Shown: in pieces, positions 1 to 58,889 of the stretch | Numbering within the stretch: position 1 is the first letter of the stretch | How the letters are laid out: each line of letters begins with the position of its first letter | Assembly: GCA_964243215.1 (NCBI GenBank) | Contig: CAXTES010000002.1 | Coordinates: 1 to 58,889, forward strand | Source: an uncultured Microbacterium sp. | GTDB lineage: Bacteria; Actinomycetota; Actinomycetes; Actinomycetales; Microbacteriaceae | DNA: 58,889 nucleotides | Reading direction: 5' to 3' | Notes under the pieces: generated by a model | Seen by the model: the letters and a program-made list of their open reading frames with translations, nothing else | Told to the model about the DNA's origin: nothing | The model's database searches: none | Translations under genes and position numbers: made by a program

Positions 1-2
1 TC

Positions 3-374
3 CGTGCGCCGTATTACCGCATCGTCGTGGCCGACTCGCGCACCAAGCGCGACGGGCGTGTCATCGAAGAGATCGGCAAGTACCACCCGACCGAGGAGCC
101 CTCGCTCATCGAGGTCGATTCCGACCGCGCCCAGTACTGGCTCGGCGTCGGCGCGCAGCCGACCGAGCAGGTGCGGGCGCTGCTGAAGCTCACCGGCGAC
201 TGGGGTCGCCACCAGGGCGACGCGAACGCCGTTTCGACGGTGAGGACCGCCGAGCCGAAGCAGGCATTCGCAGCGGATGACGCCAAGAGTTCGGTCGTGC
301 GGCCCAAGGCTGAGAAGAAGGCCCCGGCCGAGGCATCCGTCGACGACGCCGCCGCCGCGACCGACGACGCGTAG
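3..374 (+). CDS. rpsP: 30S ribosomal protein S16 (5' truncated by window edge)
   Basis: [29 protein letters not shown]...[14 protein letters not shown] is the S16 signature; first gene of the rpsP-khpA-rimM-trmD operon. Confidence 0.97.
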
Positions 375-376
375 AC

Positions 377-607
377 GTGCTCGCTGCCGCGCTCGCGCAC
401 GTCGTTAAGGGGATCGTGGATCACCCGGACGACGTGCGCATCGACTCATCCACCTCGTCGCGCGGGGACGTGCTGGAAGTGCACGTCCACCCCGACGATC
501 GCGGGCGGGTCATCGGGCGCGGCGGCCGTACCGCGAAGGCGTTGCGGACCCTGATCACCGCGCTCGCGGACGGCCGGCGCGTGCGCGTCGACGTCGCGGA
601 CGACTGA
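377..607 (+). CDS. khpA: KH-domain RNA-binding protein KhpA
   Basis: 76 aa; VKGIVDHPDDV and DRGRVIGRGGRTAKALR (KH GxxG); position between rpsP and rimM. Confidence 0.93.
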   Translation: MLAAALAHVVKGIVDHPDDVRIDSSTSSRGDVLEVHVHPDDRGRVIGRGGRTAKALRTLITALADGRRVRVDVADD

Positions 608-608
608 C

Positions 609-1250
609 ATGCCCGACGCCAGGCGGACCGCCAGACCGCCGCGGCCCGCCAGGAACCAGTTGCGGGTCGGCCGCCTCGTCAAAGCGCACGGCCTGAAGGG
701 CGCTCTCAAGCTCGAGCTGTACACCGACGAACCGGATCGCCGATTCGTGCCGGGTGCAAGCTTCACGCTGCAGGTGCCCGAATCTTCGCCGTGGCACGGC
801 AAGACCGTCACCGTGCGCGAGTTCAAGTGGATGAACTCCCACGCCGTCGTCTTCCTGGAGGACGTGGATGATCGCACCGCGGCCGAGAGCCTCGTGCGCG
901 CGATCCTGTGGATGGAACAGGATGACAGCGCCGATCCGGTCGAGGACGACGCGTGGTACGACCACCAGTTGGTCGGACTCGAGGTGGTGCGCGACCAGGA
1001 GACCGTGGGACGCGTCGTCAGGGTGGACCACATGCCCGCGCAGGACCTGCTGATCGTCCGCGTCGCCGACGACCGCGAGGTGCTCGTGCCGTTCGTCAAG
1101 GCGATCGTGCCCGAGGTGGACATCGCGGCCGGCCGCGTCGTCGTCACCCCGCCGGTGGGGCTGTTCGAAGACCCGCCGGCCGACGAGGACGCCCCGCTGC
1201 AGCAACCCACGGAGCAGCAACCCGCGGAGCAGCAGACCACGGAGCAGTGA
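609..1250 (+). CDS. rimM: Ribosome maturation factor RimM
   Basis: [37 protein letters not shown]; operon context. Confidence 0.95.
1200..1247 (+). repeat. 15-bp in-frame tandem repeat (about 3.2 copies) encoding [16 protein letters not shown] at the RimM C-terminus
   Basis: cagcaacccacggag / cagcaacccgcggag / cagcagaccacggag / cag. Confidence 0.85.
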
Positions 1251-1251
1251 C

Positions 1252-1932
1252 GTGCGCATCGACGTCGTGACGATCTTCCCGGCGTTCTTCGACGTTCTCG
1301 AGGTGTCGCTGCTCGGAAGGGCGCGCGAGCGCGGGCTGCTCGACTTCCGCGTGCACGACCTGCGCGACCACACCCACGACCGGCACCGCACTGTCGACGA
1401 CACCCCGTACGGCGGGGGCGCGGGCATGGTCATGAAGCCCGAGCCGTGGGGCGAGGCGCTCGACTCGCTGGCGGACGACGACCGGCCGGTCATCGTCTTC
1501 CCCTCGCCGGCGGGAGAGCTGTTCACCCAGGCGACGGCGCGCGAGCTCGCAGCGGCATCCCGCATCGTGTTCGGCTGCGGCAGGTACGAGGGCATCGACG
1601 AGCGTGTCGTCGAGTACGCCGCCACGCTCGGCGAGGTGCGCGTGCTCAGTCTCGGCGATTACGTGCTCAACGGCGGCGAGGTCGCCGCCATGGCGATGAT
1701 CGAGGCGATCGGGCGGCTGATCCCCGGCGTGGTGGGCAACCCGGACAGCCTCGCCGAGGAGTCGCACGAGGACGGGATGCTGGAATATCCGTCGTACACC
1801 AAACCTGCGCAGTGGCGGGATCGTGCGGTGCCGGCGGTGCTGCTCAGCGGAAACCACGCCGCGATCGCGCAATGGCGCCGCCAGCAGCAGGTCGAGCGCA
1901 CCCGGCGACGCCGGCCGGACCTGCTGGACTGA
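1252..1932 (+). CDS. trmD: tRNA (guanine37-N1)-methyltransferase
   Basis: [39 protein letters not shown]. Confidence 0.97.
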
Positions 1933-1994
1933 CCCCGATGCCCGGGAGGGCGACGGGAAGGGCCAGACTGTTGCTCACACCCGGAAGGAGCGCG

Positions 1995-3416
1995 ATGCGC
2001 CGCGCCAAGATCGTTGCAACACTCGGTCCGTCGACATCGTCGTACGAGGTCGTCGAGTCGCTCGTGCGGGCGGGACTCGACGTCGCACGCCTGAACCTCA
2101 GCCACGGCGAGTACGCCGTCCACGAGCAGGCGTACTGGAACGTGCGGCGCGCGAGCGATTCGACCGGTCGCGCGGTCGGCATCCTCGTCGACCTGCAGGG
2201 GCCGAAGATCCGGCTCGGGCGCTTCGCGGACGGCCCGCACGTGTTGCGGCCCGGTGACGCATTCACGATCACCACCGAGGATGTCGTCGGCACGAAGGAC
2301 ATCGTCGGCACGACGTTTCCGCAGTTAGCCGGCGACGTGGTGCCCGGGGACACCCTGCTCATCGACGACGGCAAGGTACGGCTGCGGGTGATCGACACCG
2401 ACGGTGTGCGGGTGCGCACCGAGGTCGTCGTCGGCGGGACAGTGTCCAACAACAAGGGGATCAACCTGCCCGGCGTCGCCGTCAGCGCCCCGGCGATGAG
2501 CGAGAAGGACGAAGCCGACCTGCGGTGGGCGCTGGCGCTCGGTGCCGACCTGGTCGCGCTGTCGTTCGTGCGGTCACCGAGAGACGCTCAGCGGCCGCGG
2601 GTGATCATGGCCGAGGAGGGGCGGCGCATCCCGATCATCGCCAAGATCGAGAAGCCCGAGGCGGTCGAGCATCTGCAGGAGATCATCGACGCGTTCGACG
2701 GGGTGATGGTCGCGCGCGGCGACCTCGGCGTCGAGCTGCCGCTGGCGGATGTCCCCATCGTTCAAAAGCACGCCATCGAGCTCGCCCGGCGCTGGGCCAA
2801 GCCCGTGATCGTCGCGACCCAGATGCTCGAGTCGATGATCGTCAACCCGGTGCCGACGCGGGCGGAGACCTCGGATGTCGCCAATGCGGTGCTGGACGGG
2901 GCGGATGCCGTGATGCTGTCGGGCGAGACGAGCGTCGGTGCGCACCCCGTCACCGTGGTGGAGACCATGGTCCGGATCGTGTCGTCGACCGAGGAGCATG
3001 GCCTTGACCGCATCCCGGCGCTGGGCACGAAGCCGCGCACGCAGGGCGGCGCGATGACGCTGGCCGCCGTCACGATCGCCGACTTCGTCGAGGCGCGCTA
3101 CCTGTGCGTCTTCAGTCAGTCCGGCGACTCCGCGCGGCGCATGGCGCGGCTACGGCACGAGATCCCCATCCTGGCTCTCACCGACCTGCCCAGCACGCGG
3201 TCCCGCCTCGCGCTGACGTGGGGTGTCGAGCCGTTCCTCGTGCCGCGGGTGCCCACCACCGACGAGCTGATGATGGTTCTCGACGATGCGGTGATCGCCG
3301 CCGGTCGCGCCGAGGCGGGGGACAAGGTCGTCGTCACCGCCGGGGCGCCCCCGGGCATCGAGGGCTCTACCAACAACGTGCGCGTCCACATCGTCGGCGC
3401 GCTGCACGGCGAGTGA
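1995..3416 (+). CDS. pyk: Pyruvate kinase
   Basis: MRRAKIVATLGP start after RBS aaggag (1985-1990); ARLNLSHG, DLQGPKIR, MVARGDLGVE, ATQMLESM, PTRAETSDVANAVLDGADAVMLSGET. Confidence 0.96.
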   Translation: MRRAKIVATLGPSTSSYEVVESLVRAGLDVARLNLSHGEYAVHEQAYWNVRRASDSTGRAVGILVDLQGPKIRLGRFADGPHVLRPGDAFTITTEDVVGTKDIVGTTFPQLAGDVVPGDTLLIDDGKVRLRVIDTDGVRVRTEVVVGGTVSNNKGINLPGVAVSAPAMSEKDEADLRWALALGADLVALSFVRSPRDAQRPRVIMAEEGRRIPIIAKIEKPEAVEHLQEIIDAFDGVMVARGDLGVELPLADVPIVQKHAIELARRWAKPVIVATQMLESMIVNPVPTRAETSDVANAVLDGADAVMLSGETSVGAHPVTVVETMVRIVSSTEEHGLDRIPALGTKPRTQGGAMTLAAVTIADFVEARYLCVFSQSGDSARRMARLRHEIPILALTDLPSTRSRLALTWGVEPFLVPRVPTTDELMMVLDDAVIAAGRAEAGDKVVVTAGAPPGIEGSTNNVRVHIVGALHGE

Positions 3417-3423
3417 CGCGGAC

Positions 3424-4206
3424 CTAGGCGACTCCGAGGAACGCGCGGTCGGTCAGCACGATCGGGCCGTCCTCGGTGACGGCCACCGTGTGCTCGGAGT
3501 GCGCGCCGCGTGAGCCGTCGGCGCTGCGCAGCGTCCATCCGTCCGCGTCGGTGACCAGCTCGTCGGTGGTCGCGAGGAACCACGGCTCCAGCGCGACCAC
3601 GAGTCCAGCGCGCAGCGGATAGCCGCGCTCGGGCTTGCCGTCGTTGGGAACGTGCGGGTCGCCGTGCATCACCCGCCCCACCCCGTGGCCGCCGAAGTCG
3701 GTGTTGATCGCGTACCCCTCGCCGGGCGCGACCTCGGCGATCGCGTGGGAGACGTCGCCGATCCGGTGGCCCACGGTCGCGGCGGCGATCGCGGCATCCA
3801 GCGCACGCTCACTGGTGTCGATGAGGCGCAGATCCTCGTCGCGCGGTGTGCCGACGACGAATGAGACCGCGGAGTCGGCGACCCAGCCGTCGACCGATGC
3901 GGCGAAGTCGAGCGACACCAGGTCGCCGTCGCGCAACGCGTAATCGTGGGGGAGGCCGTGCAGCACCGCATCGTTGATCGAGGTGCAGATCACCTTGCCG
4001 AACGGGCTGGCCCCGAACGACGGGTGGTAGTCGATGTAGCAGGATTCCGCGCCGGCCCGGCGGATCATGTCGTGCGCGTGCCGGTCGATCGCGAGCAGGT
4101 TCGTGCCCACCGCCGTCTCGTCGCGCAGGGTCGCGAGCACCTCCGCCACGAAGCGTCCCGCCGGGCGCATCTGCTCGATCTCGGCCGGTGTGCGCAACTC
4201 GATCAT
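3424..4206 (-). CDS. map: Type I methionine aminopeptidase
   Basis: ICTSINDAVLHGLP, DGWVADSA, GGHGVG, ALEP, HSEHTVAVT; start MIELRTPAEI after ggaagga. Confidence 0.95.
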   Translation of the reverse strand: MIELRTPAEIEQMRPAGRFVAEVLATLRDETAVGTNLLAIDRHAHDMIRRAGAESCYIDYHPSFGASPFGKVICTSINDAVLHGLPHDYALRDGDLVSLDFAASVDGWVADSAVSFVVGTPRDEDLRLIDTSERALDAAIAAATVGHRIGDVSHAIAEVAPGEGYAINTDFGGHGVGRVMHGDPHVPNDGKPERGYPLRAGLVVALEPWFLATTDELVTDADGWTLRSADGSRGAHSEHTVAVTEDGPIVLTDRAFLGVA

Positions 4207-4306
4207 CGTGTTCCTTCCGGGGTTGCATCCATTGTGTCCGATGGGTCGCCTGAGAGGATGCCGGGCGGCCGGCGCCGCCACGAGGGCGGGGCGTAGCATC
4301 GACGAC

Positions 4307-4795
4307 ATGTGGCTTCGGCGGGCGTACTACGGCTGGCTGATCCCGGCTGCCTTTCTGCTGCCGCTGTGGCTGCTGCTCGGATGGGGCGTCTTCGACGCCG
4401 GCGGCTGGGCATTCCTGTGGGTGCTGTTCATCGCCGTGCCATCGGTGTTCGCCGGACAGCTCGCACTCACGGTCCTGGTGCGCGCACGCACGTCGGCGAG
4501 GTCGCGGCGAGCGGTGTCGTGGCCGGATGTCGCGGGCTTCACGGTGTGGCACGCCCTGACCTTCGCGCTCGGGTTCTACACCCAAGCGTGGTGGGCCCCG
4601 GTGTTCGTGCTGACCGTAGCCGTCGGGCTCGGCCTGTTCTGGCTCGAGGTGTGGCAATTATGGCGCGAGGCGACGACGACGCGACTGCTGATCAGCGCCG
4701 TCACCGGGGTCGACTCGATCGCCCCGCGGTCGCGTTCCACCGCCCCTGCCCGCGACGTCTACGTCCTCAGCGAGCGGGCACCGGCGCGACGCTGA
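4307..4795 (+). CDS. Hypothetical membrane protein (about 4 TM helices)
   Basis: Hydrophobic Trp-rich segments; TAGCAT -10 lies 7 nt before ATG (leaderless). Confidence 0.75.
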   Translation: MWLRRAYYGWLIPAAFLLPLWLLLGWGVFDAGGWAFLWVLFIAVPSVFAGQLALTVLVRARTSARSRRAVSWPDVAGFTVWHALTFALGFYTQAWWAPVFVLTVAVGLGLFWLEVWQLWREATTTRLLISAVTGVDSIAPRSRSTAPARDVYVLSERAPARR

Positions 4796-4839
4796 GCGCG
4801 TTTTGGCCGGGTTCGGCATCCATGGCACAATGGATGTTT

Positions 4840-4944
4840 GTGCCCTGACGGGGTTCTGCCTCAGGGGGACCCGCCGCAAGGCCTGAGCCGGCGGCTGCGG
4901 GCACGACTTCCACCATCGCATCGCGCTCGACCTGAGGCGGGTGC
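4840..4944 (+). promoter_or_regulatory. Putative structured rplS 5' leader (two hairpins with complementary loops)
   Basis: Hairpin 4849-4873 has loop GCCTCAGG; hairpin 4923-4944 has loop ACCTGAGG; outer pairing gtgccc 4840-4845 with gggcac 4899-4904; candidate -10 CACAAT at 4826-4831. Confidence 0.5.
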
Positions 4945-4958
4945 AGAGAGAGACGATC

Positions 4959-5306
4959 ATGCAGATCCTCGACGCCGTCGACGCGGCCTCGCTCCGCTCC
5001 GACATCCCCCCGTTCAGCCCCGGCGACACCGTCAAGGTGCACGTCAACATCACCGAGGGCAACCGGTCGCGCATCCAGGTCTTCCAGGGGGTCGTCATCG
5101 GCCGATCCGGAGACGGCGTGCGCGAGACGTTCACGGTCCGCAAGATCAGCTTCCAGGTGGGCGTCGAGCGCACCTTCCCGGTGCACAGCCCCGTCATCGA
5201 CCACATCGAGGTCGTCACGCGCGGCGATGTGCGCCGAGCCAAGCTCTACTACCTGCGCAACCTCCGCGGCAAGAAGGCCAAGATCAAGGAGAAGCGCGAC
5301 AACTGA
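4959..5306 (+). CDS. rplS: 50S ribosomal protein L19
   Basis: [52 protein letters not shown]. Confidence 0.98.
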
Positions 5307-5316
5307 CCGTCGCCAT

Positions 5317-5347
5317 CGACGCCCCGGGCTCCGCGCTCGGGGCGTCG
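5317..5347 (+). terminator. GC-rich hairpin after rplS (putative intrinsic terminator, no U-tract)
   Basis: cgacgccccgggc-tccgc-gctcggggcgtcg, 13-bp stem including one G-U pair. Confidence 0.6.
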
Positions 5348-5488
5348 CCGCATTGCGGGATGCGTCGGTCCGTGGCATCCGGGAATCCGCCGTATTCGCG
5401 GCCCAGCGGTCACGATGCACGGTCGCTGATGTGCGACGCTTGACAGTGCGGCCACCCACATGCGGCGTGCCCGGCGGCGAAGGACCCC

Positions 5489-6268
5489 ATGACCAGCGAG
5501 ACCACGGCGGGCGCGGCCAGTGATCCGGCGATCCCGGTGATCCGGCGCGAGGAACCGGTCCGCCGCCGTGGCTGGGTCACATTCCTGCGGGACGTGCTCA
5601 TCATCGTGCTGGTCGCGGTGCTGGTTTCGTTCCTGGTCAAGACGTTCCTCGTCCGCTCGTTCTACATCCCGTCGCAGTCGATGGAAGACACGCTGCTCGT
5701 CCAGGACCGCATCCTCGTCGACGAGATCACCCCGAAGTTCGGCGGCTACGCGCGCGGGGATGTCGTGGTGTTCCGCGATCCGGGCGGCTGGCTTCCGATC
5801 TCGCAGCCCGACGCCCGCCCCGCGATCGTGCAGGGCGTCGATTGGATGCTGTCTCTGGTGGGGCTGTCCGCTCCCGACAGTGACGACCACCTGATCAAGC
5901 GCGTCATCGGACTGCCCGGCGACCATGTCATCTGTTGCGACGCGATCGGGCAGATCACCGTCAACGGCGTGCCGATCGACGAGACGTCCTACGTGAAGCT
6001 GCAACCGGGCGAGACCGTCCCGGAGACGGTTCCGTTCGACGTCACGGTGCCGGCGGATTCGCTGTGGGTGCTCGGTGACAACCGCGACCGGTCCAAGGAC
6101 TCGCGATACAACCAGGAGCAGCCGGGCAAGGGTTTCGTGCCTCTGGGCAACGTGGTCGGGCGTGCGTTCGTCATCACGTGGCCGTTCGACCGCTTCGGCG
6201 CGATCGACTTCCACCACCAGGTGTTCGCCGGTGTCCCCGACCCTACGAAGGCCGGCGCGTCGCCGTGA
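5489..6268 (+). CDS. lepB: Signal peptidase I
   Basis: N-terminal TM, IPSQSMEDTL (catalytic Ser), LIKRVIGLPGD (Lys), GDNRDRSKDSR. Confidence 0.96.
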   Translation: MTSETTAGAASDPAIPVIRREEPVRRRGWVTFLRDVLIIVLVAVLVSFLVKTFLVRSFYIPSQSMEDTLLVQDRILVDEITPKFGGYARGDVVVFRDPGGWLPISQPDARPAIVQGVDWMLSLVGLSAPDSDDHLIKRVIGLPGDHVICCDAIGQITVNGVPIDETSYVKLQPGETVPETVPFDVTVPADSLWVLGDNRDRSKDSRYNQEQPGKGFVPLGNVVGRAFVITWPFDRFGAIDFHHQVFAGVPDPTKAGASP

Positions 6269-6924
6269 CCGTCGTCGAGCCGCGGCTGACGCTCGAGCGG
6301 AGACTCCTGAAGGAGCGTCCGGTGATCATCGCGTGCGACGAGGTCGGACGTGGGGCGCTCGCCGGGCCGGTCGCTGTCGGCGCGGTGGCGGTCGACGCGC
6401 CGCGGGCGCGCAAGCGCGTGCCGGCCGGGCTGCGGGACTCCAAACTCGTGCCCGAGCCCAAGCGGGCGGCGGTCGCGAGCCGGGCGGCAGCGTGGGTGGG
6501 CGGGTCCGCCGTGGGCTGGGCGAGTTCGATCGAGATCGACGAGTTCGGCATCATGCGCGCGCTCGGCCTGGCGGCGATCCGGGCCATCGCCGACCTGCAG
6601 GCGCACGGGGTGGTCGCCGAGGAAGCCATCGTGATCCTCGACGGCAACTACGACTACATCTCCCCGGCGGGCGCCGTCGGCCTGACGGTGCGCCCGGTGA
6701 TAAAGGCCGATCGCGACTGCGCGAGCGCGGCCGCGGCATCCGTCATCGCCAAGGTCGCGCGCGACGCGCTGATGACGGGTCTTCACGACGAGCTGCCCGC
6801 CTACGAGTGGGCGCGCAACAAGGGGTACGCGAGCCCCGAGCACCGTGAGGCGATCCGCGCGCACGGTCTGAGCGCGCATCACCGGTCGTCGTGGGCGATC
6901 GCGGAGTGGCCGACGCTGTTCTGA
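6265..6924 (+). CDS. rnhB: Ribonuclease HII
   Basis: CDEVGRGALAGPV, LRDSK, ILDGN, AAASVIAKVARD, NKGY; GTGA overlap with lepB stop. Confidence 0.95.
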   Translation: MTVVEPRLTLERRLLKERPVIIACDEVGRGALAGPVAVGAVAVDAPRARKRVPAGLRDSKLVPEPKRAAVASRAAAWVGGSAVGWASSIEIDEFGIMRALGLAAIRAIADLQAHGVVAEEAIVILDGNYDYISPAGAVGLTVRPVIKADRDCASAAAASVIAKVARDALMTGLHDELPAYEWARNKGYASPEHREAIRAHGLSAHHRSSWAIAEWPTLF

Positions 6925-6930
6925 GGCGCG

Positions 6931-7254
6931 TCAGCTGTCCAGCGACAGCTCCTCCGGCAGGTGGAAGTCCCGGCGGGACAGTTCCTCCACGTTGACGTCC
7001 TTGAACGTGAGCACCCGAACGCTCTTTACGAAGCGGTCGGCCCGGTAGATGTCCCAGACCCACACGTCGGTCATCGTGATTTCGAAATAGAAGTCGTGCT
7101 CGGTGTCGCGGCGGACGACGTTGACCTCGTTGGCGAGGTAGAACCGGCGCTCCGTCTCGATCACGTACTGGAACTGCGAGACGACGTCTCGATACTCCTT
7201 GTAGAGAGCGAGTTCCAGCTCGCGGTCGTAATCCTCGAAGACGTCGTCATCCAT
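6931..7254 (-). CDS. DUF2469 family protein
   Basis: ELALYKEYRDVV...ETERRFYLAN...VWVWDIYRADRFVKSVRVLTFKDVNVEEL; TAGGAT -10 upstream on minus strand (7264-7269). Confidence 0.9.
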   Translation of the reverse strand: MDDDVFEDYDRELELALYKEYRDVVSQFQYVIETERRFYLANEVNVVRRDTEHDFYFEITMTDVWVWDIYRADRFVKSVRVLTFKDVNVEELSRRDFHLPEELSLDS

Positions 7255-7392
7255 GGTGTGTCCATCCTAGAGGCGGCTCGCCGCGTGCATCGTCGACCCC
7301 ACCGGCGGCCGATTCCGGGGCGTGCGGACCGAGTTCGCCAGACCGCGGGATCCGGCGGATCGCGACGTGGTCGCCCCGGCGACGATGGCGTC

Positions 7393-7755
7393 ATGGCGGA
7401 AAAGGATGTGCTGGGGCGAGCCGGTGAGGAGCGCGCCGCGGCCTACCTCGCGGAGCTGGGCTGTACGGTGCTCGACCGCAACTGGCGCGCGCCCGGCGGC
7501 GAGTTGGACCTCGTCGTCGCCGACGGACGCGAGATCGTCGTCGTCGAGGTCAAGACCCGTCGCGGCCTCGGTTTCGGGCATCCTCTCGAAGCGGTCGACG
7601 ATCGGAAGCGCCGGCGCCTGTGGCGCCTCGCGATGGCGTGGGCGGTCGCTCACCCGAAGCACGCGCGAGGACGCGACATCCGCCTCGATGCCATCGCGAT
7701 CGTGGGCGCCGATCCGGCGACCGGGTCGCTCGAACACGTGCGGGACCTGCGGTGA
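7393..7755 (+). CDS. yraN: YraN (UPF0102) family PD-(D/E)xK nuclease-like protein
   Basis: LGRAGEERAA, LDRNWR, GELDLV, VEVKTR, RLDAIAI. Confidence 0.92.
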   Translation: MAEKDVLGRAGEERAAAYLAELGCTVLDRNWRAPGGELDLVVADGREIVVVEVKTRRGLGFGHPLEAVDDRKRRRLWRLAMAWAVAHPKHARGRDIRLDAIAIVGADPATGSLEHVRDLR

Positions 7756-9278
7756 GCGTTGCGCGCACCTGGGCCGTCGCCCTCGTGGGTCTGGAGGGGG
7801 CGCTCGTGGAGGTGGAGGCGGACCTGTCCAACCAGACACCCGGCTTCTCGATCATCGGCCTGCCCGACAAGGCGCTCGGCGAGGCGGCGCTTCGCGTGCA
7901 CAACGCGTGCGTGAACAGCGGGATGTCGCTGCCGCGGCGGCGGCTGACCGTCAATCTGTCGCCGGCGAGCCTGCCGAAGCAGGGGTCGGGGTTCGACGTG
8001 GCGATCGCGATCGCGTCGCTCGCGACCGAGCCGGGGATGGATGCCGCGTCGGTGGCGGCCACCGTGCACCTGGGTGAGCTCGGTCTGGACGGGCGGCTGC
8101 GACCGGTGGCCGGCGTGCTGCCTTCGGTGCTCGCCGCGGCACGGGCCGGAATCGGCCGCGTCATCGTCCCCTATGCGAACCGCGCGGAGGCCGAGCTGGT
8201 GGAGGGTGTCCGAGTTCTGGGCGCGGCCACGCTGGCCGATGTAGCTCGCGCCCACGGAGCCGACGTGATGGACATGAACGTCGAGCCGGTGACGGCCCCG
8301 CCGGCCCCCGAGGAGGCGCCGCCCGCGCTGGATCTGGCCGAGGTCATCGGCCAGCGCGAAGCGGTCGAGGCGCTCATCGTCGCCGCCGCGGGAGGCCACC
8401 ACCTGATGATGAGTGGGCCTCCGGGAGCCGGCAAGACGATGCTCGCCCGGCGTCTGCCGGGGATCCTGCCCGAACTGGACGATGCCGCGGCGCTGAGCGC
8501 GGCATCCGTCCGGTCGCTCGCGGGCGAATCGGTGACATCGCTGTCGCGGACTCCGCCGTTCGAGGCTCCGCATCACACCGCCAGCGTGGCATCGCTGGTT
8601 GGCGGCGGCTCTCGGCTGGTACGTCCGGGCGCGATCGCCCGCGCAAGCGAGGGCGTGCTGTTCCTGGACGAGGCGGGGGAGTTCCCCGCCTACGCCCTCG
8701 ACGCGCTGCGTCAGCCGCTCGAAAGCGGCTCGATCGTCATCCATCGCGCCGGGATGACGGCATCCTTCCCGGCGCGATTCCAGCTGGTCCTGGCCACCAA
8801 TCCGTGTCCGTGCGGCAACTACGGGGTGCGCGGCGCATCGTGCGACTGCGTTCCGCAGGCCATCCGCCGGTACCTCGGCCGGCTGTCGGGACCGTTGCTC
8901 GACCGCATCGACATCGAACTGTTCGTCGCGCGCGTCTCGGTGGCGCAGGCGGCCGCCGGCTCGGTCGTGACCACCACTGATGCCGCGCGCGAGCGGGTGC
9001 GCGAGGCGCGGGCGCGGGCGGCTCGGCGGCTGGCGCCCACGCCGTGGCGCGTCAACGCCGACGTATCCGGGTCGTGGCTGCGTCAGGGACCGTACGCTCC
9101 GACGCCGGTGGAGCGGCGCCCGCTGGATGCCGCGCTGCAGCGCGGTGCGATCACGCTGCGCGGCTACGACCGCGTACTGCGGGTCGCGTGGTCCAACGCC
9201 GACCTGGCCGGTCGGGATCGTCTGCGGCTGGACGACATCGGCCGTGCGCTGTACCTGAAGAAGGGGATCAACGCGTGA
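7752..9278 (+). CDS. comM: YifB/ComM Mg-chelatase-like AAA+ ATPase
   Basis: TVNLSPASLPKQGSGFD, GPPGAGKT, FEAPHH, GVLFLDE, ATNPCPCG, LSGPLLDRID. Confidence 0.94.
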   Translation: MSVARTWAVALVGLEGALVEVEADLSNQTPGFSIIGLPDKALGEAALRVHNACVNSGMSLPRRRLTVNLSPASLPKQGSGFDVAIAIASLATEPGMDAASVAATVHLGELGLDGRLRPVAGVLPSVLAAARAGIGRVIVPYANRAEAELVEGVRVLGAATLADVARAHGADVMDMNVEPVTAPPAPEEAPPALDLAEVIGQREAVEALIVAAAGGHHLMMSGPPGAGKTMLARRLPGILPELDDAAALSAASVRSLAGESVTSLSRTPPFEAPHHTASVASLVGGGSRLVRPGAIARASEGVLFLDEAGEFPAYALDALRQPLESGSIVIHRAGMTASFPARFQLVLATNPCPCGNYGVRGASCDCVPQAIRRYLGRLSGPLLDRIDIELFVARVSVAQAAAGSVVTTTDAARERVREARARAARRLAPTPWRVNADVSGSWLRQGPYAPTPVERRPLDAALQRGAITLRGYDRVLRVAWSNADLAGRDRLRLDDIGRALYLKKGINA

Positions 9279-10486
9279 CCGCGACGACTTTCACCCTCGA
9301 TCGCGCCGAACGGGCGCTGGACCGCGTGATGGTGACGGCGGGATGCGGGGAGCAGGCGCTGCGCCGCGCGTACGCCGCCGCGGTGTGGAGTTGCCTGGTC
9401 GAACCCGGTGACAGCACGGCGGGGCAGCTCATCGCGGCTTTCGGGTCGGATGCGGCGCTGCAGATCGTGAGCACGGGGCGCGCCGACGGGATCGCCGCTG
9501 CAGCATCCGGTCTCTCATCGAAAGACCTGACCGACGGGATCGCGCGGTGGCGGCCTCGCCTCGACACCGGCGCGATCGACCGCGCATTCGACAGCGCCGC
9601 GCGTGCGGGGGTGCGGTTGCTGACGCCGGATGACAGCCGATGGCCGGTGGCCGGCGACGACCTGGGCGCGCACGCCCCGGTGTGTCTGTGGGTGCGCGGC
9701 GACGTCGCCGCGCTCGGGCGTGCGGATCGCTCGCTGGCGATCGTCGGCGCGCGTGCGGCGACCGGATACGGCGAGCACGTGGCGATGGAACTGGCCGCCG
9801 AGCTCTCCGGTCGCGGTGTCACGATCGTTTCCGGCGCCGCGTACGGGATCGACGGCGCGGCGCACCGGGCGGCTCTGACGGCGGGGGGAATGACCGTCGC
9901 TCTCCTGGCCGGGGGTGTGGATCGTCCGTATCCGGCCGGTCATCACCGCCTGCTCGAACAGATCACGGCATCCGGTGCCGTCGCCAGCGAGGTGCCGTGC
10001 GGCACGGCCCCGACCAAGTGGCGTTTCCTGCAGCGCAATCGGCTGATCGCCGCGATGTCCGCCGCGACGATCGTGGTCGAAGCCGGCTGGCGCAGCGGCT
10101 CGCTCAACACCGCCGGCCACGCGGCGGGCCTCGGCCGGCCACTGGGCGCGGTGCCCGGCCCTGTCACCAGCGCCGCGTCGGCGGGATGTCACCGCCTGTT
10201 GCGCGAGTACGACGCCCGGTGCATCACCGGGCCCGACGATGCCGCCGAGCTGCTCGGGCTCGATGCGCGGGACGCATCGCTGTTCGACCCGGGCGGGGCG
10301 CCGCGCACCGACGATCGGACGCGGATCGTCGACGCGCTGACGAGTCGCACGTGGCGTGGCGTCGATGACATCGCTCGGCGCAGCGGCATGGCCCCGACGG
10401 ATGTCGAAGCGCAGCTGGGGATGCTGCAGCTGCTCGGCGAGGCGGAGTGCGACGGCTCGGGGTGGCGTCGCACCCCGCGCACGTGA
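9275..10486 (+). CDS. dprA: DNA-processing protein DprA
   Basis: AIVGARAAT, IVSGAAYGIDGAAH, FLQRNRLIA, VEAGWRSGSLNTA, AVPGPV; C-terminal winged helix. Confidence 0.95.
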   Translation: MTATTFTLDRAERALDRVMVTAGCGEQALRRAYAAAVWSCLVEPGDSTAGQLIAAFGSDAALQIVSTGRADGIAAAASGLSSKDLTDGIARWRPRLDTGAIDRAFDSAARAGVRLLTPDDSRWPVAGDDLGAHAPVCLWVRGDVAALGRADRSLAIVGARAATGYGEHVAMELAAELSGRGVTIVSGAAYGIDGAAHRAALTAGGMTVALLAGGVDRPYPAGHHRLLEQITASGAVASEVPCGTAPTKWRFLQRNRLIAAMSAATIVVEAGWRSGSLNTAGHAAGLGRPLGAVPGPVTSAASAGCHRLLREYDARCITGPDDAAELLGLDARDASLFDPGGAPRTDDRTRIVDALTSRTWRGVDDIARRSGMAPTDVEAQLGMLQLLGEAECDGSGWRRTPRT

Positions 10487-10589
10487 TCGGTGTCGGCGTG
10501 CCCGTGACGGCGCCCGTTCCGTCGAGTCGAGCTGAGTCCCCAACGGTGAGCCGCGTCGTCCCAGGTCCGGGGACGGGCATGCTGGAGGT

Positions 10590-11498
10590 ATGCGGGTGGT
10601 GGATGCAGCGGACGTGTATGCGGCGCATCTGGCCGGCGTGCGGCGGCTCTCGCCCGCCACCGTCCGGGCCTACCGATCGGACCTGGCCGACCTCGCCGCC
10701 TCGACCGGTGACATACCGCTCGTCGACATCGACCTGGAGCACCTTCGGGAGTGGCTGTGGACGGCGACCAAACGTGGCGACGCGCGCGCCACGCTCGCCC
10801 GCCGTGCGGCGGCGGCCCGGGGCTTCTTCGCATGGGCGCTCGAAGCCGGGTACTTGCCGACCGACCCGAGCCTGCGCCTGCTGGCTCCGAAGCGCCATCG
10901 CACGCTGCCGGCGGTCGCGACCGCGGATGCGCTGCGCGACCTGCTCGACCGGCTCGCAGCGACCGCTGCCGAAGGCGATCCGCTCGCTCTGCGCGACTCG
11001 GCGATCCTCGAGCTGCTGTACGGGTCCGCGTTGCGCGTCTCCGAACTGTGCGGACTCGACATCGACGATCTCGATCCGGGCAGGGCCACGGCGCGCGTCA
11101 CAGGCAAGGGCTCGAAGGAGCGCGTGGTGCCCTACGGGCGGCCCGCCGCGCGCGCGATCGAGGCGTATCTGGTGCGCGGGCGCCCGTCGCTGCGCGCCCG
11201 GTCCCGGGCCGCATCCGCCGGCACGGAGCTGTTCGTGGGGGCTCGTGGCGGCCGCATCGGACCTCGATCGGTCTACGACCTGGTCGCTCGGACGCTGGCG
11301 CCCGTCGTCGGCTCGTCGGCGGTGGGTCCGCACGCGCTGCGGCACTCGGCCGCCACCCACCTGCTCGACGGCGGAGCCGATCTTCGCGCGGTTCAGGAGA
11401 TGCTCGGACACGCGAGCCTGGGCACCACGCAGATCTACACGCACGTGTCGAGCGAGCGCCTCGCGGCGACGTATCGCCTGGCCCACCCCCGCGCCTGA
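10590..11498 (+). CDS. xerC: Tyrosine recombinase XerC
   Basis: [11 protein letters not shown] (R), [19 protein letters not shown] (HxxR), [12 protein letters not shown]; follows dprA. Confidence 0.93.
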
Positions 11499-11560
11499 GC
11501 ACAAGCGATTCATCGCCGCCGCTCAGCGAAGCACGCGCCACCCGGGGCTACGGTGGCCGG

Positions 11561-12268
11561 GTGGGGGTTCGCGGCGCAGTCGTGCTCGGTCTCGCCGCTG
11601 CCGCAGCTGTTGCGATCAGCGGGTGCAGCTCGCCCGGTCCCGCACCGTCTCCGACGCGACAGACCGGATCCGGCACACCGCTGCTGGTCGCGGTCGGCAA
11701 CTCCTTCGTCGGCGGGTCGCCCATGGACTCCGGCGCCGCATCCCGGTGGCCGGCACTGGTGGCCGACGCCGTCGGCGCGGATGTGGAGGTCATCTCCGCG
11801 GGCGCGTCGGGTTACCTCGCCGCCGGCGACGGCGGGCTGACGTATCAGGATCTCGTGGCGCGCATCCCGGCGGATGCCGACGTCGTCATCGTGATGGGAA
11901 GCGATGACGACGACGGCCGGTCCGAGAGCGACATCCAGGCAGCGGCTGTCCGCGCGCTGCAGGAGGCGCGCTCCCGTGCCCCCGAGGCGACACTGATCGT
12001 CGCATCGACGCCGTGGGTGGAGGCCGTCCCGCGGCAGGGGATCGTCATCACCCGGGATGCGGTGCGCGCGGCGGCCGATGAGATGGGCGCCGTCTTCGTG
12101 GACTCACTGGCCGAGGGGTGGCTGGTCACGGGGCCGCCGGGCCAGATCGGCTTCGACGGACTGCATCCGACCGATCTCGGACACGCCGAGATCGCCGATG
12201 ACCTGATTCCGGTCGTCGCGCAAGCCCTCGAGGGGCGGGACGAGTCACCGCCTACCCTCGGACCATGA
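11561..12268 (+). CDS. SGNH/GDSL hydrolase family lipoprotein
   Basis: Lipobox AISG-C; VGNSF (block I), GASGY, MGSDD, DGLHP; TACGGT -10 lies 6 nt before GTG. Confidence 0.8.
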   Translation: MGVRGAVVLGLAAAAAVAISGCSSPGPAPSPTRQTGSGTPLLVAVGNSFVGGSPMDSGAASRWPALVADAVGADVEVISAGASGYLAAGDGGLTYQDLVARIPADADVVIVMGSDDDDGRSESDIQAAAVRALQEARSRAPEATLIVASTPWVEAVPRQGIVITRDAVRAAADEMGAVFVDSLAEGWLVTGPPGQIGFDGLHPTDLGHAEIADDLIPVVAQALEGRDESPPTLGP

Positions 12269-13617
12269 CCATCAGTGCGAGCATCCTCATCCTCGGTGCA
12301 GGCGGCGACCTGACCAAACGACTGCTGTTGCCGGGGCTGGCGAGCCTGTTGAGCGTGTACGACTACGACGTGCAGGTGATCGGTGCGAGCTTGGACGAGC
12401 GCACGCAGGAGGAGTGGAAGGAGATGATCCGGGCGAGCTTCGCGCAGGTGCGCGACCCAGCCGATGCCGACCGGTTCCTCGAGTCGGCCAAGTACATCAC
12501 CGGGGACGTCACCGATGTCGAGTCGCTGCGGTCGATGCTCGCCGCGTGCGACCACTCGCCCGTCATGTACTTCGCGCTGCCGCCGGCGGTCACCGCGCGA
12601 GTGTGCGCGGCGCTGCGGCGGATCGACCTGCCGGATGACACGCGCCTCGCTCTGGAGAAGCCGTTCGGGGTCGACCTCGCTTCCGCGCAGGCCCTCGACC
12701 TGCTGATCGCTCGGCTCGTGCCCGAGCGGCAGGTGTTCCGCATCGATCACTTCCTCGGCATGTCGATGGTGCTGAACATCATCGGCCTGCGTTTCGCCAA
12801 CCGGTTCCTCGAGCCGGTGTGGAACGCGGCGAACGTCGAGCGGGTCGAGATCGTGTACGACGAGACGCTCGGGCTGGAGGGGCGCGGGGGGTACTACGAC
12901 AAGGCCGGCGCGCTGGTCGACATGCTGCAGAGCCACCTGCTCGAGGTGCTGGCGCTGGTGGCCATGGAGGAGCTTCCCAAGCTGGACGAGGTGGAGCTGC
13001 GCTCGAATGCGGCGCAGGTGCTCCGCTCCACGCGGCTGTGGAACGACGACCCGGTCACGGCGGGGAAGCGAGCGCGTTACACCGCCGGCCGGGTCGACGA
13101 CAAGAACCTGCCGTCGTACGTGGACGAGCCGGGCGTCGACCCCGGCCTGAACACCGAGACGCTCGCGCAGCTCGTGGTGGAGGTCGACACCTCGCGGTGG
13201 CGAGGGGTGCCCTTCGTGCTGCGCTCGGGCAAGGCGCTGGGGCAGAACCGCAAACAGGTGACCGTCTTCATGCGGCCCGTGCACCCGCTGCAGGGTTTCT
13301 TCGGTGCCCCGCAGCCGGACCGGGTGACGCTGGAGCTGAAGGCCGGTGAGGTGGAGCTGCTGGTCACGACGAACGGAAGCGGCGATCCGTTCACCCTGGA
13401 GCAGCAGACCCTGGAAGCGAAGATGGACCCCGGCGACATGCTCCCGTACGGCCAGGTGCTGCGCGGGATCTTCGACGGCGACCCGCTCCTGTCGGTGCGC
13501 GGCGACATGGCCGAGGAGTGCTGGCGCATCGTCGATCCGGTGATCGCGGCGTGGCGGGCCGGCACGGTGCCGCTCGAGGAGTATCCCGCCGGCTCAGCCG
13601 GCCCCGCCGGTTGGTGA
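12265..13617 (+). CDS. zwf: Glucose-6-phosphate dehydrogenase-family protein (divergent)
   Basis: GAGGDL, YFALPP, LEKPFG, RIDHFLG, RFAN, DMLQSH, RWRGVPFVLRSGK, YPAGSAGP. Confidence 0.88.
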   Translation: MTISASILILGAGGDLTKRLLLPGLASLLSVYDYDVQVIGASLDERTQEEWKEMIRASFAQVRDPADADRFLESAKYITGDVTDVESLRSMLAACDHSPVMYFALPPAVTARVCAALRRIDLPDDTRLALEKPFGVDLASAQALDLLIARLVPERQVFRIDHFLGMSMVLNIIGLRFANRFLEPVWNAANVERVEIVYDETLGLEGRGGYYDKAGALVDMLQSHLLEVLALVAMEELPKLDEVELRSNAAQVLRSTRLWNDDPVTAGKRARYTAGRVDDKNLPSYVDEPGVDPGLNTETLAQLVVEVDTSRWRGVPFVLRSGKALGQNRKQVTVFMRPVHPLQGFFGAPQPDRVTLELKAGEVELLVTTNGSGDPFTLEQQTLEAKMDPGDMLPYGQVLRGIFDGDPLLSVRGDMAEECWRIVDPVIAAWRAGTVPLEEYPAGSAGPAGW

Positions 13618-15558
13618 CGCGGCGCGGGCCTCGTGCGGCTTCGCGCCCAGGTCGCGGTCGCTGCCTTCGTCGGGGGATGCCGGCGCGTCGGTCGACCGAC
13701 CGTAGGTGCGGTCCGCGGCATCGGCCTGTTCGCCCTCGGTCTCCCCGACCACGAGCGGCAGCCGATCCTCATGACCTTTCTCGGCGGTCGCGATCGCATC
13801 GGCCGCGCGTACCAGACTCAGGTGCGACAGCGCCTGCGGGACGTTGCCCATCTGACGCCCGCGCGCCGGGTCGTACTCCTCGGTGAGCATTCCGACGTCG
13901 TTGACCAACGTGGTCAAGCGGTCCATGAGAGCGCGCGCGTCGGCGACGCGTCCTGACGCGGCGTACTGCTCGACGAGCCAGAACGAGCAGGCCAGGAATG
14001 GATGCTCCGTCCCGGGCAGTCCGTCGACCCCGCTCTCGGGCCGGTACCGCAGCAGCAGTCCGTCGACCATCAGGTCCTCTTCGATGGCTCTCACCGTGCC
14101 CGTCATCCGCGGGTCGTCGGCCGCGATGAAGCCGATCTGCGGCAACTGCAGCAGCGCAGCGTCGACCCCGCTCGCGCCGTAGTGCTGGACGAAGGTGTTG
14201 CGCTCGGCGTCGAAGCCGTGCGCGAAGATCTCGTCGCGGACGCGTTCACGCAATTGGATCCAGCGCCGCTCCTCGCCCGGCAGCCCGAAGTCCTCGACGG
14301 CTCGGACGCCGCGGTCGAACGCCGCCCAGACCATCGCCCGCGAATGGGTGAACTGCTGCTCGTCGCCGCGGATCTCCCAGATGCCGCGGTCCGGCTTCTC
14401 CCAGTTGTCTTCGAGGAACCCCAGCAGTGCGCGCTGCAGCGGCCACGACGCGCGCGTCTCCTCGAGGCCCGCGATGCGCGCGCCGTGCAACGCGACCATC
14501 ACCTCCCCGAAGATGTCCCACTGCCGCTGCAGGTAGGCCGCGTTTCCGATGCGCACCGGAACCGCACCGCCATACCCCGAGAGCTCGGGCAGTTCGTACT
14601 CGGGCAGTCGCCGCTCGCCGGCGATCCCGTACATGATCTGCACGTCGGCGGGGTCTCCGGCGATCGCGCGCAGCAGCCAGCCGCGCCACTCCTCGGCCTC
14701 GGCGCGGTAGCCGTGGGTCATCAGGACGCCGATCGTCAAGGCGGCGTCGCGCAACCAGACGTAGCGGTAGTCCCAGTTGCGCACCCCGCCCTGCTCCTCG
14801 GGGAGGCTCGTGGTGACGGCGGCGACGATGCCGCCGGTGTCCTCGTTGGTCATCGCGCGCAGGAACAGCAGTGACCGTTGCACCTGGTCGTCGTACGGCG
14901 ACGGAGGCTCGCTGCGAGCGGCCCAGTCCTCCCACCACCCGACGGTGTCGCGCAGCGCCGCATCCACGTCGACGGGGTCGGGCGGCTCGCGATGGGACGG
15001 GTACCACGTCAGGGTGAGGTCGACCGTGTCACCCGCTGCCACGTCGAATGTAGAACTGTGTCGCAGTCCGTCGGCGCGCCGCCGCGGACCGCCGATCAGC
15101 ACGGCGTCCGGTCCCGCGGCGGCCAGCAGCGCCGTGCGGCCGCCGTGCTGAACCTGCCGGATCCACGGCAACGCGGCGCTGTAGTCGAATCGGACCCGGA
15201 TGACCTCGTGGAATCGCACGACGCCGGTCAGTCCGCGGATGCGCCTGACGAGATTGGCGCGCCTGTCGTGCAGCGGCATGAACTCCAGCACCTCCGCCTC
15301 GCCGCCCGCGGTGCGCCAAACCGTCCGCAGCACGAAGGTGCCCGGCAGGTACGCGCGCTCGGAGCCGGTGATCGGGCCCTCGGGTGCGACGGTCCAGTGA
15401 CCCGCCTCCTCGGAGTCCAGAAGTGCGGCGAACAGCGACGCCGAGTCGAATCGCGGCATGCACAGCCAGTCGAGTGAGCCGTGGCGCGAGATCAGGGCCG
15501 CGGTGTGCAGGTCGCCGATCATCGCGTAATCCTCGATCGGCATCGGATATGGGCTCAT
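13594..15558 (-). CDS. Glycoside hydrolase family 15 (trehalase/glucoamylase-like)
   Basis: IEDYAMIGD, WLCMPRFDS, TTSLPE, RNWDYRYVWLRD, GIWEIRG, FLACSFW, GNVPQALSH; TACCGT -10 lies 6 nt before ATG. Confidence 0.92.
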   Translation of the reverse strand: MSPYPMPIEDYAMIGDLHTAALISRHGSLDWLCMPRFDSASLFAALLDSEEAGHWTVAPEGPITGSERAYLPGTFVLRTVWRTAGGEAEVLEFMPLHDRRANLVRRIRGLTGVVRFHEVIRVRFDYSAALPWIRQVQHGGRTALLAAAGPDAVLIGGPRRRADGLRHSSTFDVAAGDTVDLTLTWYPSHREPPDPVDVDAALRDTVGWWEDWAARSEPPSPYDDQVQRSLLFLRAMTNEDTGGIVAAVTTSLPEEQGGVRNWDYRYVWLRDAALTIGVLMTHGYRAEAEEWRGWLLRAIAGDPADVQIMYGIAGERRLPEYELPELSGYGGAVPVRIGNAAYLQRQWDIFGEVMVALHGARIAGLEETRASWPLQRALLGFLEDNWEKPDRGIWEIRGDEQQFTHSRAMVWAAFDRGVRAVEDFGLPGEERRWIQLRERVRDEIFAHGFDAERNTFVQHYGASGVDAALLQLPQIGFIAADDPRMTGTVRAIEEDLMVDGLLLRYRPESGVDGLPGTEHPFLACSFWLVEQYAASGRVADARALMDRLTTLVNDVGMLTEEYDPARGRQMGNVPQALSHLSLVRAADAIATAEKGHEDRLPLVVGETEGEQADAADRTYGRSTDAPASPDEGSDRDLGAKPHEARAASPTGGAG

Positions 15559-15619
15559 TCCCGAACGGTATGCGCGAAACCGCACGGCCGCGACCACTTG
15601 CCATCACGTCAGCGGACCT

Positions 15620-16153
15620 CTAGGGGTACGGGGCGCAGCAGGGCAGCAGCACCGCCCGCGGAATGCCGCCCAGCAGCAGCATCGGGTTGATGTACTCGCC
15701 GTCGAGACGGACCCCGAAGTGCACGGCGCCGGCAGCGGTGTGTCCGCCGAGCGAGATGACGCCCACCTCGTCCGCCCGCTCGACGACATCGCCGGGCCGC
15801 AGCGCCGAATCCACCGGCTCGAGCGTGGTGACCAGTCCGTCGCCGTGGTCGATGGTGAGGATGCCACGACCGGCCACCTGACCCGAGAACGCCACCACGC
15901 CACCGGCGGGAGCGCGCACGACCGGCGACGTCATCGGCCGCAGGTCGATGCCCCGATGCCCGGGACCGTAAGCGTGCGCGGGCGCCACGAACGGCCGCAC
16001 CAGCCGGAAGCCGTCCACTGGCCAGATCCACCCGGCGGCGGCCAGGTCGACCGCCTCGACCGTGCGAGCCGCGGCCGGGGTCGAACCGCCGACGACGGGG
16101 CCGATGGCCAGACACAGCGCCACGGCGACGGCCAGACGTGCGTCGCGAACCAT
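15620..16153 (-). CDS. M23 family metallopeptidase (secreted)
   Basis: Signal peptide; WPV, GHRGIDL, VHFGVR, YINP; usual position divergent from rpsB. Confidence 0.88.
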   Translation of the reverse strand: MVRDARLAVAVALCLAIGPVVGGSTPAAARTVEAVDLAAAGWIWPVDGFRLVRPFVAPAHAYGPGHRGIDLRPMTSPVVRAPAGGVVAFSGQVAGRGILTIDHGDGLVTTLEPVDSALRPGDVVERADEVGVISLGGHTAAGAVHFGVRLDGEYINPMLLLGGIPRAVLLPCCAPYP

Positions 16154-16457
16154 CCGGCCATGCTCGTGCCCCCGCCACCCGAGCGGTGCCCGGATGCGCC
16201 GATCGGTGCACTGCCGCGCCTTCGGGCCTCGCTGGGGAGGAACGGTTGCGGCTGGTACACTGGATGCGCACCCCGCTCGTCGGGGTGACTACGCGTGCCC
16301 ATAGCGCAGGCGTGGCCGATCCGGTCGCGCAGCGCGGCATCCACTCCCACCGGTCCCCGTATCGGGGCGGGCGTGTGCCGGGTACCAGGAATGCCGACCG
16401 ACCGGTCCGGCGACAAACCGCAACAGGCGCGCATCGCGCCGGAACAGGAGAACGGCC

Positions 16458-17576
16458 ATGGCCGTCGTCACCATCCGCCAGCTGCTCGACAGCGGCGTGC
16501 ACTTCGGGCACCAGACCCGACGGTGGAACCCGAAAGTCAAGCGCTTCATCCTCACCGAGCGCAGCGGCATCCACATCATCGACCTGCAGCAGTCGCTGGC
16601 CTACATCGACAAGGCGTACGAGTTCGTCAAGGAGACCGTCGCCCACGGTGGCACGGTGCTGTTCGTCGGCACCAAGAAGCAGGCGCAGGAGGTGCTCGCC
16701 GAGCAGGCGACCCGCGTCGGTCAGCCGTACGTGAACCAGCGCTGGCTCGGTGGGCTGCTCACCAACTTCCAGACCGTCTCGAAGCGGCTGGCGCGCATGA
16801 AGGAGCTCGAGGAGCTCGACTACGAGAACCCGGCGGAGAGCGGCCTGACCAAGAAGGAGCTGCTGCTGAAGAAGCGCGAGCTCGACAAGCTGCACAAGTC
16901 GCTCGGCGGCATCCGCAACCTGCAGAAGACCCCGTCGGCGATCTGGGTCGTCGACGCCAAGCGCGAGCACCTCGCCGTCGACGAGGCCAAGAAGCTCGGC
17001 ATCCCGGTCATCGGCATCCTCGACACCAACGCCGACCCCGACGAGTTCCAGTACCCGATCCCGGGCAACGACGACGCGATCCGGTCGGTGGCGCTGCTGA
17101 CACGCATCATCGCGGACGCGGCCGCCGAGGGTCTGATCCAGCGGCACAACCCGACCGACGAGTCGGCCGAGGCCGAGCCGCTGGCCGACTGGGAGCGCGA
17201 GCTGCTCGAGCAGAGCGCGCCGGCGCAGTCCTCCGCGGAGACGGAGAGGGTGGCCGACGTGAACGAGGCCAAGGCCGAGGAAGCTGAGCTGGTCGGCGCG
17301 GAGCAGTCGGTCGTGGCCGAGTCGGCCACCGAGTCCGAGGCCGACGCCGCCGGTGCCGCCGCGCACGATGAGGCCATCGCGGCTGCCGCCGGCCAGTCCG
17401 CCGACGCTGTCGCAGATGCCGAGGCCGCCGCGAACGCGCCGGTTCCCGTGGTCGACGTGCCGACCGTCATCGATGAAGCCCTCGCGGACGAGCCCGTGGC
17501 CGACGCGGCCGAGTCTGCCACCGAGGCCGACGCCGAGCCGCTGGTCGCGACCATCGCCGAGGCCACCGACCGGTAG
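16458..17576 (+). CDS. rpsB: 30S ribosomal protein S2 with long acidic Ala/Glu-rich C-terminal tail
   Basis: [47 protein letters not shown]; RBS aggag. Confidence 0.98.
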
Positions 17577-17686
17577 CCGACCGGGCAGACGCACCCGGCG
17601 GGGTCGTCCTTCGGTTTCGACGACCGGAGACGGCTCCGCTGAGGCATCCCACACCAGCATCCACCACACGCAAGGAGCCGCCACCC

Positions 17687-18532
17687 ATGGCAAACTTCAC
17701 CATCGCCGACATCAAGTCGCTGCGCGAGCAGCTCGGAACGGGCATGGTCGACACCAAGAAGGCGCTCGAGGAGGCCGACGGCGACCTTGAGCGCGCCGTC
17801 GAGATCCTGCGCCTGAAAGGCGCGAAGGGCAACGCCAAGCGCGCCGACCGTTCCACCAGCGAGGGCATCGTCGTCGCCCGCGAGAGCGACGGCGCCGTCA
17901 CCCTGATCGAGCTGGCGTGCGAGACCGACTTCGTCGCGAAGAACGATCGGTTCATCGCGCTCGCCGAGAAGGTCGCGGATGCCGCGGCCGCCGTCTCGGC
18001 CGACTCGGTCGACGCGGCGCTGACCGCCAGCACCGCGTCCTCGACGGGCTCGGGAACCGGCACGGTCGAACAGCTCATCTCCGACGAGGCCGCCATCATC
18101 GGCGAGAAGATCGAGCTGCGCCGCGTGCGCACGCTGCGCGGCGAGCACTTCGAGGTGTACCTGCACAAGACCAGCAAGGACCTCCCGCCGCAGATCGGCG
18201 TGGTCGTCGCCTACACCGGCGACGATGCCGAGACCGCCCGCAGCATCGCTCAGCACATCTCGTTCGCGAACCCGTCGTACCTGACCCGCGACGATGTGCC
18301 GGATGCCGACGTCGAAAAGGAACGGCAGATCGTCACCGAGATCTCGCGCAACGAGGGAAAACCCGACGCCGCACTGCCGAAGATCGTCGAGGGGCGGGTG
18401 AACGCCTTCTTCAAGCAGGTCGCCCTCCTCGACCAGGATTACGCGAAGGACAACAAGCTGTCCGTCGGCCAGGTCGCCAAGGACGCCGGCATCACGGTCA
18501 CCGATTTCGCCCGGTTCAAAGTCGGCGCGTAA
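17687..18532 (+). CDS. tsf: Elongation factor Ts
   Basis: LREQLGTGMVDTKKAL, ELACETDFVAKN, IGEKIELRR, LLDQDY. Confidence 0.97.
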   Translation: MANFTIADIKSLREQLGTGMVDTKKALEEADGDLERAVEILRLKGAKGNAKRADRSTSEGIVVARESDGAVTLIELACETDFVAKNDRFIALAEKVADAAAAVSADSVDAALTASTASSTGSGTGTVEQLISDEAAIIGEKIELRRVRTLRGEHFEVYLHKTSKDLPPQIGVVVAYTGDDAETARSIAQHISFANPSYLTRDDVPDADVEKERQIVTEISRNEGKPDAALPKIVEGRVNAFFKQVALLDQDYAKDNKLSVGQVAKDAGITVTDFARFKVGA

Positions 18533-18541
18533 CGCGTCGGT

Positions 18542-18575
18542 CGAAGGCCCGCACCCGATCCGGTGCGGGCCTTCG
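18542..18575 (+). terminator. Intrinsic terminator hairpin after tsf
   Basis: cgaaggcccgcacc-cgatcc-ggtgcgggccttcg, perfect 14-bp stem. Confidence 0.8.
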
Positions 18576-18614
18576 CGTTGCCGTACCGTGTTACAGGCGA
18601 CGAGAGGATGACGC

Positions 18615-19334
18615 GTGATCGATGAGGCGACCGGCCGCCGGCGTGTACTGCTCAAACTCTCCGGGGAAGCATTCGGCGGCGGCCAACTGGGGGTCAACCC
18701 CGACATCGTCAGCCAGATCGCGCAGGAGATCGCCGCCGCCGTGGACCGCGTGGAGATCTCCGTGGTCGTAGGCGGGGGGAACTTCTTCCGCGGCGCGGAG
18801 CTGAGCCAGCGCGGCATGGACCGCGGTCGCGCCGACTACATGGGCATGCTCGGCACGGTCATGAACGCGCTGGCGCTGCAGGACTTCCTCGAGCAGGCCG
18901 GCGCGGCCACCCGTGTGCAGTCGGCGATCTCGATGACCCAGGTCGCCGAACCCTACATCCCGCGTCGCGCGCAGCGGCACATGGAGAAGGGCCGGGTCGT
19001 GATCTTCGGCGCCGGCGCCGGATTGCCGTACTTCTCCACCGACACCGTGGCGGCCCAGCGTGCGCTCGAGATCGGTGCGAACGAGGTGCTCCTGGCCAAG
19101 CACGGTGTCGACGGGGTGTACACCGCCGACCCGAGGAAGGATGCCACGGCGACCCGCATCGAGCGGATCACGTACTTCGACGCGCTGCAGCGCGGACTCA
19201 AGGTCGTCGATTCGACCGCGTTCAGCCTGTGCATGGACAACGGCATGGACATGCGCGTGTTCGGGATGGAGCCGGCGGGCAACATCACCCGGGCGCTGCT
19301 GGGCGACCCGATCGGCACGGTCGTGACGGTGTGA
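18615..19334 (+). CDS. pyrH: Uridylate kinase
   Basis: [47 protein letters not shown]. Confidence 0.97.
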
Positions 19335-19396
19335 CCTTCGAGGCGCACCGAGCCCCCCATTAGACTGAGCCGCACGCCGTACCGATAGGAGCACCA

Positions 19397-19951
19397 GTGA
19401 TCGCCGACGTGTTGGCCGACGCAGTGTCGCGCATGGACCGGGCCGTCGAGGCCGCGAAAGACGACTTCGCGACCGTGCGCACCGGACGGGCGAACCCGCA
19501 GCTGTTCCAGAAGATCATGGTCGACTACTACGGGTCGCCGACGCCGCTGGCCCAGCTGGCGTCGCTGAACAATCCGGAGGCGCGAACCCTCGTCGTGACC
19601 CCGTACGACAAGTCGGCGCTCAAGGCGATCGAGCAGGCGATTCGCGATACGCCGAACCTGGGCGCCAACCCCACCAACGACGGCACACTCGTGCGGGTGA
19701 CCCTGCCGGAGCTGACCGAGGAGCGACGCCGCGAGTTCGTCAAACTGGTGCGTGCGAAGGGCGAGGATGCCAAGGTCCATGTGCGCGGCATCCGTCGCAA
19801 GTCCAAGGACGACCTCGACGAGCTTAAGAGCGACGTCGGCGAAGACGAGGTGAGCCGGGCCGAGAAGGAGCTGGACGTCCTCACGCGCACGCACGTCGAT
19901 GCGATCGACGAGGCGCTCAAGCGCAAAGAGGCAGAACTGCTCGAGGTGTGA
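19397..19951 (+). CDS. frr: Ribosome recycling factor
   Basis: [27 protein letters not shown]; RBS aggag. Confidence 0.97.
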
Positions 19952-19958
19952 GACCCTC

Positions 19959-21002
19959 ATGACCGACCCCACCGGCGAGGCGTCCGCGGCCGGTACTCGC
20001 GCCCCGCTGACGCGCCGTGAGGCGGCGGCGATGCGGCGCCGACCGGTGGAGCCGGAGGTGGCCCCGCGGCTGCAGAACTCGGTGCGTGCCGCGCGGACCG
20101 AGTTCGAAAGTCAGGTAGCGCACGCGCGCGCGGAGTTCGACAACGCCAACGAGCGGATCAAGCAGCGCACCGGACGCGACCTGATCGTCGCGACGGCGAT
20201 CGGAATCGGCATCGGCATCGTCGTCATCGCATCCCTGATCTTCTTGAAGTGGCTGTTCGTCTTCTTCGCCCTGGCGGCCAGTGTGGTCGGGATCTTCGAG
20301 TTCGGCCGGGCGCTTCAGGTGTCGGGGCGCCGCGTCGATCTCGTCGTGCAGCTCGTGATCGGCACCCTGCTGACCCTGTCGGGATGGTTCCTGGGCCTGT
20401 GGCTGCAGTGGGTCGTGGTGTTCGCCGCCGTCGTGATCGTCATCGTCTGGCGCCTCGTCGCCCAGATGGTCGCGAAAGACGGTCGCATCTACGCGGCGGT
20501 GCTCGACGATGTGCTGACCGCCGGGCTGCTGCAGCTGTACGTCCCGTTCCTGGCGAGCCTGTGCGTGCTGGTGCTGCGTCAGGACCAGGGCGAGTGGTGG
20601 GTGCTGGCGTTCATCATCGTCGTGGTCGCCTCCGACACCGGCGCCTACGCGACCGGCCTGACCTTCGGCAAGCATCCGATGGCGCCGCGCATCAGCCCGA
20701 AGAAGACCTGGGAGGGCTTCGCGGGCTCCGCGCTGGCCGCTCTGGCAGCCGGCGTCCTGCTGGCGGCCTTCATGCTGCACCTGCCGTGGTGGACGGGGCT
20801 GATCATCGGTGCGGTGATCTTGAGCACCGCCACGGCGGGCGACCTGGGGGAGTCGATGATCAAGCGCGACCTGGGCATCAAAGACATGAGCTCGTGGCTG
20901 CCCGGCCACGGCGGCGTGCTCGATCGGCTCGACTCGATCCTCCCCTCGGCCGCCGGTGCACTGGCGCTGTACTACCTGCTCTCCCCGCTGGCGGCGTCGT
21001 GA
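19959..21002 (+). CDS. cdsA: Phosphatidate cytidylyltransferase
   Basis: SDTGAY, PRISPKKTWEG, GDLGESMIKRDLGIKD, PGHGGVLDRLDS. Confidence 0.96.
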   Translation: MTDPTGEASAAGTRAPLTRREAAAMRRRPVEPEVAPRLQNSVRAARTEFESQVAHARAEFDNANERIKQRTGRDLIVATAIGIGIGIVVIASLIFLKWLFVFFALAASVVGIFEFGRALQVSGRRVDLVVQLVIGTLLTLSGWFLGLWLQWVVVFAAVVIVIVWRLVAQMVAKDGRIYAAVLDDVLTAGLLQLYVPFLASLCVLVLRQDQGEWWVLAFIIVVVASDTGAYATGLTFGKHPMAPRISPKKTWEGFAGSALAALAAGVLLAAFMLHLPWWTGLIIGAVILSTATAGDLGESMIKRDLGIKDMSSWLPGHGGVLDRLDSILPSAAGALALYYLLSPLAAS

Positions 21003-21559
21003 CCGGTGACGCCGACGGGCCGGCCGCCTTCGCCGACGCATCCGGCCGCGAGAGAGGTTACGACAAGCGCGCGGTCGACGAATTCCTCGCCCGCGCCCGC
21101 GGCGCGTTCGAGTCCGACGACGATCAGCTGTCCGCGATCCAGGTGCGGGAGGCGGCTTTTCCGCTCGTGCGACGCGGCTACGCCATTGCGCCGGTGGACG
21201 CGGCCCTGGCCCGTGTCGAGGATGCCTTCGCGGCACGCGAGCGCGAGCGGGCGCTGACCCACGACGGAAGCGAGGCGTACGTTGACGAGATCCGTTCCGA
21301 GGCGCAGGTGGTCCTGGACCGCCTCACACGTCCGAAGGGACGCAGATTCGACCGGGTGAGCGGTCTGCGGTACGGCTATCGCATCGACGAGGTCGACCTG
21401 GTCGCCGACAAGGTGGCGGCATACCTGGCATCCGGCGGTTCCGTCGGCGTCGAGCAGGTGCGCGCGGTGGCGTTCCGGATGCAGCGCGGCGGCTACCGCG
21501 AGTCGCAGGTGGATGCCGTGCTCGACGCGGTCGTGCAGGTCATGCTCGCGGTGGCGTGA
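20999..21559 (+). CDS. DivIVA domain-repeat protein
   Basis: Four GYxxxxVD motifs (GYDKRAVDEFL, GYAIAPVD, GYRIDEVD, GYRESQVD). Confidence 0.88.
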   Translation: MTGDADGPAAFADASGRERGYDKRAVDEFLARARGAFESDDDQLSAIQVREAAFPLVRRGYAIAPVDAALARVEDAFAARERERALTHDGSEAYVDEIRSEAQVVLDRLTRPKGRRFDRVSGLRYGYRIDEVDLVADKVAAYLASGGSVGVEQVRAVAFRMQRGGYRESQVDAVLDAVVQVMLAVA

Positions 21560-21612
21560 GGGAAGACCGCGCGATAGCACGCACCGGAACGTCGGGCTAG
21601 ACTCGCAGAACT

Positions 21613-22353
21613 GTGACTTCCGGCAACGAGATGACACCCGTTACATCCCGTCAGGCAGCACGCCGCTCCCAGGCGTCCGCCCCGGGCCGCCCGGCGGGTC
21701 GTCGCATCGGGACTGCGGCGTCGCGCTGGTCGCGTCGTCGGGGCGTCCTCGGCATCTTCGCCGTATTCGCGGTGCTGGGCTTCGCGGTCGCCTACATCGG
21801 TCCGACCGGCTTCGCGCTGACCAAGGCCCGGGCGACCACGATCCCCGTGACGCTGTACGCCGACACGATCGCCGACGTGCAGTCGCTGAATGCCGCGGCC
21901 GGCGCCGTCGACGAACCGATCGCTTTGAACCGCGACGGGTACAGCGTCTATGTGACGCCCAAGCCGACGCCCACCCCGACCGCCACCGCCACCGCCAAGG
22001 CCTCGTCCGGCAGCTCGGGCGGCTGGTCGGTGCCGTTCGTCTCGCCCGATCCGGGCAGCGCGCAGGCCATCGCGTACGACATGGTCATGGCGCGCGGCTG
22101 GGGCGACGACGAGTTCTCGTGCCTCGTGGCGCTGTGGAACCGCGAATCCGGGTGGCGGGTGAACGCCTACAACTCCGGCAGCGGGGCGTACGGCATCCCG
22201 CAGGCACTGCCCGGCAGCAAGATGGCATCCGCGGGCGACGACTGGGAAACCAATCCCGCCACGCAGATCTCGTGGGGTCTGGGCTACATCGAAGGCCGAT
22301 ACGGCACGCCCTGCGGCGCGTGGGGGCATTCGCAGAGCACCGGCTGGTACTGA
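21613..22353 (+). CDS. Membrane-anchored lytic transglycosylase (SLT/aggregation-promoting-factor-like)
   Basis: TM, Pro/Thr linker, CLVALWNRESGW, GAYGIPQALP, NPATQISWGLGYI.GRYG.PCGAW. Confidence 0.88.
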   Translation: MTSGNEMTPVTSRQAARRSQASAPGRPAGRRIGTAASRWSRRRGVLGIFAVFAVLGFAVAYIGPTGFALTKARATTIPVTLYADTIADVQSLNAAAGAVDEPIALNRDGYSVYVTPKPTPTPTATATAKASSGSSGGWSVPFVSPDPGSAQAIAYDMVMARGWGDDEFSCLVALWNRESGWRVNAYNSGSGAYGIPQALPGSKMASAGDDWETNPATQISWGLGYIEGRYGTPCGAWGHSQSTGWY

Positions 22354-22357
22354 TCCG

Positions 22358-22642
22358 ATGCCGCGGGCGAACCGGCGGCTCCCGGATCCGCCGCACGGCG
22401 ACTCTTTCGAGCGCATGCTCGCCGGGTGGAAACGCACCGAGACCCGCCGCGGCGCGCAGTGGACCGTCCAGCCGGTCTCGGCCGCTCAGGCGGTGAAGAC
22501 CTACGCCTGCCCCGGATGCGCACGACTCATCGAGCCCGGCACGGCGCACCTGGTGGTGTGGCGGGCCGATGGGGTGCTCGGCGACGCCGCCGACGTCGCG
22601 GCGCGACGACACTGGCACACCGGGTGCTGGAAGGTCTCGTGA
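22358..22642 (+). CDS. Conserved actinobacterial small protein with CPGC...HWH..CW motif (possible Zn-binding)
   Basis: KTYACPGCARLI...AHLVVW...RRHWHTGCW; tightly packed with neighbours. Confidence 0.8.
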   Translation: MPRANRRLPDPPHGDSFERMLAGWKRTETRRGAQWTVQPVSAAQAVKTYACPGCARLIEPGTAHLVVWRADGVLGDAADVAARRHWHTGCWKVS

Positions 22643-23376
22643 CGCTGGAGATCCGCGGTCCGCTGCAGCTGCCGGCCCGCCGCGAGGAGGTCGAGCTCGA
22701 GACGCTCGACGGGCTGACGCTGGTGGGCGAGCTGGCGACGCCCGAGGACCGCGAGCCGGTCGCGACGCTGGTGACCCTGCATCCGCTGCCCACCGCCGGC
22801 GGCTTCATGGACTCGCACATCATCCGAAAGGCGGCGGCGCGGCTACCTGCGCTCGCGGACCTGGCGGTGCTGCGGTTCAACACCCGAGGCACGACTTCCG
22901 CGCGGGGCACGAGCGAGGGAGCCTTCGACGGCGGTCGTGCGGAGGCATTCGACCTGGCCGCCGCGATGGACTTCGTCGCAGATCGCGCGCTGCCGCATCC
23001 GTGGCTGGTCGGGTGGTCGTTCGGCACCGAGATCGCCCTCAAGTACGGACGCGACCACCCGGTCGACGGTGTCATCCTGCTCTCCCCGCCGCTGCACCGC
23101 ACCTCCGACGAGGAGTTGGCGGCGTGGGCGCACGACGCGCGGCCGATGATCGCGCTGATCCCGGAGTTCGACGACTACCTGCGGCCTGAACCGGCGGCGC
23201 AGCGCTTCGCGCTGGCCCCGCGCACCGTGCTGGTACCGGTCGAGGGCGGCAAGCACCTGTGGGTCGGCGAGACCCAGACGCGGCGGGTCCTCACCGAGAT
23301 CGTCGCGGCCGTGAACCCGTCGGCGCTGCCGCTGCCGACGGAGTGGGACCCTATCGCTCGTTCTGGCGGGGGATGA
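22639..23376 (+). CDS. Alpha/beta hydrolase
   Basis: HPLPTAGGFMD, LRFNTRG, GWSFG nucleophile elbow, KHLW. Confidence 0.9.
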   Translation: MTLEIRGPLQLPARREEVELETLDGLTLVGELATPEDREPVATLVTLHPLPTAGGFMDSHIIRKAAARLPALADLAVLRFNTRGTTSARGTSEGAFDGGRAEAFDLAAAMDFVADRALPHPWLVGWSFGTEIALKYGRDHPVDGVILLSPPLHRTSDEELAAWAHDARPMIALIPEFDDYLRPEPAAQRFALAPRTVLVPVEGGKHLWVGETQTRRVLTEIVAAVNPSALPLPTEWDPIARSGGG

Positions 23377-24409
23377 CCACCTGGCGGTAGATGATCAGGA
23401 TGCTCGCCGCGACCGGGATCGCCACGAGCGCCCCGAGAAGGCCGAGGAGGGACCCGCCGGCGAGCGCGGCGATGACCACCACCGCACCCGGGATCGACAC
23501 CGCGCGATTCATGATCCGCGGCGAGATGATGTACGCCTCGACCTGCATGTAGACGAGGTAGTAGATCGCCGCGGCGATGATCGCCCAGGTCGGGGTGCCC
23601 AGCCCCGGGATGAGGCACGTCAGCACGATGATCACCGAGCCGGTGAGCGTTCCCACCAGCGGGATGAGCGAGAACGAGAAGGCGAGCACGGCGAGCACGG
23701 CGGGGAACGGCGCGCGGATGATGTTGAGGAAGATGAAGCTCAGGATGCCGTTGATCGCGCCGAGCGCCACCTGGCCCATCACGTAGTAGCCGACCGAGTC
23801 GGTGATCTGCTCCGACAGGTCGATGAAACGGGGACGCTTCGACGCCGGCACGAGCTGGTAGACCGCCGCCTTGATGGCCGGGGTCGAGGCGGTGAAGTAG
23901 ATCGTGAGGATCAGCACCAGGAAAGCCCCGGTCAGGCCGCCGACGAAGGCGATGCTGACGTTGATCACACCGCCGGTGATCGACCCCCAGTTCTGCAGCA
24001 GCCAGTTCTGCGCGTTCGTAACGGTGTCTTCGAGGAATGACGGCTGCAGGCCCGGGAACAGGCCCTGCAGCCATGCCTGCACATCGTCGATCGAGGTGCC
24101 CTGCAACCAGTTGGTCAGCTCGCTGACCAGCTGGGTGACCTGTCCGACGATGATCGGCACGACCAGCAGCACGATCCCGGCGAAGATCAGCAGCACCCCG
24201 AGGATCGTGATGAGCACGGCCGCCCAGCGCGGTAGCCGGCGGCGCTCCAGGAAGGACACCACCGGCTCGAGACCGAGGGACAGGAACAGTGCGGTGCCGA
24301 TGTACAGCAGGATCGTGGACAGGGTCTGGACGCTGCCGATGAACAGCAGGCCGAGCCCCACGCCGAGCGTCGCGACGAACGCGACCCGGAACGGATTCTG
24401 CAGCTTCAC
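23351..24409 (-). CDS. AI-2E (PerM) family transporter
   Basis: Multiple TMs; LIPLVG, QVEAYIISPRIM, GLLGALVAIP. Confidence 0.9.
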   Translation of the reverse strand: MKLQNPFRVAFVATLGVGLGLLFIGSVQTLSTILLYIGTALFLSLGLEPVVSFLERRRLPRWAAVLITILGVLLIFAGIVLLVVPIIVGQVTQLVSELTNWLQGTSIDDVQAWLQGLFPGLQPSFLEDTVTNAQNWLLQNWGSITGGVINVSIAFVGGLTGAFLVLILTIYFTASTPAIKAAVYQLVPASKRPRFIDLSEQITDSVGYYVMGQVALGAINGILSFIFLNIIRAPFPAVLAVLAFSFSLIPLVGTLTGSVIIVLTCLIPGLGTPTWAIIAAAIYYLVYMQVEAYIISPRIMNRAVSIPGAVVVIAALAGGSLLGLLGALVAIPVAASILIIYRQVVIPRQNER

Positions 24410-24583
24410 CGGCGGGCTCCTGTTCGCGCCACGCGATTCGCGGCTGTTCCGCCAGAATACGCACACCGCGCAGCCGCCTCGGGCATTGGCCCCTTTCGGT
24501 CGACTTTCAGCCGGTCTCCGCTAACCTGGAACGTCGAGTCGACGGCCCGCCGTGCCCTGTGTGCGGGCTTTGGAGGATCATTC

Positions 24584-26431
24584 GTGCGTTTCGTTTGGGC
24601 TGTCGCGGCATTCGTCATCGCCGCGCTGATGATCGTCGCAGGCATCGCCGAACGCACCGTCTTCCAGGGCCCAAAGACCGAATCCGCGTCGATCTCGGTC
24701 AGTCAGGAAGCGCCGTACACGCTGATCGACGGGGCCGTGCTGAACAAGCTGCCGGGTACCCAGACGCTGCGCGCCGAGTCCGACGGGACGATCTTCGTCG
24801 CCTACGGCCGGACGACGGACGTGAAGGCGTGGCTGGCCGACACCAGCTACAACGAGGTGTCGCTCGGCGCCGGCGCGGCGGTGTCCACCTCACTGGTCCA
24901 GCCGTCCGCGACGCCGGCCCCGGCGGAGGGGACGGCGACGCCCGCCCCGGTTGCCGGCGGCGACGCGACCGGTTCCGCGACGCAACCGGTCGCCGGTCGC
25001 AACCCGGTCGGATCGGACCTGTGGCTCGACGAGTACCAGCAGGACGACCTGCTCATCGCGCCACTGCAGCTGCCCGACACGATGAGCGTGATCGTGGCAT
25101 CCGACGGCTCCGCGCCGGCGCCGGCATCGCTGACCGTCACCTGGCCGATTCAGAACGCGACGCCGTGGGCCGGCCCGCTGATCGTCGGCGGCGGCATCCT
25201 CATGCTCGTCGGCGTGTTCTTGTACATCCTCGCCATCCGCCACGTGCGCCGTTCGCGCGGGCCCCGGCGCAAGGCGCTGCCGCCGCTGCCGGAGACCGAG
25301 CCGATCGACCTGGCCGTGACGGACGCGGACAAGGGCGTGATCACCGCGACACCGTCGCGGCGGAGCCTCGCCCAGCGTCGCGGTTTCGTGGCGCTTCCGG
25401 CGGTCGCGGTGACCGCGCTGCTACTGTCGGGATGCTCGTCGGACGCGTGGCCGCAGTTCGCCGGATCCGCCACGCCCACACCGACCGAAACCGTGATCGT
25501 GCCGGAGGGGCAGGACGCACCGGCGGTCACGGAGGCCCAGGCCCAGCGCATCCTCACCCGCGTCGCCGAGACGGTCGCCGACGCCGACGCGGCGAAGGAT
25601 CCCACGATGGCCGCGACGCGCCTCGACGGTGCGATGCTCGCGTCCCGGTCGACCAACTACAAGCTGCGCACCGCCATCTCCGACTACGCGAGCCCGTCGG
25701 CGATCCCGACCAAACCGCTGGCGATCCTGCTGCCGCAGGCGTACGACGGGTGGCCCCGCACCGTGATGACGGTCGTGAAGGACACCACCGACGCGACCGT
25801 GCCGCCCGCGATCATGCTGCTGACCCAGCAGGACCCGTGGTCCGAGTACAAGCTGAGTTACGCCGGCAAGATGGAGGCATCCGCCGAGATCCCCGCCGTG
25901 GCTCCGTCCTACGTCGGCGCGGTGCAGGTGCAGCCGGACTCGTCGTTCCTGAAGATGGCGCCCGACCAGCTCGCCGCCTCGTACGCGGACGTGCTCGCCA
26001 ACGGTGACAGCAGCCCGTTCGCCGGTGACTTCGACGCCGACAGCGACCAGTACCGCACCAGCGTCGTCCAGGACCGCCAGAAGCGGCTCGACGACTTCAA
26101 CCAGACCGCCTCATCGACAGGCAGTCTGACATTTGCGTCATCGGCGGGATCGCAGCCGGCGGTCGCCCTGGCGACGATCGAAAGCGGCGCCATCGTCGCG
26201 GTCAACGTCAACGAGGTCGACACCGTCAAGCCGACCGACGCCGATGCCGTGATCAAACTCGACAACAACCCCACCGTGAAGGCCCTCACCGGAGTGGACC
26301 AGTCGCAGACCGGATTCACGACGACCTTCAGCGACCAGCTCTTCTTCTACGTGCCCGGCCAGGGCTCGAGCGAGAAGATCCGGCTGCTCGGATATTCCAG
26401 TGAACTCCTCGATGCGCAGGTGATCCCGTGA
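24584..26431 (+). CDS. Large membrane/secreted hypothetical protein with an internal Tat/lipobox-like segment
   Basis: N-terminal TM, second TM near residue 195, internal RRGFV...LLLSGC; RBS ggagga. Confidence 0.8.
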   Translation: MRFVWAVAAFVIAALMIVAGIAERTVFQGPKTESASISVSQEAPYTLIDGAVLNKLPGTQTLRAESDGTIFVAYGRTTDVKAWLADTSYNEVSLGAGAAVSTSLVQPSATPAPAEGTATPAPVAGGDATGSATQPVAGRNPVGSDLWLDEYQQDDLLIAPLQLPDTMSVIVASDGSAPAPASLTVTWPIQNATPWAGPLIVGGGILMLVGVFLYILAIRHVRRSRGPRRKALPPLPETEPIDLAVTDADKGVITATPSRRSLAQRRGFVALPAVAVTALLLSGCSSDAWPQFAGSATPTPTETVIVPEGQDAPAVTEAQAQRILTRVAETVADADAAKDPTMAATRLDGAMLASRSTNYKLRTAISDYASPSAIPTKPLAILLPQAYDGWPRTVMTVVKDTTDATVPPAIMLLTQQDPWSEYKLSYAGKMEASAEIPAVAPSYVGAVQVQPDSSFLKMAPDQLAASYADVLANGDSSPFAGDFDADSDQYRTSVVQDRQKRLDDFNQTASSTGSLTFASSAGSQPAVALATIESGAIVAVNVNEVDTVKPTDADAVIKLDNNPTVKALTGVDQSQTGFTTTFSDQLFFYVPGQGSSEKIRLLGYSSELLDAQVIP

Positions 26432-27372
26432 CCGATATCGCCCCCGGCGCCGTGATGCGTGGCGCCGTCGACCTGTCCGCGCTGCGCAACCGGCCGCAGA
26501 CTCCTGCCACGCAGTCCGCGGAGCCCGGACCGCCCGCGGCATCCGTTGCGTCGCTCGTGATGGACGTCACGGACGAGACGTTCGGCCAGGTGCTGGAGTT
26601 GTCGCGCGCCGTGCCGGTCGTCGTGGACCTGTGGGCCGAGTGGTGCGGACCGTGCAAGCAGCTGAGCCCCATCCTCGAGAAGGTCGTCCGAGAACTGGAC
26701 GGGCGGGTGGTGCTGGCCAAGGTCGACGTCGACGCGAACCCTCAGTTGGCGCAGGGCTTCCGCGCGCAGTCGATCCCGATGGTGGTCGCGCTCGTCGCCG
26801 GCCAGCCGGTGCCGATGTTCACCGGCGCGGTTCCCGAGCAGCAGGTGCGCGAGGTCTTCGCGCAGCTGCTGCAACTGGCCGCGCAGAACGGTGTGACCGG
26901 CACCGTCGAGGTGACCGAGGAAGACACGACGAATGCCGAGGAGCCCGCCGAGCCGGCCCTGCCGCCGCTGCACGCCGAGGCGTTCGACGCGATCGAGGCC
27001 GGCGACTTCGCTCGCGCGGCAGCCGCCTACGAGAAGGCGCTGGTCGAGAACCCCCGAGACGTCGACGCTCGCGCCGGGCTCGGCCAGGTGCGACTGCTGC
27101 TGCGGGTGCAGAACGCGGATCCGCAGACCGCGCGCGCCGCCGCCGCGGCGGGGCCCACGGATGTCGACGCACAGCTCGTCGCGGCCGACCTCGATATCGC
27201 GGGCGGCCACGTCGACGACGCCTTCGACCGCCTGCTCGATCTGTTCGCGGCGGTGCCGACGGATGCCCGCCCGCCGGTGCGCGAGCGACTGCTGGAGCTG
27301 TTCGGTCTTGTCGGAGACACCGACCCGCGCGTCACAGGAGCCCGCGGGCGGCTCGCCAGCCTGCTGTTCTAG
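26428..27372 (+). CDS. Thioredoxin-TPR co-chaperone (YbbN/CnoX family)
   Basis: WAEWCGPC thioredoxin motif followed by TPR-like helices ending RLASLLF. Confidence 0.92.
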   Translation: MTDIAPGAVMRGAVDLSALRNRPQTPATQSAEPGPPAASVASLVMDVTDETFGQVLELSRAVPVVVDLWAEWCGPCKQLSPILEKVVRELDGRVVLAKVDVDANPQLAQGFRAQSIPMVVALVAGQPVPMFTGAVPEQQVREVFAQLLQLAAQNGVTGTVEVTEEDTTNAEEPAEPALPPLHAEAFDAIEAGDFARAAAAYEKALVENPRDVDARAGLGQVRLLLRVQNADPQTARAAAAAGPTDVDAQLVAADLDIAGGHVDDAFDRLLDLFAAVPTDARPPVRERLLELFGLVGDTDPRVTGARGRLASLLF

Positions 27373-29549
27373 TCGTAGATCGGCGGGTCCGGCAGGACGG
27401 CGTTGCGGTCGTGGCGTAGCCACAGCACGCCCAGCGGGGGGAGCACCATCGTCGCTCGGCCGTCCTCGCCGACGTTGACCACGCCGAGGTTCCCCACCCC
27501 CGAGCCGCCGTACGCCTCCGCGTCGCTGTTGAGGATCTCGCGCCACACACCGGTCTCGGGTAGATCGATGTCGTAGTCGCGGACCGGAACCCCCGAGAAG
27601 TTGCAGATCACGGCGACGCAGTTGCCGTGGGAGTCGCGGCGGGTGAATGCGATGACGTTGGGGTTCCAGCTGGGCGCGCCCAGACGGGAGAAGGCGTGAC
27701 CGTCGCTGTCACGCGCCCACAGTGCGGAGTTGTCGCGGTACACCGCGTTGAGGGTCGCCACGAAGCTCTGCAGCTGCGCATGCGACGGCTGGTCGAGGAT
27801 CCACCAGTCCAGCCCCCGCCCCTCCGACCACTCCGACATCTGGCCGAACTCCTGGCCCATGAACAGCAGCTGCTTGCCCGGATGCCCCCACATGTACGCC
27901 AGGAAGGCCCGCATGTTCGCCAGCTTCTGCCAGTGGTCTCCCGGCATCCGGTTGAACAGGCTGCCCTTGCCGTGCACGACCTCGTCGTGGCTGATGGGCA
28001 GGACGAAGTTCTCGCTGAAGGCGTAGACGAACGAGAACGACATCTCGCCCTCGTGGTGCGAGCGGTACATCGGATCCCGCCCCATGTAGACGAGCGAGTC
28101 GTTCATCCAGCCCATGTTCCACTTGAAGCCGAACCCCAGGCCGGCACGGTTGGTCGGTGCGGTGACGCCGGGGAAGCTGGTGGATTCCTCCGCGACCATC
28201 GCGATCCCGGGGTACCGCTTGTACGCGGTGCCGTTGACCTCCTGCAGGAAACGGATCGCCTCGAGGTTCTCCCGCCCGCCGTGCACGTTCGGCGCCCACT
28301 CGCCGTCCTCGCGCGAGTAGTCCAGGTAGAGCATCGAGGCGACGGCATCCACCCGCAGCCCGTCGACGTGGAACTCCTCGTACCAGTACAGGGCATTGGC
28401 GACGAGGAAGTTGCGCACCTCGTTGCGCCCGTAGTCGAAGATGAGCGTGCCCCACTCCTTGTGCTCACCGCGACGGGGGTCGGGATGCTCGTACAGTGGC
28501 TCGCCGTCGAACTTCGCCAGCGCGAACGCATCCTTCGGGAAGTGCCCCGGCACCCAGTCCATGATCACGCCGATGCCGGCCTGATGCAGACGGTCGATGA
28601 GGTAGCGCAGGTCGTCCGGGTGGCCGAAACGGCTCGTCGGGGCGTAGTAGCCGGTGACCTGGTAGCCCCACGATCCGCCGAACGGGTGCTCGGCCAGCGG
28701 CAGGAACTCGATGTGCGTGAAACCCTGCGCCGTCACGTAGTCGATGAGCTGCTCGGCGGCATCCCGGTACGACAGCCCCGGACGCCACGACCCGAGGTGC
28801 ACCTCGTAGACCGACATCGGCTGCGACACCGGCTGCAGCGTCGAGCGGCGCTCGAGCCACGGCCCGTCGCCCCACTCGTACGAGGAGTCGGTGACGACGG
28901 ATGCCGTCGCGGGCGGGACCTCGGCCAGGCGCGCCATGGGGTCGGCCTTGAGGATCCACTGCCCGCCCCGAGTGAGGATCTCGTACTTGTACGCGGTGCC
29001 GGCGCCCAGGCCGGGGATGAACAGCTCCCACACGCCGCTCGAGCCCATGGAGCGCATCGAGTGGCCCTGGCCGTCCCAGCCGTTGAAGTCGCCCACCACG
29101 CGCACCGCGCGGGCGTTCGGCGCCCAGACCGTGAACGCCGTGCCGTCGGTGCCCTCGTGCGTGCGCAGGTGCGAGCCGAGGACGCGCCACAGCTCCTCGT
29201 GACGGCCCTCCGCGATCAGGTGCAGGTCCAGCTCGCCGAGTGTGGGCTGGTGCCGGTAGGGATCGTCGGCGAGGTAGTCGGGAGCGTCGTCGTATGTCGT
29301 CTCGATCATGTACTCCTGCGCACCGCCCGGGTACGAACCCTCCCAGATCCCGGACCGGACATGTGCGAGCGGCACCCGGTCGCCATCGCCGAGCACCGCC
29401 GTGACGCTCTTGGCGAGCGGACGCCGCACCCGGACCGTCCAGCCGGTTCCGGCGGCATCCTCGCCCTGATGCAGCCCGAGCACGCTGTGCGGTGCGTGGT
29501 AGGACCCCGTCGCGACGGTGTCGAGCACCCGGTCATCTGGCCTGGTCAT
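27369..29549 (-). CDS. glgB: 1,4-alpha-glucan branching enzyme
   Basis: VWAPNA, YEVHLGSW, SWGYQVTGYY, DWVPGHFP, GLRVDAVASM, AEEST, ISHDEVVHGK. Confidence 0.97.
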   Translation of the reverse strand: MTRPDDRVLDTVATGSYHAPHSVLGLHQGEDAAGTGWTVRVRRPLAKSVTAVLGDGDRVPLAHVRSGIWEGSYPGGAQEYMIETTYDDAPDYLADDPYRHQPTLGELDLHLIAEGRHEELWRVLGSHLRTHEGTDGTAFTVWAPNARAVRVVGDFNGWDGQGHSMRSMGSSGVWELFIPGLGAGTAYKYEILTRGGQWILKADPMARLAEVPPATASVVTDSSYEWGDGPWLERRSTLQPVSQPMSVYEVHLGSWRPGLSYRDAAEQLIDYVTAQGFTHIEFLPLAEHPFGGSWGYQVTGYYAPTSRFGHPDDLRYLIDRLHQAGIGVIMDWVPGHFPKDAFALAKFDGEPLYEHPDPRRGEHKEWGTLIFDYGRNEVRNFLVANALYWYEEFHVDGLRVDAVASMLYLDYSREDGEWAPNVHGGRENLEAIRFLQEVNGTAYKRYPGIAMVAEESTSFPGVTAPTNRAGLGFGFKWNMGWMNDSLVYMGRDPMYRSHHEGEMSFSFVYAFSENFVLPISHDEVVHGKGSLFNRMPGDHWQKLANMRAFLAYMWGHPGKQLLFMGQEFGQMSEWSEGRGLDWWILDQPSHAQLQSFVATLNAVYRDNSALWARDSDGHAFSRLGAPSWNPNVIAFTRRDSHGNCVAVICNFSGVPVRDYDIDLPETGVWREILNSDAEAYGGSGVGNLGVVNVGEDGRATMVLPPLGVLWLRHDRNAVLPDPPIYD

Positions 29550-31630
29550 TGCGATCCCTTCACCCACAGGACGTGCACGGGCTCGGCGAATGCGTCCAGC
29601 CGCACGAAGTTGTGATCCGACCACGTCCACTGTTCGCCGGTGATCAGGTCTTCGACGTCGAAGGGGGTGCCGGGTTCGACGCCCCACACCCGCGTATCCA
29701 GATGCACCATGCTCTGGCGCACCGAGTGCGGGTCGACGTTGGCGACCACGAGGACCGTGTCGGATTTCCCCGTCTCGGACAGGTCGGCATCCAGGTGCTT
29801 GCTGTAGACCAGGATCGCGTCGTCGTCGCTCCAGTGGATGCGGGTGTTGCGAAGCTGTCGCAGTGCCGGGTGGGCGTCGCGGATCTCGTTCAGGCGTGTC
29901 AGGTACGGCGCGAGGGAGTCGCCGGATGCCTCGGCACCGGCCCAGTCCCGCAGCTTGTACTCGTACTTCTCGTTGTCGATGTTCTCTTCGGACCCGGGCC
30001 TTGCGACGTTCTCGAACAGTTCGTAGCCGGCGTACACGCCGTAGCTGGGCGCGGCGGTCGCGGCGATCGCGGCCCGGATCTTGTACGCCGGGCGGCCGCC
30101 GAACTGCAGATACTCGGTGAGGATGTCGGGGGTGTTGACGAACAGGTTGGGCCGCATGAAGTCGGCGGTGTCGTTCGAGATCCAGCGCAGGAACTCCTCG
30201 AGTTCCGCCTTGGAGTTGCGCCACGCGAAGTACGAATAGCTCTGCTGGAAGCCCGCCATCGCGAGTTCCTGCATCGGTGAGGGGCGCGTGAACGCCTCGG
30301 CGAGGAACACCACGTCGGGATGCTCGACGTTGACGGTGGCGATCAGCCACTCCCAGAACTGCAACGGCTTGGTGTGAGGATTGTCGACGCGGAAGATCTT
30401 CACGCCCTGGTCGATCCAGTGCTGCACGATCCGCAGCACCTCGGCCCGGATGCCCTCCGGGTCGTTGTCGAAGTTGACGGGGTAGATGTCCTGGTACTTC
30501 TTCGGCGGATTCTCCGCGAACGCGATCGAGCCGTCGGGAAGAGTCGTGAACCATTCCGGATGCGCCGCGACCCACGGGTGGTCCGGCGCCGCCTGCAGCG
30601 CCAGGTCGAGCGCCACCTCGAGGCCCGCCGCGGATGCCGAGGCCACGAAGTCGCGGAAATCCGCCACGGTGCCGAGGTCGGGGTGCACGCTGTCGTGGCC
30701 GCCGGCGGCGGACCCGATCGCCCACGGCGAGCCGGGATCGGCCGGCTGCGGATCGAGGGTGTTGTTGCGCCCCTTGCGGTTCCGCTCGCCGATCGGGTGG
30801 ATGGGCGGCAGATACAGCACCTGGAAGCCCATCGCGGCGACGCCGGGCAGCCGTTTCGCGGCCGTGCGGAACGTGCCGCTCGTGATCGATCCGTCTTCAT
30901 CGAGCTTGGCGCCCTCGGACCGGGGGAAGAACTCGTACCAGGCGCCCACCCCGGCGCGCTCGCGTTCGACGAGCAGCGACAGCTCCGGTCCGATCGTCGG
31001 CAACGACACGAGCGGCCGTGCGGCGAAGAACCCGGCGATCGACGGATCGCGGACGATGCCCAGCGCCGTCTCGTCGCCGACGTGCGCGTCGCGCAGTGCC
31101 GCCGCGGCTCCTTCGAGGGTGCGCCGCTCGGCGACCGGACGCGACTTCTCCGCCGCGGCCCGATCGAACAGCAGCGCCCCGCTCTCGCGCATCAGCGCGA
31201 CATCCACACCCGCCGCGATCTTGAGGTCGGCGGCGTGCTCCCACGTGGCGAAGTCGTCGGCGAACGCCTCGTACCGGAACCGCCAGACGCCGGTGTCCAC
31301 GCACGCCACGAACGTGCGCCAGTGGTCGAAACCGTCGTGCAGCGCCGACAACCGGTGCAGCGACTCGTCGCCGGACGGCGAGTACAGCCGAAGGTGCACG
31401 CCGATCAGGTCGTGCCCCTCGCGGAACGCCGTGACGCCGAACGGCACCACCTCGCCGGCGAACGCCTTGGGGCGGAACCGTCCCCCCGGCGTGGACGGCG
31501 TCGGCAAGGTGATGGGGATCCGACCGCTCGCGGTGTCGGGATCGTCCTGGTGGGCCAGCACGGGGCGGACCGGAATCGAGGAGGAACTGCGCCAGGGCAG
31601 GAGCTTCGCGGTTCGCGTCGTCGTGGCCAC
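29546..31630 (-). CDS. glgE: Alpha-1,4-glucan:maltose-1-phosphate maltosyltransferase
   Basis: WYEFFPRS, YLPPIHPIG, GSPWAIG, AENPPKKYQDIYP, FRVDNPHTKP, FVNTPDIL, NEKYE; TAGGTT -10 leaderless. Confidence 0.97.
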   Translation of the reverse strand: MATTTRTAKLLPWRSSSSIPVRPVLAHQDDPDTASGRIPITLPTPSTPGGRFRPKAFAGEVVPFGVTAFREGHDLIGVHLRLYSPSGDESLHRLSALHDGFDHWRTFVACVDTGVWRFRYEAFADDFATWEHAADLKIAAGVDVALMRESGALLFDRAAAEKSRPVAERRTLEGAAAALRDAHVGDETALGIVRDPSIAGFFAARPLVSLPTIGPELSLLVERERAGVGAWYEFFPRSEGAKLDEDGSITSGTFRTAAKRLPGVAAMGFQVLYLPPIHPIGERNRKGRNNTLDPQPADPGSPWAIGSAAGGHDSVHPDLGTVADFRDFVASASAAGLEVALDLALQAAPDHPWVAAHPEWFTTLPDGSIAFAENPPKKYQDIYPVNFDNDPEGIRAEVLRIVQHWIDQGVKIFRVDNPHTKPLQFWEWLIATVNVEHPDVVFLAEAFTRPSPMQELAMAGFQQSYSYFAWRNSKAELEEFLRWISNDTADFMRPNLFVNTPDILTEYLQFGGRPAYKIRAAIAATAAPSYGVYAGYELFENVARPGSEENIDNEKYEYKLRDWAGAEASGDSLAPYLTRLNEIRDAHPALRQLRNTRIHWSDDDAILVYSKHLDADLSETGKSDTVLVVANVDPHSVRQSMVHLDTRVWGVEPGTPFDVEDLITGEQWTWSDHNFVRLDAFAEPVHVLWVKGSQ

Positions 31631-31698
31631 GTGTCGAACCTATCGCGCCGCCACCCGCGGGGCACAGCGGGCGGACCGGACCGTCGGAGCCGGCACGA

Positions 31699-33780
31699 TC
31701 ACTCGGCGCGGAACAGATGCATCGACGTCGCGGCGGTCCGCACGACCTCGCCGGGCAGATAGCGGCGCTGCTCGTCGCTGGGCCGCTCGTCCGCGCTGGA
31801 CCAGAGCGAGACGTAGAGTCCGACGCCTTCGATGTCGGGCAGCGTGACGTCGATCGGACGCTCGTTGCCGTGGACGATCAACAGGATTCGGTTGAAGTCC
31901 TCGACCTCCGGAGTGGATGCCGCCACGTATTGCATGGTGCGGTGCACAGGGTCCGTCCAGCGCTCGCCCGACATCGTCTCGCCGTGCTCGTCGAACCAGG
32001 CCATGACCGACGCCGACGGCGTTCGTTTGCCGAGGCGGGCGAAGCGGATGGGCCGAAGCGCAGGGTTCTCGCGCCGCAGCCGGATCAGCCGCTGCACGTG
32101 CGCGAACAGGTCGTCCTGCCACGGCGCGTGCGCCCAGCTCAGCCAGGTCAGCGCCGAGTCGTGGCAGTAGGCGTTGTTGTTGCCGCGCTGCGTGCGCCCG
32201 AACTCGTCGCCCGCGGTGAGCATCGGGATCCCCGCCGACAGCAGCAGCGTCCCGAGCAGGTTGCGCATCGCCCTGCGCCGCGTGGCGAGGATGTTCGCGT
32301 CGTCCGTCGGCCCCTCGGCGCCGTGGTTGAACGACCGGTTGGTCTCGGCGCCGTCGCGGTTGTGCTCGCCGTTTCCGAGGTTGTGCTTGACGTCGTAGGA
32401 CACGAGGTCCCGCAGCGTGAAACCGTCGTGCGCGGTGACGAAGTTGATGCTCGCGAGCGGTCCGCGCTCGACGCTGAAGGTATTGGAGGAGCCGGCCAGC
32501 CGGGTCGCGAAGCCGCCGACTCCGACGGGGGCGGTCGCCGCCCGGCGCGCGTAGTCGACGTCGCTGAGCCAGAAGTTGCGCACCCGGTCGCGGAATCGGT
32601 CGTTCCACTCGTGCCAGCCGTCCCCGAAACCGCCCGTCTGCCAGCCGCCGACCCCGACGTCCCACGGCTCGGCGATCTTCTTCACGTCGCGAAGACGCGG
32701 GTCGTCCAGGATCGCCTGCAGCAGCGGATGCTGCGCAGTGAAGACATTGTCGGCGTCTCGGCCGAGGGTGGCGGCGAGGTCGAAGCGGAACCCGTCGACC
32801 CGCACGTCCTCGGCCCAGTAGCGCAGCGAGTCCAGGACGAGCCGGGACGCGGCATCCGTGACCGTGTTCAGAGAATTGCCGCAGCCGGTGTCGTCGATGT
32901 ACGCGCCGTCGTCGTACTGGCGGTAGTAGGCACGATTGTCGATGCCGCGCAGGCTCGTGCGAGGACCGCCGAAGTTCGCCTCGGCCGTGTGGTTGTAGAC
33001 CACGTCCAGGATGACCTCCAGACCCGCCTGGTGCAGCAGCTTCACCATCCCCTTGAACTCGCGCAGGATCGCCTCGGGGCCCTCGCGGCGGTTGGCGTCC
33101 GTGGCGTACGCGGCATGCGGCGTGAAGAAGTTCAGCGAGTTGTAGCCCCAGTAGTTGGTCAGGCCGAACTGCAGCAGCCGAGGCTCGGAGGCGAAGGCGT
33201 GCACCGGCAGCAACTCGATGCTCGTGATCCCGAGATGGTGGAAGTGGTCGATCATCGCCGGGTGCGCCAGTCCGGCGTACGTGCCGTGCAGCGCGGGCGG
33301 CACGTCCGGGTGACGCTTGGACAGCCCTTTGACGTGTCCCTCGTAGATCACGGTGCGATCCAGCGGCACGGCCGGCTTGCCGACACCGCCCCAGTCGAAT
33401 CCGCCGTCGACCACGACGCTGCGCCAGTCCTGCAACCCACCGCCGACCAGGCCGCGCGAGTACGGCTCGATCAGCACGGTGCGCGGGTTGAACGCGTTGC
33501 CGGTGCCCGACGGGCCCGAGACTCGGATGGCGTACCGGGCGCTCGGACGCAGCAACGGGGTCGCGACGCTCCACACCCCGCCGCCCACGTGCTCGAGGGG
33601 CTCGGTCGCGATGGTCCAGTCGAGGTCGGCGTCGTCGAAGATGAGCAGATCCACCGCGTCCGCGGCACCGGACCACACCCGCAGCGTGCCGCCGCCGTCG
33701 TGCAGTCGGACGCCCAGGTCGTCGAGGTCGGTACGCCACAGTCCGGTCCGGGCGGACTCGGCGACGTTGACGGGAAGCAT
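31699..33780 (-). CDS. glgX: Glycogen debranching enzyme
   Basis: IYEGHVKG, NYWGYN, DVVYNHTAE, TGCGN, DGFRFDLA, NFVTAHDGFTL, QRGNNNAYC. Confidence 0.96.
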   Translation of the reverse strand: MLPVNVAESARTGLWRTDLDDLGVRLHDGGGTLRVWSGAADAVDLLIFDDADLDWTIATEPLEHVGGGVWSVATPLLRPSARYAIRVSGPSGTGNAFNPRTVLIEPYSRGLVGGGLQDWRSVVVDGGFDWGGVGKPAVPLDRTVIYEGHVKGLSKRHPDVPPALHGTYAGLAHPAMIDHFHHLGITSIELLPVHAFASEPRLLQFGLTNYWGYNSLNFFTPHAAYATDANRREGPEAILREFKGMVKLLHQAGLEVILDVVYNHTAEANFGGPRTSLRGIDNRAYYRQYDDGAYIDDTGCGNSLNTVTDAASRLVLDSLRYWAEDVRVDGFRFDLAATLGRDADNVFTAQHPLLQAILDDPRLRDVKKIAEPWDVGVGGWQTGGFGDGWHEWNDRFRDRVRNFWLSDVDYARRAATAPVGVGGFATRLAGSSNTFSVERGPLASINFVTAHDGFTLRDLVSYDVKHNLGNGEHNRDGAETNRSFNHGAEGPTDDANILATRRRAMRNLLGTLLLSAGIPMLTAGDEFGRTQRGNNNAYCHDSALTWLSWAHAPWQDDLFAHVQRLIRLRRENPALRPIRFARLGKRTPSASVMAWFDEHGETMSGERWTDPVHRTMQYVAASTPEVEDFNRILLIVHGNERPIDVTLPDIEGVGLYVSLWSSADERPSDEQRRYLPGEVVRTAATSMHLFRAE

Positions 33781-33861
33781 CGCGACTACCCTAGCCAGGC
33801 TAGGCGGAGGGCAACCGCTCGCCCCCCGCTCGCCTGGCGCCGCGCGTGCGAAAGTGGAGGG

Positions 33862-35034
33862 ATGGCGGTGTACCTGGACCACGCGGCGACCACGCCGTTG
33901 CGGCCGGAAGCGCGCGACGCCTGGCTGGCGGCATCCGATGTCGTCGGCAACGCGTCGTCCATCCACCGCGACGGCCAGGCTGCGCGACGACTCTTGGAGG
34001 AGTCGCGCGAGCGCCTCGCCGCCGCCATCGACTGCGATCCGGTCGAGGTCGTCTTCACCTCGGGTGGCACCGAGTCGATCAACCTCGCGGTGAAGGGGCT
34101 GTGGTGGGCGCGCTCTGACGGGCGGACGGCCGTCGTGCTGCCCGACGGCGAGCACCACGCCACCCTCGATGCCGTCGAGTGGTTAAGGCGAGCCGACGGC
34201 GCCGAGGTGCGCGCGGTGGGGCTGGACGCCGTCGGCCGCATCCCGGCCGATGGGTTCGAGGCGGCGCTTCCCGGCGCGGCGCTCGCCACGGCACTGGTGG
34301 CCAGCAACGAGGTGGGCACGGTCAGCGACGCCGCGGCGCTCGCCGCGGCCGCAGCCTCGGCGGGGGTGCCCCTGCACCTGGATGCCGTCGCAGCTTTCGG
34401 ACACGTGCCGGTGTCGTTCCGGCGCTGGCGAGCGGATGCCGCGGGGCCTGTCGGCTTGACGGCGCTGAGCGTGTCGGCGCACAAGATCGGCGGCCCCGTC
34501 GGGGTGGGTGCGCTCGTGGTCTCCCGGGGCGCGGCGATCCTTCCGCTGCTGCACGGCGGTGGGCAGCAGCGCGCGCTGCGGGCCGGAACGCAGGATGTCG
34601 CGGGCGCGGCGGCGTTCGCGGTGGCCGCCGAGTGTGCGCTCGCCGAGCGGGAATCCGAGGCGGTGCGATTGGGCGCGCTGCGCGACCGCCTCGTGCGCGG
34701 CATCCTCGAGTCGGTTCCGGATGCCGTGCCCCTCGGCGACCCGGTCGACCGGCTGCCGGGCAACGCGCACCTGCTGTTCGCCGGCGCCGCGGGGGAGACC
34801 CTGCTGTTCCTGCTCGACCGGGCCGGAATCGCCGTCTCGACCGGTTCGGCGTGCCAGGCGGGCGTTCCCGAGCCGTCCCACGTGGTGCTCGCCCTCGGCC
34901 GGTCGGCCGTACAGGCGCGGCAGGTGCTGCGCATCACCCTCGGCCGGACGTCGACGGATGCGGACGTCGACGCGTTGCTGGCGGCCCTGCCCGAAGCGGT
35001 GACGCGGGCGCGAGCTGCGGCATCCCTCGCCTGA
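33862..35034 (+). CDS. iscS: Cysteine desulfurase (IscS/NifS type)
   Basis: YLDHAATTP, FTSGGTES, SAHKIGGP (PLP Lys), STGSAC; adjacent to mnmA. Confidence 0.92.
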   Translation: MAVYLDHAATTPLRPEARDAWLAASDVVGNASSIHRDGQAARRLLEESRERLAAAIDCDPVEVVFTSGGTESINLAVKGLWWARSDGRTAVVLPDGEHHATLDAVEWLRRADGAEVRAVGLDAVGRIPADGFEAALPGAALATALVASNEVGTVSDAAALAAAAASAGVPLHLDAVAAFGHVPVSFRRWRADAAGPVGLTALSVSAHKIGGPVGVGALVVSRGAAILPLLHGGGQQRALRAGTQDVAGAAAFAVAAECALAERESEAVRLGALRDRLVRGILESVPDAVPLGDPVDRLPGNAHLLFAGAAGETLLFLLDRAGIAVSTGSACQAGVPEPSHVVLALGRSAVQARQVLRITLGRTSTDADVDALLAALPEAVTRARAAASLA

Positions 35035-35086
35035 CCGGGGAGGGCTGCGGCCGGGCCGTACGTGCACACGCTCGTAAACTGGACCG

Positions 35087-36204
35087 GTGCGGATTCTGGC
35101 GGCGATGAGCGGGGGAGTGGACTCCGCCGTGGCCGCCGCACGCGCCGTGGACGCCGGCCACGACGTCGTCGGCGTGCACCTCGCGCTCTCTCGCGCCGGC
35201 GGCACGTTGCGCACCGGCAGCCGGGGATGCTGCACGATCGAAGACGCCATGGATGCCCGACGGGCAGCCGACGTCATCGGCATCCCGTTCTACGTGTGGG
35301 ACTTCTCGGAGCGCTTCCGCGACGACGTGATCGAGGACTTCGTCACCGAGTACCGCGCCGGACGCACCCCCAACCCCTGCATGCGGTGCAACGAGCGCAT
35401 CAAGTTCGCGGCGCTGCTCGAGCGCGCGGTCGAGCTCGGCTTCGATGCGGTGTGCACGGGTCACTACGCGTCGCTTCTCGAAGGACCCGACTGCGTGGAA
35501 CTGCACCGAGCGTCGGATGCCGCGAAGGACCAGTCGTACGTGCTCGGCGTGCTGACCGCCGACCAGCTCGCCCACACGTACTTCCCGCTCGGTGCGACCC
35601 CGTCCAAGGCGCTCGTGCGCGCCGAGGCCGGCGCGCGGGGACTCAGCGTGGCGCACAAGCCCGACAGCCACGACATCTGCTTCATCCCCGACGGCGATAC
35701 GCGCGGGTGGCTGGCCGAGAAGGTCGGCGCCACCGCCGGCCCGATCGTCGATTCCTCGGGCGCCGTCGTCGGCTCGCACGACGGCGCGCACGCCTACACG
35801 GTGGGCCAGCGGCGCGGTCTCAAGCTCGGGGTGCCGGCCGCCGATGGACGGCCGCGCTTCGTGCTGGAGGTGCGACCGGTGTCCAACACGGTCGTCGTCG
35901 GCCCGAGAGAGGCACTGGCGATCCGCGAGATCGCCGGCAGCGCCTACTCCTGGGCCGGTCGTGCGCCCGCGGCCGCCGCCTTCGCCTGCGACGTCCAGAT
36001 TCGCGCCCACGCCGACCCGGTGCCGGCTCACGCGACGGTGGCCGACGGCATCCTGACCGTACGTCCCGACGTGGCCTTCGACGGCGTGGCGCCGGGACAG
36101 ACCGCCGTGCTCTACGACGGCACGCGCGTCATCGGTCAGTTCACGATCGACCGCACGTCTTCGGCGGTTCCCGACCCCGTCGGGGCGCAAACGGCGCCGT
36201 CAGG

Positions 36205-36223
<19 letters not shown>
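35087..36223 (+). CDS. mnmA: tRNA 2-thiouridylase
   Basis: [46 protein letters not shown]. Confidence 0.97.
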
Positions 36224-38512
<2,289 letters not shown>

Positions 38513-38516
38513 GCGC

Positions 38517-38831
38517 GTGCCGCACTGGCTGTACCGCATCGTCCCGACCCGACCGGAGATGGTCGGCGCGCCGACGGAACGGGAGAAGGAGCTCGCGGCG
38601 GCGCACTTCCAATACCTGGTCGACCTGCGCGACCGCGGCATCCTGATCATCGCCGGCCGCACGCAGGAGGAGGTCGGGTCGTTCGGCATCGCCGTCTTCG
38701 AGGCCGCCAATCAAGGTGAAGCCGAGAGAATCACGCTCGCCGACCCGGCCGTCACGGGCGGCGTGTTCGCCGCGACGGTCCATCCCTATCGGGTCGCGGT
38801 CGCGCGCACCGATCTCGTCGAGGATGCCTGA
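38517..38831 (+). CDS. YciI-like dimeric alpha/beta barrel protein
   Basis: HFQYL...GILIIAGRT...FEAA..EAE....DPAV; alternative start at 38502. Confidence 0.75.
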   Translation: MPHWLYRIVPTRPEMVGAPTEREKELAAAHFQYLVDLRDRGILIIAGRTQEEVGSFGIAVFEAANQGEAERITLADPAVTGGVFAATVHPYRVAVARTDLVEDA

Positions 38832-38882
38832 GCTCACCGGGCCCGGGAAAGGGGTCGGAGGCTCGGCGCATAGACTTGCCCG

Positions 38883-39182
38883 GTGTCTGAAATCACCCCC
38901 GATCTCGTGCGGCATCTGGGCGTTCTCGCGCGGATCCGGCTCGACGACGACGAGGTCGAGCGGCTCACCGGTCAACTGGACGCCATCGTCGACAACATCG
39001 CGAAGGTGTCGCAGGTCGCCACCGCCGACGTTCCGGCGACGAGCCATCCGATCCCGCTGCGCAATGTCTTCCGCTCCGACGCGATCGGCGAGACGCTGAC
39101 TCAACGGCAGGCGCTGCAGAACGCCCCCGACGAGGCGGACGGCCGGTTCCGGGTGACGGCGATCCTCGGCGAAGAGCAGTAG
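38883..39182 (+). CDS. gatC: Asp/Glu-tRNA amidotransferase subunit C
   Basis: [25 protein letters not shown]...GRFRV; TAGACT -10 leaderless. Confidence 0.96.
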
Positions 39183-39192
39183 GGCGACGCGG

Positions 39193-40704
39193 GTGACCGA
39201 CATCACGACGATGAGCGCCGCTGCGCTCGCCGACCGGCTCGCCGCACGCGACATCTCGAGCGTCGAGGCGACACAGGCCCATCTCGACCGGATCGAGGCG
39301 GTGGATGCCGACATCCATGCCTTCCTGCACGTCAACGCCGCGGCGCTCGAGGTTGCTGACGGCATCGATCGCCGTCGCGCCGCGGGCGAGGTGCTCGGGC
39401 CGCTCGCCGGGGTGCCGCTGGCGATCAAGGACGTGCTGGTCACGACCGATATGCCGTCCACGAGTGGATCGAGGATCCTCGAGGGCTACCTGTCGCCGTT
39501 CGACGCGACGGTCGTGGCTCGTGCTCGCGCAGCCGGGCTCGTGCCGCTGGGCAAGACCAACATGGACGAGTTCGCAATGGGGTCGTCAACGGAGCACTCC
39601 GCGTACGGCCCCACGCACAATCCGTGGGATTTGTCACGCATCCCGGGCGGTTCCGGCGGCGGTTCGGCGGCCGCGGTCGCGGCGTTCGAGGCGCCGCTGG
39701 CACTCGGATCCGACACCGGTGGGTCGATCCGGCAGCCCGCGCACGTCACTGGCACCGTGGGGATGAAACCCACCTACGGCGGGGTGAGCCGCTACGGCGC
39801 GATCGCGCTGGCGTCGAGCCTCGATCAGGTCGGCCCGGTCACCCGCAGCGTGCTGGACGCGGGCATGCTGCACGACGTCATCGGCGGTCACGACCCGAAC
39901 GACTCCACATCGCTCGCCGAGCAGTGGCCGTCGTTCGCCGAGGCGGCGCGCGAGGGCGCACGCGGCGACGTGCTGAAGGGTCTGCGCGTGGGCGTGATCG
40001 CCGAGCTTCCCGACACCGGCTTCCAGGCGGGCGTCTGGTCGTCGTTCCGCCGCGCGCTCGGGATGCTGGCGGCTCACGGCGCCGAAATAGTCGACGTCAG
40101 CGCTCCGCACTTCGAGTACGGTGTCGCCGCCTACTACCTGATCCTGCCGGCGGAGGCATCCAGCAACCTCGCCAAGTTCGACTCGGTGCGCTTCGGCCTG
40201 CGTGTGGATGTCGCCGGCGGCACCGTCGAGGACGTCATGGCGGCGACGCGCGAAGCGGGGTTCGGCGACGAGGTGAAGCGCCGGATCATCCTGGGCACGT
40301 ACGCCCTGTCGGCCGGCTACTACGACGCGTACTACGGCTCCGCCCAGAAGGTGCGCACCCTCATCCAGCGCGACTTCGACGACGCGTTCTCGCGGGTCGA
40401 CGTCATCGCCACACCCTCCGCGCCCACCACGGCGTTCCGTCTCGGCGAGCAGCTGGACGATCCGCTGCAGATGTATCTCAACGACGTCACGACCATCCCG
40501 GCGAATCTCGCGGGCGTTCCCGGGATCTCGGTGCCGTCGGGACTCGCCGACGAAGACGGCCTGCCGGTCGGCATCCAATTCCTCGCTCCCGCCCGCCAGG
40601 ACGCCCGGCTGTACCGGGTGGGTGCAGCGCTCGAGGCGCTGCTGGAGGACGAGTGGGGCGGCCCGCTGCTGGATCGCGCGCCGGTTCTGGCGGGGGGACG
40701 CTGA
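39193..40704 (+). CDS. gatA: Asp/Glu-tRNA amidotransferase subunit A
   Basis: [44 protein letters not shown]. Confidence 0.97.
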
Positions 40705-42206
40705 TGGCCGCGGCCGCGCTGATGGGCTTCGATGAGGCGCTCGAGCACTTCGAGCCGGTCCTCGGATTCGAGGTGCACGTCGAGCTGAACACCGCCACCA
40801 AGATGGTCTCCGCCGCGCCGAACTCCTTCGGTCGCGACGCCAACACCGACCTCGCGCCGGTGGATCTGGGCCTGCCCGGCTCGCTTCCTGTCGTGAACGA
40901 GGAGGCGGTGCGCTACTCGATCAGCCTCGGACTCGCGCTGGGGTGCTCGATCGCCGAATCGAGCCGCTTCGCGCGGAAGAACTACTTCTATCCCGACCTC
41001 GGAAAGAACTACCAGATCTCGCAGTACGACGAGCCGATCGCGTTCGAGGGATTGGTGGATGTCGAGCTCGCCGACGGCGAGGTCGTGACCGTGCCGATCG
41101 AGCGTGCCCACATGGAGGAGGATGCCGGCAAGCTCACGCATATCGGCGGTGCCACCGGCCGCATCCACGGCGCCGAATACTCGCTGGTGGACTACAACCG
41201 CGCCGGCGTGCCGCTCGTCGAGATCGTGACCAAGCCGATCTTCGGCGCCGAGCACCGCGCACCCGAAATCGCGAAGGCGTACGTGCAGACCATCCGCGAC
41301 ATCGTGCTGTCGCTCGGCATCTCCGACGCCCGGATGGAGCGCGGCAACCTGCGCTGCGACGCGAACGTGTCGCTGCGCCCGCGCGGACAGGCGGCGCTGG
41401 GGACCCGTACCGAGACGAAGAACGTCAACTCGATGCGCTCGGTCGAACGGGCCGTCCGGTACGAGATCCAGCGCCAGGCCGCGATCCTCGCCGCGGGCGG
41501 CACGATCACCCAGGAGACGCGGCACTGGCACGAGGACACCGGCACAACATCGCCGGGCCGCCCGAAGTCCGACGCCGACGACTACCGGTACTTCCCGGAG
41601 CCCGATCTGCTGCCGGTCGTGCCGTCGGCCGCACTGGTCGCTCAGCTTCGCGCCGCGCTGCCCGAGCCGCCGGCCGTCCGTCGCCGTCGGCTGAAGACCG
41701 ACTGGGGGTTCACCGACCTGGAGTATCAGGACATCGTCAACGGCGGCCTCATCGCCGAGGTCGAGGCCACCGTCGCGGCGGGCGCTTCCCCGGCGTCGGC
41801 GCGCAAGTGGTGGACCGGGGAGCTGACGCGCATCGCCAACGCCGCCGGCCGCGAGGCGTCGGACCTGGTCGCGCCCGCCGATGTGGCCGCGCTGCAGCGA
41901 CTCGTCGAGGCCGGCACGCTCACCGACACCCTCGCCCGGCAGGTGCTCGAGGGCATGGTCGCCGGCGAGGGCTCGCCGCAGCAGATCGTCGACGCCCGCG
42001 GCTTGGCGGTGGTGTCGGATGACACGGCCCTGGCCGCCGCGATCGACGAGGCCCTCGCGGCGCAGCCGGACGTGCTCGAGAAGATCCGCGACGGCAAGGT
42101 GCAAGCCGCCGGCGCGATCATCGGCGCGGTGATGAAGGCGATGCGCGGGTCGGCCGATGCCGCCCGCGTGCGCGAGCTCATCCTCGAACGCGTCGCGCAG
42201 CAGTAG
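40704..42206 (+). CDS. gatB: Asp/Glu-tRNA amidotransferase subunit B
   Basis: [54 protein letters not shown]. Confidence 0.97.
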
Positions 42207-42210
42207 CTCT

Positions 42211-42336
42211 GTCGCCGAGAGTGCACGCCGGGTCGCCGAGAGTGCACGCCGGGTCGCCGAGAGTGCACGGCGGGTCGCCGAGAGTGCACGGCGGGTCGCC
42301 GAGAGTGCACGCCGGGTTCGCGAGAGTGCACGGCGG
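42211..42336. repeat. Intergenic minisatellite: 6 x 21 bp GTCGCCGAGAGTGCACG(C/G)CGG
   Basis: Units start at 42211, 42232, 42253, 42274, 42295 and 42316 (last one degenerate); no spacers. Confidence 0.97.
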
Positions 42337-42339
42337 GTA

Positions 42340-42361
42340 TGTCGGCCGCGCCGGTCACAAT
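42340..42361 (+). promoter_or_regulatory. Putative PafBC-type promoter for leaderless dinB
   Basis: TGTCGG-ccgcgccggt-CACAAT, 6 nt before the dinB ATG (42368). Confidence 0.65.
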
Positions 42362-42367
42362 AGATTC

Positions 42368-43627
42368 ATGGGACGCGGCGACGGCAGCGGCCGGATCGTC
42401 TCGCCCGAGGGTGCGGACGACACCGGGGCCGGCATCCTGCACGTGGACATGGATGCGTTCTTCGCATCCGTCGCGATCCTCGATGACCCGTCGCTGCGCG
42501 GCAAGCCCATCATCGTCGGAGCCGCGGAGGGCCGGGGTGTCGTCTCGAGCGCTTCGTACGAGGCTCGTCGATACGGGATCCGGTCGGCGATGCCGGTGTC
42601 GCAGGCGTTGCGGCTGTGCCCCACCGCGATCACCGTGGCGCCACGCTTCGAACGCTACATCGCGATGTCCAAGCAGGTGATGCGCATCTTCGCCGACGTG
42701 ACACCCCTGGTGGAGCCGCTGTCGATCGACGAGGCCTTCCTCGATGTCCGTGGCGCGCGCCGGCTGTTGGGCAGCCCTGGCACCATCGCCCGGATGCTGC
42801 GAGCCCGTGTGCAGGACGAGACCGGCCTCACCTGCAGCATCGGCGTCGCCGCGACCAAACACGTCGCCAAGATGGCGTCGACTCTCAGCAAACCCGACGG
42901 GCTGCTCATCGTCGCCGAGCCCGACACCGCCGCCTTCCTCGCGCCGCGGTCGGTGCGATCGCTGTGGGGAGTCGGTCCGAAGGCCGCCGAAGCGCTCGAG
43001 GCGCGTGGCATCCACACGGTCGCCGATGTGCTCGACGCGCCGCGCGGTGTGCTCGACCGGGCGCTGGGCGTCGCAATGGGCGACCGGATCTGGCACCTGG
43101 CGCGCGGGATCGACGCGCGGCGCATCGAGACGCAGCGCGTCGAGAAGAGCGTCGGGCACGAGGAGACCTTCCACGCCGACATCGCGGATCGCTCGGTACT
43201 GAGGTCGGAGCTGCGGCGACTGGCCGACCGCGTCGGCGCCAGGCTGCGCGCGCACGGGTGGGAGGCGTCGACGATCTCGATCAAGGTGCGCTTCGCCGAC
43301 TTCGCGATGATCACCCGCGCGCAGACCCTTTCCGAGCCGACGGCGGTCGGCCAGCGGATCGGGGATGCCGCGCACGAGCTGTTCGACAGGATCGACCTGC
43401 GGATGCCGGTGCGCCTGGTGGGGGTGCGGGCCGAGAAGCTGCGGCCCTCGATGCAGCGCGGCACCGGGTTGTGGGATGACGACGAGGAATGGCGCCGCCT
43501 CGAGGATGCCGTGGATGACGCGGCCGCCCGATTCGGCAAGGGCTCGGTGACACGCGCCACGCTGCTGGGGAGGCGCCGCGACGTCGCGGCGCTGCCGTCG
43601 AACCCGCGCGTGGAGCCCGAGCCCTGA
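42368..43627 (+). CDS. dinB: DNA polymerase IV
   Basis: HVDMDAFFASV, SASYEARRYGIRSAM, LSIDEAFLD, AKMAS...KPDG, KSVGHEETF. Confidence 0.96.
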   Translation: MGRGDGSGRIVSPEGADDTGAGILHVDMDAFFASVAILDDPSLRGKPIIVGAAEGRGVVSSASYEARRYGIRSAMPVSQALRLCPTAITVAPRFERYIAMSKQVMRIFADVTPLVEPLSIDEAFLDVRGARRLLGSPGTIARMLRARVQDETGLTCSIGVAATKHVAKMASTLSKPDGLLIVAEPDTAAFLAPRSVRSLWGVGPKAAEALEARGIHTVADVLDAPRGVLDRALGVAMGDRIWHLARGIDARRIETQRVEKSVGHEETFHADIADRSVLRSELRRLADRVGARLRAHGWEASTISIKVRFADFAMITRAQTLSEPTAVGQRIGDAAHELFDRIDLRMPVRLVGVRAEKLRPSMQRGTGLWDDDEEWRRLEDAVDDAAARFGKGSVTRATLLGRRRDVAALPSNPRVEPEP

Positions 43628-43677
43628 CGATGGTCCAGACCCTGGGCAGCAGCATCCGCGCAGGCTAGCGTTGGAGC

Positions 43678-43998
43678 ATGCCCAACATCGCACTCGAACT
43701 CGGCCAGCAGTCCGCATCGTTCGGCGTGGCCTCCGCCTACGGCGAGCAGCAGGACGTCGGCGGGGTCCGTATCATCCCGGTGGCCATCACCTGGACCGGG
43801 TTCGGCGGTGGCTCCGACCAGGCCGGTAACGGCGGCGGCGGGGGAGGCGGATACGCGGTGCCGGTCGGCGCGTACATCCGACGGGGCGACGACCTGCGCT
43901 TCGAACCGAACATCGTGTCGCTGCTGGCCGTCGGCATCCCGTTCGTCTTCTTCGCCGGTCGCGCGCTGAGCCGTGTCATCCGCGCCCTCAAACGCTAG
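43678..43998 (+). CDS. Hypothetical protein, YtfJ/GerW-like (Gly-rich, PVGAY motif)
   Basis: IIPVA...GFGGG...GGGGGG..PVGAY; TAGCGT -10 leaderless. Confidence 0.7.
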   Translation: MPNIALELGQQSASFGVASAYGEQQDVGGVRIIPVAITWTGFGGGSDQAGNGGGGGGGYAVPVGAYIRRGDDLRFEPNIVSLLAVGIPFVFFAGRALSRVIRALKR

Positions 43999-44566
43999 GC
44001 CCGATGCGGTCGGCGTCGCTCTCGGCCGCGCCGCAGAGTCGATCGTCGCGGCGGTTGTAGATGTCGCCGCCACCAACCCGGTGGTGCTCATCGACGGGCG
44101 CAGCGGCTCGGGTAAGACGAGCCTCGCGAAAGGTCTGGTCGGACGCTGGCCGTTCCACGGAAGGGTGCAGCTGGTCGCCCTCGATTCGCTCTACCCGGGC
44201 TGGGACGGGCTGTTCGAAGGCGCCGAAACCGCTCGCGAGCTCATCCTGACGCCGCACGCGCGAGGTCTCGTCGGAGTGTGGCAGCGGTGGGATTGGGATG
44301 TCGGCGGCTTCGCCGAAGCGCACGCGGTCGACCCGTCGCTGCCGTTGATCGTCGAGGGGTCCGGGGCGCTCAATCCGGCGACGGCCCGGCTGGCCGATGT
44401 GCGGGTATGGCTCGAGTCGCCCGAGGGCTCGCGGCGACAGCGCGCGCTCAGTCGCGACGGTGACGTCTTCCGCCCGCATTGGACGCGGTGGGCCGAACAG
44501 GAGGAGCGCCATCTGTCCCGCGACCAGCCCGTCGGGCTGGCCACTCACGTGTTCTCGATCCCGTGA
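43973..44566 (+). CDS. P-loop kinase (uridine-kinase-like); start uncertain
   Basis: IDGRSGSGKT, LDSLYPGWDGL, LIVEG, RALSRDG...W..WAEQE. Confidence 0.8.
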   Translation: MSSAPSNARPDAVGVALGRAAESIVAAVVDVAATNPVVLIDGRSGSGKTSLAKGLVGRWPFHGRVQLVALDSLYPGWDGLFEGAETARELILTPHARGLVGVWQRWDWDVGGFAEAHAVDPSLPLIVEGSGALNPATARLADVRVWLESPEGSRRQRALSRDGDVFRPHWTRWAEQEERHLSRDQPVGLATHVFSIP

Positions 44567-44570
44567 CCGA

Positions 44571-45080
44571 TCAGGATGCGTCGACGGCCCGCACCAGACC
44601 GTCGAGGCGGTAGCCGAGCCAGTCGTAGATTCCGAAGCGGGGATCCTGCTCGTCGTGGTCGTCCTCGCTCTGGATCCCCAGCCGTGAGGCCAGCACCAGC
44701 CGAAGCGCCGCGAGGGTCCGCAACCAGGCCCCCGCTTGTTCGCGGTCGAGCGGGACCGGCATCACGGCGGTGACGTCGCCTTTGAGGGTCGCGGGATTGA
44801 GCCGCTTGCCGCGGACGGTCAGTGTCCGCAGCACCCCCTCGGCGTCGGTGAGACGCCGGTCGAGAAGGTCGCGCTCGGTGATGCGGCGGAACTCGAGTGC
44901 CGCAGACTCGTCGTCGGCATAGGCGTCGGGTACGAGGCGGGCGATCGCCGGATCGGCCGACGCCGCGCCGCCCTCTGCCGTCGACTCGGCGAGCAGTTCG
45001 GTGAATTGGATGAGAAGTCCGGTCAGGTGAGCCGCCTCGAGCCGGGCGATCTCGAGGACGACCACGCGCTCCTCGGTCAT
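44571..45080 (-). CDS. DUF2017 family protein
   Basis: DPAIARLVPDAY, EFRRITE, WLRTLAALRLVLASRLG, YDWLG; downstream of clpS. Confidence 0.88.
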   Translation of the reverse strand: MTEERVVVLEIARLEAAHLTGLLIQFTELLAESTAEGGAASADPAIARLVPDAYADDESAALEFRRITERDLLDRRLTDAEGVLRTLTVRGKRLNPATLKGDVTAVMPVPLDREQAGAWLRTLAALRLVLASRLGIQSEDDHDEQDPRFGIYDWLGYRLDGLVRAVDAS

Positions 45081-45376
45081 GACGGCGCCCGACGGATCGT
45101 CGCCCACAACCCGTAATCGTGCATCGCCTGCGCGTGCAGTTCCATCTGCTCGCGCGCGCCCTGCGCGACGATCGCGAAACCGTCGTTGTGCACAGCGAGC
45201 ATCAATCGCGTCGCGCGCGCCTCGGTGAAGCCGAAGTACACCCGGAACACGTGCACCACGTAGCTCATGAGGTTCACCGGATCGTTCCACACCACCGTCT
45301 CCCACGGGCCGCGGGTCTGTGTCGCGCCCTCGAGGTCGACATCCTCCCGGGTGCCGGGCGTGGTCGCGGTGCTCAT
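45077..45376 (-). CDS. clpS: ATP-dependent Clp protease adaptor ClpS
   Basis: VVWNDPVNLMSYV, LMLAVHNDG, YGLWAT. Confidence 0.94.
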   Translation of the reverse strand: MSTATTPGTREDVDLEGATQTRGPWETVVWNDPVNLMSYVVHVFRVYFGFTEARATRLMLAVHNDGFAIVAQGAREQMELHAQAMHDYGLWATIRRAPS

Positions 45377-45723
45377 GCCCATCCCAGTTCGTGGAGGCGG
45401 TCGTCGTCGATCCCGTAGAAGTGGGCGATCTCGTGCACGAGCGTGGTGTGCACTTCGGCGCGCAGCTCGTCCTCCGTCTCGCACGCGGCCAGATGCGGCT
45501 CGCGATACACGATGATCCGGTCGGGCAGTTCTCCGGTGCCGTAGCGGTCGCGTTCGGTCAGCGCCCAGCCGTCGTACAACCCCAGCAGGTCCAGGTCACC
45601 GTCCTCGGGCCGGTCTTCGACGACGAACACGACGTTGTCCAGTCCCTCGACCATGTCGTCGGGCAGCAGATCGAGCTGCGCGGTGACGAGTGCCTCGAAC
45701 TCGGCGGCATCCATCTCACGCAC
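45373..45723 (-). CDS. Zincin-like (Zincin_1) metallopeptidase family protein
   Basis: LLGLYDG, LPDRIIVYR, HEIAHFYG (HExxH); start at 45723 or 45714. Confidence 0.88.
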   Translation of the reverse strand: MREMDAAEFEALVTAQLDLLPDDMVEGLDNVVFVVEDRPEDGDLDLLGLYDGWALTERDRYGTGELPDRIIVYREPHLAACETEDELRAEVHTTLVHEIAHFYGIDDDRLHELGWA

Positions 45724-45740
45724 GATCGTCGCGATCTCGG

Positions 45741-45814
45741 GGTGAGTAACGGGACTTGAACCCGCGACCCCCTGGACCACAACCAGGTGCTCTACCAACT
45801 GAGCTATACCCACC
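45741..45814 (-). tRNA. tRNA-His (GTG), G-1 encoded, CCA not encoded
   Basis: G GTGGGTA TAGCTCAGTTGGTAGAGCA CCTGG TTGTGGT CCAGG GGGTC GCGGG TTCAAGT CCCGT TACTCAC C. Confidence 0.95.
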
Positions 45815-45849
45815 GTGTGCCCGCCTGCACGGGCAACCACACGATTCTC

Positions 45850-46476
45850 TCATACGCCCGCGTCGTACGACGACACGACGGATGCCGCGATCGCGCGAGC
45901 GGCGTCGCTGTTGGGACCGGGCTCGGGCACGAACACCGCCTGCCGGTAATAGACCAGTTCGCGGATGGAGTCGCGGATGTCGGCGAGCGCCCGGTGACCG
46001 CCGTTCTTCTCGGGCGCGTGGATGTACGCGCGGGTGTACCACCGGCGGCTGAGCTCTTTGATGCTCGACACGTCGACGTTGCGATAGTGCAACCACCTGT
46101 CCACGCGGGGCATGTACTTGGCGAGGAACATCCGGTCGGTACCGATGGTGTTGCCCGCCAGCGGCGCCTTGCCCTCCTGGGGCACGAAGCGCTGGATGTA
46201 CTCGAGAGTCTGGAACTCTGCATCCGCGAGTGAGACTCCCTGCGGAATCTCGTCGTAGAGGCCCGAGGACTTGTGCATCTCGGTCACGTACTCATTCATG
46301 TGGGCGAGAGCCGTGGCATCCGGCTTGATGACGATGTGGAAGCCATCGTCGAGCGGATGCAGTTCGAAATCGGTGACCACCACCGCGATCTCGACGAGTT
46401 CGTCGACCTCGAGGTCGAGCCCCGTCATCTCGCAATCGATCCAGACGAGCCGGTCGTTCGCGGAGGAGCCCACCAT
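45850..46476 (-). CDS. orn: Oligoribonuclease
   Basis: LVWIDCEMTGL, MHKSSGL, PLAGNTIGTDR.FL, HYRNVDVSSIKEL, HRALADI; TAGGAT -10 leaderless. Confidence 0.96.
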   Translation of the reverse strand: MVGSSANDRLVWIDCEMTGLDLEVDELVEIAVVVTDFELHPLDDGFHIVIKPDATALAHMNEYVTEMHKSSGLYDEIPQGVSLADAEFQTLEYIQRFVPQEGKAPLAGNTIGTDRMFLAKYMPRVDRWLHYRNVDVSSIKELSRRWYTRAYIHAPEKNGGHRALADIRDSIRELVYYRQAVFVPEPGPNSDAARAIAASVVSSYDAGV

Positions 46477-46522
46477 GCCGACCATCCTAATGAGCCGGTG
46501 GTACACGCCTTCCGTGGGGCTA

Positions 46523-46545
46523 TCGGGGTTGACACGGAACCCCGA
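46523..46545 (-). terminator. Hairpin just downstream of tRNA-Arg
   Basis: tcggggtt-gacacgg-aaccccga, 8-bp stem. Confidence 0.55.
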
Positions 46546-46553
46546 CGGGTCGG

Positions 46554-46626
46554 CCCCTCCGGGAGGATTCGAACCCCCGACCAAGCGGGTAGAAACCGCT
46601 CGCTCTGTCCCCTGAGCTACGGAGGG
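46554..46626 (-). tRNA. tRNA-Arg (TCT)
   Basis: CCCTCCG TA GCTC AGGGGACA GAGC G AGCGG TTTCTAC CCGCT TGGTC GGGGG TTCGAAT CCTCC CGGAGGG G. Confidence 0.93.
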
Positions 46627-46709
46627 AGGGGATTCAAGCGTACTGCGGGACGCTGCTTCTCGAAGGCGAGGACGCAGCGTAGCGTCGAGGCAACGGAAGG
46701 GAGTTCGAC

Positions 46710-46922
46710 ATGGGCACCACCGAAACTCACCACGCACTCTGGGTCGCATACGGCAAGTCGGGCGTGGTGGGAACGATCCGCAAGGATGACGCCGCCTACA
46801 CCGTGACGATGGCCGGGGCAGGCGAATCGCAGGGTACGTACCCCAGCATGGACATCGCCAAGAACGCGCTGTACTCGCAACTGACCCCGGGATCCGACTG
46901 GCCGGAGTTCCGCGAGCACTGA
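46710..46922 (+). CDS. Small hypothetical protein (70 aa)
   Basis: RBS ggaaggga, host-like codon usage, globular-looking sequence. Confidence 0.75.
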   Translation: MGTTETHHALWVAYGKSGVVGTIRKDDAAYTVTMAGAGESQGTYPSMDIAKNALYSQLTPGSDWPEFREH

Positions 46923-47177
46923 TCACCGCGACAGCCGAAGGCACTCGACCGCATCGGCCGCCGACCAGAAATCGCCGAGCGACCTGAGCGTGCGCGTCGG
47001 CGCGTGATATCGCCGTGCGCCGTACCGGACGCCGTCCGGCGTCGGTGCGGCGTCCAGGTGCCCGAGAGCACGCCCAGCACTGTCCAGTACCCGCCACCGG
47101 TTCGCGGCGACCGGCATCAGCCGCACGCCCGATGACGCTGGCATGACATGGTCCATCTTCGATGTTGAGTGCAACAT
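46923..47177 (-). CDS. Small hypothetical protein (84 aa), probably DNA-damage inducible
   Basis: GGAGG RBS 5 nt before ATG; WRVLDSAGRALGHL...LGDFWSAADAVECL; PafBC-type promoter upstream. Confidence 0.72.
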   Translation of the reverse strand: MLHSTSKMDHVMPASSGVRLMPVAANRWRVLDSAGRALGHLDAAPTPDGVRYGARRYHAPTRTLRSLGDFWSAADAVECLRLSR

Positions 47178-47195
47178 ATCCACCTCCGAGGATCG

Positions 47196-47217
47196 AAGAT
47201 AGCTCCGACCTCCGACA
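47196..47217 (-). promoter_or_regulatory. PafBC-type promoter, exact TGTCGG-N10-TAnnnT
   Basis: Minus strand reads TGTCGG-aggtcggagc-TATCTT. Confidence 0.7.
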
Positions 47218-47414
47218 CCCGTTTCAGACGCAGTCTTGTGGCGGCATCCGCTCCTGCACAGCGTCGCGAGGGACGGTTCCCATCCCCAGATCCGCGTCCA
47301 ACCGCTCACTCCGACGCGGTCACGCGGCACAGTGGTGACGACTCCGGCGCCCGACGGGCACACGGGCGCCGGAGCAGCCGGGGACAGTCCCCGGGATCGA
47401 GAGAGGACTGGGTC

Positions 47415-47957
47415 ATGAGCGACACCATCACCATCGTCGGCAATCTCGCCGCCGAGCCGGAGCCCCGCGCGGCGGGCACGATCGCATCGTTCCGCGTGGG
47501 CAGCACGCAGCGCCGCTTCGATAAGGAGTCGGGGCGCTGGATCGACACGTACACGAACTGGTACAACGTGTCGGCCTTCAGGCAACTGGGCGCGCACGCC
47601 CTGCAGTCTCTGCACAAGGGTCAGCGCGTGATCGTCACGGGCAAGGTGAAACTGCGCGAGTGGGAGAACTCGACGGGCAGGGGAACGAGTGTCGACATCG
47701 ACGCCGAGGCGATCGGTCACGACCTGCTGTGGGGCACGTCCGAGTTCCACCGCGGAGACAACGGCGCAGGCTCCACCGAGCAGGCGGTGACCGAGTGGCG
47801 GGTACAGACCCCCGGTGAGGATCAGGGTGATGCGTGGGGGACACCGATGGCACCACCCGCTTCGGCGCCCGAGCCCAGTTCCGCCCCGGAGTCTGCTGCG
47901 GATGATCCTCGGACACCGGAGCCGGCGTATGCGGGAGCGGATGAGGCGCCGTTCTGA
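47415..47957 (+). CDS. ssb: Single-stranded DNA-binding protein (second, SsbB-like paralogue upstream of ettA)
   Basis: ITIVGNL, FRVGST.RRFD, SLHKGQRVIVTG, IGHDL, acidic tail DEAPF; RBS gagagga. Confidence 0.93.
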   Translation: MSDTITIVGNLAAEPEPRAAGTIASFRVGSTQRRFDKESGRWIDTYTNWYNVSAFRQLGAHALQSLHKGQRVIVTGKVKLREWENSTGRGTSVDIDAEAIGHDLLWGTSEFHRGDNGAGSTEQAVTEWRVQTPGEDQGDAWGTPMAPPASAPEPSSAPESAADDPRTPEPAYAGADEAPF

Positions 47958-47994
47958 ACCGGATGCCGGCACGCGATGACCCTAGACTCGCGGG

Positions 47995-48513
47995 GTGATC
48001 CGACCTGCCGCGACGGTGCTCCGGCCCGCGGCCGGACTGGCGGCGGTGATCGTGGCATGCGCTGCGGTGCTGGCCGGATGCACGGGATCTCCGGACGCAT
48101 CGTCGACTGCCACCGTCGCCCCGACGACCGCCTCGCCGGCATCCACTCCACCACCGAGCACTGCGCCGTCGCAGCCCCCCGCGCTGCGACCGAACGGGAG
48201 CGCCGCCGACAACCTGCCGGTGTTCCGCTTCGACGTGAGTGAGGTGTGGAACTCTCCCGACGCGGCGTCGGGACGCGCGTACATCGATGCGCTCGTCGCG
48301 GCCGGTTTTGATAAGTCCGCCATGCAGGTGACCGAAGACACCACGACGATCGGCGATCCGGCCGAGAGCATCCAGTTCTCGGTGCTGTGGCACGACGGCG
48401 AGTGTCTGGTCGGTCAGGTCGGACCCGCAACCGGAGCCCCGGTCGTCGCGGTTCTGCCCGCCGTCGGGGACGGAAGGTGCCTGATCGGCGACACGCGTCC
48501 GATCGACTGGTGA
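47995..48513 (+). CDS. Putative lipoprotein
   Basis: Lipobox VLAG-C, Pro/Thr/Ser linker, ECLVGQ...CLIG; TAGACT -10 leaderless. Confidence 0.82.
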   Translation: MIRPAATVLRPAAGLAAVIVACAAVLAGCTGSPDASSTATVAPTTASPASTPPPSTAPSQPPALRPNGSAADNLPVFRFDVSEVWNSPDAASGRAYIDALVAAGFDKSAMQVTEDTTTIGDPAESIQFSVLWHDGECLVGQVGPATGAPVVAVLPAVGDGRCLIGDTRPIDW

Positions 48514-48564
48514 ACCTGGCTGCGGCAGGGGTCATCCGGATGCGGCCGGTAGGATAGACCGGTT

Positions 48565-50247
48565 ATGGCTGAATACATCTACCAGATGGTCCGTGCCCGC
48601 AAAGCGGTCGGCGACAAGCTGATCCTCGACGACGTCACCATGGCCTTTCTGCCCGGCGCCAAGATCGGCATGGTCGGCCCGAACGGCGCCGGCAAGTCCA
48701 CGATCCTGAAGATCATGGCGGGACTCGATCAGCCCTCGAACGGCGAGGCGATGCTCAGCCCCGGCTACACGGTCGGCATCCTGATGCAGGAACCCGAGCT
48801 CGACGAATCCAAGACGGTCCTGCAGAACGTCGAGGAGGGCGTCGGTCCGATCAAGGCGAAGCTCGACCGGTTCAATGAGATCTCCGCGCTGATGGCCGAT
48901 CCCGACGCCGACTTCGACGCGCTACTGGCGGAGATGGGCAGCCTGCAGGAAGACATCGATCACGCGGACGCCTGGGACCTCGACTCCCAGCTGGAACAGG
49001 CGATGGACGCGCTTCGCACGCCCCCCGGCGACGCCGAGGTGGCCAATCTGTCCGGCGGGGAGAAGCGCCGCGTCGCCCTCACCAAGCTGCTGCTGCAAAA
49101 GCCCGACCTGCTGCTGCTGGACGAGCCCACCAACCACCTGGACGCCGAGAGCGTCCTGTGGCTCGAGCAGCACCTGCAGAAGTACCCCGGCGCGGTGATC
49201 GCGATCACGCACGACCGGTACTTCCTCGACAACGTCGCCGAGTGGATCGCCGAGGTCGACCGCGGCCGGCTGATCGGGTACGAGGGCAACTACTCCACCT
49301 ATCTGGAGAAGAAGTCGCAGCGCCTGGCCGTGCAGGGCAAGAAGGATGCCAAGCTCGCCAAGCGGCTCGCCGACGAGCTCGAATGGGTGCGCTCGAACTC
49401 CAAGGGCCGCCAGGCGAAGTCCAAGGCCCGGCTTTCGCGCTACGAGGAGATGGCCGCGGAGGCCGACCGGACGCGCAAGCTCGACTTCGAGGAGATCCAG
49501 ATCCCGCCGGGGCCGCGACTGGGCAGCATCGTGATCGAGGCCAAGAAGCTCGAGAAGGGCTTCGACGGCCGATCGCTGATCGACGGCCTCAGCTTCACTT
49601 TGCCGCCGAACGGAATCGTCGGGGTGATCGGACCGAACGGCGTCGGCAAGACCACGCTGTTCAAGACGATCGTGGGGCTCGAGCAGCTCGACGGTGGCGA
49701 GCTGAAGATCGGCGAGACCGTCAAGATCAGCTACGTCGACCAGAGCCGAGCGGGCATCGACCCCGCCAAGTCGCTGTGGGAGGTCGTCTCGGACGGGCTG
49801 GACATCATCACGGTCGGCAAGACCGAGATCCCCTCGCGCGCCTACGTATCGAAGTTCGGTTTCAAGGGTCCCGACCAGCAGAAGAAGGCCGGGGTGCTCT
49901 CCGGTGGTGAGCGCAACCGCTTGAACCTGGCTCTCACGCTCAAGCAGGGCGGCAACCTGCTGCTGCTGGACGAGCCGACCAACGACCTGGATGTAGAGAC
50001 CCTGCAGTCGCTCGAGAACGCGCTGCTGGAGTTCCCCGGTTGCGCGGTGGTGATCACGCACGATCGGTGGTTCCTCGACCGCGTCGCGACGCACATCCTG
50101 GCCTACGAGGGCACCGACGACGATCCGGACCGCTGGTACTGGTTCGAGGGCAACTTCGATGCGTACGAGCAGAACAAGATCGAACGGCTCGGGGCGGATG
50201 CCGCCAAGCCGCACCGGTCCACGTACCGCAAGCTCACGCGTGACTGA
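48565..50247 (+). CDS. ettA: Energy-dependent translational throttle protein (ABC-F)
   Basis: Two ABC cassettes (GPNGAGKS, LSGGE, LLDEPTN; GPNGVGKT), KGRQAKSKAR linker. Confidence 0.96.
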   Translation: MAEYIYQMVRARKAVGDKLILDDVTMAFLPGAKIGMVGPNGAGKSTILKIMAGLDQPSNGEAMLSPGYTVGILMQEPELDESKTVLQNVEEGVGPIKAKLDRFNEISALMADPDADFDALLAEMGSLQEDIDHADAWDLDSQLEQAMDALRTPPGDAEVANLSGGEKRRVALTKLLLQKPDLLLLDEPTNHLDAESVLWLEQHLQKYPGAVIAITHDRYFLDNVAEWIAEVDRGRLIGYEGNYSTYLEKKSQRLAVQGKKDAKLAKRLADELEWVRSNSKGRQAKSKARLSRYEEMAAEADRTRKLDFEEIQIPPGPRLGSIVIEAKKLEKGFDGRSLIDGLSFTLPPNGIVGVIGPNGVGKTTLFKTIVGLEQLDGGELKIGETVKISYVDQSRAGIDPAKSLWEVVSDGLDIITVGKTEIPSRAYVSKFGFKGPDQQKKAGVLSGGERNRLNLALTLKQGGNLLLLDEPTNDLDVETLQSLENALLEFPGCAVVITHDRWFLDRVATHILAYEGTDDDPDRWYWFEGNFDAYEQNKIERLGADAAKPHRSTYRKLTRD

Positions 50248-50752
50248 CGCGTCGACCGGGTCGACGACCGAGGCGGCGCCGCACCGGCTGCACGTTCCGA
50301 TCGCCTTGCGATGGGGAGACCTGGACGCGTTCAACCACGTCAACAACACCTCCATGCTCAAGTTGCTCGAAGAGGCGCGCGTGCGCGCATTCTGGCGAGC
50401 CGGCGACGGGGAGGAGGCGCCGCCGACCGCCGTGCTGGACTCCGGCGTGGAAGCGGGGCTGCTGACGCTGATCGCTCGGCAGGAGATCGAATATCGCCTG
50501 CCCGTCCCCTACCAGCGCAACCCGCTCGACGTGCAGCTGTGGTTCAGCCGCCTCGGCGGCTCGAGCATGGCGGTGTGCTACGAGGTGTGGAGCCCCTCCA
50601 CCGACACCGAGCAGCTGCTGTACGCGCGCTCCAGCGCGATCGTCGTGCTGGTGGATGCCGCGACCGGACGGCCGCGCCGGCTGACCGGCGAGATGCGCAC
50701 CGCGTGGGAACCGTTCCTCGGCGAGCCGGTCCGCTACAGCCGCCGGGGCTGA
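50240..50752 (+). CDS. 4-HBT/YbgC-like acyl-CoA thioesterase
   Basis: LRWGDLDAFNHVNN hotdog motif. Confidence 0.9.
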   Translation: MTDASTGSTTEAAPHRLHVPIALRWGDLDAFNHVNNTSMLKLLEEARVRAFWRAGDGEEAPPTAVLDSGVEAGLLTLIARQEIEYRLPVPYQRNPLDVQLWFSRLGGSSMAVCYEVWSPSTDTEQLLYARSSAIVVLVDAATGRPRRLTGEMRTAWEPFLGEPVRYSRRG

Positions 50753-50771
50753 CGACGGCGCCGACGTCGCG

Positions 50772-51659
50772 TCACACCAGGAAGATTCCGTCGAGTAGCC
50801 CCGGGTTGTGGGCATGGACGAGCACGAGGAACACGACGGCGTCGAACAGCAGGTGCACCGTCACGATGTAGGCGACCGACCTGGTCCGTACGAAGATGAA
50901 CGCCTGCAGCAGCGCGAACGGAATCGTCAGCGCCGGTCCCCACGCGCGGTACCCCAGTTCCCACAGGAACGACACGAACACGATCGCCTGCAGCAGATTC
51001 GCGGTGGCGTCGGCGAAATGCCGGCGCAGCAGCGCGAAGACGGTGCAGATGAAGAACAGCTCGTCCCAGATGCCGACCGCTCCGACACCGACGAACAGCC
51101 GGGCGATAAGCTCGGGCGTGGTCACCGCCGGCCAGTTCAGGTACACCCCGGACGTGATGAAGTAGAACGGCAGGATCAGCCATCCCAGGGCGAGCACCGT
51201 CGCGAGCCAGACCCACTGCAGTGCGCGCCACCTGCCACCGCCTCGCCAGGGGAAGCGGATCGCGGTGTCGCGGTACACGAAGCGGGAGATCGCGTACGGC
51301 ACGGCGACCGCGGCCCCCAGTGCCACGCCGAACCGGAGCATCGCGAGATTGTCGAGTTCGGCCTGGAGCGGGATCGCGCTGACGATGAGCAGACCCACCA
51401 CGACGAGCGAGAGATCGCGCGTCAGGCTGGGTGGGCGGGGATGGTCGGCCACGTCGGCCGCGGCGGCGGCGCGAGGACGCGCCCAGACGCGATCCAGCGC
51501 CGCGGCCATCAGCATCCCGGCCGCGAGCAGCACCCATCCGATCCACGCGACGCGGACGACGAAGAAGGCCGGCGCGGCTGCGCACACCAGCGCCGCCGGC
51601 ACGAGCCGAATCGAGATGACGGGCCGGATGCGCGCCGCGACGGTCACATCGGCCGGCAT
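50772..51659 (-). CDS. CPBP (CAAX/Abi) family intramembrane metalloprotease
   Basis: Multi-TM; IWDELFF, FVSFLWE, VHLLFD. Confidence 0.82.
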   Translation of the reverse strand: MPADVTVAARIRPVISIRLVPAALVCAAAPAFFVVRVAWIGWVLLAAGMLMAAALDRVWARPRAAAAADVADHPRPPSLTRDLSLVVVGLLIVSAIPLQAELDNLAMLRFGVALGAAVAVPYAISRFVYRDTAIRFPWRGGGRWRALQWVWLATVLALGWLILPFYFITSGVYLNWPAVTTPELIARLFVGVGAVGIWDELFFICTVFALLRRHFADATANLLQAIVFVSFLWELGYRAWGPALTIPFALLQAFIFVRTRSVAYIVTVHLLFDAVVFLVLVHAHNPGLLDGIFLV

Positions 51660-51660
51660 G

Positions 51661-52554
51661 TCACGGCTCCGCCGGAACGCGCACCGTGATCTCCTGCGCG
51701 ACGCTGGCCAGCAGCGCGCCGTCGCGGGCGAAGATCCGGCCGGTCGCCAGCCCGCGGCCACCGCGCGCGCTCGGTGACTCCTGCACGTACAGCATCCACT
51801 CGTCGACACGCCCGTCGCGGTGCCACCACATCGCATGATCGAGACTCGCGACCTTCAAGCCGGGGGTCGTCCACGCGACGCCGTGCGCGCGCAGGATCGA
51901 CTCCTGGATCGTCAGGTCGCTGAGGTACGCCAGCGCAGCGCGGTGGATCGACGGGTCGTCGGGCATCTTCGAGCGCGTACGCATCCAGACCGCCTGGTGG
52001 GGGATGCGTTCGCCCTCGACGCTCAGATAGATCGGCGGCGAAATGTGACGCAGTTCGACCGGGCGGTCGGCGAAGAGCCGTCTGCTCATCGGATGCAGGC
52101 CCGCGAGCCGGCTCTCGACATCGGGCAGCTCGTCCGGTCCCGGCACGTCGAGGGGCATCGGGGCCTGGTGCTCCAGACCCGGATCGGCGTCCTGGAACGA
52201 CGCGATCATCGAGAAGATCGGCACCCCGTGCTGGAACGCCTGCGTCCGACGTGTCGAGAACGACCGACCGTCGTGGATGCGATCGACGGCGAACGTGATC
52301 CCTTCATCCGCGTCGCCCGGGCGCAGGAAGTATCCGTGCATCGAGTGCGCCGCACGGTCGGGGGCGGTGGTGCGCGCCGCGGCCACGATCGACTGCGCGA
52401 GCACTTGCCCGCCGTAGACCCGGCCGAGCGGCATCGGCTGCGAGACGCCGGTGAAGATGTCTTCGGTGGTGCGGGCATCCGAGCTGGCCAGATCCAGTAC
52501 GCCGAGCATCGCGGCGACGGGGTCGACGTGCGGTGATCCGGCAGCATCGGCCAC
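51661..52554 (-). CDS. tesB: Acyl-CoA thioesterase II
   Basis: RVYGGQVLAQS, HSMHGYFLRPG, DGRSFSTR, AYLSD, ASLDHAMWWH, SVAQE. Confidence 0.93.
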   Translation of the reverse strand: MADAAGSPHVDPVAAMLGVLDLASSDARTTEDIFTGVSQPMPLGRVYGGQVLAQSIVAAARTTAPDRAAHSMHGYFLRPGDADEGITFAVDRIHDGRSFSTRRTQAFQHGVPIFSMIASFQDADPGLEHQAPMPLDVPGPDELPDVESRLAGLHPMSRRLFADRPVELRHISPPIYLSVEGERIPHQAVWMRTRSKMPDDPSIHRAALAYLSDLTIQESILRAHGVAWTTPGLKVASLDHAMWWHRDGRVDEWMLYVQESPSARGGRGLATGRIFARDGALLASVAQEITVRVPAEP

Positions 52555-52609
52555 TGCAGCTCCCGTCTTCGTGCGGCACGCGCGTGCGCCGCTTGGTAGT
52601 TTAAGGCGG

Positions 52610-53281
52610 ATGTCGCAGCGCCTCGTGTTCCCCGACCCGCAGGCAGCCGCAGACGTGCTGACCTTCGCCGGCCGGGCCGCGAGGCTCGGCGACACGGCGG
52701 TGCGGCTGCAGGCGAAAGGCGGGACACTCGTCGTCACGACCGCGGCCCTCGCTCCCCGGAGCCTGCTCGACGCCACCCCGACAGTACTGGCGATGCGGAT
52801 GCTGCCGGTGGACGCCGAACTGGAGTGCGACCTCGCCGTCGCGGCATCCGCTCTGTCGGTCGCGCCCGGCGACCCCGCCGCCGTGGTGCTCCCGGAGACC
52901 GGACTCGCCCCGGCGTGGGCGGGGATCGCTCCGCCGCGGGGCGGGTGGGCCCCCACCGGGCAGATCGTGGCTTCGGTGCTGGCATCACGCGCGCAGTGGG
53001 GGATCACCGCGGTCGCGGACCGGTTGCCGACGGATGCCGGCGACGACGTCGTGCGCGCCATCCGCGCCGAGGTCTGGGGTCGACCGGACGACGCGCTGCA
53101 CGGGATGCCCCTCGGCGCGGCGTTCGCCGCGTTCGCCCTCGGGTTCATCGGGGGCGACGAAACCGCCCCGATACTGTCGTCCGGCGCGTGGACGCGGATC
53201 ACCCTGGTGCGCGGGCACGTGCTGGTGCGCGGACCCGTCGCGTCCGGCCTGACACCGGTGCGCCGCACCGGCCCGGCATGA
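52610..53281 (+). CDS. Conserved actinobacterial hypothetical protein
   Basis: WAGIAPPRGGW, AAFAAFALGF, WTRI...RG motifs; TAGTTT -10 leaderless. Confidence 0.8.
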   Translation: MSQRLVFPDPQAAADVLTFAGRAARLGDTAVRLQAKGGTLVVTTAALAPRSLLDATPTVLAMRMLPVDAELECDLAVAASALSVAPGDPAAVVLPETGLAPAWAGIAPPRGGWAPTGQIVASVLASRAQWGITAVADRLPTDAGDDVVRAIRAEVWGRPDDALHGMPLGAAFAAFALGFIGGDETAPILSSGAWTRITLVRGHVLVRGPVASGLTPVRRTGPA

Positions 53282-53333
53282 CCGGTGCGGATGACGGGGC
53301 GCCGAGCGGGCCGCGCGGTGGCAAACTGACCGC

Positions 53334-54341
53334 GTGACAGTCATCGACAACGCGATCTACCTCGAGGGGCGGCGCGTGGCCACACCCGCCGACCTGCACG
53401 ACACCTCCGAGGCGCTGGCGAGCAACGGCGGATTCGCGTGGATCGGCCTGTACCGCCCCGACGGGCTCGAACTGGCTGTCGTCGCGAACGAGTTCGAGCT
53501 GCATCCGCTCGCCGTCGAGGATGCCTTCGTCGGTCATCAGCGGGCCAAGCTCGATCGGTACGGCGACACCCGCTTCGTCGTGCTCCGACCGGCCCGCTAC
53601 ATCGATGCGGACGAGCGCGTCGAGTTCGGCGAGGTCGAGATCTTCGTCGGCACCGACTTCGTCATCGCGGTGCGCCACGCCGAGGCGCCCAACCTCGCTG
53701 TGGTCCGGCACCGGCTGGAGCAGTCGCCGGAACTTCTCGCCCGCGGCCCGCTAGGAGTCCTGTACGCGATCATGGACCAGGTCGTCGACGACTACGCCCC
53801 GGTGATCGACGGCCTCGAGCACGACATCGATGAGATCGAGATGCAGCTGTTCACCGGCGACCCGGATGTGACCAAGCGCATCTACGACCTGTCCGGCGAG
53901 ATCATGGACATCCAGCGGGCGGTGCGTCCGCTGGTGGGGATCATCACCTCGATCCGAGCCGATCTCGAGGCCCGTCACGGCAAGCAGGACTCCGCCCTCG
54001 AGCTGCGCCGTTCGCTGCGGGACGTGCTCGATCACGTCATCCGTGTCGTGGAGAAGGTCGAGGAGTTCCGCCTGACGCTGCAGAACGCGCTGACCGTGCA
54101 CGCCACCCTGGTCGCTCAGCGGCAGAACGAGAACAGCCTCGCGCAGTCCGAGCAGACCAAGAAGATCTCCAGCTGGGCGGCGATCATCTTCGCGCCGTCG
54201 TTGATCACCGGGATCTACGGCATGAACTTCGTCAACATGCCGGAGCTGAACTGGGCGTGGGGCTACCCGGTCGTGCTGCTGCTGATGCTCGCCTTCGCCG
54301 TGTCGCTCTACGTCGTGTTCAAGTCCCGCAACTGGCTTTAG
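53334..54341 (+). CDS. corA: CorA magnesium/cobalt transporter
   Basis: LHPLAVED, HQRAK, GIYGMNF, MPELNW.WGY. Confidence 0.95.
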   Translation: MTVIDNAIYLEGRRVATPADLHDTSEALASNGGFAWIGLYRPDGLELAVVANEFELHPLAVEDAFVGHQRAKLDRYGDTRFVVLRPARYIDADERVEFGEVEIFVGTDFVIAVRHAEAPNLAVVRHRLEQSPELLARGPLGVLYAIMDQVVDDYAPVIDGLEHDIDEIEMQLFTGDPDVTKRIYDLSGEIMDIQRAVRPLVGIITSIRADLEARHGKQDSALELRRSLRDVLDHVIRVVEKVEEFRLTLQNALTVHATLVAQRQNENSLAQSEQTKKISSWAAIIFAPSLITGIYGMNFVNMPELNWAWGYPVVLLLMLAFAVSLYVVFKSRNWL

Positions 54342-54344
54342 GCG

Positions 54345-56018
54345 CTAGACCGCCGCCGCGGCGGCCGCACCGGCGATCCGGCCGGAGAACAGGCATCCGC
54401 CCAGGAACGTGCCCTCGAGGGCCCGGTACCCGTGCATCCCGCCGCCGCCGAACCCGCTCGCCTCGCCGGCGGCGTACAGGCCCGGAATCGGCTCGCCGTC
54501 CGATCCGAGCGCCCGCGCCGAGAGGTCGGTCTCGAGCCCGCCGAGCGACTTGCGGGTCAGCACGTGGAGCTTGACGGCGATGAGCGGCCCCGCGGCGGGA
54601 TCCAGGATGCGGTGCGGCGTCGCCGTGCGGATCAGCCGGTCGCCCCGGAACGCCCGGGCCGAGCGAAGCATCGCGATCTGGGCGTCCTTGCTGAAGTCGT
54701 TGTCCATCTCGCGGTCGCGGGCGTGCACCTCGAGGCGGACCCGGTCGGCGTCGAGCACCTCGCCGCCGGGCAGCGCCGTCATCCCGGCGATGAGATCGTC
54801 CAGGTCGTCGCGCACCACGAAGTCGGCGCCCGAGTCGAGGAACGCCTGCACCGGACCCGCCGCGCCCTTGCCGAGTCGTGACCGCAGCAGCAGCCGCACG
54901 TCTTTGCCGGTCAGGTCGGGGTTCTGCTCGCTGCCGGACAGCGTGAACTCCTTCTCGACGATGCGGCGCGACAGCACGAACCAGGAGTGGTCGTAGCCGG
55001 TGCGCCGCAGGTGGGCGAGGGTACCCAGGGTGTCGAACCCGGGAAACAGGGGCACCGGCAGCCGGGCGCCGGTGGCGTCGAGCCACAGCGACGACGGTCC
55101 TGGCAGGATGCGGATGCCGTGACCGGGCCACACCGGATCCCAGTTGCGGATGCCCTCGACGTAGTGCCACATCCGGTCCTCGTTGATCACCCGTGCGCCG
55201 GCCGCCTGGCCGACGGTCAGCATGGACCCGTCCACGTATGCCGGGACGCCGGCGACCATCGTTTCGGGCGGGGTGCCCAGCCGGGCCGGCCAGTTGCGAC
55301 GGACCAGATCGTGGTTGCCGCCGATGCCGCCGGCCGCGATCACGACGGCGCCCGCGGTGATCTCGAACGATCCGACGACCTCGCGGGATGTCGACACCCC
55401 GCGAGCGGCACCGGACGGTGCCAGCACGTCGCCGGCGGCGCCCGTCACGACGCCGCCCGACACCGTGAGCGCGGTGACGCGATGTCGACCCATGATGACC
55501 GCTCGGCCGTCGGCTTCACCCTCCTCGACCGCCTTCTGGAACGGCGCGACGATGCCCGGCCCGGTGCCCCAGGTGATGTGGAAACGCGGCACCGAGTTGC
55601 CCGGTCCGGTCGCGGTGTAGCCGCCGCGCTCGGCCCATCCGACCACCGGGAAGAAACCGACGCCGTGCTGGCGCAGCCAGGTCCGCTTCTCGCCGTCGGC
55701 GAATTGCAGGTACGCCTCCGCCCACCGCCGGGGCCAGGCATCCTCGTCGCGGTCGAATCCGGCGGTGCCGAACCAGTCCTGGCGGGCCAGTTCGAGCGAG
55801 TCCGAAACGCCCAGTCGCCGTTGCTCGGGCGAATCGATGAAGAAGAGGCCGCCGAACGACCACCATGCCTGACCGCCGAGGTTCGTGCGCGGTTCTTGAT
55901 CGACGACGATGACGCGTCTGCCCGCCGCGACTGCCTCCGACGCCGCGACCAGCCCGGCCAGTCCCCATCCGATGATGAGGACGTCGGTGTTGTGCCGGGT
56001 GGTGGGGATGCCGTTCAT
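54345..56018 (-). CDS. FAD-binding dehydrogenase (KsdD-like family)
   Basis: [48 protein letters not shown]. Confidence 0.9.
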
Positions 56019-56479
56019 GCCGGTTCGTCCGTCGCCGCCGTGATATCCAGTCCGCCGCTACGGCCGGCGGCCGCGGGGCCGATGCCGGCGGGCTCGAACG
56101 TGTTGACCATCGCGAAAGCAGCGCGCTGCAGGTAGTCCCACAGCGTCGCCTCGTGCAGCGGGGACAGACCCAGTTCGTCGACGGCGGCGCGCATGTGGTG
56201 CAGCCAGTGGTCGCGCGCCGTCGGGTCGACGTGGAACGGCAGGTGACGCATCCGAAGCCGGGGATGCCCGCGCTGCTGGCTGTACGTCGTCGGGCCGCCC
56301 CAGTACTGCTCCAGGAACATCCGCAGCCGCTCCTTCGCACCGTCGAGCTGTTCCTCCGGGTACATCGGGCGCAGCACCGCGTCCTCGGCGACACCGCGGT
56401 AGAAGGCGTCGACCAGGCGGACGAACGTGTCATGCCCGCCCACTTCGTCGTAGAAGCTGAGGAACGAGTCGGCCGTCAC
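56015..56479 (-). CDS. glbO: Group II truncated hemoglobin
   Basis: [31 protein letters not shown]. Confidence 0.93.
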
Positions 56480-57534
56480 GGCGTCGAACCCCCGTCGCTG
56501 GGCGGAACGTGCGGGTCGGCTTTGCCGATCTTCTTGGGCCGCCACGCCGGCCGCTCGATCGGCGGCACCGGATTGGGCTTGGTCTTCGGCGGGTTCGCGC
56601 CGCGCACGCGTTGGGCCCCCTCCAGACCCGTCAGCGTGATCGAGTTCAGCTGCGGCAGCTTCAGTCCCATTCCGTCGATCGCGTTCTTCAGGCGCATCCG
56701 CAGCTCACGGGCCACATCGTCTTTCGCGTTGGCGCGGGTCTTCATCACGAGCCGGGTCACCAGCGCATCGCCGGTGACCGACTCGAGCCCCCAGACCTCC
56801 GGCTGCTCGATGATGCGCGAGCGCCACTTCGGATCCTTCGCGAGTGCTTTCGCGGCGGCCAGCAGGCTCTTTTCGACCTCGGTGATGTCGGCATCCACCG
56901 GAACGGCGAGGTCGATGATGACCCGCGACCAGCCCTGCGACATGTTGCCGATGCGCAGGATCTCGCCGTTGCGGACGTACCACAGCGTGCCGTTGACGTC
57001 GCGGATGTGCGTGACCCTGACGCTGACGTACTCGACGATGCCGGTGGCCAGGCCCACATCCACCACGTCGCCGATGCCGACCTGGTCCTCGGCGACGAGG
57101 AAGATGCCGTTGAGCACGTCTTTGACGATGTTCTGCGCCCCGAACCCGAGTCCGGCGCCGATCGCCGCGGTCAGCAGCGTGAGCGATCCCAGGGCGGTCG
57201 GGGCGAGGGTGTTGACGATCAGCAGCAGCACGATCAGGACGATCGTGACGTTGACGATGTTCTGCAGGATCGATCCGAGCGTCCGGGTGCGCTGGACCAG
57301 ACGCAGCTGGTTCAGCGGCGAGTGCTCGAGCGCCCGGGTGTCGTCGACGTTGGCGCGGCCCTTGGCCCCGTTGACGACGCGGGCAACGATCCGCCGGATC
57401 ACCAGCCGCAGGATCCATGCCAGCAGCACGCCGCCGACGATGATCCCCAGGACGATCAGGGCGTTCACGCCGGCCGCCGCGAAGAACGCCGCGACATCCG
57501 CCCACGGATTCGGCTGCGTCACCTCGAGGTTCAC
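56476..57534 (-). CDS. mscS: Small-conductance mechanosensitive channel family protein
   Basis: [36 protein letters not shown]. Confidence 0.92.
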
Positions 57535-57539
57535 CGTCG

Positions 57540-58889
57540 CTACTCCGCGTCGCGCTCCTGCACGGCGAGAGCCCGTTCCACACCGGCGAGGTTCTCTTCG
57601 ACGAGACGGCGCAGGGCGGGAGGCGCGTCGACGTGGTCGGCGAGCCAGCCGCGGGTGGCGTCTCGGAGGGCGGCGTCGGCCAGCGGCGCGGGATACAGCC
57701 CGTCCACGAGGTACTGCGCGATCTGATAGGTGCGGGACTGCCAGATCTGCTCGAGCATCTCGAAGTACGGCGCGACGTAGGCGGCGAGCAGATCCCGGCC
57801 GGCCGGATGGACGAAACCGAGCGCGGCAGAGCGCAACACGGTGTTCGGCAGGTTCGCGTCGCCGACGAGCGTGTCCCACGCGGCGCGCTTGGCCTCGGCG
57901 GTCGGCAGCGCCGCGCGAGCCTGGGCTGCGAACTCGCCGCCTTTCGCGGTGTTGTCCGCCGTCAGCGCCTCATCGATGTCGGCGGCCGTCACGACGCCCC
58001 CGGCTGCGAGCGACACCAGCAGCTGCCACGACAGGTCGGTGTCGATCGTGAGACCGTCCAGCGCTATCTCGCCGTCGCGCAGCGCGCGCACGATCTGCCA
58101 CTGCGACGGTGTGGATGCCGCGCTGGCGAACGCGGTCACGAACTGCAACTGGCTGTCGCTGCCGGCCTGCGCTGCCTGCGCGAGCGCCCAGAGGCCGTCG
58201 GCGACCTTCTCACGGGTCGCGTCGCGGTGCGCGGGAGTGACGTACGAGTTCGCGGCGAGTTGCAGCTGCGCCAGGGTGGTGCGCACCGTCGTGGATTCGG
58301 TCTCGGCCCCGATGTTGCGCAGGACCAGGTCGAGGTAATCGCTGGGGGATGCCTCGGCATCCCGGGTCTGATCCCACGCCGCGCCCCAAACCAGAGAGCG
58401 GGCGAGCGGGTCGGAGATGGCGGACAGGTGGGCGATCGCGGTGCGCAGCGACCGCGCGTCGAGGCGGATCTTGGCGTAGGCGAGGTCTTCATCGTTGAGC
58501 AGGACCAGGTCGGGGCGTGCGATCCCCTTCAACTCGGCGACATCGGTGCGGTCGCCGTCGACGTCGAGCTCGATGCGGTGCACGCGCACCAGCGCGCCGT
58601 CGTCGAGGCTGTAGAAGCCGACGCCGAGCCGGTGCGGGCGGATGGTCGGGTAGTCGGCGGGCGCGGTCTGCACGATCGCGAATCGCGAGATGCGACCGTC
58701 GGCGGACTCCTCGATGAGCGGTGACAGCGTGTTCACGCCGGCTGTCTCGAGCCACTTCTTCGACCAGCCCGACAGCTCGCGTCCGCTCGTGGTCTCCACT
58801 TCGGCGAGCAGGTCGGCGAGCTCGGTGTTGGACCACTCGTGCTTCGCGAAGTACGCCGCGACCCCGGCGAAGAACTGCTCGATACCCAC
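57540..58889 (-). CDS. pepN: Aminopeptidase N, C-terminal part (5' end outside window)
   Basis: WLETAGVNTL, RPHRLGVG.Y, LLNDEDLAYAK; typical pepN-mscS-glbO synteny. Confidence 0.92.
   Translation of the reverse strand: MGIEQFFAGVAAYFAKHEWSNTELADLLAEVETTSGRELSGWSKKWLETAGVNTLSPLIEESADGRISRFAIVQTAPADYPTIRPHRLGVGFYSLDDGALVRVHRIELDVDGDRTDVAELKGIARPDLVLLNDEDLAYAKIRLDARSLRTAIAHLSAISDPLARSLVWGAAWDQTRDAEASPSDYLDLVLRNIGAETESTTVRTTLAQLQLAANSYVTPAHRDATREKVADGLWALAQAAQAGSDSQLQFVTAFASAASTPSQWQIVRALRDGEIALDGLTIDTDLSWQLLVSLAAGGVVTAADIDEALTADNTAKGGEFAAQARAALPTAEAKRAAWDTLVGDANLPNTVLRSAALGFVHPAGRDLLAAYVAPYFEMLEQIWQSRTYQIAQYLVDGLYPAPLADAALRDATRGWLADHVDAPPALRRLVEENLAGVERALAVQERDAE

Follow-up and report, generated by a model that had tools for sequence, protein, structure and literature searches.

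The Locus and Its Recurrent Word

The window, the whole stretch of 58,889 nucleotides analysed from an uncultured Microbacterium sp., carries 103 dispersed copies of the non-palindromic heptamer GGATGCC or its complement GGCATCC (Table 1). Each of the 24 positions given in a first-pass annotation is an exact match, and its manual estimate of about 100 copies against about 14 expected agrees with the present count, the expectation from 100 dinucleotide shuffles being 14.4 ± 4.0. The comM-family gene, dprA and ssb that it had placed in the window are supported by Pfam matches.

Table 1. Features of the window.
Feature	Position	Strand	Remarks
GGCATCC/GGATGCC, dispersed copies	332..58362	.	103 copies (55 GGCATCC, 48 GGATGCC)
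Word copy in rpsP	332..338	+	Ala-Ser codons GCA-TCC; Ala-Ser frame 25x enriched genome-wide
comM/YifB-family AAA+ ATPase	7752..9278	+	Pfam Mg_chelatase, E 6e-82; context only
dprA	9275..10486	+	Pfam DNA_processg_A, E 2e-66; context only
Two word copies in tsf	17977..18307 (17977, 18301)	-	GGATGCC on the coding strand
ssb-family gene	47415..47957	+	Pfam SSB, E 6e-17; context only
Inverted pair GGATGCC-NN-GGCATCC	58347..58362	.	9-base offset

Abundance and Codon Usage

In the 2,996,994 bases of this Microbacterium genome (G000) the word occurs 5,722 times, or 1.9 per kb, such that each DNA strand carries GGATGCC about once per kb, counter to the codon preferences of the organism. It is the top-ranked heptamer of the genome at Markov orders 2 and 3, and its observed/expected ratio is 8.2, 6.5, 4.0, 1.8 and 1.2 at orders 0, 2, 3, 4 and 5, respectively. 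Of the two counting checks that had been proposed, the order-5 model leaves little excess. The within-gene synonymous-codon shuffle, set as a potentially refuting one, does not refute the observation, with 5,078 coding copies observed against 1,308 ± 29 expected (3.9-fold; 20 shuffles, using gene calls made in this analysis). The copies noted earlier in intergenic DNA are likewise in excess, 551 being found against 85 expected (6.5-fold).

The suggestion that the word imposes disfavoured codons holds genome-wide. Asp is encoded by GAT in 2,145 of 2,599 G-Asp-GCC contexts, compared with 21% genome-wide, and Ala by GCA in 1,321 of 1,630 G-Ala-TCC contexts, compared with 6.6%. The Asp-Ala frame is 5.8-fold enriched, and the Gly-Ile frame, which had rightly been flagged as a possible product of ordinary codon usage, merely 1.5-fold. 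The word shows graded mismatches, is slightly stronger in antisense than in sense orientation (log-odds 3.7 and 3.2) and shows no trend with an expression proxy.

Strand Spacing, Polarity and Genomic Placement

Over 8,273 opportunity sites, a neighbour in the same orientation lowers the odds that a site is realised (odds ratio 0.43 at up to 100 bp, 0.67 at 100–300 bp, 0.75 at 300–600 bp and 1.0 beyond), whereas neighbours in the opposite orientation do not (1.1–1.24, the latter within 100 bp). This effect is the most extreme among 237 heptamers. Same-strand spacing recurs for the word in two other genera (G091, 68/111; G126, 15/41) and for the variant GCAGGA(G/T)C in G128 (12/35, 14/40 and 52/86); 80 rpsB loci were left out as a replicate because they repeat identical orthologous sites. 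Repulsion by the full word extends to weak variants such as GGATGC[AGT], with no 5'/3' asymmetry. No preferred spacing between copies was seen out to 3 kb; among short spacings genome-wide, the offset of the inverted pair in Table 1 is the most frequent, with 27 pairs.

Replichore polarity, which the first-pass annotation had suggested examining, was not found: the word lies equally on both strands and shows no strong KOPS-like skew towards the terminus, and in the complete G126 genome the leading strand holds 260 of the 541 sites sampled. Strand counts are under-dispersed across 62 contigs (chi2 30), and a DnaA_N search for placing origins gave no match. Depletion in islands, which had also been put forward for testing, is seen: 15 long gaps without the word were inspected, and most contain accessory gene clusters, gltB being an exception.

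An Extended, One-Sided Site

The word sits in a one-sided site of about 60 bases. A search for a flanking consensus revealed a G-rich 5' flank and, 3' of the word, peaks of C over G recurring every ~8.5–9 bases to +45, a period differing from a helical turn, together with a partial dyad (G at -6/-9, C at +12/+15). With codon control, no trinucleotide on the strand of the word departs further from expectation than GGA in any of the three near windows, where it stands at 94% of expectation at -320..-40, 87% at +10..+45 and 104.5% at +80..+200; the opposite strand and control anchors are flat. The 5' side of this halo was not repeated in G126.

Variant Words in the Microbacteriaceae

Related genera, whose survey had been proposed, carry the word or variants of it. 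Those found in the Microbacteriaceae are GGATGCC, GGATGCG, GGATCC, GCAGGA(G/T)C and GGAGGCGC; all share a GGA core and GGATCC is the sole palindrome. Samples of 18–40 kb, which miss weak words, revealed none in 11 genomes of other families, nor in most small-genome Microbacteriaceae. The literature searched, largely outside subscription journals, holds no description of the word or of a system of this kind in Actinomycetota; the over-represented octamers listed in the supplement of PMC8022716 may bear on its novelty.

Taken together, the results establish GGATGCC as a genuine genome word of the Microbacteriaceae with strand-dependent spacing, and support a sequence-specific DNA-level process driving it; the word likely marks the DNA for a repair or uptake machine.

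Occurrence in Microbacterium Phages

In a survey of phages, also proposed earlier, 8 of 13 Microbacterium phages are enriched for the word, in rare-codon frames (for example PaoPu, 14/2.6, and Fizzles, 30/4.7), and none avoids it; the hallmark of restriction-modification, with phages avoiding the site of a cognate enzyme, is therefore lacking. Enrichment reaches 5–6-fold in phages without an annotated integrase. It was found in 7 of 8 phages without an annotated PolI or DnaE and in 1 of 5 with one, a post hoc division (Fisher p 0.03) that is confounded with GC content; this bias towards phages lacking their own polymerase points to a reader inside the cell. The phages show no same-strand spacing (30/57 pairs against 29.7 expected). 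Fizzles is the most enriched, yet encodes its own recombinase, which differs from the lambdoid pattern.

A Proposed Chi-Like Mark and AdnAB

We tentatively propose, at somewhat less than an even chance, that the word serves an enzyme that processes DNA directionally, in the manner of Chi, with AdnAB as candidate. A machine moving one way, most probably a break-resecting helicase-nuclease such as AdnAB, would read it on intracellular DNA as the signal to cease degradation and begin recombination. Both ends of a double-ended break, and likewise the ends of linear DNA entering the cell, would then each need a properly oriented site, so that a second copy on the same strand would add little while an opposite-strand copy would keep its value.

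The same-strand spacing, the one-sided GGA halo, the equality of sense and antisense, the enrichment in phages and the word-free accessory clusters all speak for a Chi-like role. The Chi sites of RecBCD and AddAB are likewise short and non-palindromic, and their orientation matters (PMC8022716, PMC5041463, PMC5314763). They are scarce in accessory regions (PMC8022716), as the over-represented word is in acquired DNA, they vary between lineages, their activity depends also on the 3' flank (PMC5041463) and Chi-rich phages exist (PMC12315714).

Other observations argue against it. Chi sites are usually polarised, and the word is not. Non-polar Chi candidates have been described in Vibrio (PMC8022716). 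The word occurs about once per 0.5 kb, compared with one Chi per 5 kb in E. coli, and a flank extending to +45 with a ~9-base period is no Chi feature described in the literature covered. Moreover, PMC5314763 ties Chi recognition to a dead AdnA-like ATPase and knows no Chi for AdnAB, the enzyme of this host. AdnA was detected in 36 of 37 genomes, including genomes where no word was found, and shows no inactivated helicase-like reader domain of the RecC/AddB type: Walker A is intact in all 28 aligned sequences (3 further loci were left out), and by eye the first 400 residues hold no family- or dialect-specific change and no dialect-linked residues. The phages without spacing, Fizzles and the partly unrepeated halo also count against a Chi-like role.

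A Possible DNA Uptake Sequence

A somewhat less likely alternative is that the word is an uptake sequence of the DUS/USS type, preferred by the competence machinery and enriched in the genome by biased uptake and recombination. Like the USS of Pasteurellaceae and the DUS of Neisseriaceae, the word, with its graded mismatches, is non-palindromic and non-polar and lies equally on both strands, in sense and antisense, in genes and between them (PMC3458573, PMC3630211, PMC1939737). The dialects with their GGA core recall the CTG core of those in Neisseriaceae (PMC3630211), and the one-sided periodic flank recalls the two phased T-tracts on one side of the USS (PMC3458573), although a period of ~8.5–9 bases is no helical turn. 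Same-orientation spacing fits Chi-type orientation dependence, as does the halo, yet it is not specific to Chi, since USS-rich loci of the Haemophilus type show it too: 39 same against 74 opposite pairs at 60–450 bp and 756 against 719 beyond 600 bp (48 partly non-independent loci with 619 USS). A raw USS halo test, without codon control, gave a weak effect of opposite sign.

The uptake genes comEC (61/61), comEA (30/30) and the Tad ATPase (60/60) are present in every genome searched, with or without the word, so that the comM, dprA and ssb genes nearby add little. G000 has comEA, comEC, dprA and one tad cluster; a second tad ATPase was found neither there nor in the word-rich, 99%-complete G016, whereas Micrococcus luteus needs two tad clusters (PMC4322843), and a regex search of G000 gave no type IV prepilin motif. 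No type IV pilin receptor was found. Among 20 aligned ComEA sequences the first helix-hairpin-helix has LPR in 16, while that of G128, G070 and two genomes outside the family has LPG. The Arg pattern occurs in 146 of 220 family genomes (few true ComEA sites were found outside the family) and is missing in the word-rich genera g20, g58 and g59 and present in the word-free g67. Against the putative uptake role stand also the enriched phages that have no annotated integrase and inject their DNA. The word further differs from DUS and USS in having 7 bases and an actinobacterial host.

Other Mechanisms

It is improbable that the word spreads by biased mismatch or heteroduplex repair at the host replisome, where the site would decide which strand is rewritten, site-creating errors being fixed and site-destroying ones reversed unless a same-strand site is near. 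Such a drive predicts the lack of polarity, same-strand repulsion, mild opposite-strand attraction (the odds ratio of 1.24 within 100 bp), indifference to expression and accumulation in phages using host replication. However, non-word codons in word context keep their normal proportions (GCG:GCC:GCT, p 0.6), which means that the drive goes beyond transitions, the mismatches mainly repaired by actinobacterial NucS; no reader was found, and the phages show no spacing.

It is very unlikely that the word is bound by a protein or filament that organises the chromosome and covers ~60 bases. The extended periodic flank and partial dyad would suit this reading, and for HIP1 a link to chromosome architecture has been described (PMC5861425), but it leaves the same-orientation-only repulsion and the one-sided halo unexplained, and no preferred spacing was seen out to 3 kb.

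Methylation fits poorly. A HIP1-like scheme, with the word methylated by a methyltransferase and kept in place through methyl-directed repair, has only a slight chance of being correct. HIP1 and alternative HIPs of cyanobacteria share with the word a very high density against codon habit, sub-lineage variants and an unassigned function (PMC4390886, PMC5861425). Both GGATG and GCATC lie within the word, the GGATCC dialect is palindromic, and the only conserved methyltransferase, a single-copy PF01555 enzyme, was found in all 15 of the word-rich genomes examined for it. Unlike HIP1, the main word is non-palindromic and strand-spaced, and no methyltransferase following it was found. The PF01555 enzyme is 63–85% identical, with a nearly invariant central region, across genomes with GGATGCC, GGATCC, GCAGGA(G/T)C, GGAGGCGC or no word, and is absent at the syntenic site in G000 (a 159-bp gap without N); this orphan enzyme was therefore rejected. 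The G000 assembly (89% complete) gave no D12, N6_N4 or C5 match and holds one N6 enzyme, on a word-poor contig. Searches for FokI- and AlwI-family enzymes gave no match in 5 genomes, nor did their controls. Of the mechanisms suggested earlier for a sequence-specific process, which is itself supported at the DNA level, methylation-directed repair fits poorly.

An RNA-level signal, such as a site for Rho loading or of the CsrA type (C-rich tract, GGA core), also fits poorly and is scarcely credible. The C-over-G tract 3' of the word and the slight antisense excess would suit it, but the word is neither enriched downstream of stop codons or where genes converge, nor lost inside operons, nor dependent on expression. 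Finally, a by-product of codon or dipeptide usage, to which the Gly-Ile frame and the order-5 ratio might point, has practically no standing, being refuted by the excess over synonymous shuffles and in intergenic DNA and opposed by the orientation-dependent spacing.

Implications

We lean slightly towards regarding the word as part of a family-wide, dialect-forming system of self-DNA recognition in the Microbacteriaceae, the first in Actinomycetota, which would be either the missing Chi of AdnAB or a third independent origin of uptake sequences; specific ones are described for two proteobacterial families (PMC1939737). As a Chi, the word would be read with AdnA still active and used without replication polarity. 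On either view the site of the system would span ~60 bases, and phages relying on host replication would copy its core. PMC5314763 states that it is unknown whether a Chi-like signal exists for AdnAB. The word provides a concrete substrate for both the Chi and the uptake questions, its hosts being culturable and their phage collection large, and co-variation among its dialects may lead to the reader. Transformation or recombination in Microbacterium and its relatives could become more or less efficient if the word were recoded.

Abundance and codon control

The first-pass annotation had estimated about 100 copies of the heptamer GGATGCC/GGCATCC against about 14 expected, and this excess was borne out on recounting, with 103 copies present and 14.4 expected in the window, which constitutes contig C2 of genome G000 (3.0 Mb, 70% GC, 89% complete). 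Among the records compared, its RpsB is most similar to those named as Microbacterium. The genome carries 5,722 copies in total, and the word is the top heptamer under both order-2 and order-3 models. For 2,946 genes predicted with a self-trained model, 5,078 coding copies were observed versus 1,308 in synonymous shuffles, such that the excess survives the codon-preserving control proposed earlier. Five of the six reading frames are enriched 2.2–25-fold, versus 1.5-fold for the Gly-Ile frame, for which a contribution from ordinary codon usage had justly been cautioned. Copies had also been seen between genes, and the intergenic density (1.96/kb) is indeed similar to that of coding DNA.

At the protein level, the observed/expected ratio for Asp-Ala is mildly raised in the G000 proteome (1.17), compared with 1.01 for relatives of low word density and 0.97 for genomes of other families. 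Orthologous sites are common to word-rich relatives in 65 of 199 cases, versus 24 of 514 arising at non-site Asp-Ala positions, with the relatives not being independent of one another.

The window also carries tandem copies of a 21-base unit (see table), the core of which occurs 122 times genome-wide, often in 21-base arrays; together these copies make up a small family of dispersed repeats, which has no relation to GGATGCC.

Coordinates of features in the window, in other genomes and in a phage
Location	Feature	Remarks
Window 42211–42338	21-base unit	Six tandem copies, beyond a gatB-like gene
G000 C7 31766–35896	4.1-kb word-free stretch	Within core glutamate synthase gene; most other long gaps differ
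G000 C45 1946–2106	Gap between the two neighbours of the orphan methyltransferase	
G000, L146 320–850	comEA	Arg in first helix-hairpin-helix; Gly in two out-family proteins
G128 C1 2795828–2798540	Two adjoining strong pilus-type ATPase matches	None such in the other four genomes compared
G228 C1 1–20000 (L371)	GGATCC 3.6-fold enriched	Whole genome has only 340 copies
Phage Fizzles, L407 3170–3691	Annotated DprA-like gene	Most word-rich phage

Extended site and strand arrangement

Flank preferences were measured at synonymous positions, with offsets counted from the first G of the word, and are alike for sense and antisense genes. On the 5' side G is favoured at -6 and -9 and A at -3, and on the 3' side G at +7 and +9; C is preferred over G at +12, +15, +21, +30, +39 and +45 (z 5–20), the 3' flank showing a period of about 8.5–9. 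The peaks are similar around intergenic copies and absent around a control heptamer, and they recur in genomes G091 (+12, +21, +30) and G126 (+21), with a broad C-rich tract in G128. Moreover, same-strand GGA is depleted 5' and just 3' of the word and enriched at +80 to +200, a halo reproduced in G091 and G128 and partly in G126. This one-sidedness suggests that the reader of the word has a direction.

Strand polarity of the Chi/KOPS type, earlier suggested as a check, is lacking. Same-orientation pairs are scarce below 600 bp in G000 and opposite-orientation pairs are not depleted; in a logistic model of sites where the protein permits the word, odds ratios for a same-strand neighbour were 0.43, 0.67, 0.75 and 1.0 with rising distance, and 1.1–1.24 for an opposite-strand neighbour. 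As a control, the Haemophilus-type uptake sequence (USS) was examined in 48 USS-rich metagenome loci using the core motif, which is given in PMC3458573. Pairs at 60–450 bp numbered 39 in the same versus 74 in the opposite orientation (p 0.001), with parity beyond 600 bp, and spacing therefore cannot separate a Chi from an uptake sequence. This same-orientation avoidance for USS, reaching about 450 bp (L242 onward), was not found stated in the literature examined.

Distribution and variant words

Word densities are 0.34–2.25/kb in 18 congeners, 0.07–1.9/kb in 220 family genomes and 0.18–0.41/kb in 12 genomes of other families. Several low-density genera carry other words in place of GGATGCC: GGATCC in G068 (5,698 copies) and G035 (2,683), GCAGGA(G/T)C in G128, GGAGGCGC in G070 and GGATGCG in G047. 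All share GGA, and they are likely parts of one system, since G128 shows the orientation-specific spacing with its own word, and the spacing also recurs in G091 and G126. No word was detected in the samples taken from G085 and most small genomes. The GGATCC-rich stretch of G228 possibly derives from a donor of that dialect.

Phages

Thirteen Microbacterium phages were analysed, some in part (stretches of up to about 50 kb). Avoidance of the word was seen in none of them, and eight show enrichment in rare-codon frames (p ≤ 0.02); eight out-family bacterial samples totalled 24 versus 22.5. PaoPu, with 24 sites in 17.4 kb, has no annotated replication or recombination genes. Enrichment was not significant for four phages encoding their own PolI or DnaE, with no integrase annotated in the part examined; Barnstormer (PolI and integrase) is enriched and Min1 (temperate, lacking a polymerase) is not. 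This polymerase split is post hoc and follows GC content. The host-type strand spacing is absent from the phages. GGATCC is missing from called genes of Jayden, Gingerbug and Appa (L122, L123, L125), versus 8–13 expected, an absence suggestive of pressure from restriction or of a bias against palindromes.

Candidate readers

AdnAB, competence genes and an orphan methyltransferase were examined and no reader was identified. AdnAB is encoded on contig C102 of G000, and its AdnA resembles the mycobacterial protein, with intact ATPase motifs. Competence genes occur in every genome searched for them and do not discriminate between genomes; the ComEA helix-hairpin-helix Arg is frequent in Microbacteriaceae and rare outside. 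The N6/N4 methyltransferase, single-copy and highly conserved in the family and some others of the order (L393–L403), was rejected, being invariant with dialect and deleted from its own site in G000.

Possible functions

No published description of GGATGCC was found in the literature searched. A role in favouring DNA uptake, which best matches the genomic anatomy of the word, is nevertheless rather unlikely: it handles phage enrichment poorly, and because injected phage DNA would presumably bypass the uptake machine, weight shifts to an intracellular reader. Spread by a repair drive fits the word statistics but lacks an enzyme, and we consider it improbable. HIP1 differs in its palindrome and methyltransferase. 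An RNA-level signal fits poorly, given that word strength is alike on sense and antisense gene strands and along an expression proxy, with no association with gene ends or operon structure.

We tentatively favour, at somewhat short of an even chance, GGATGCC acting as a Chi-like mark, recognised by an enzyme that processes DNA ends directionally. It departs from Chi in polarity and reader; the former would follow if two-ended breaks or incoming linear DNA dominated over fork collapse, and intact AdnA would have to be able to read sequence. Such a mark would account for the orientation-specific spacing, the one-sidedness, the scarcity in acquired DNA and the enrichment in phages.
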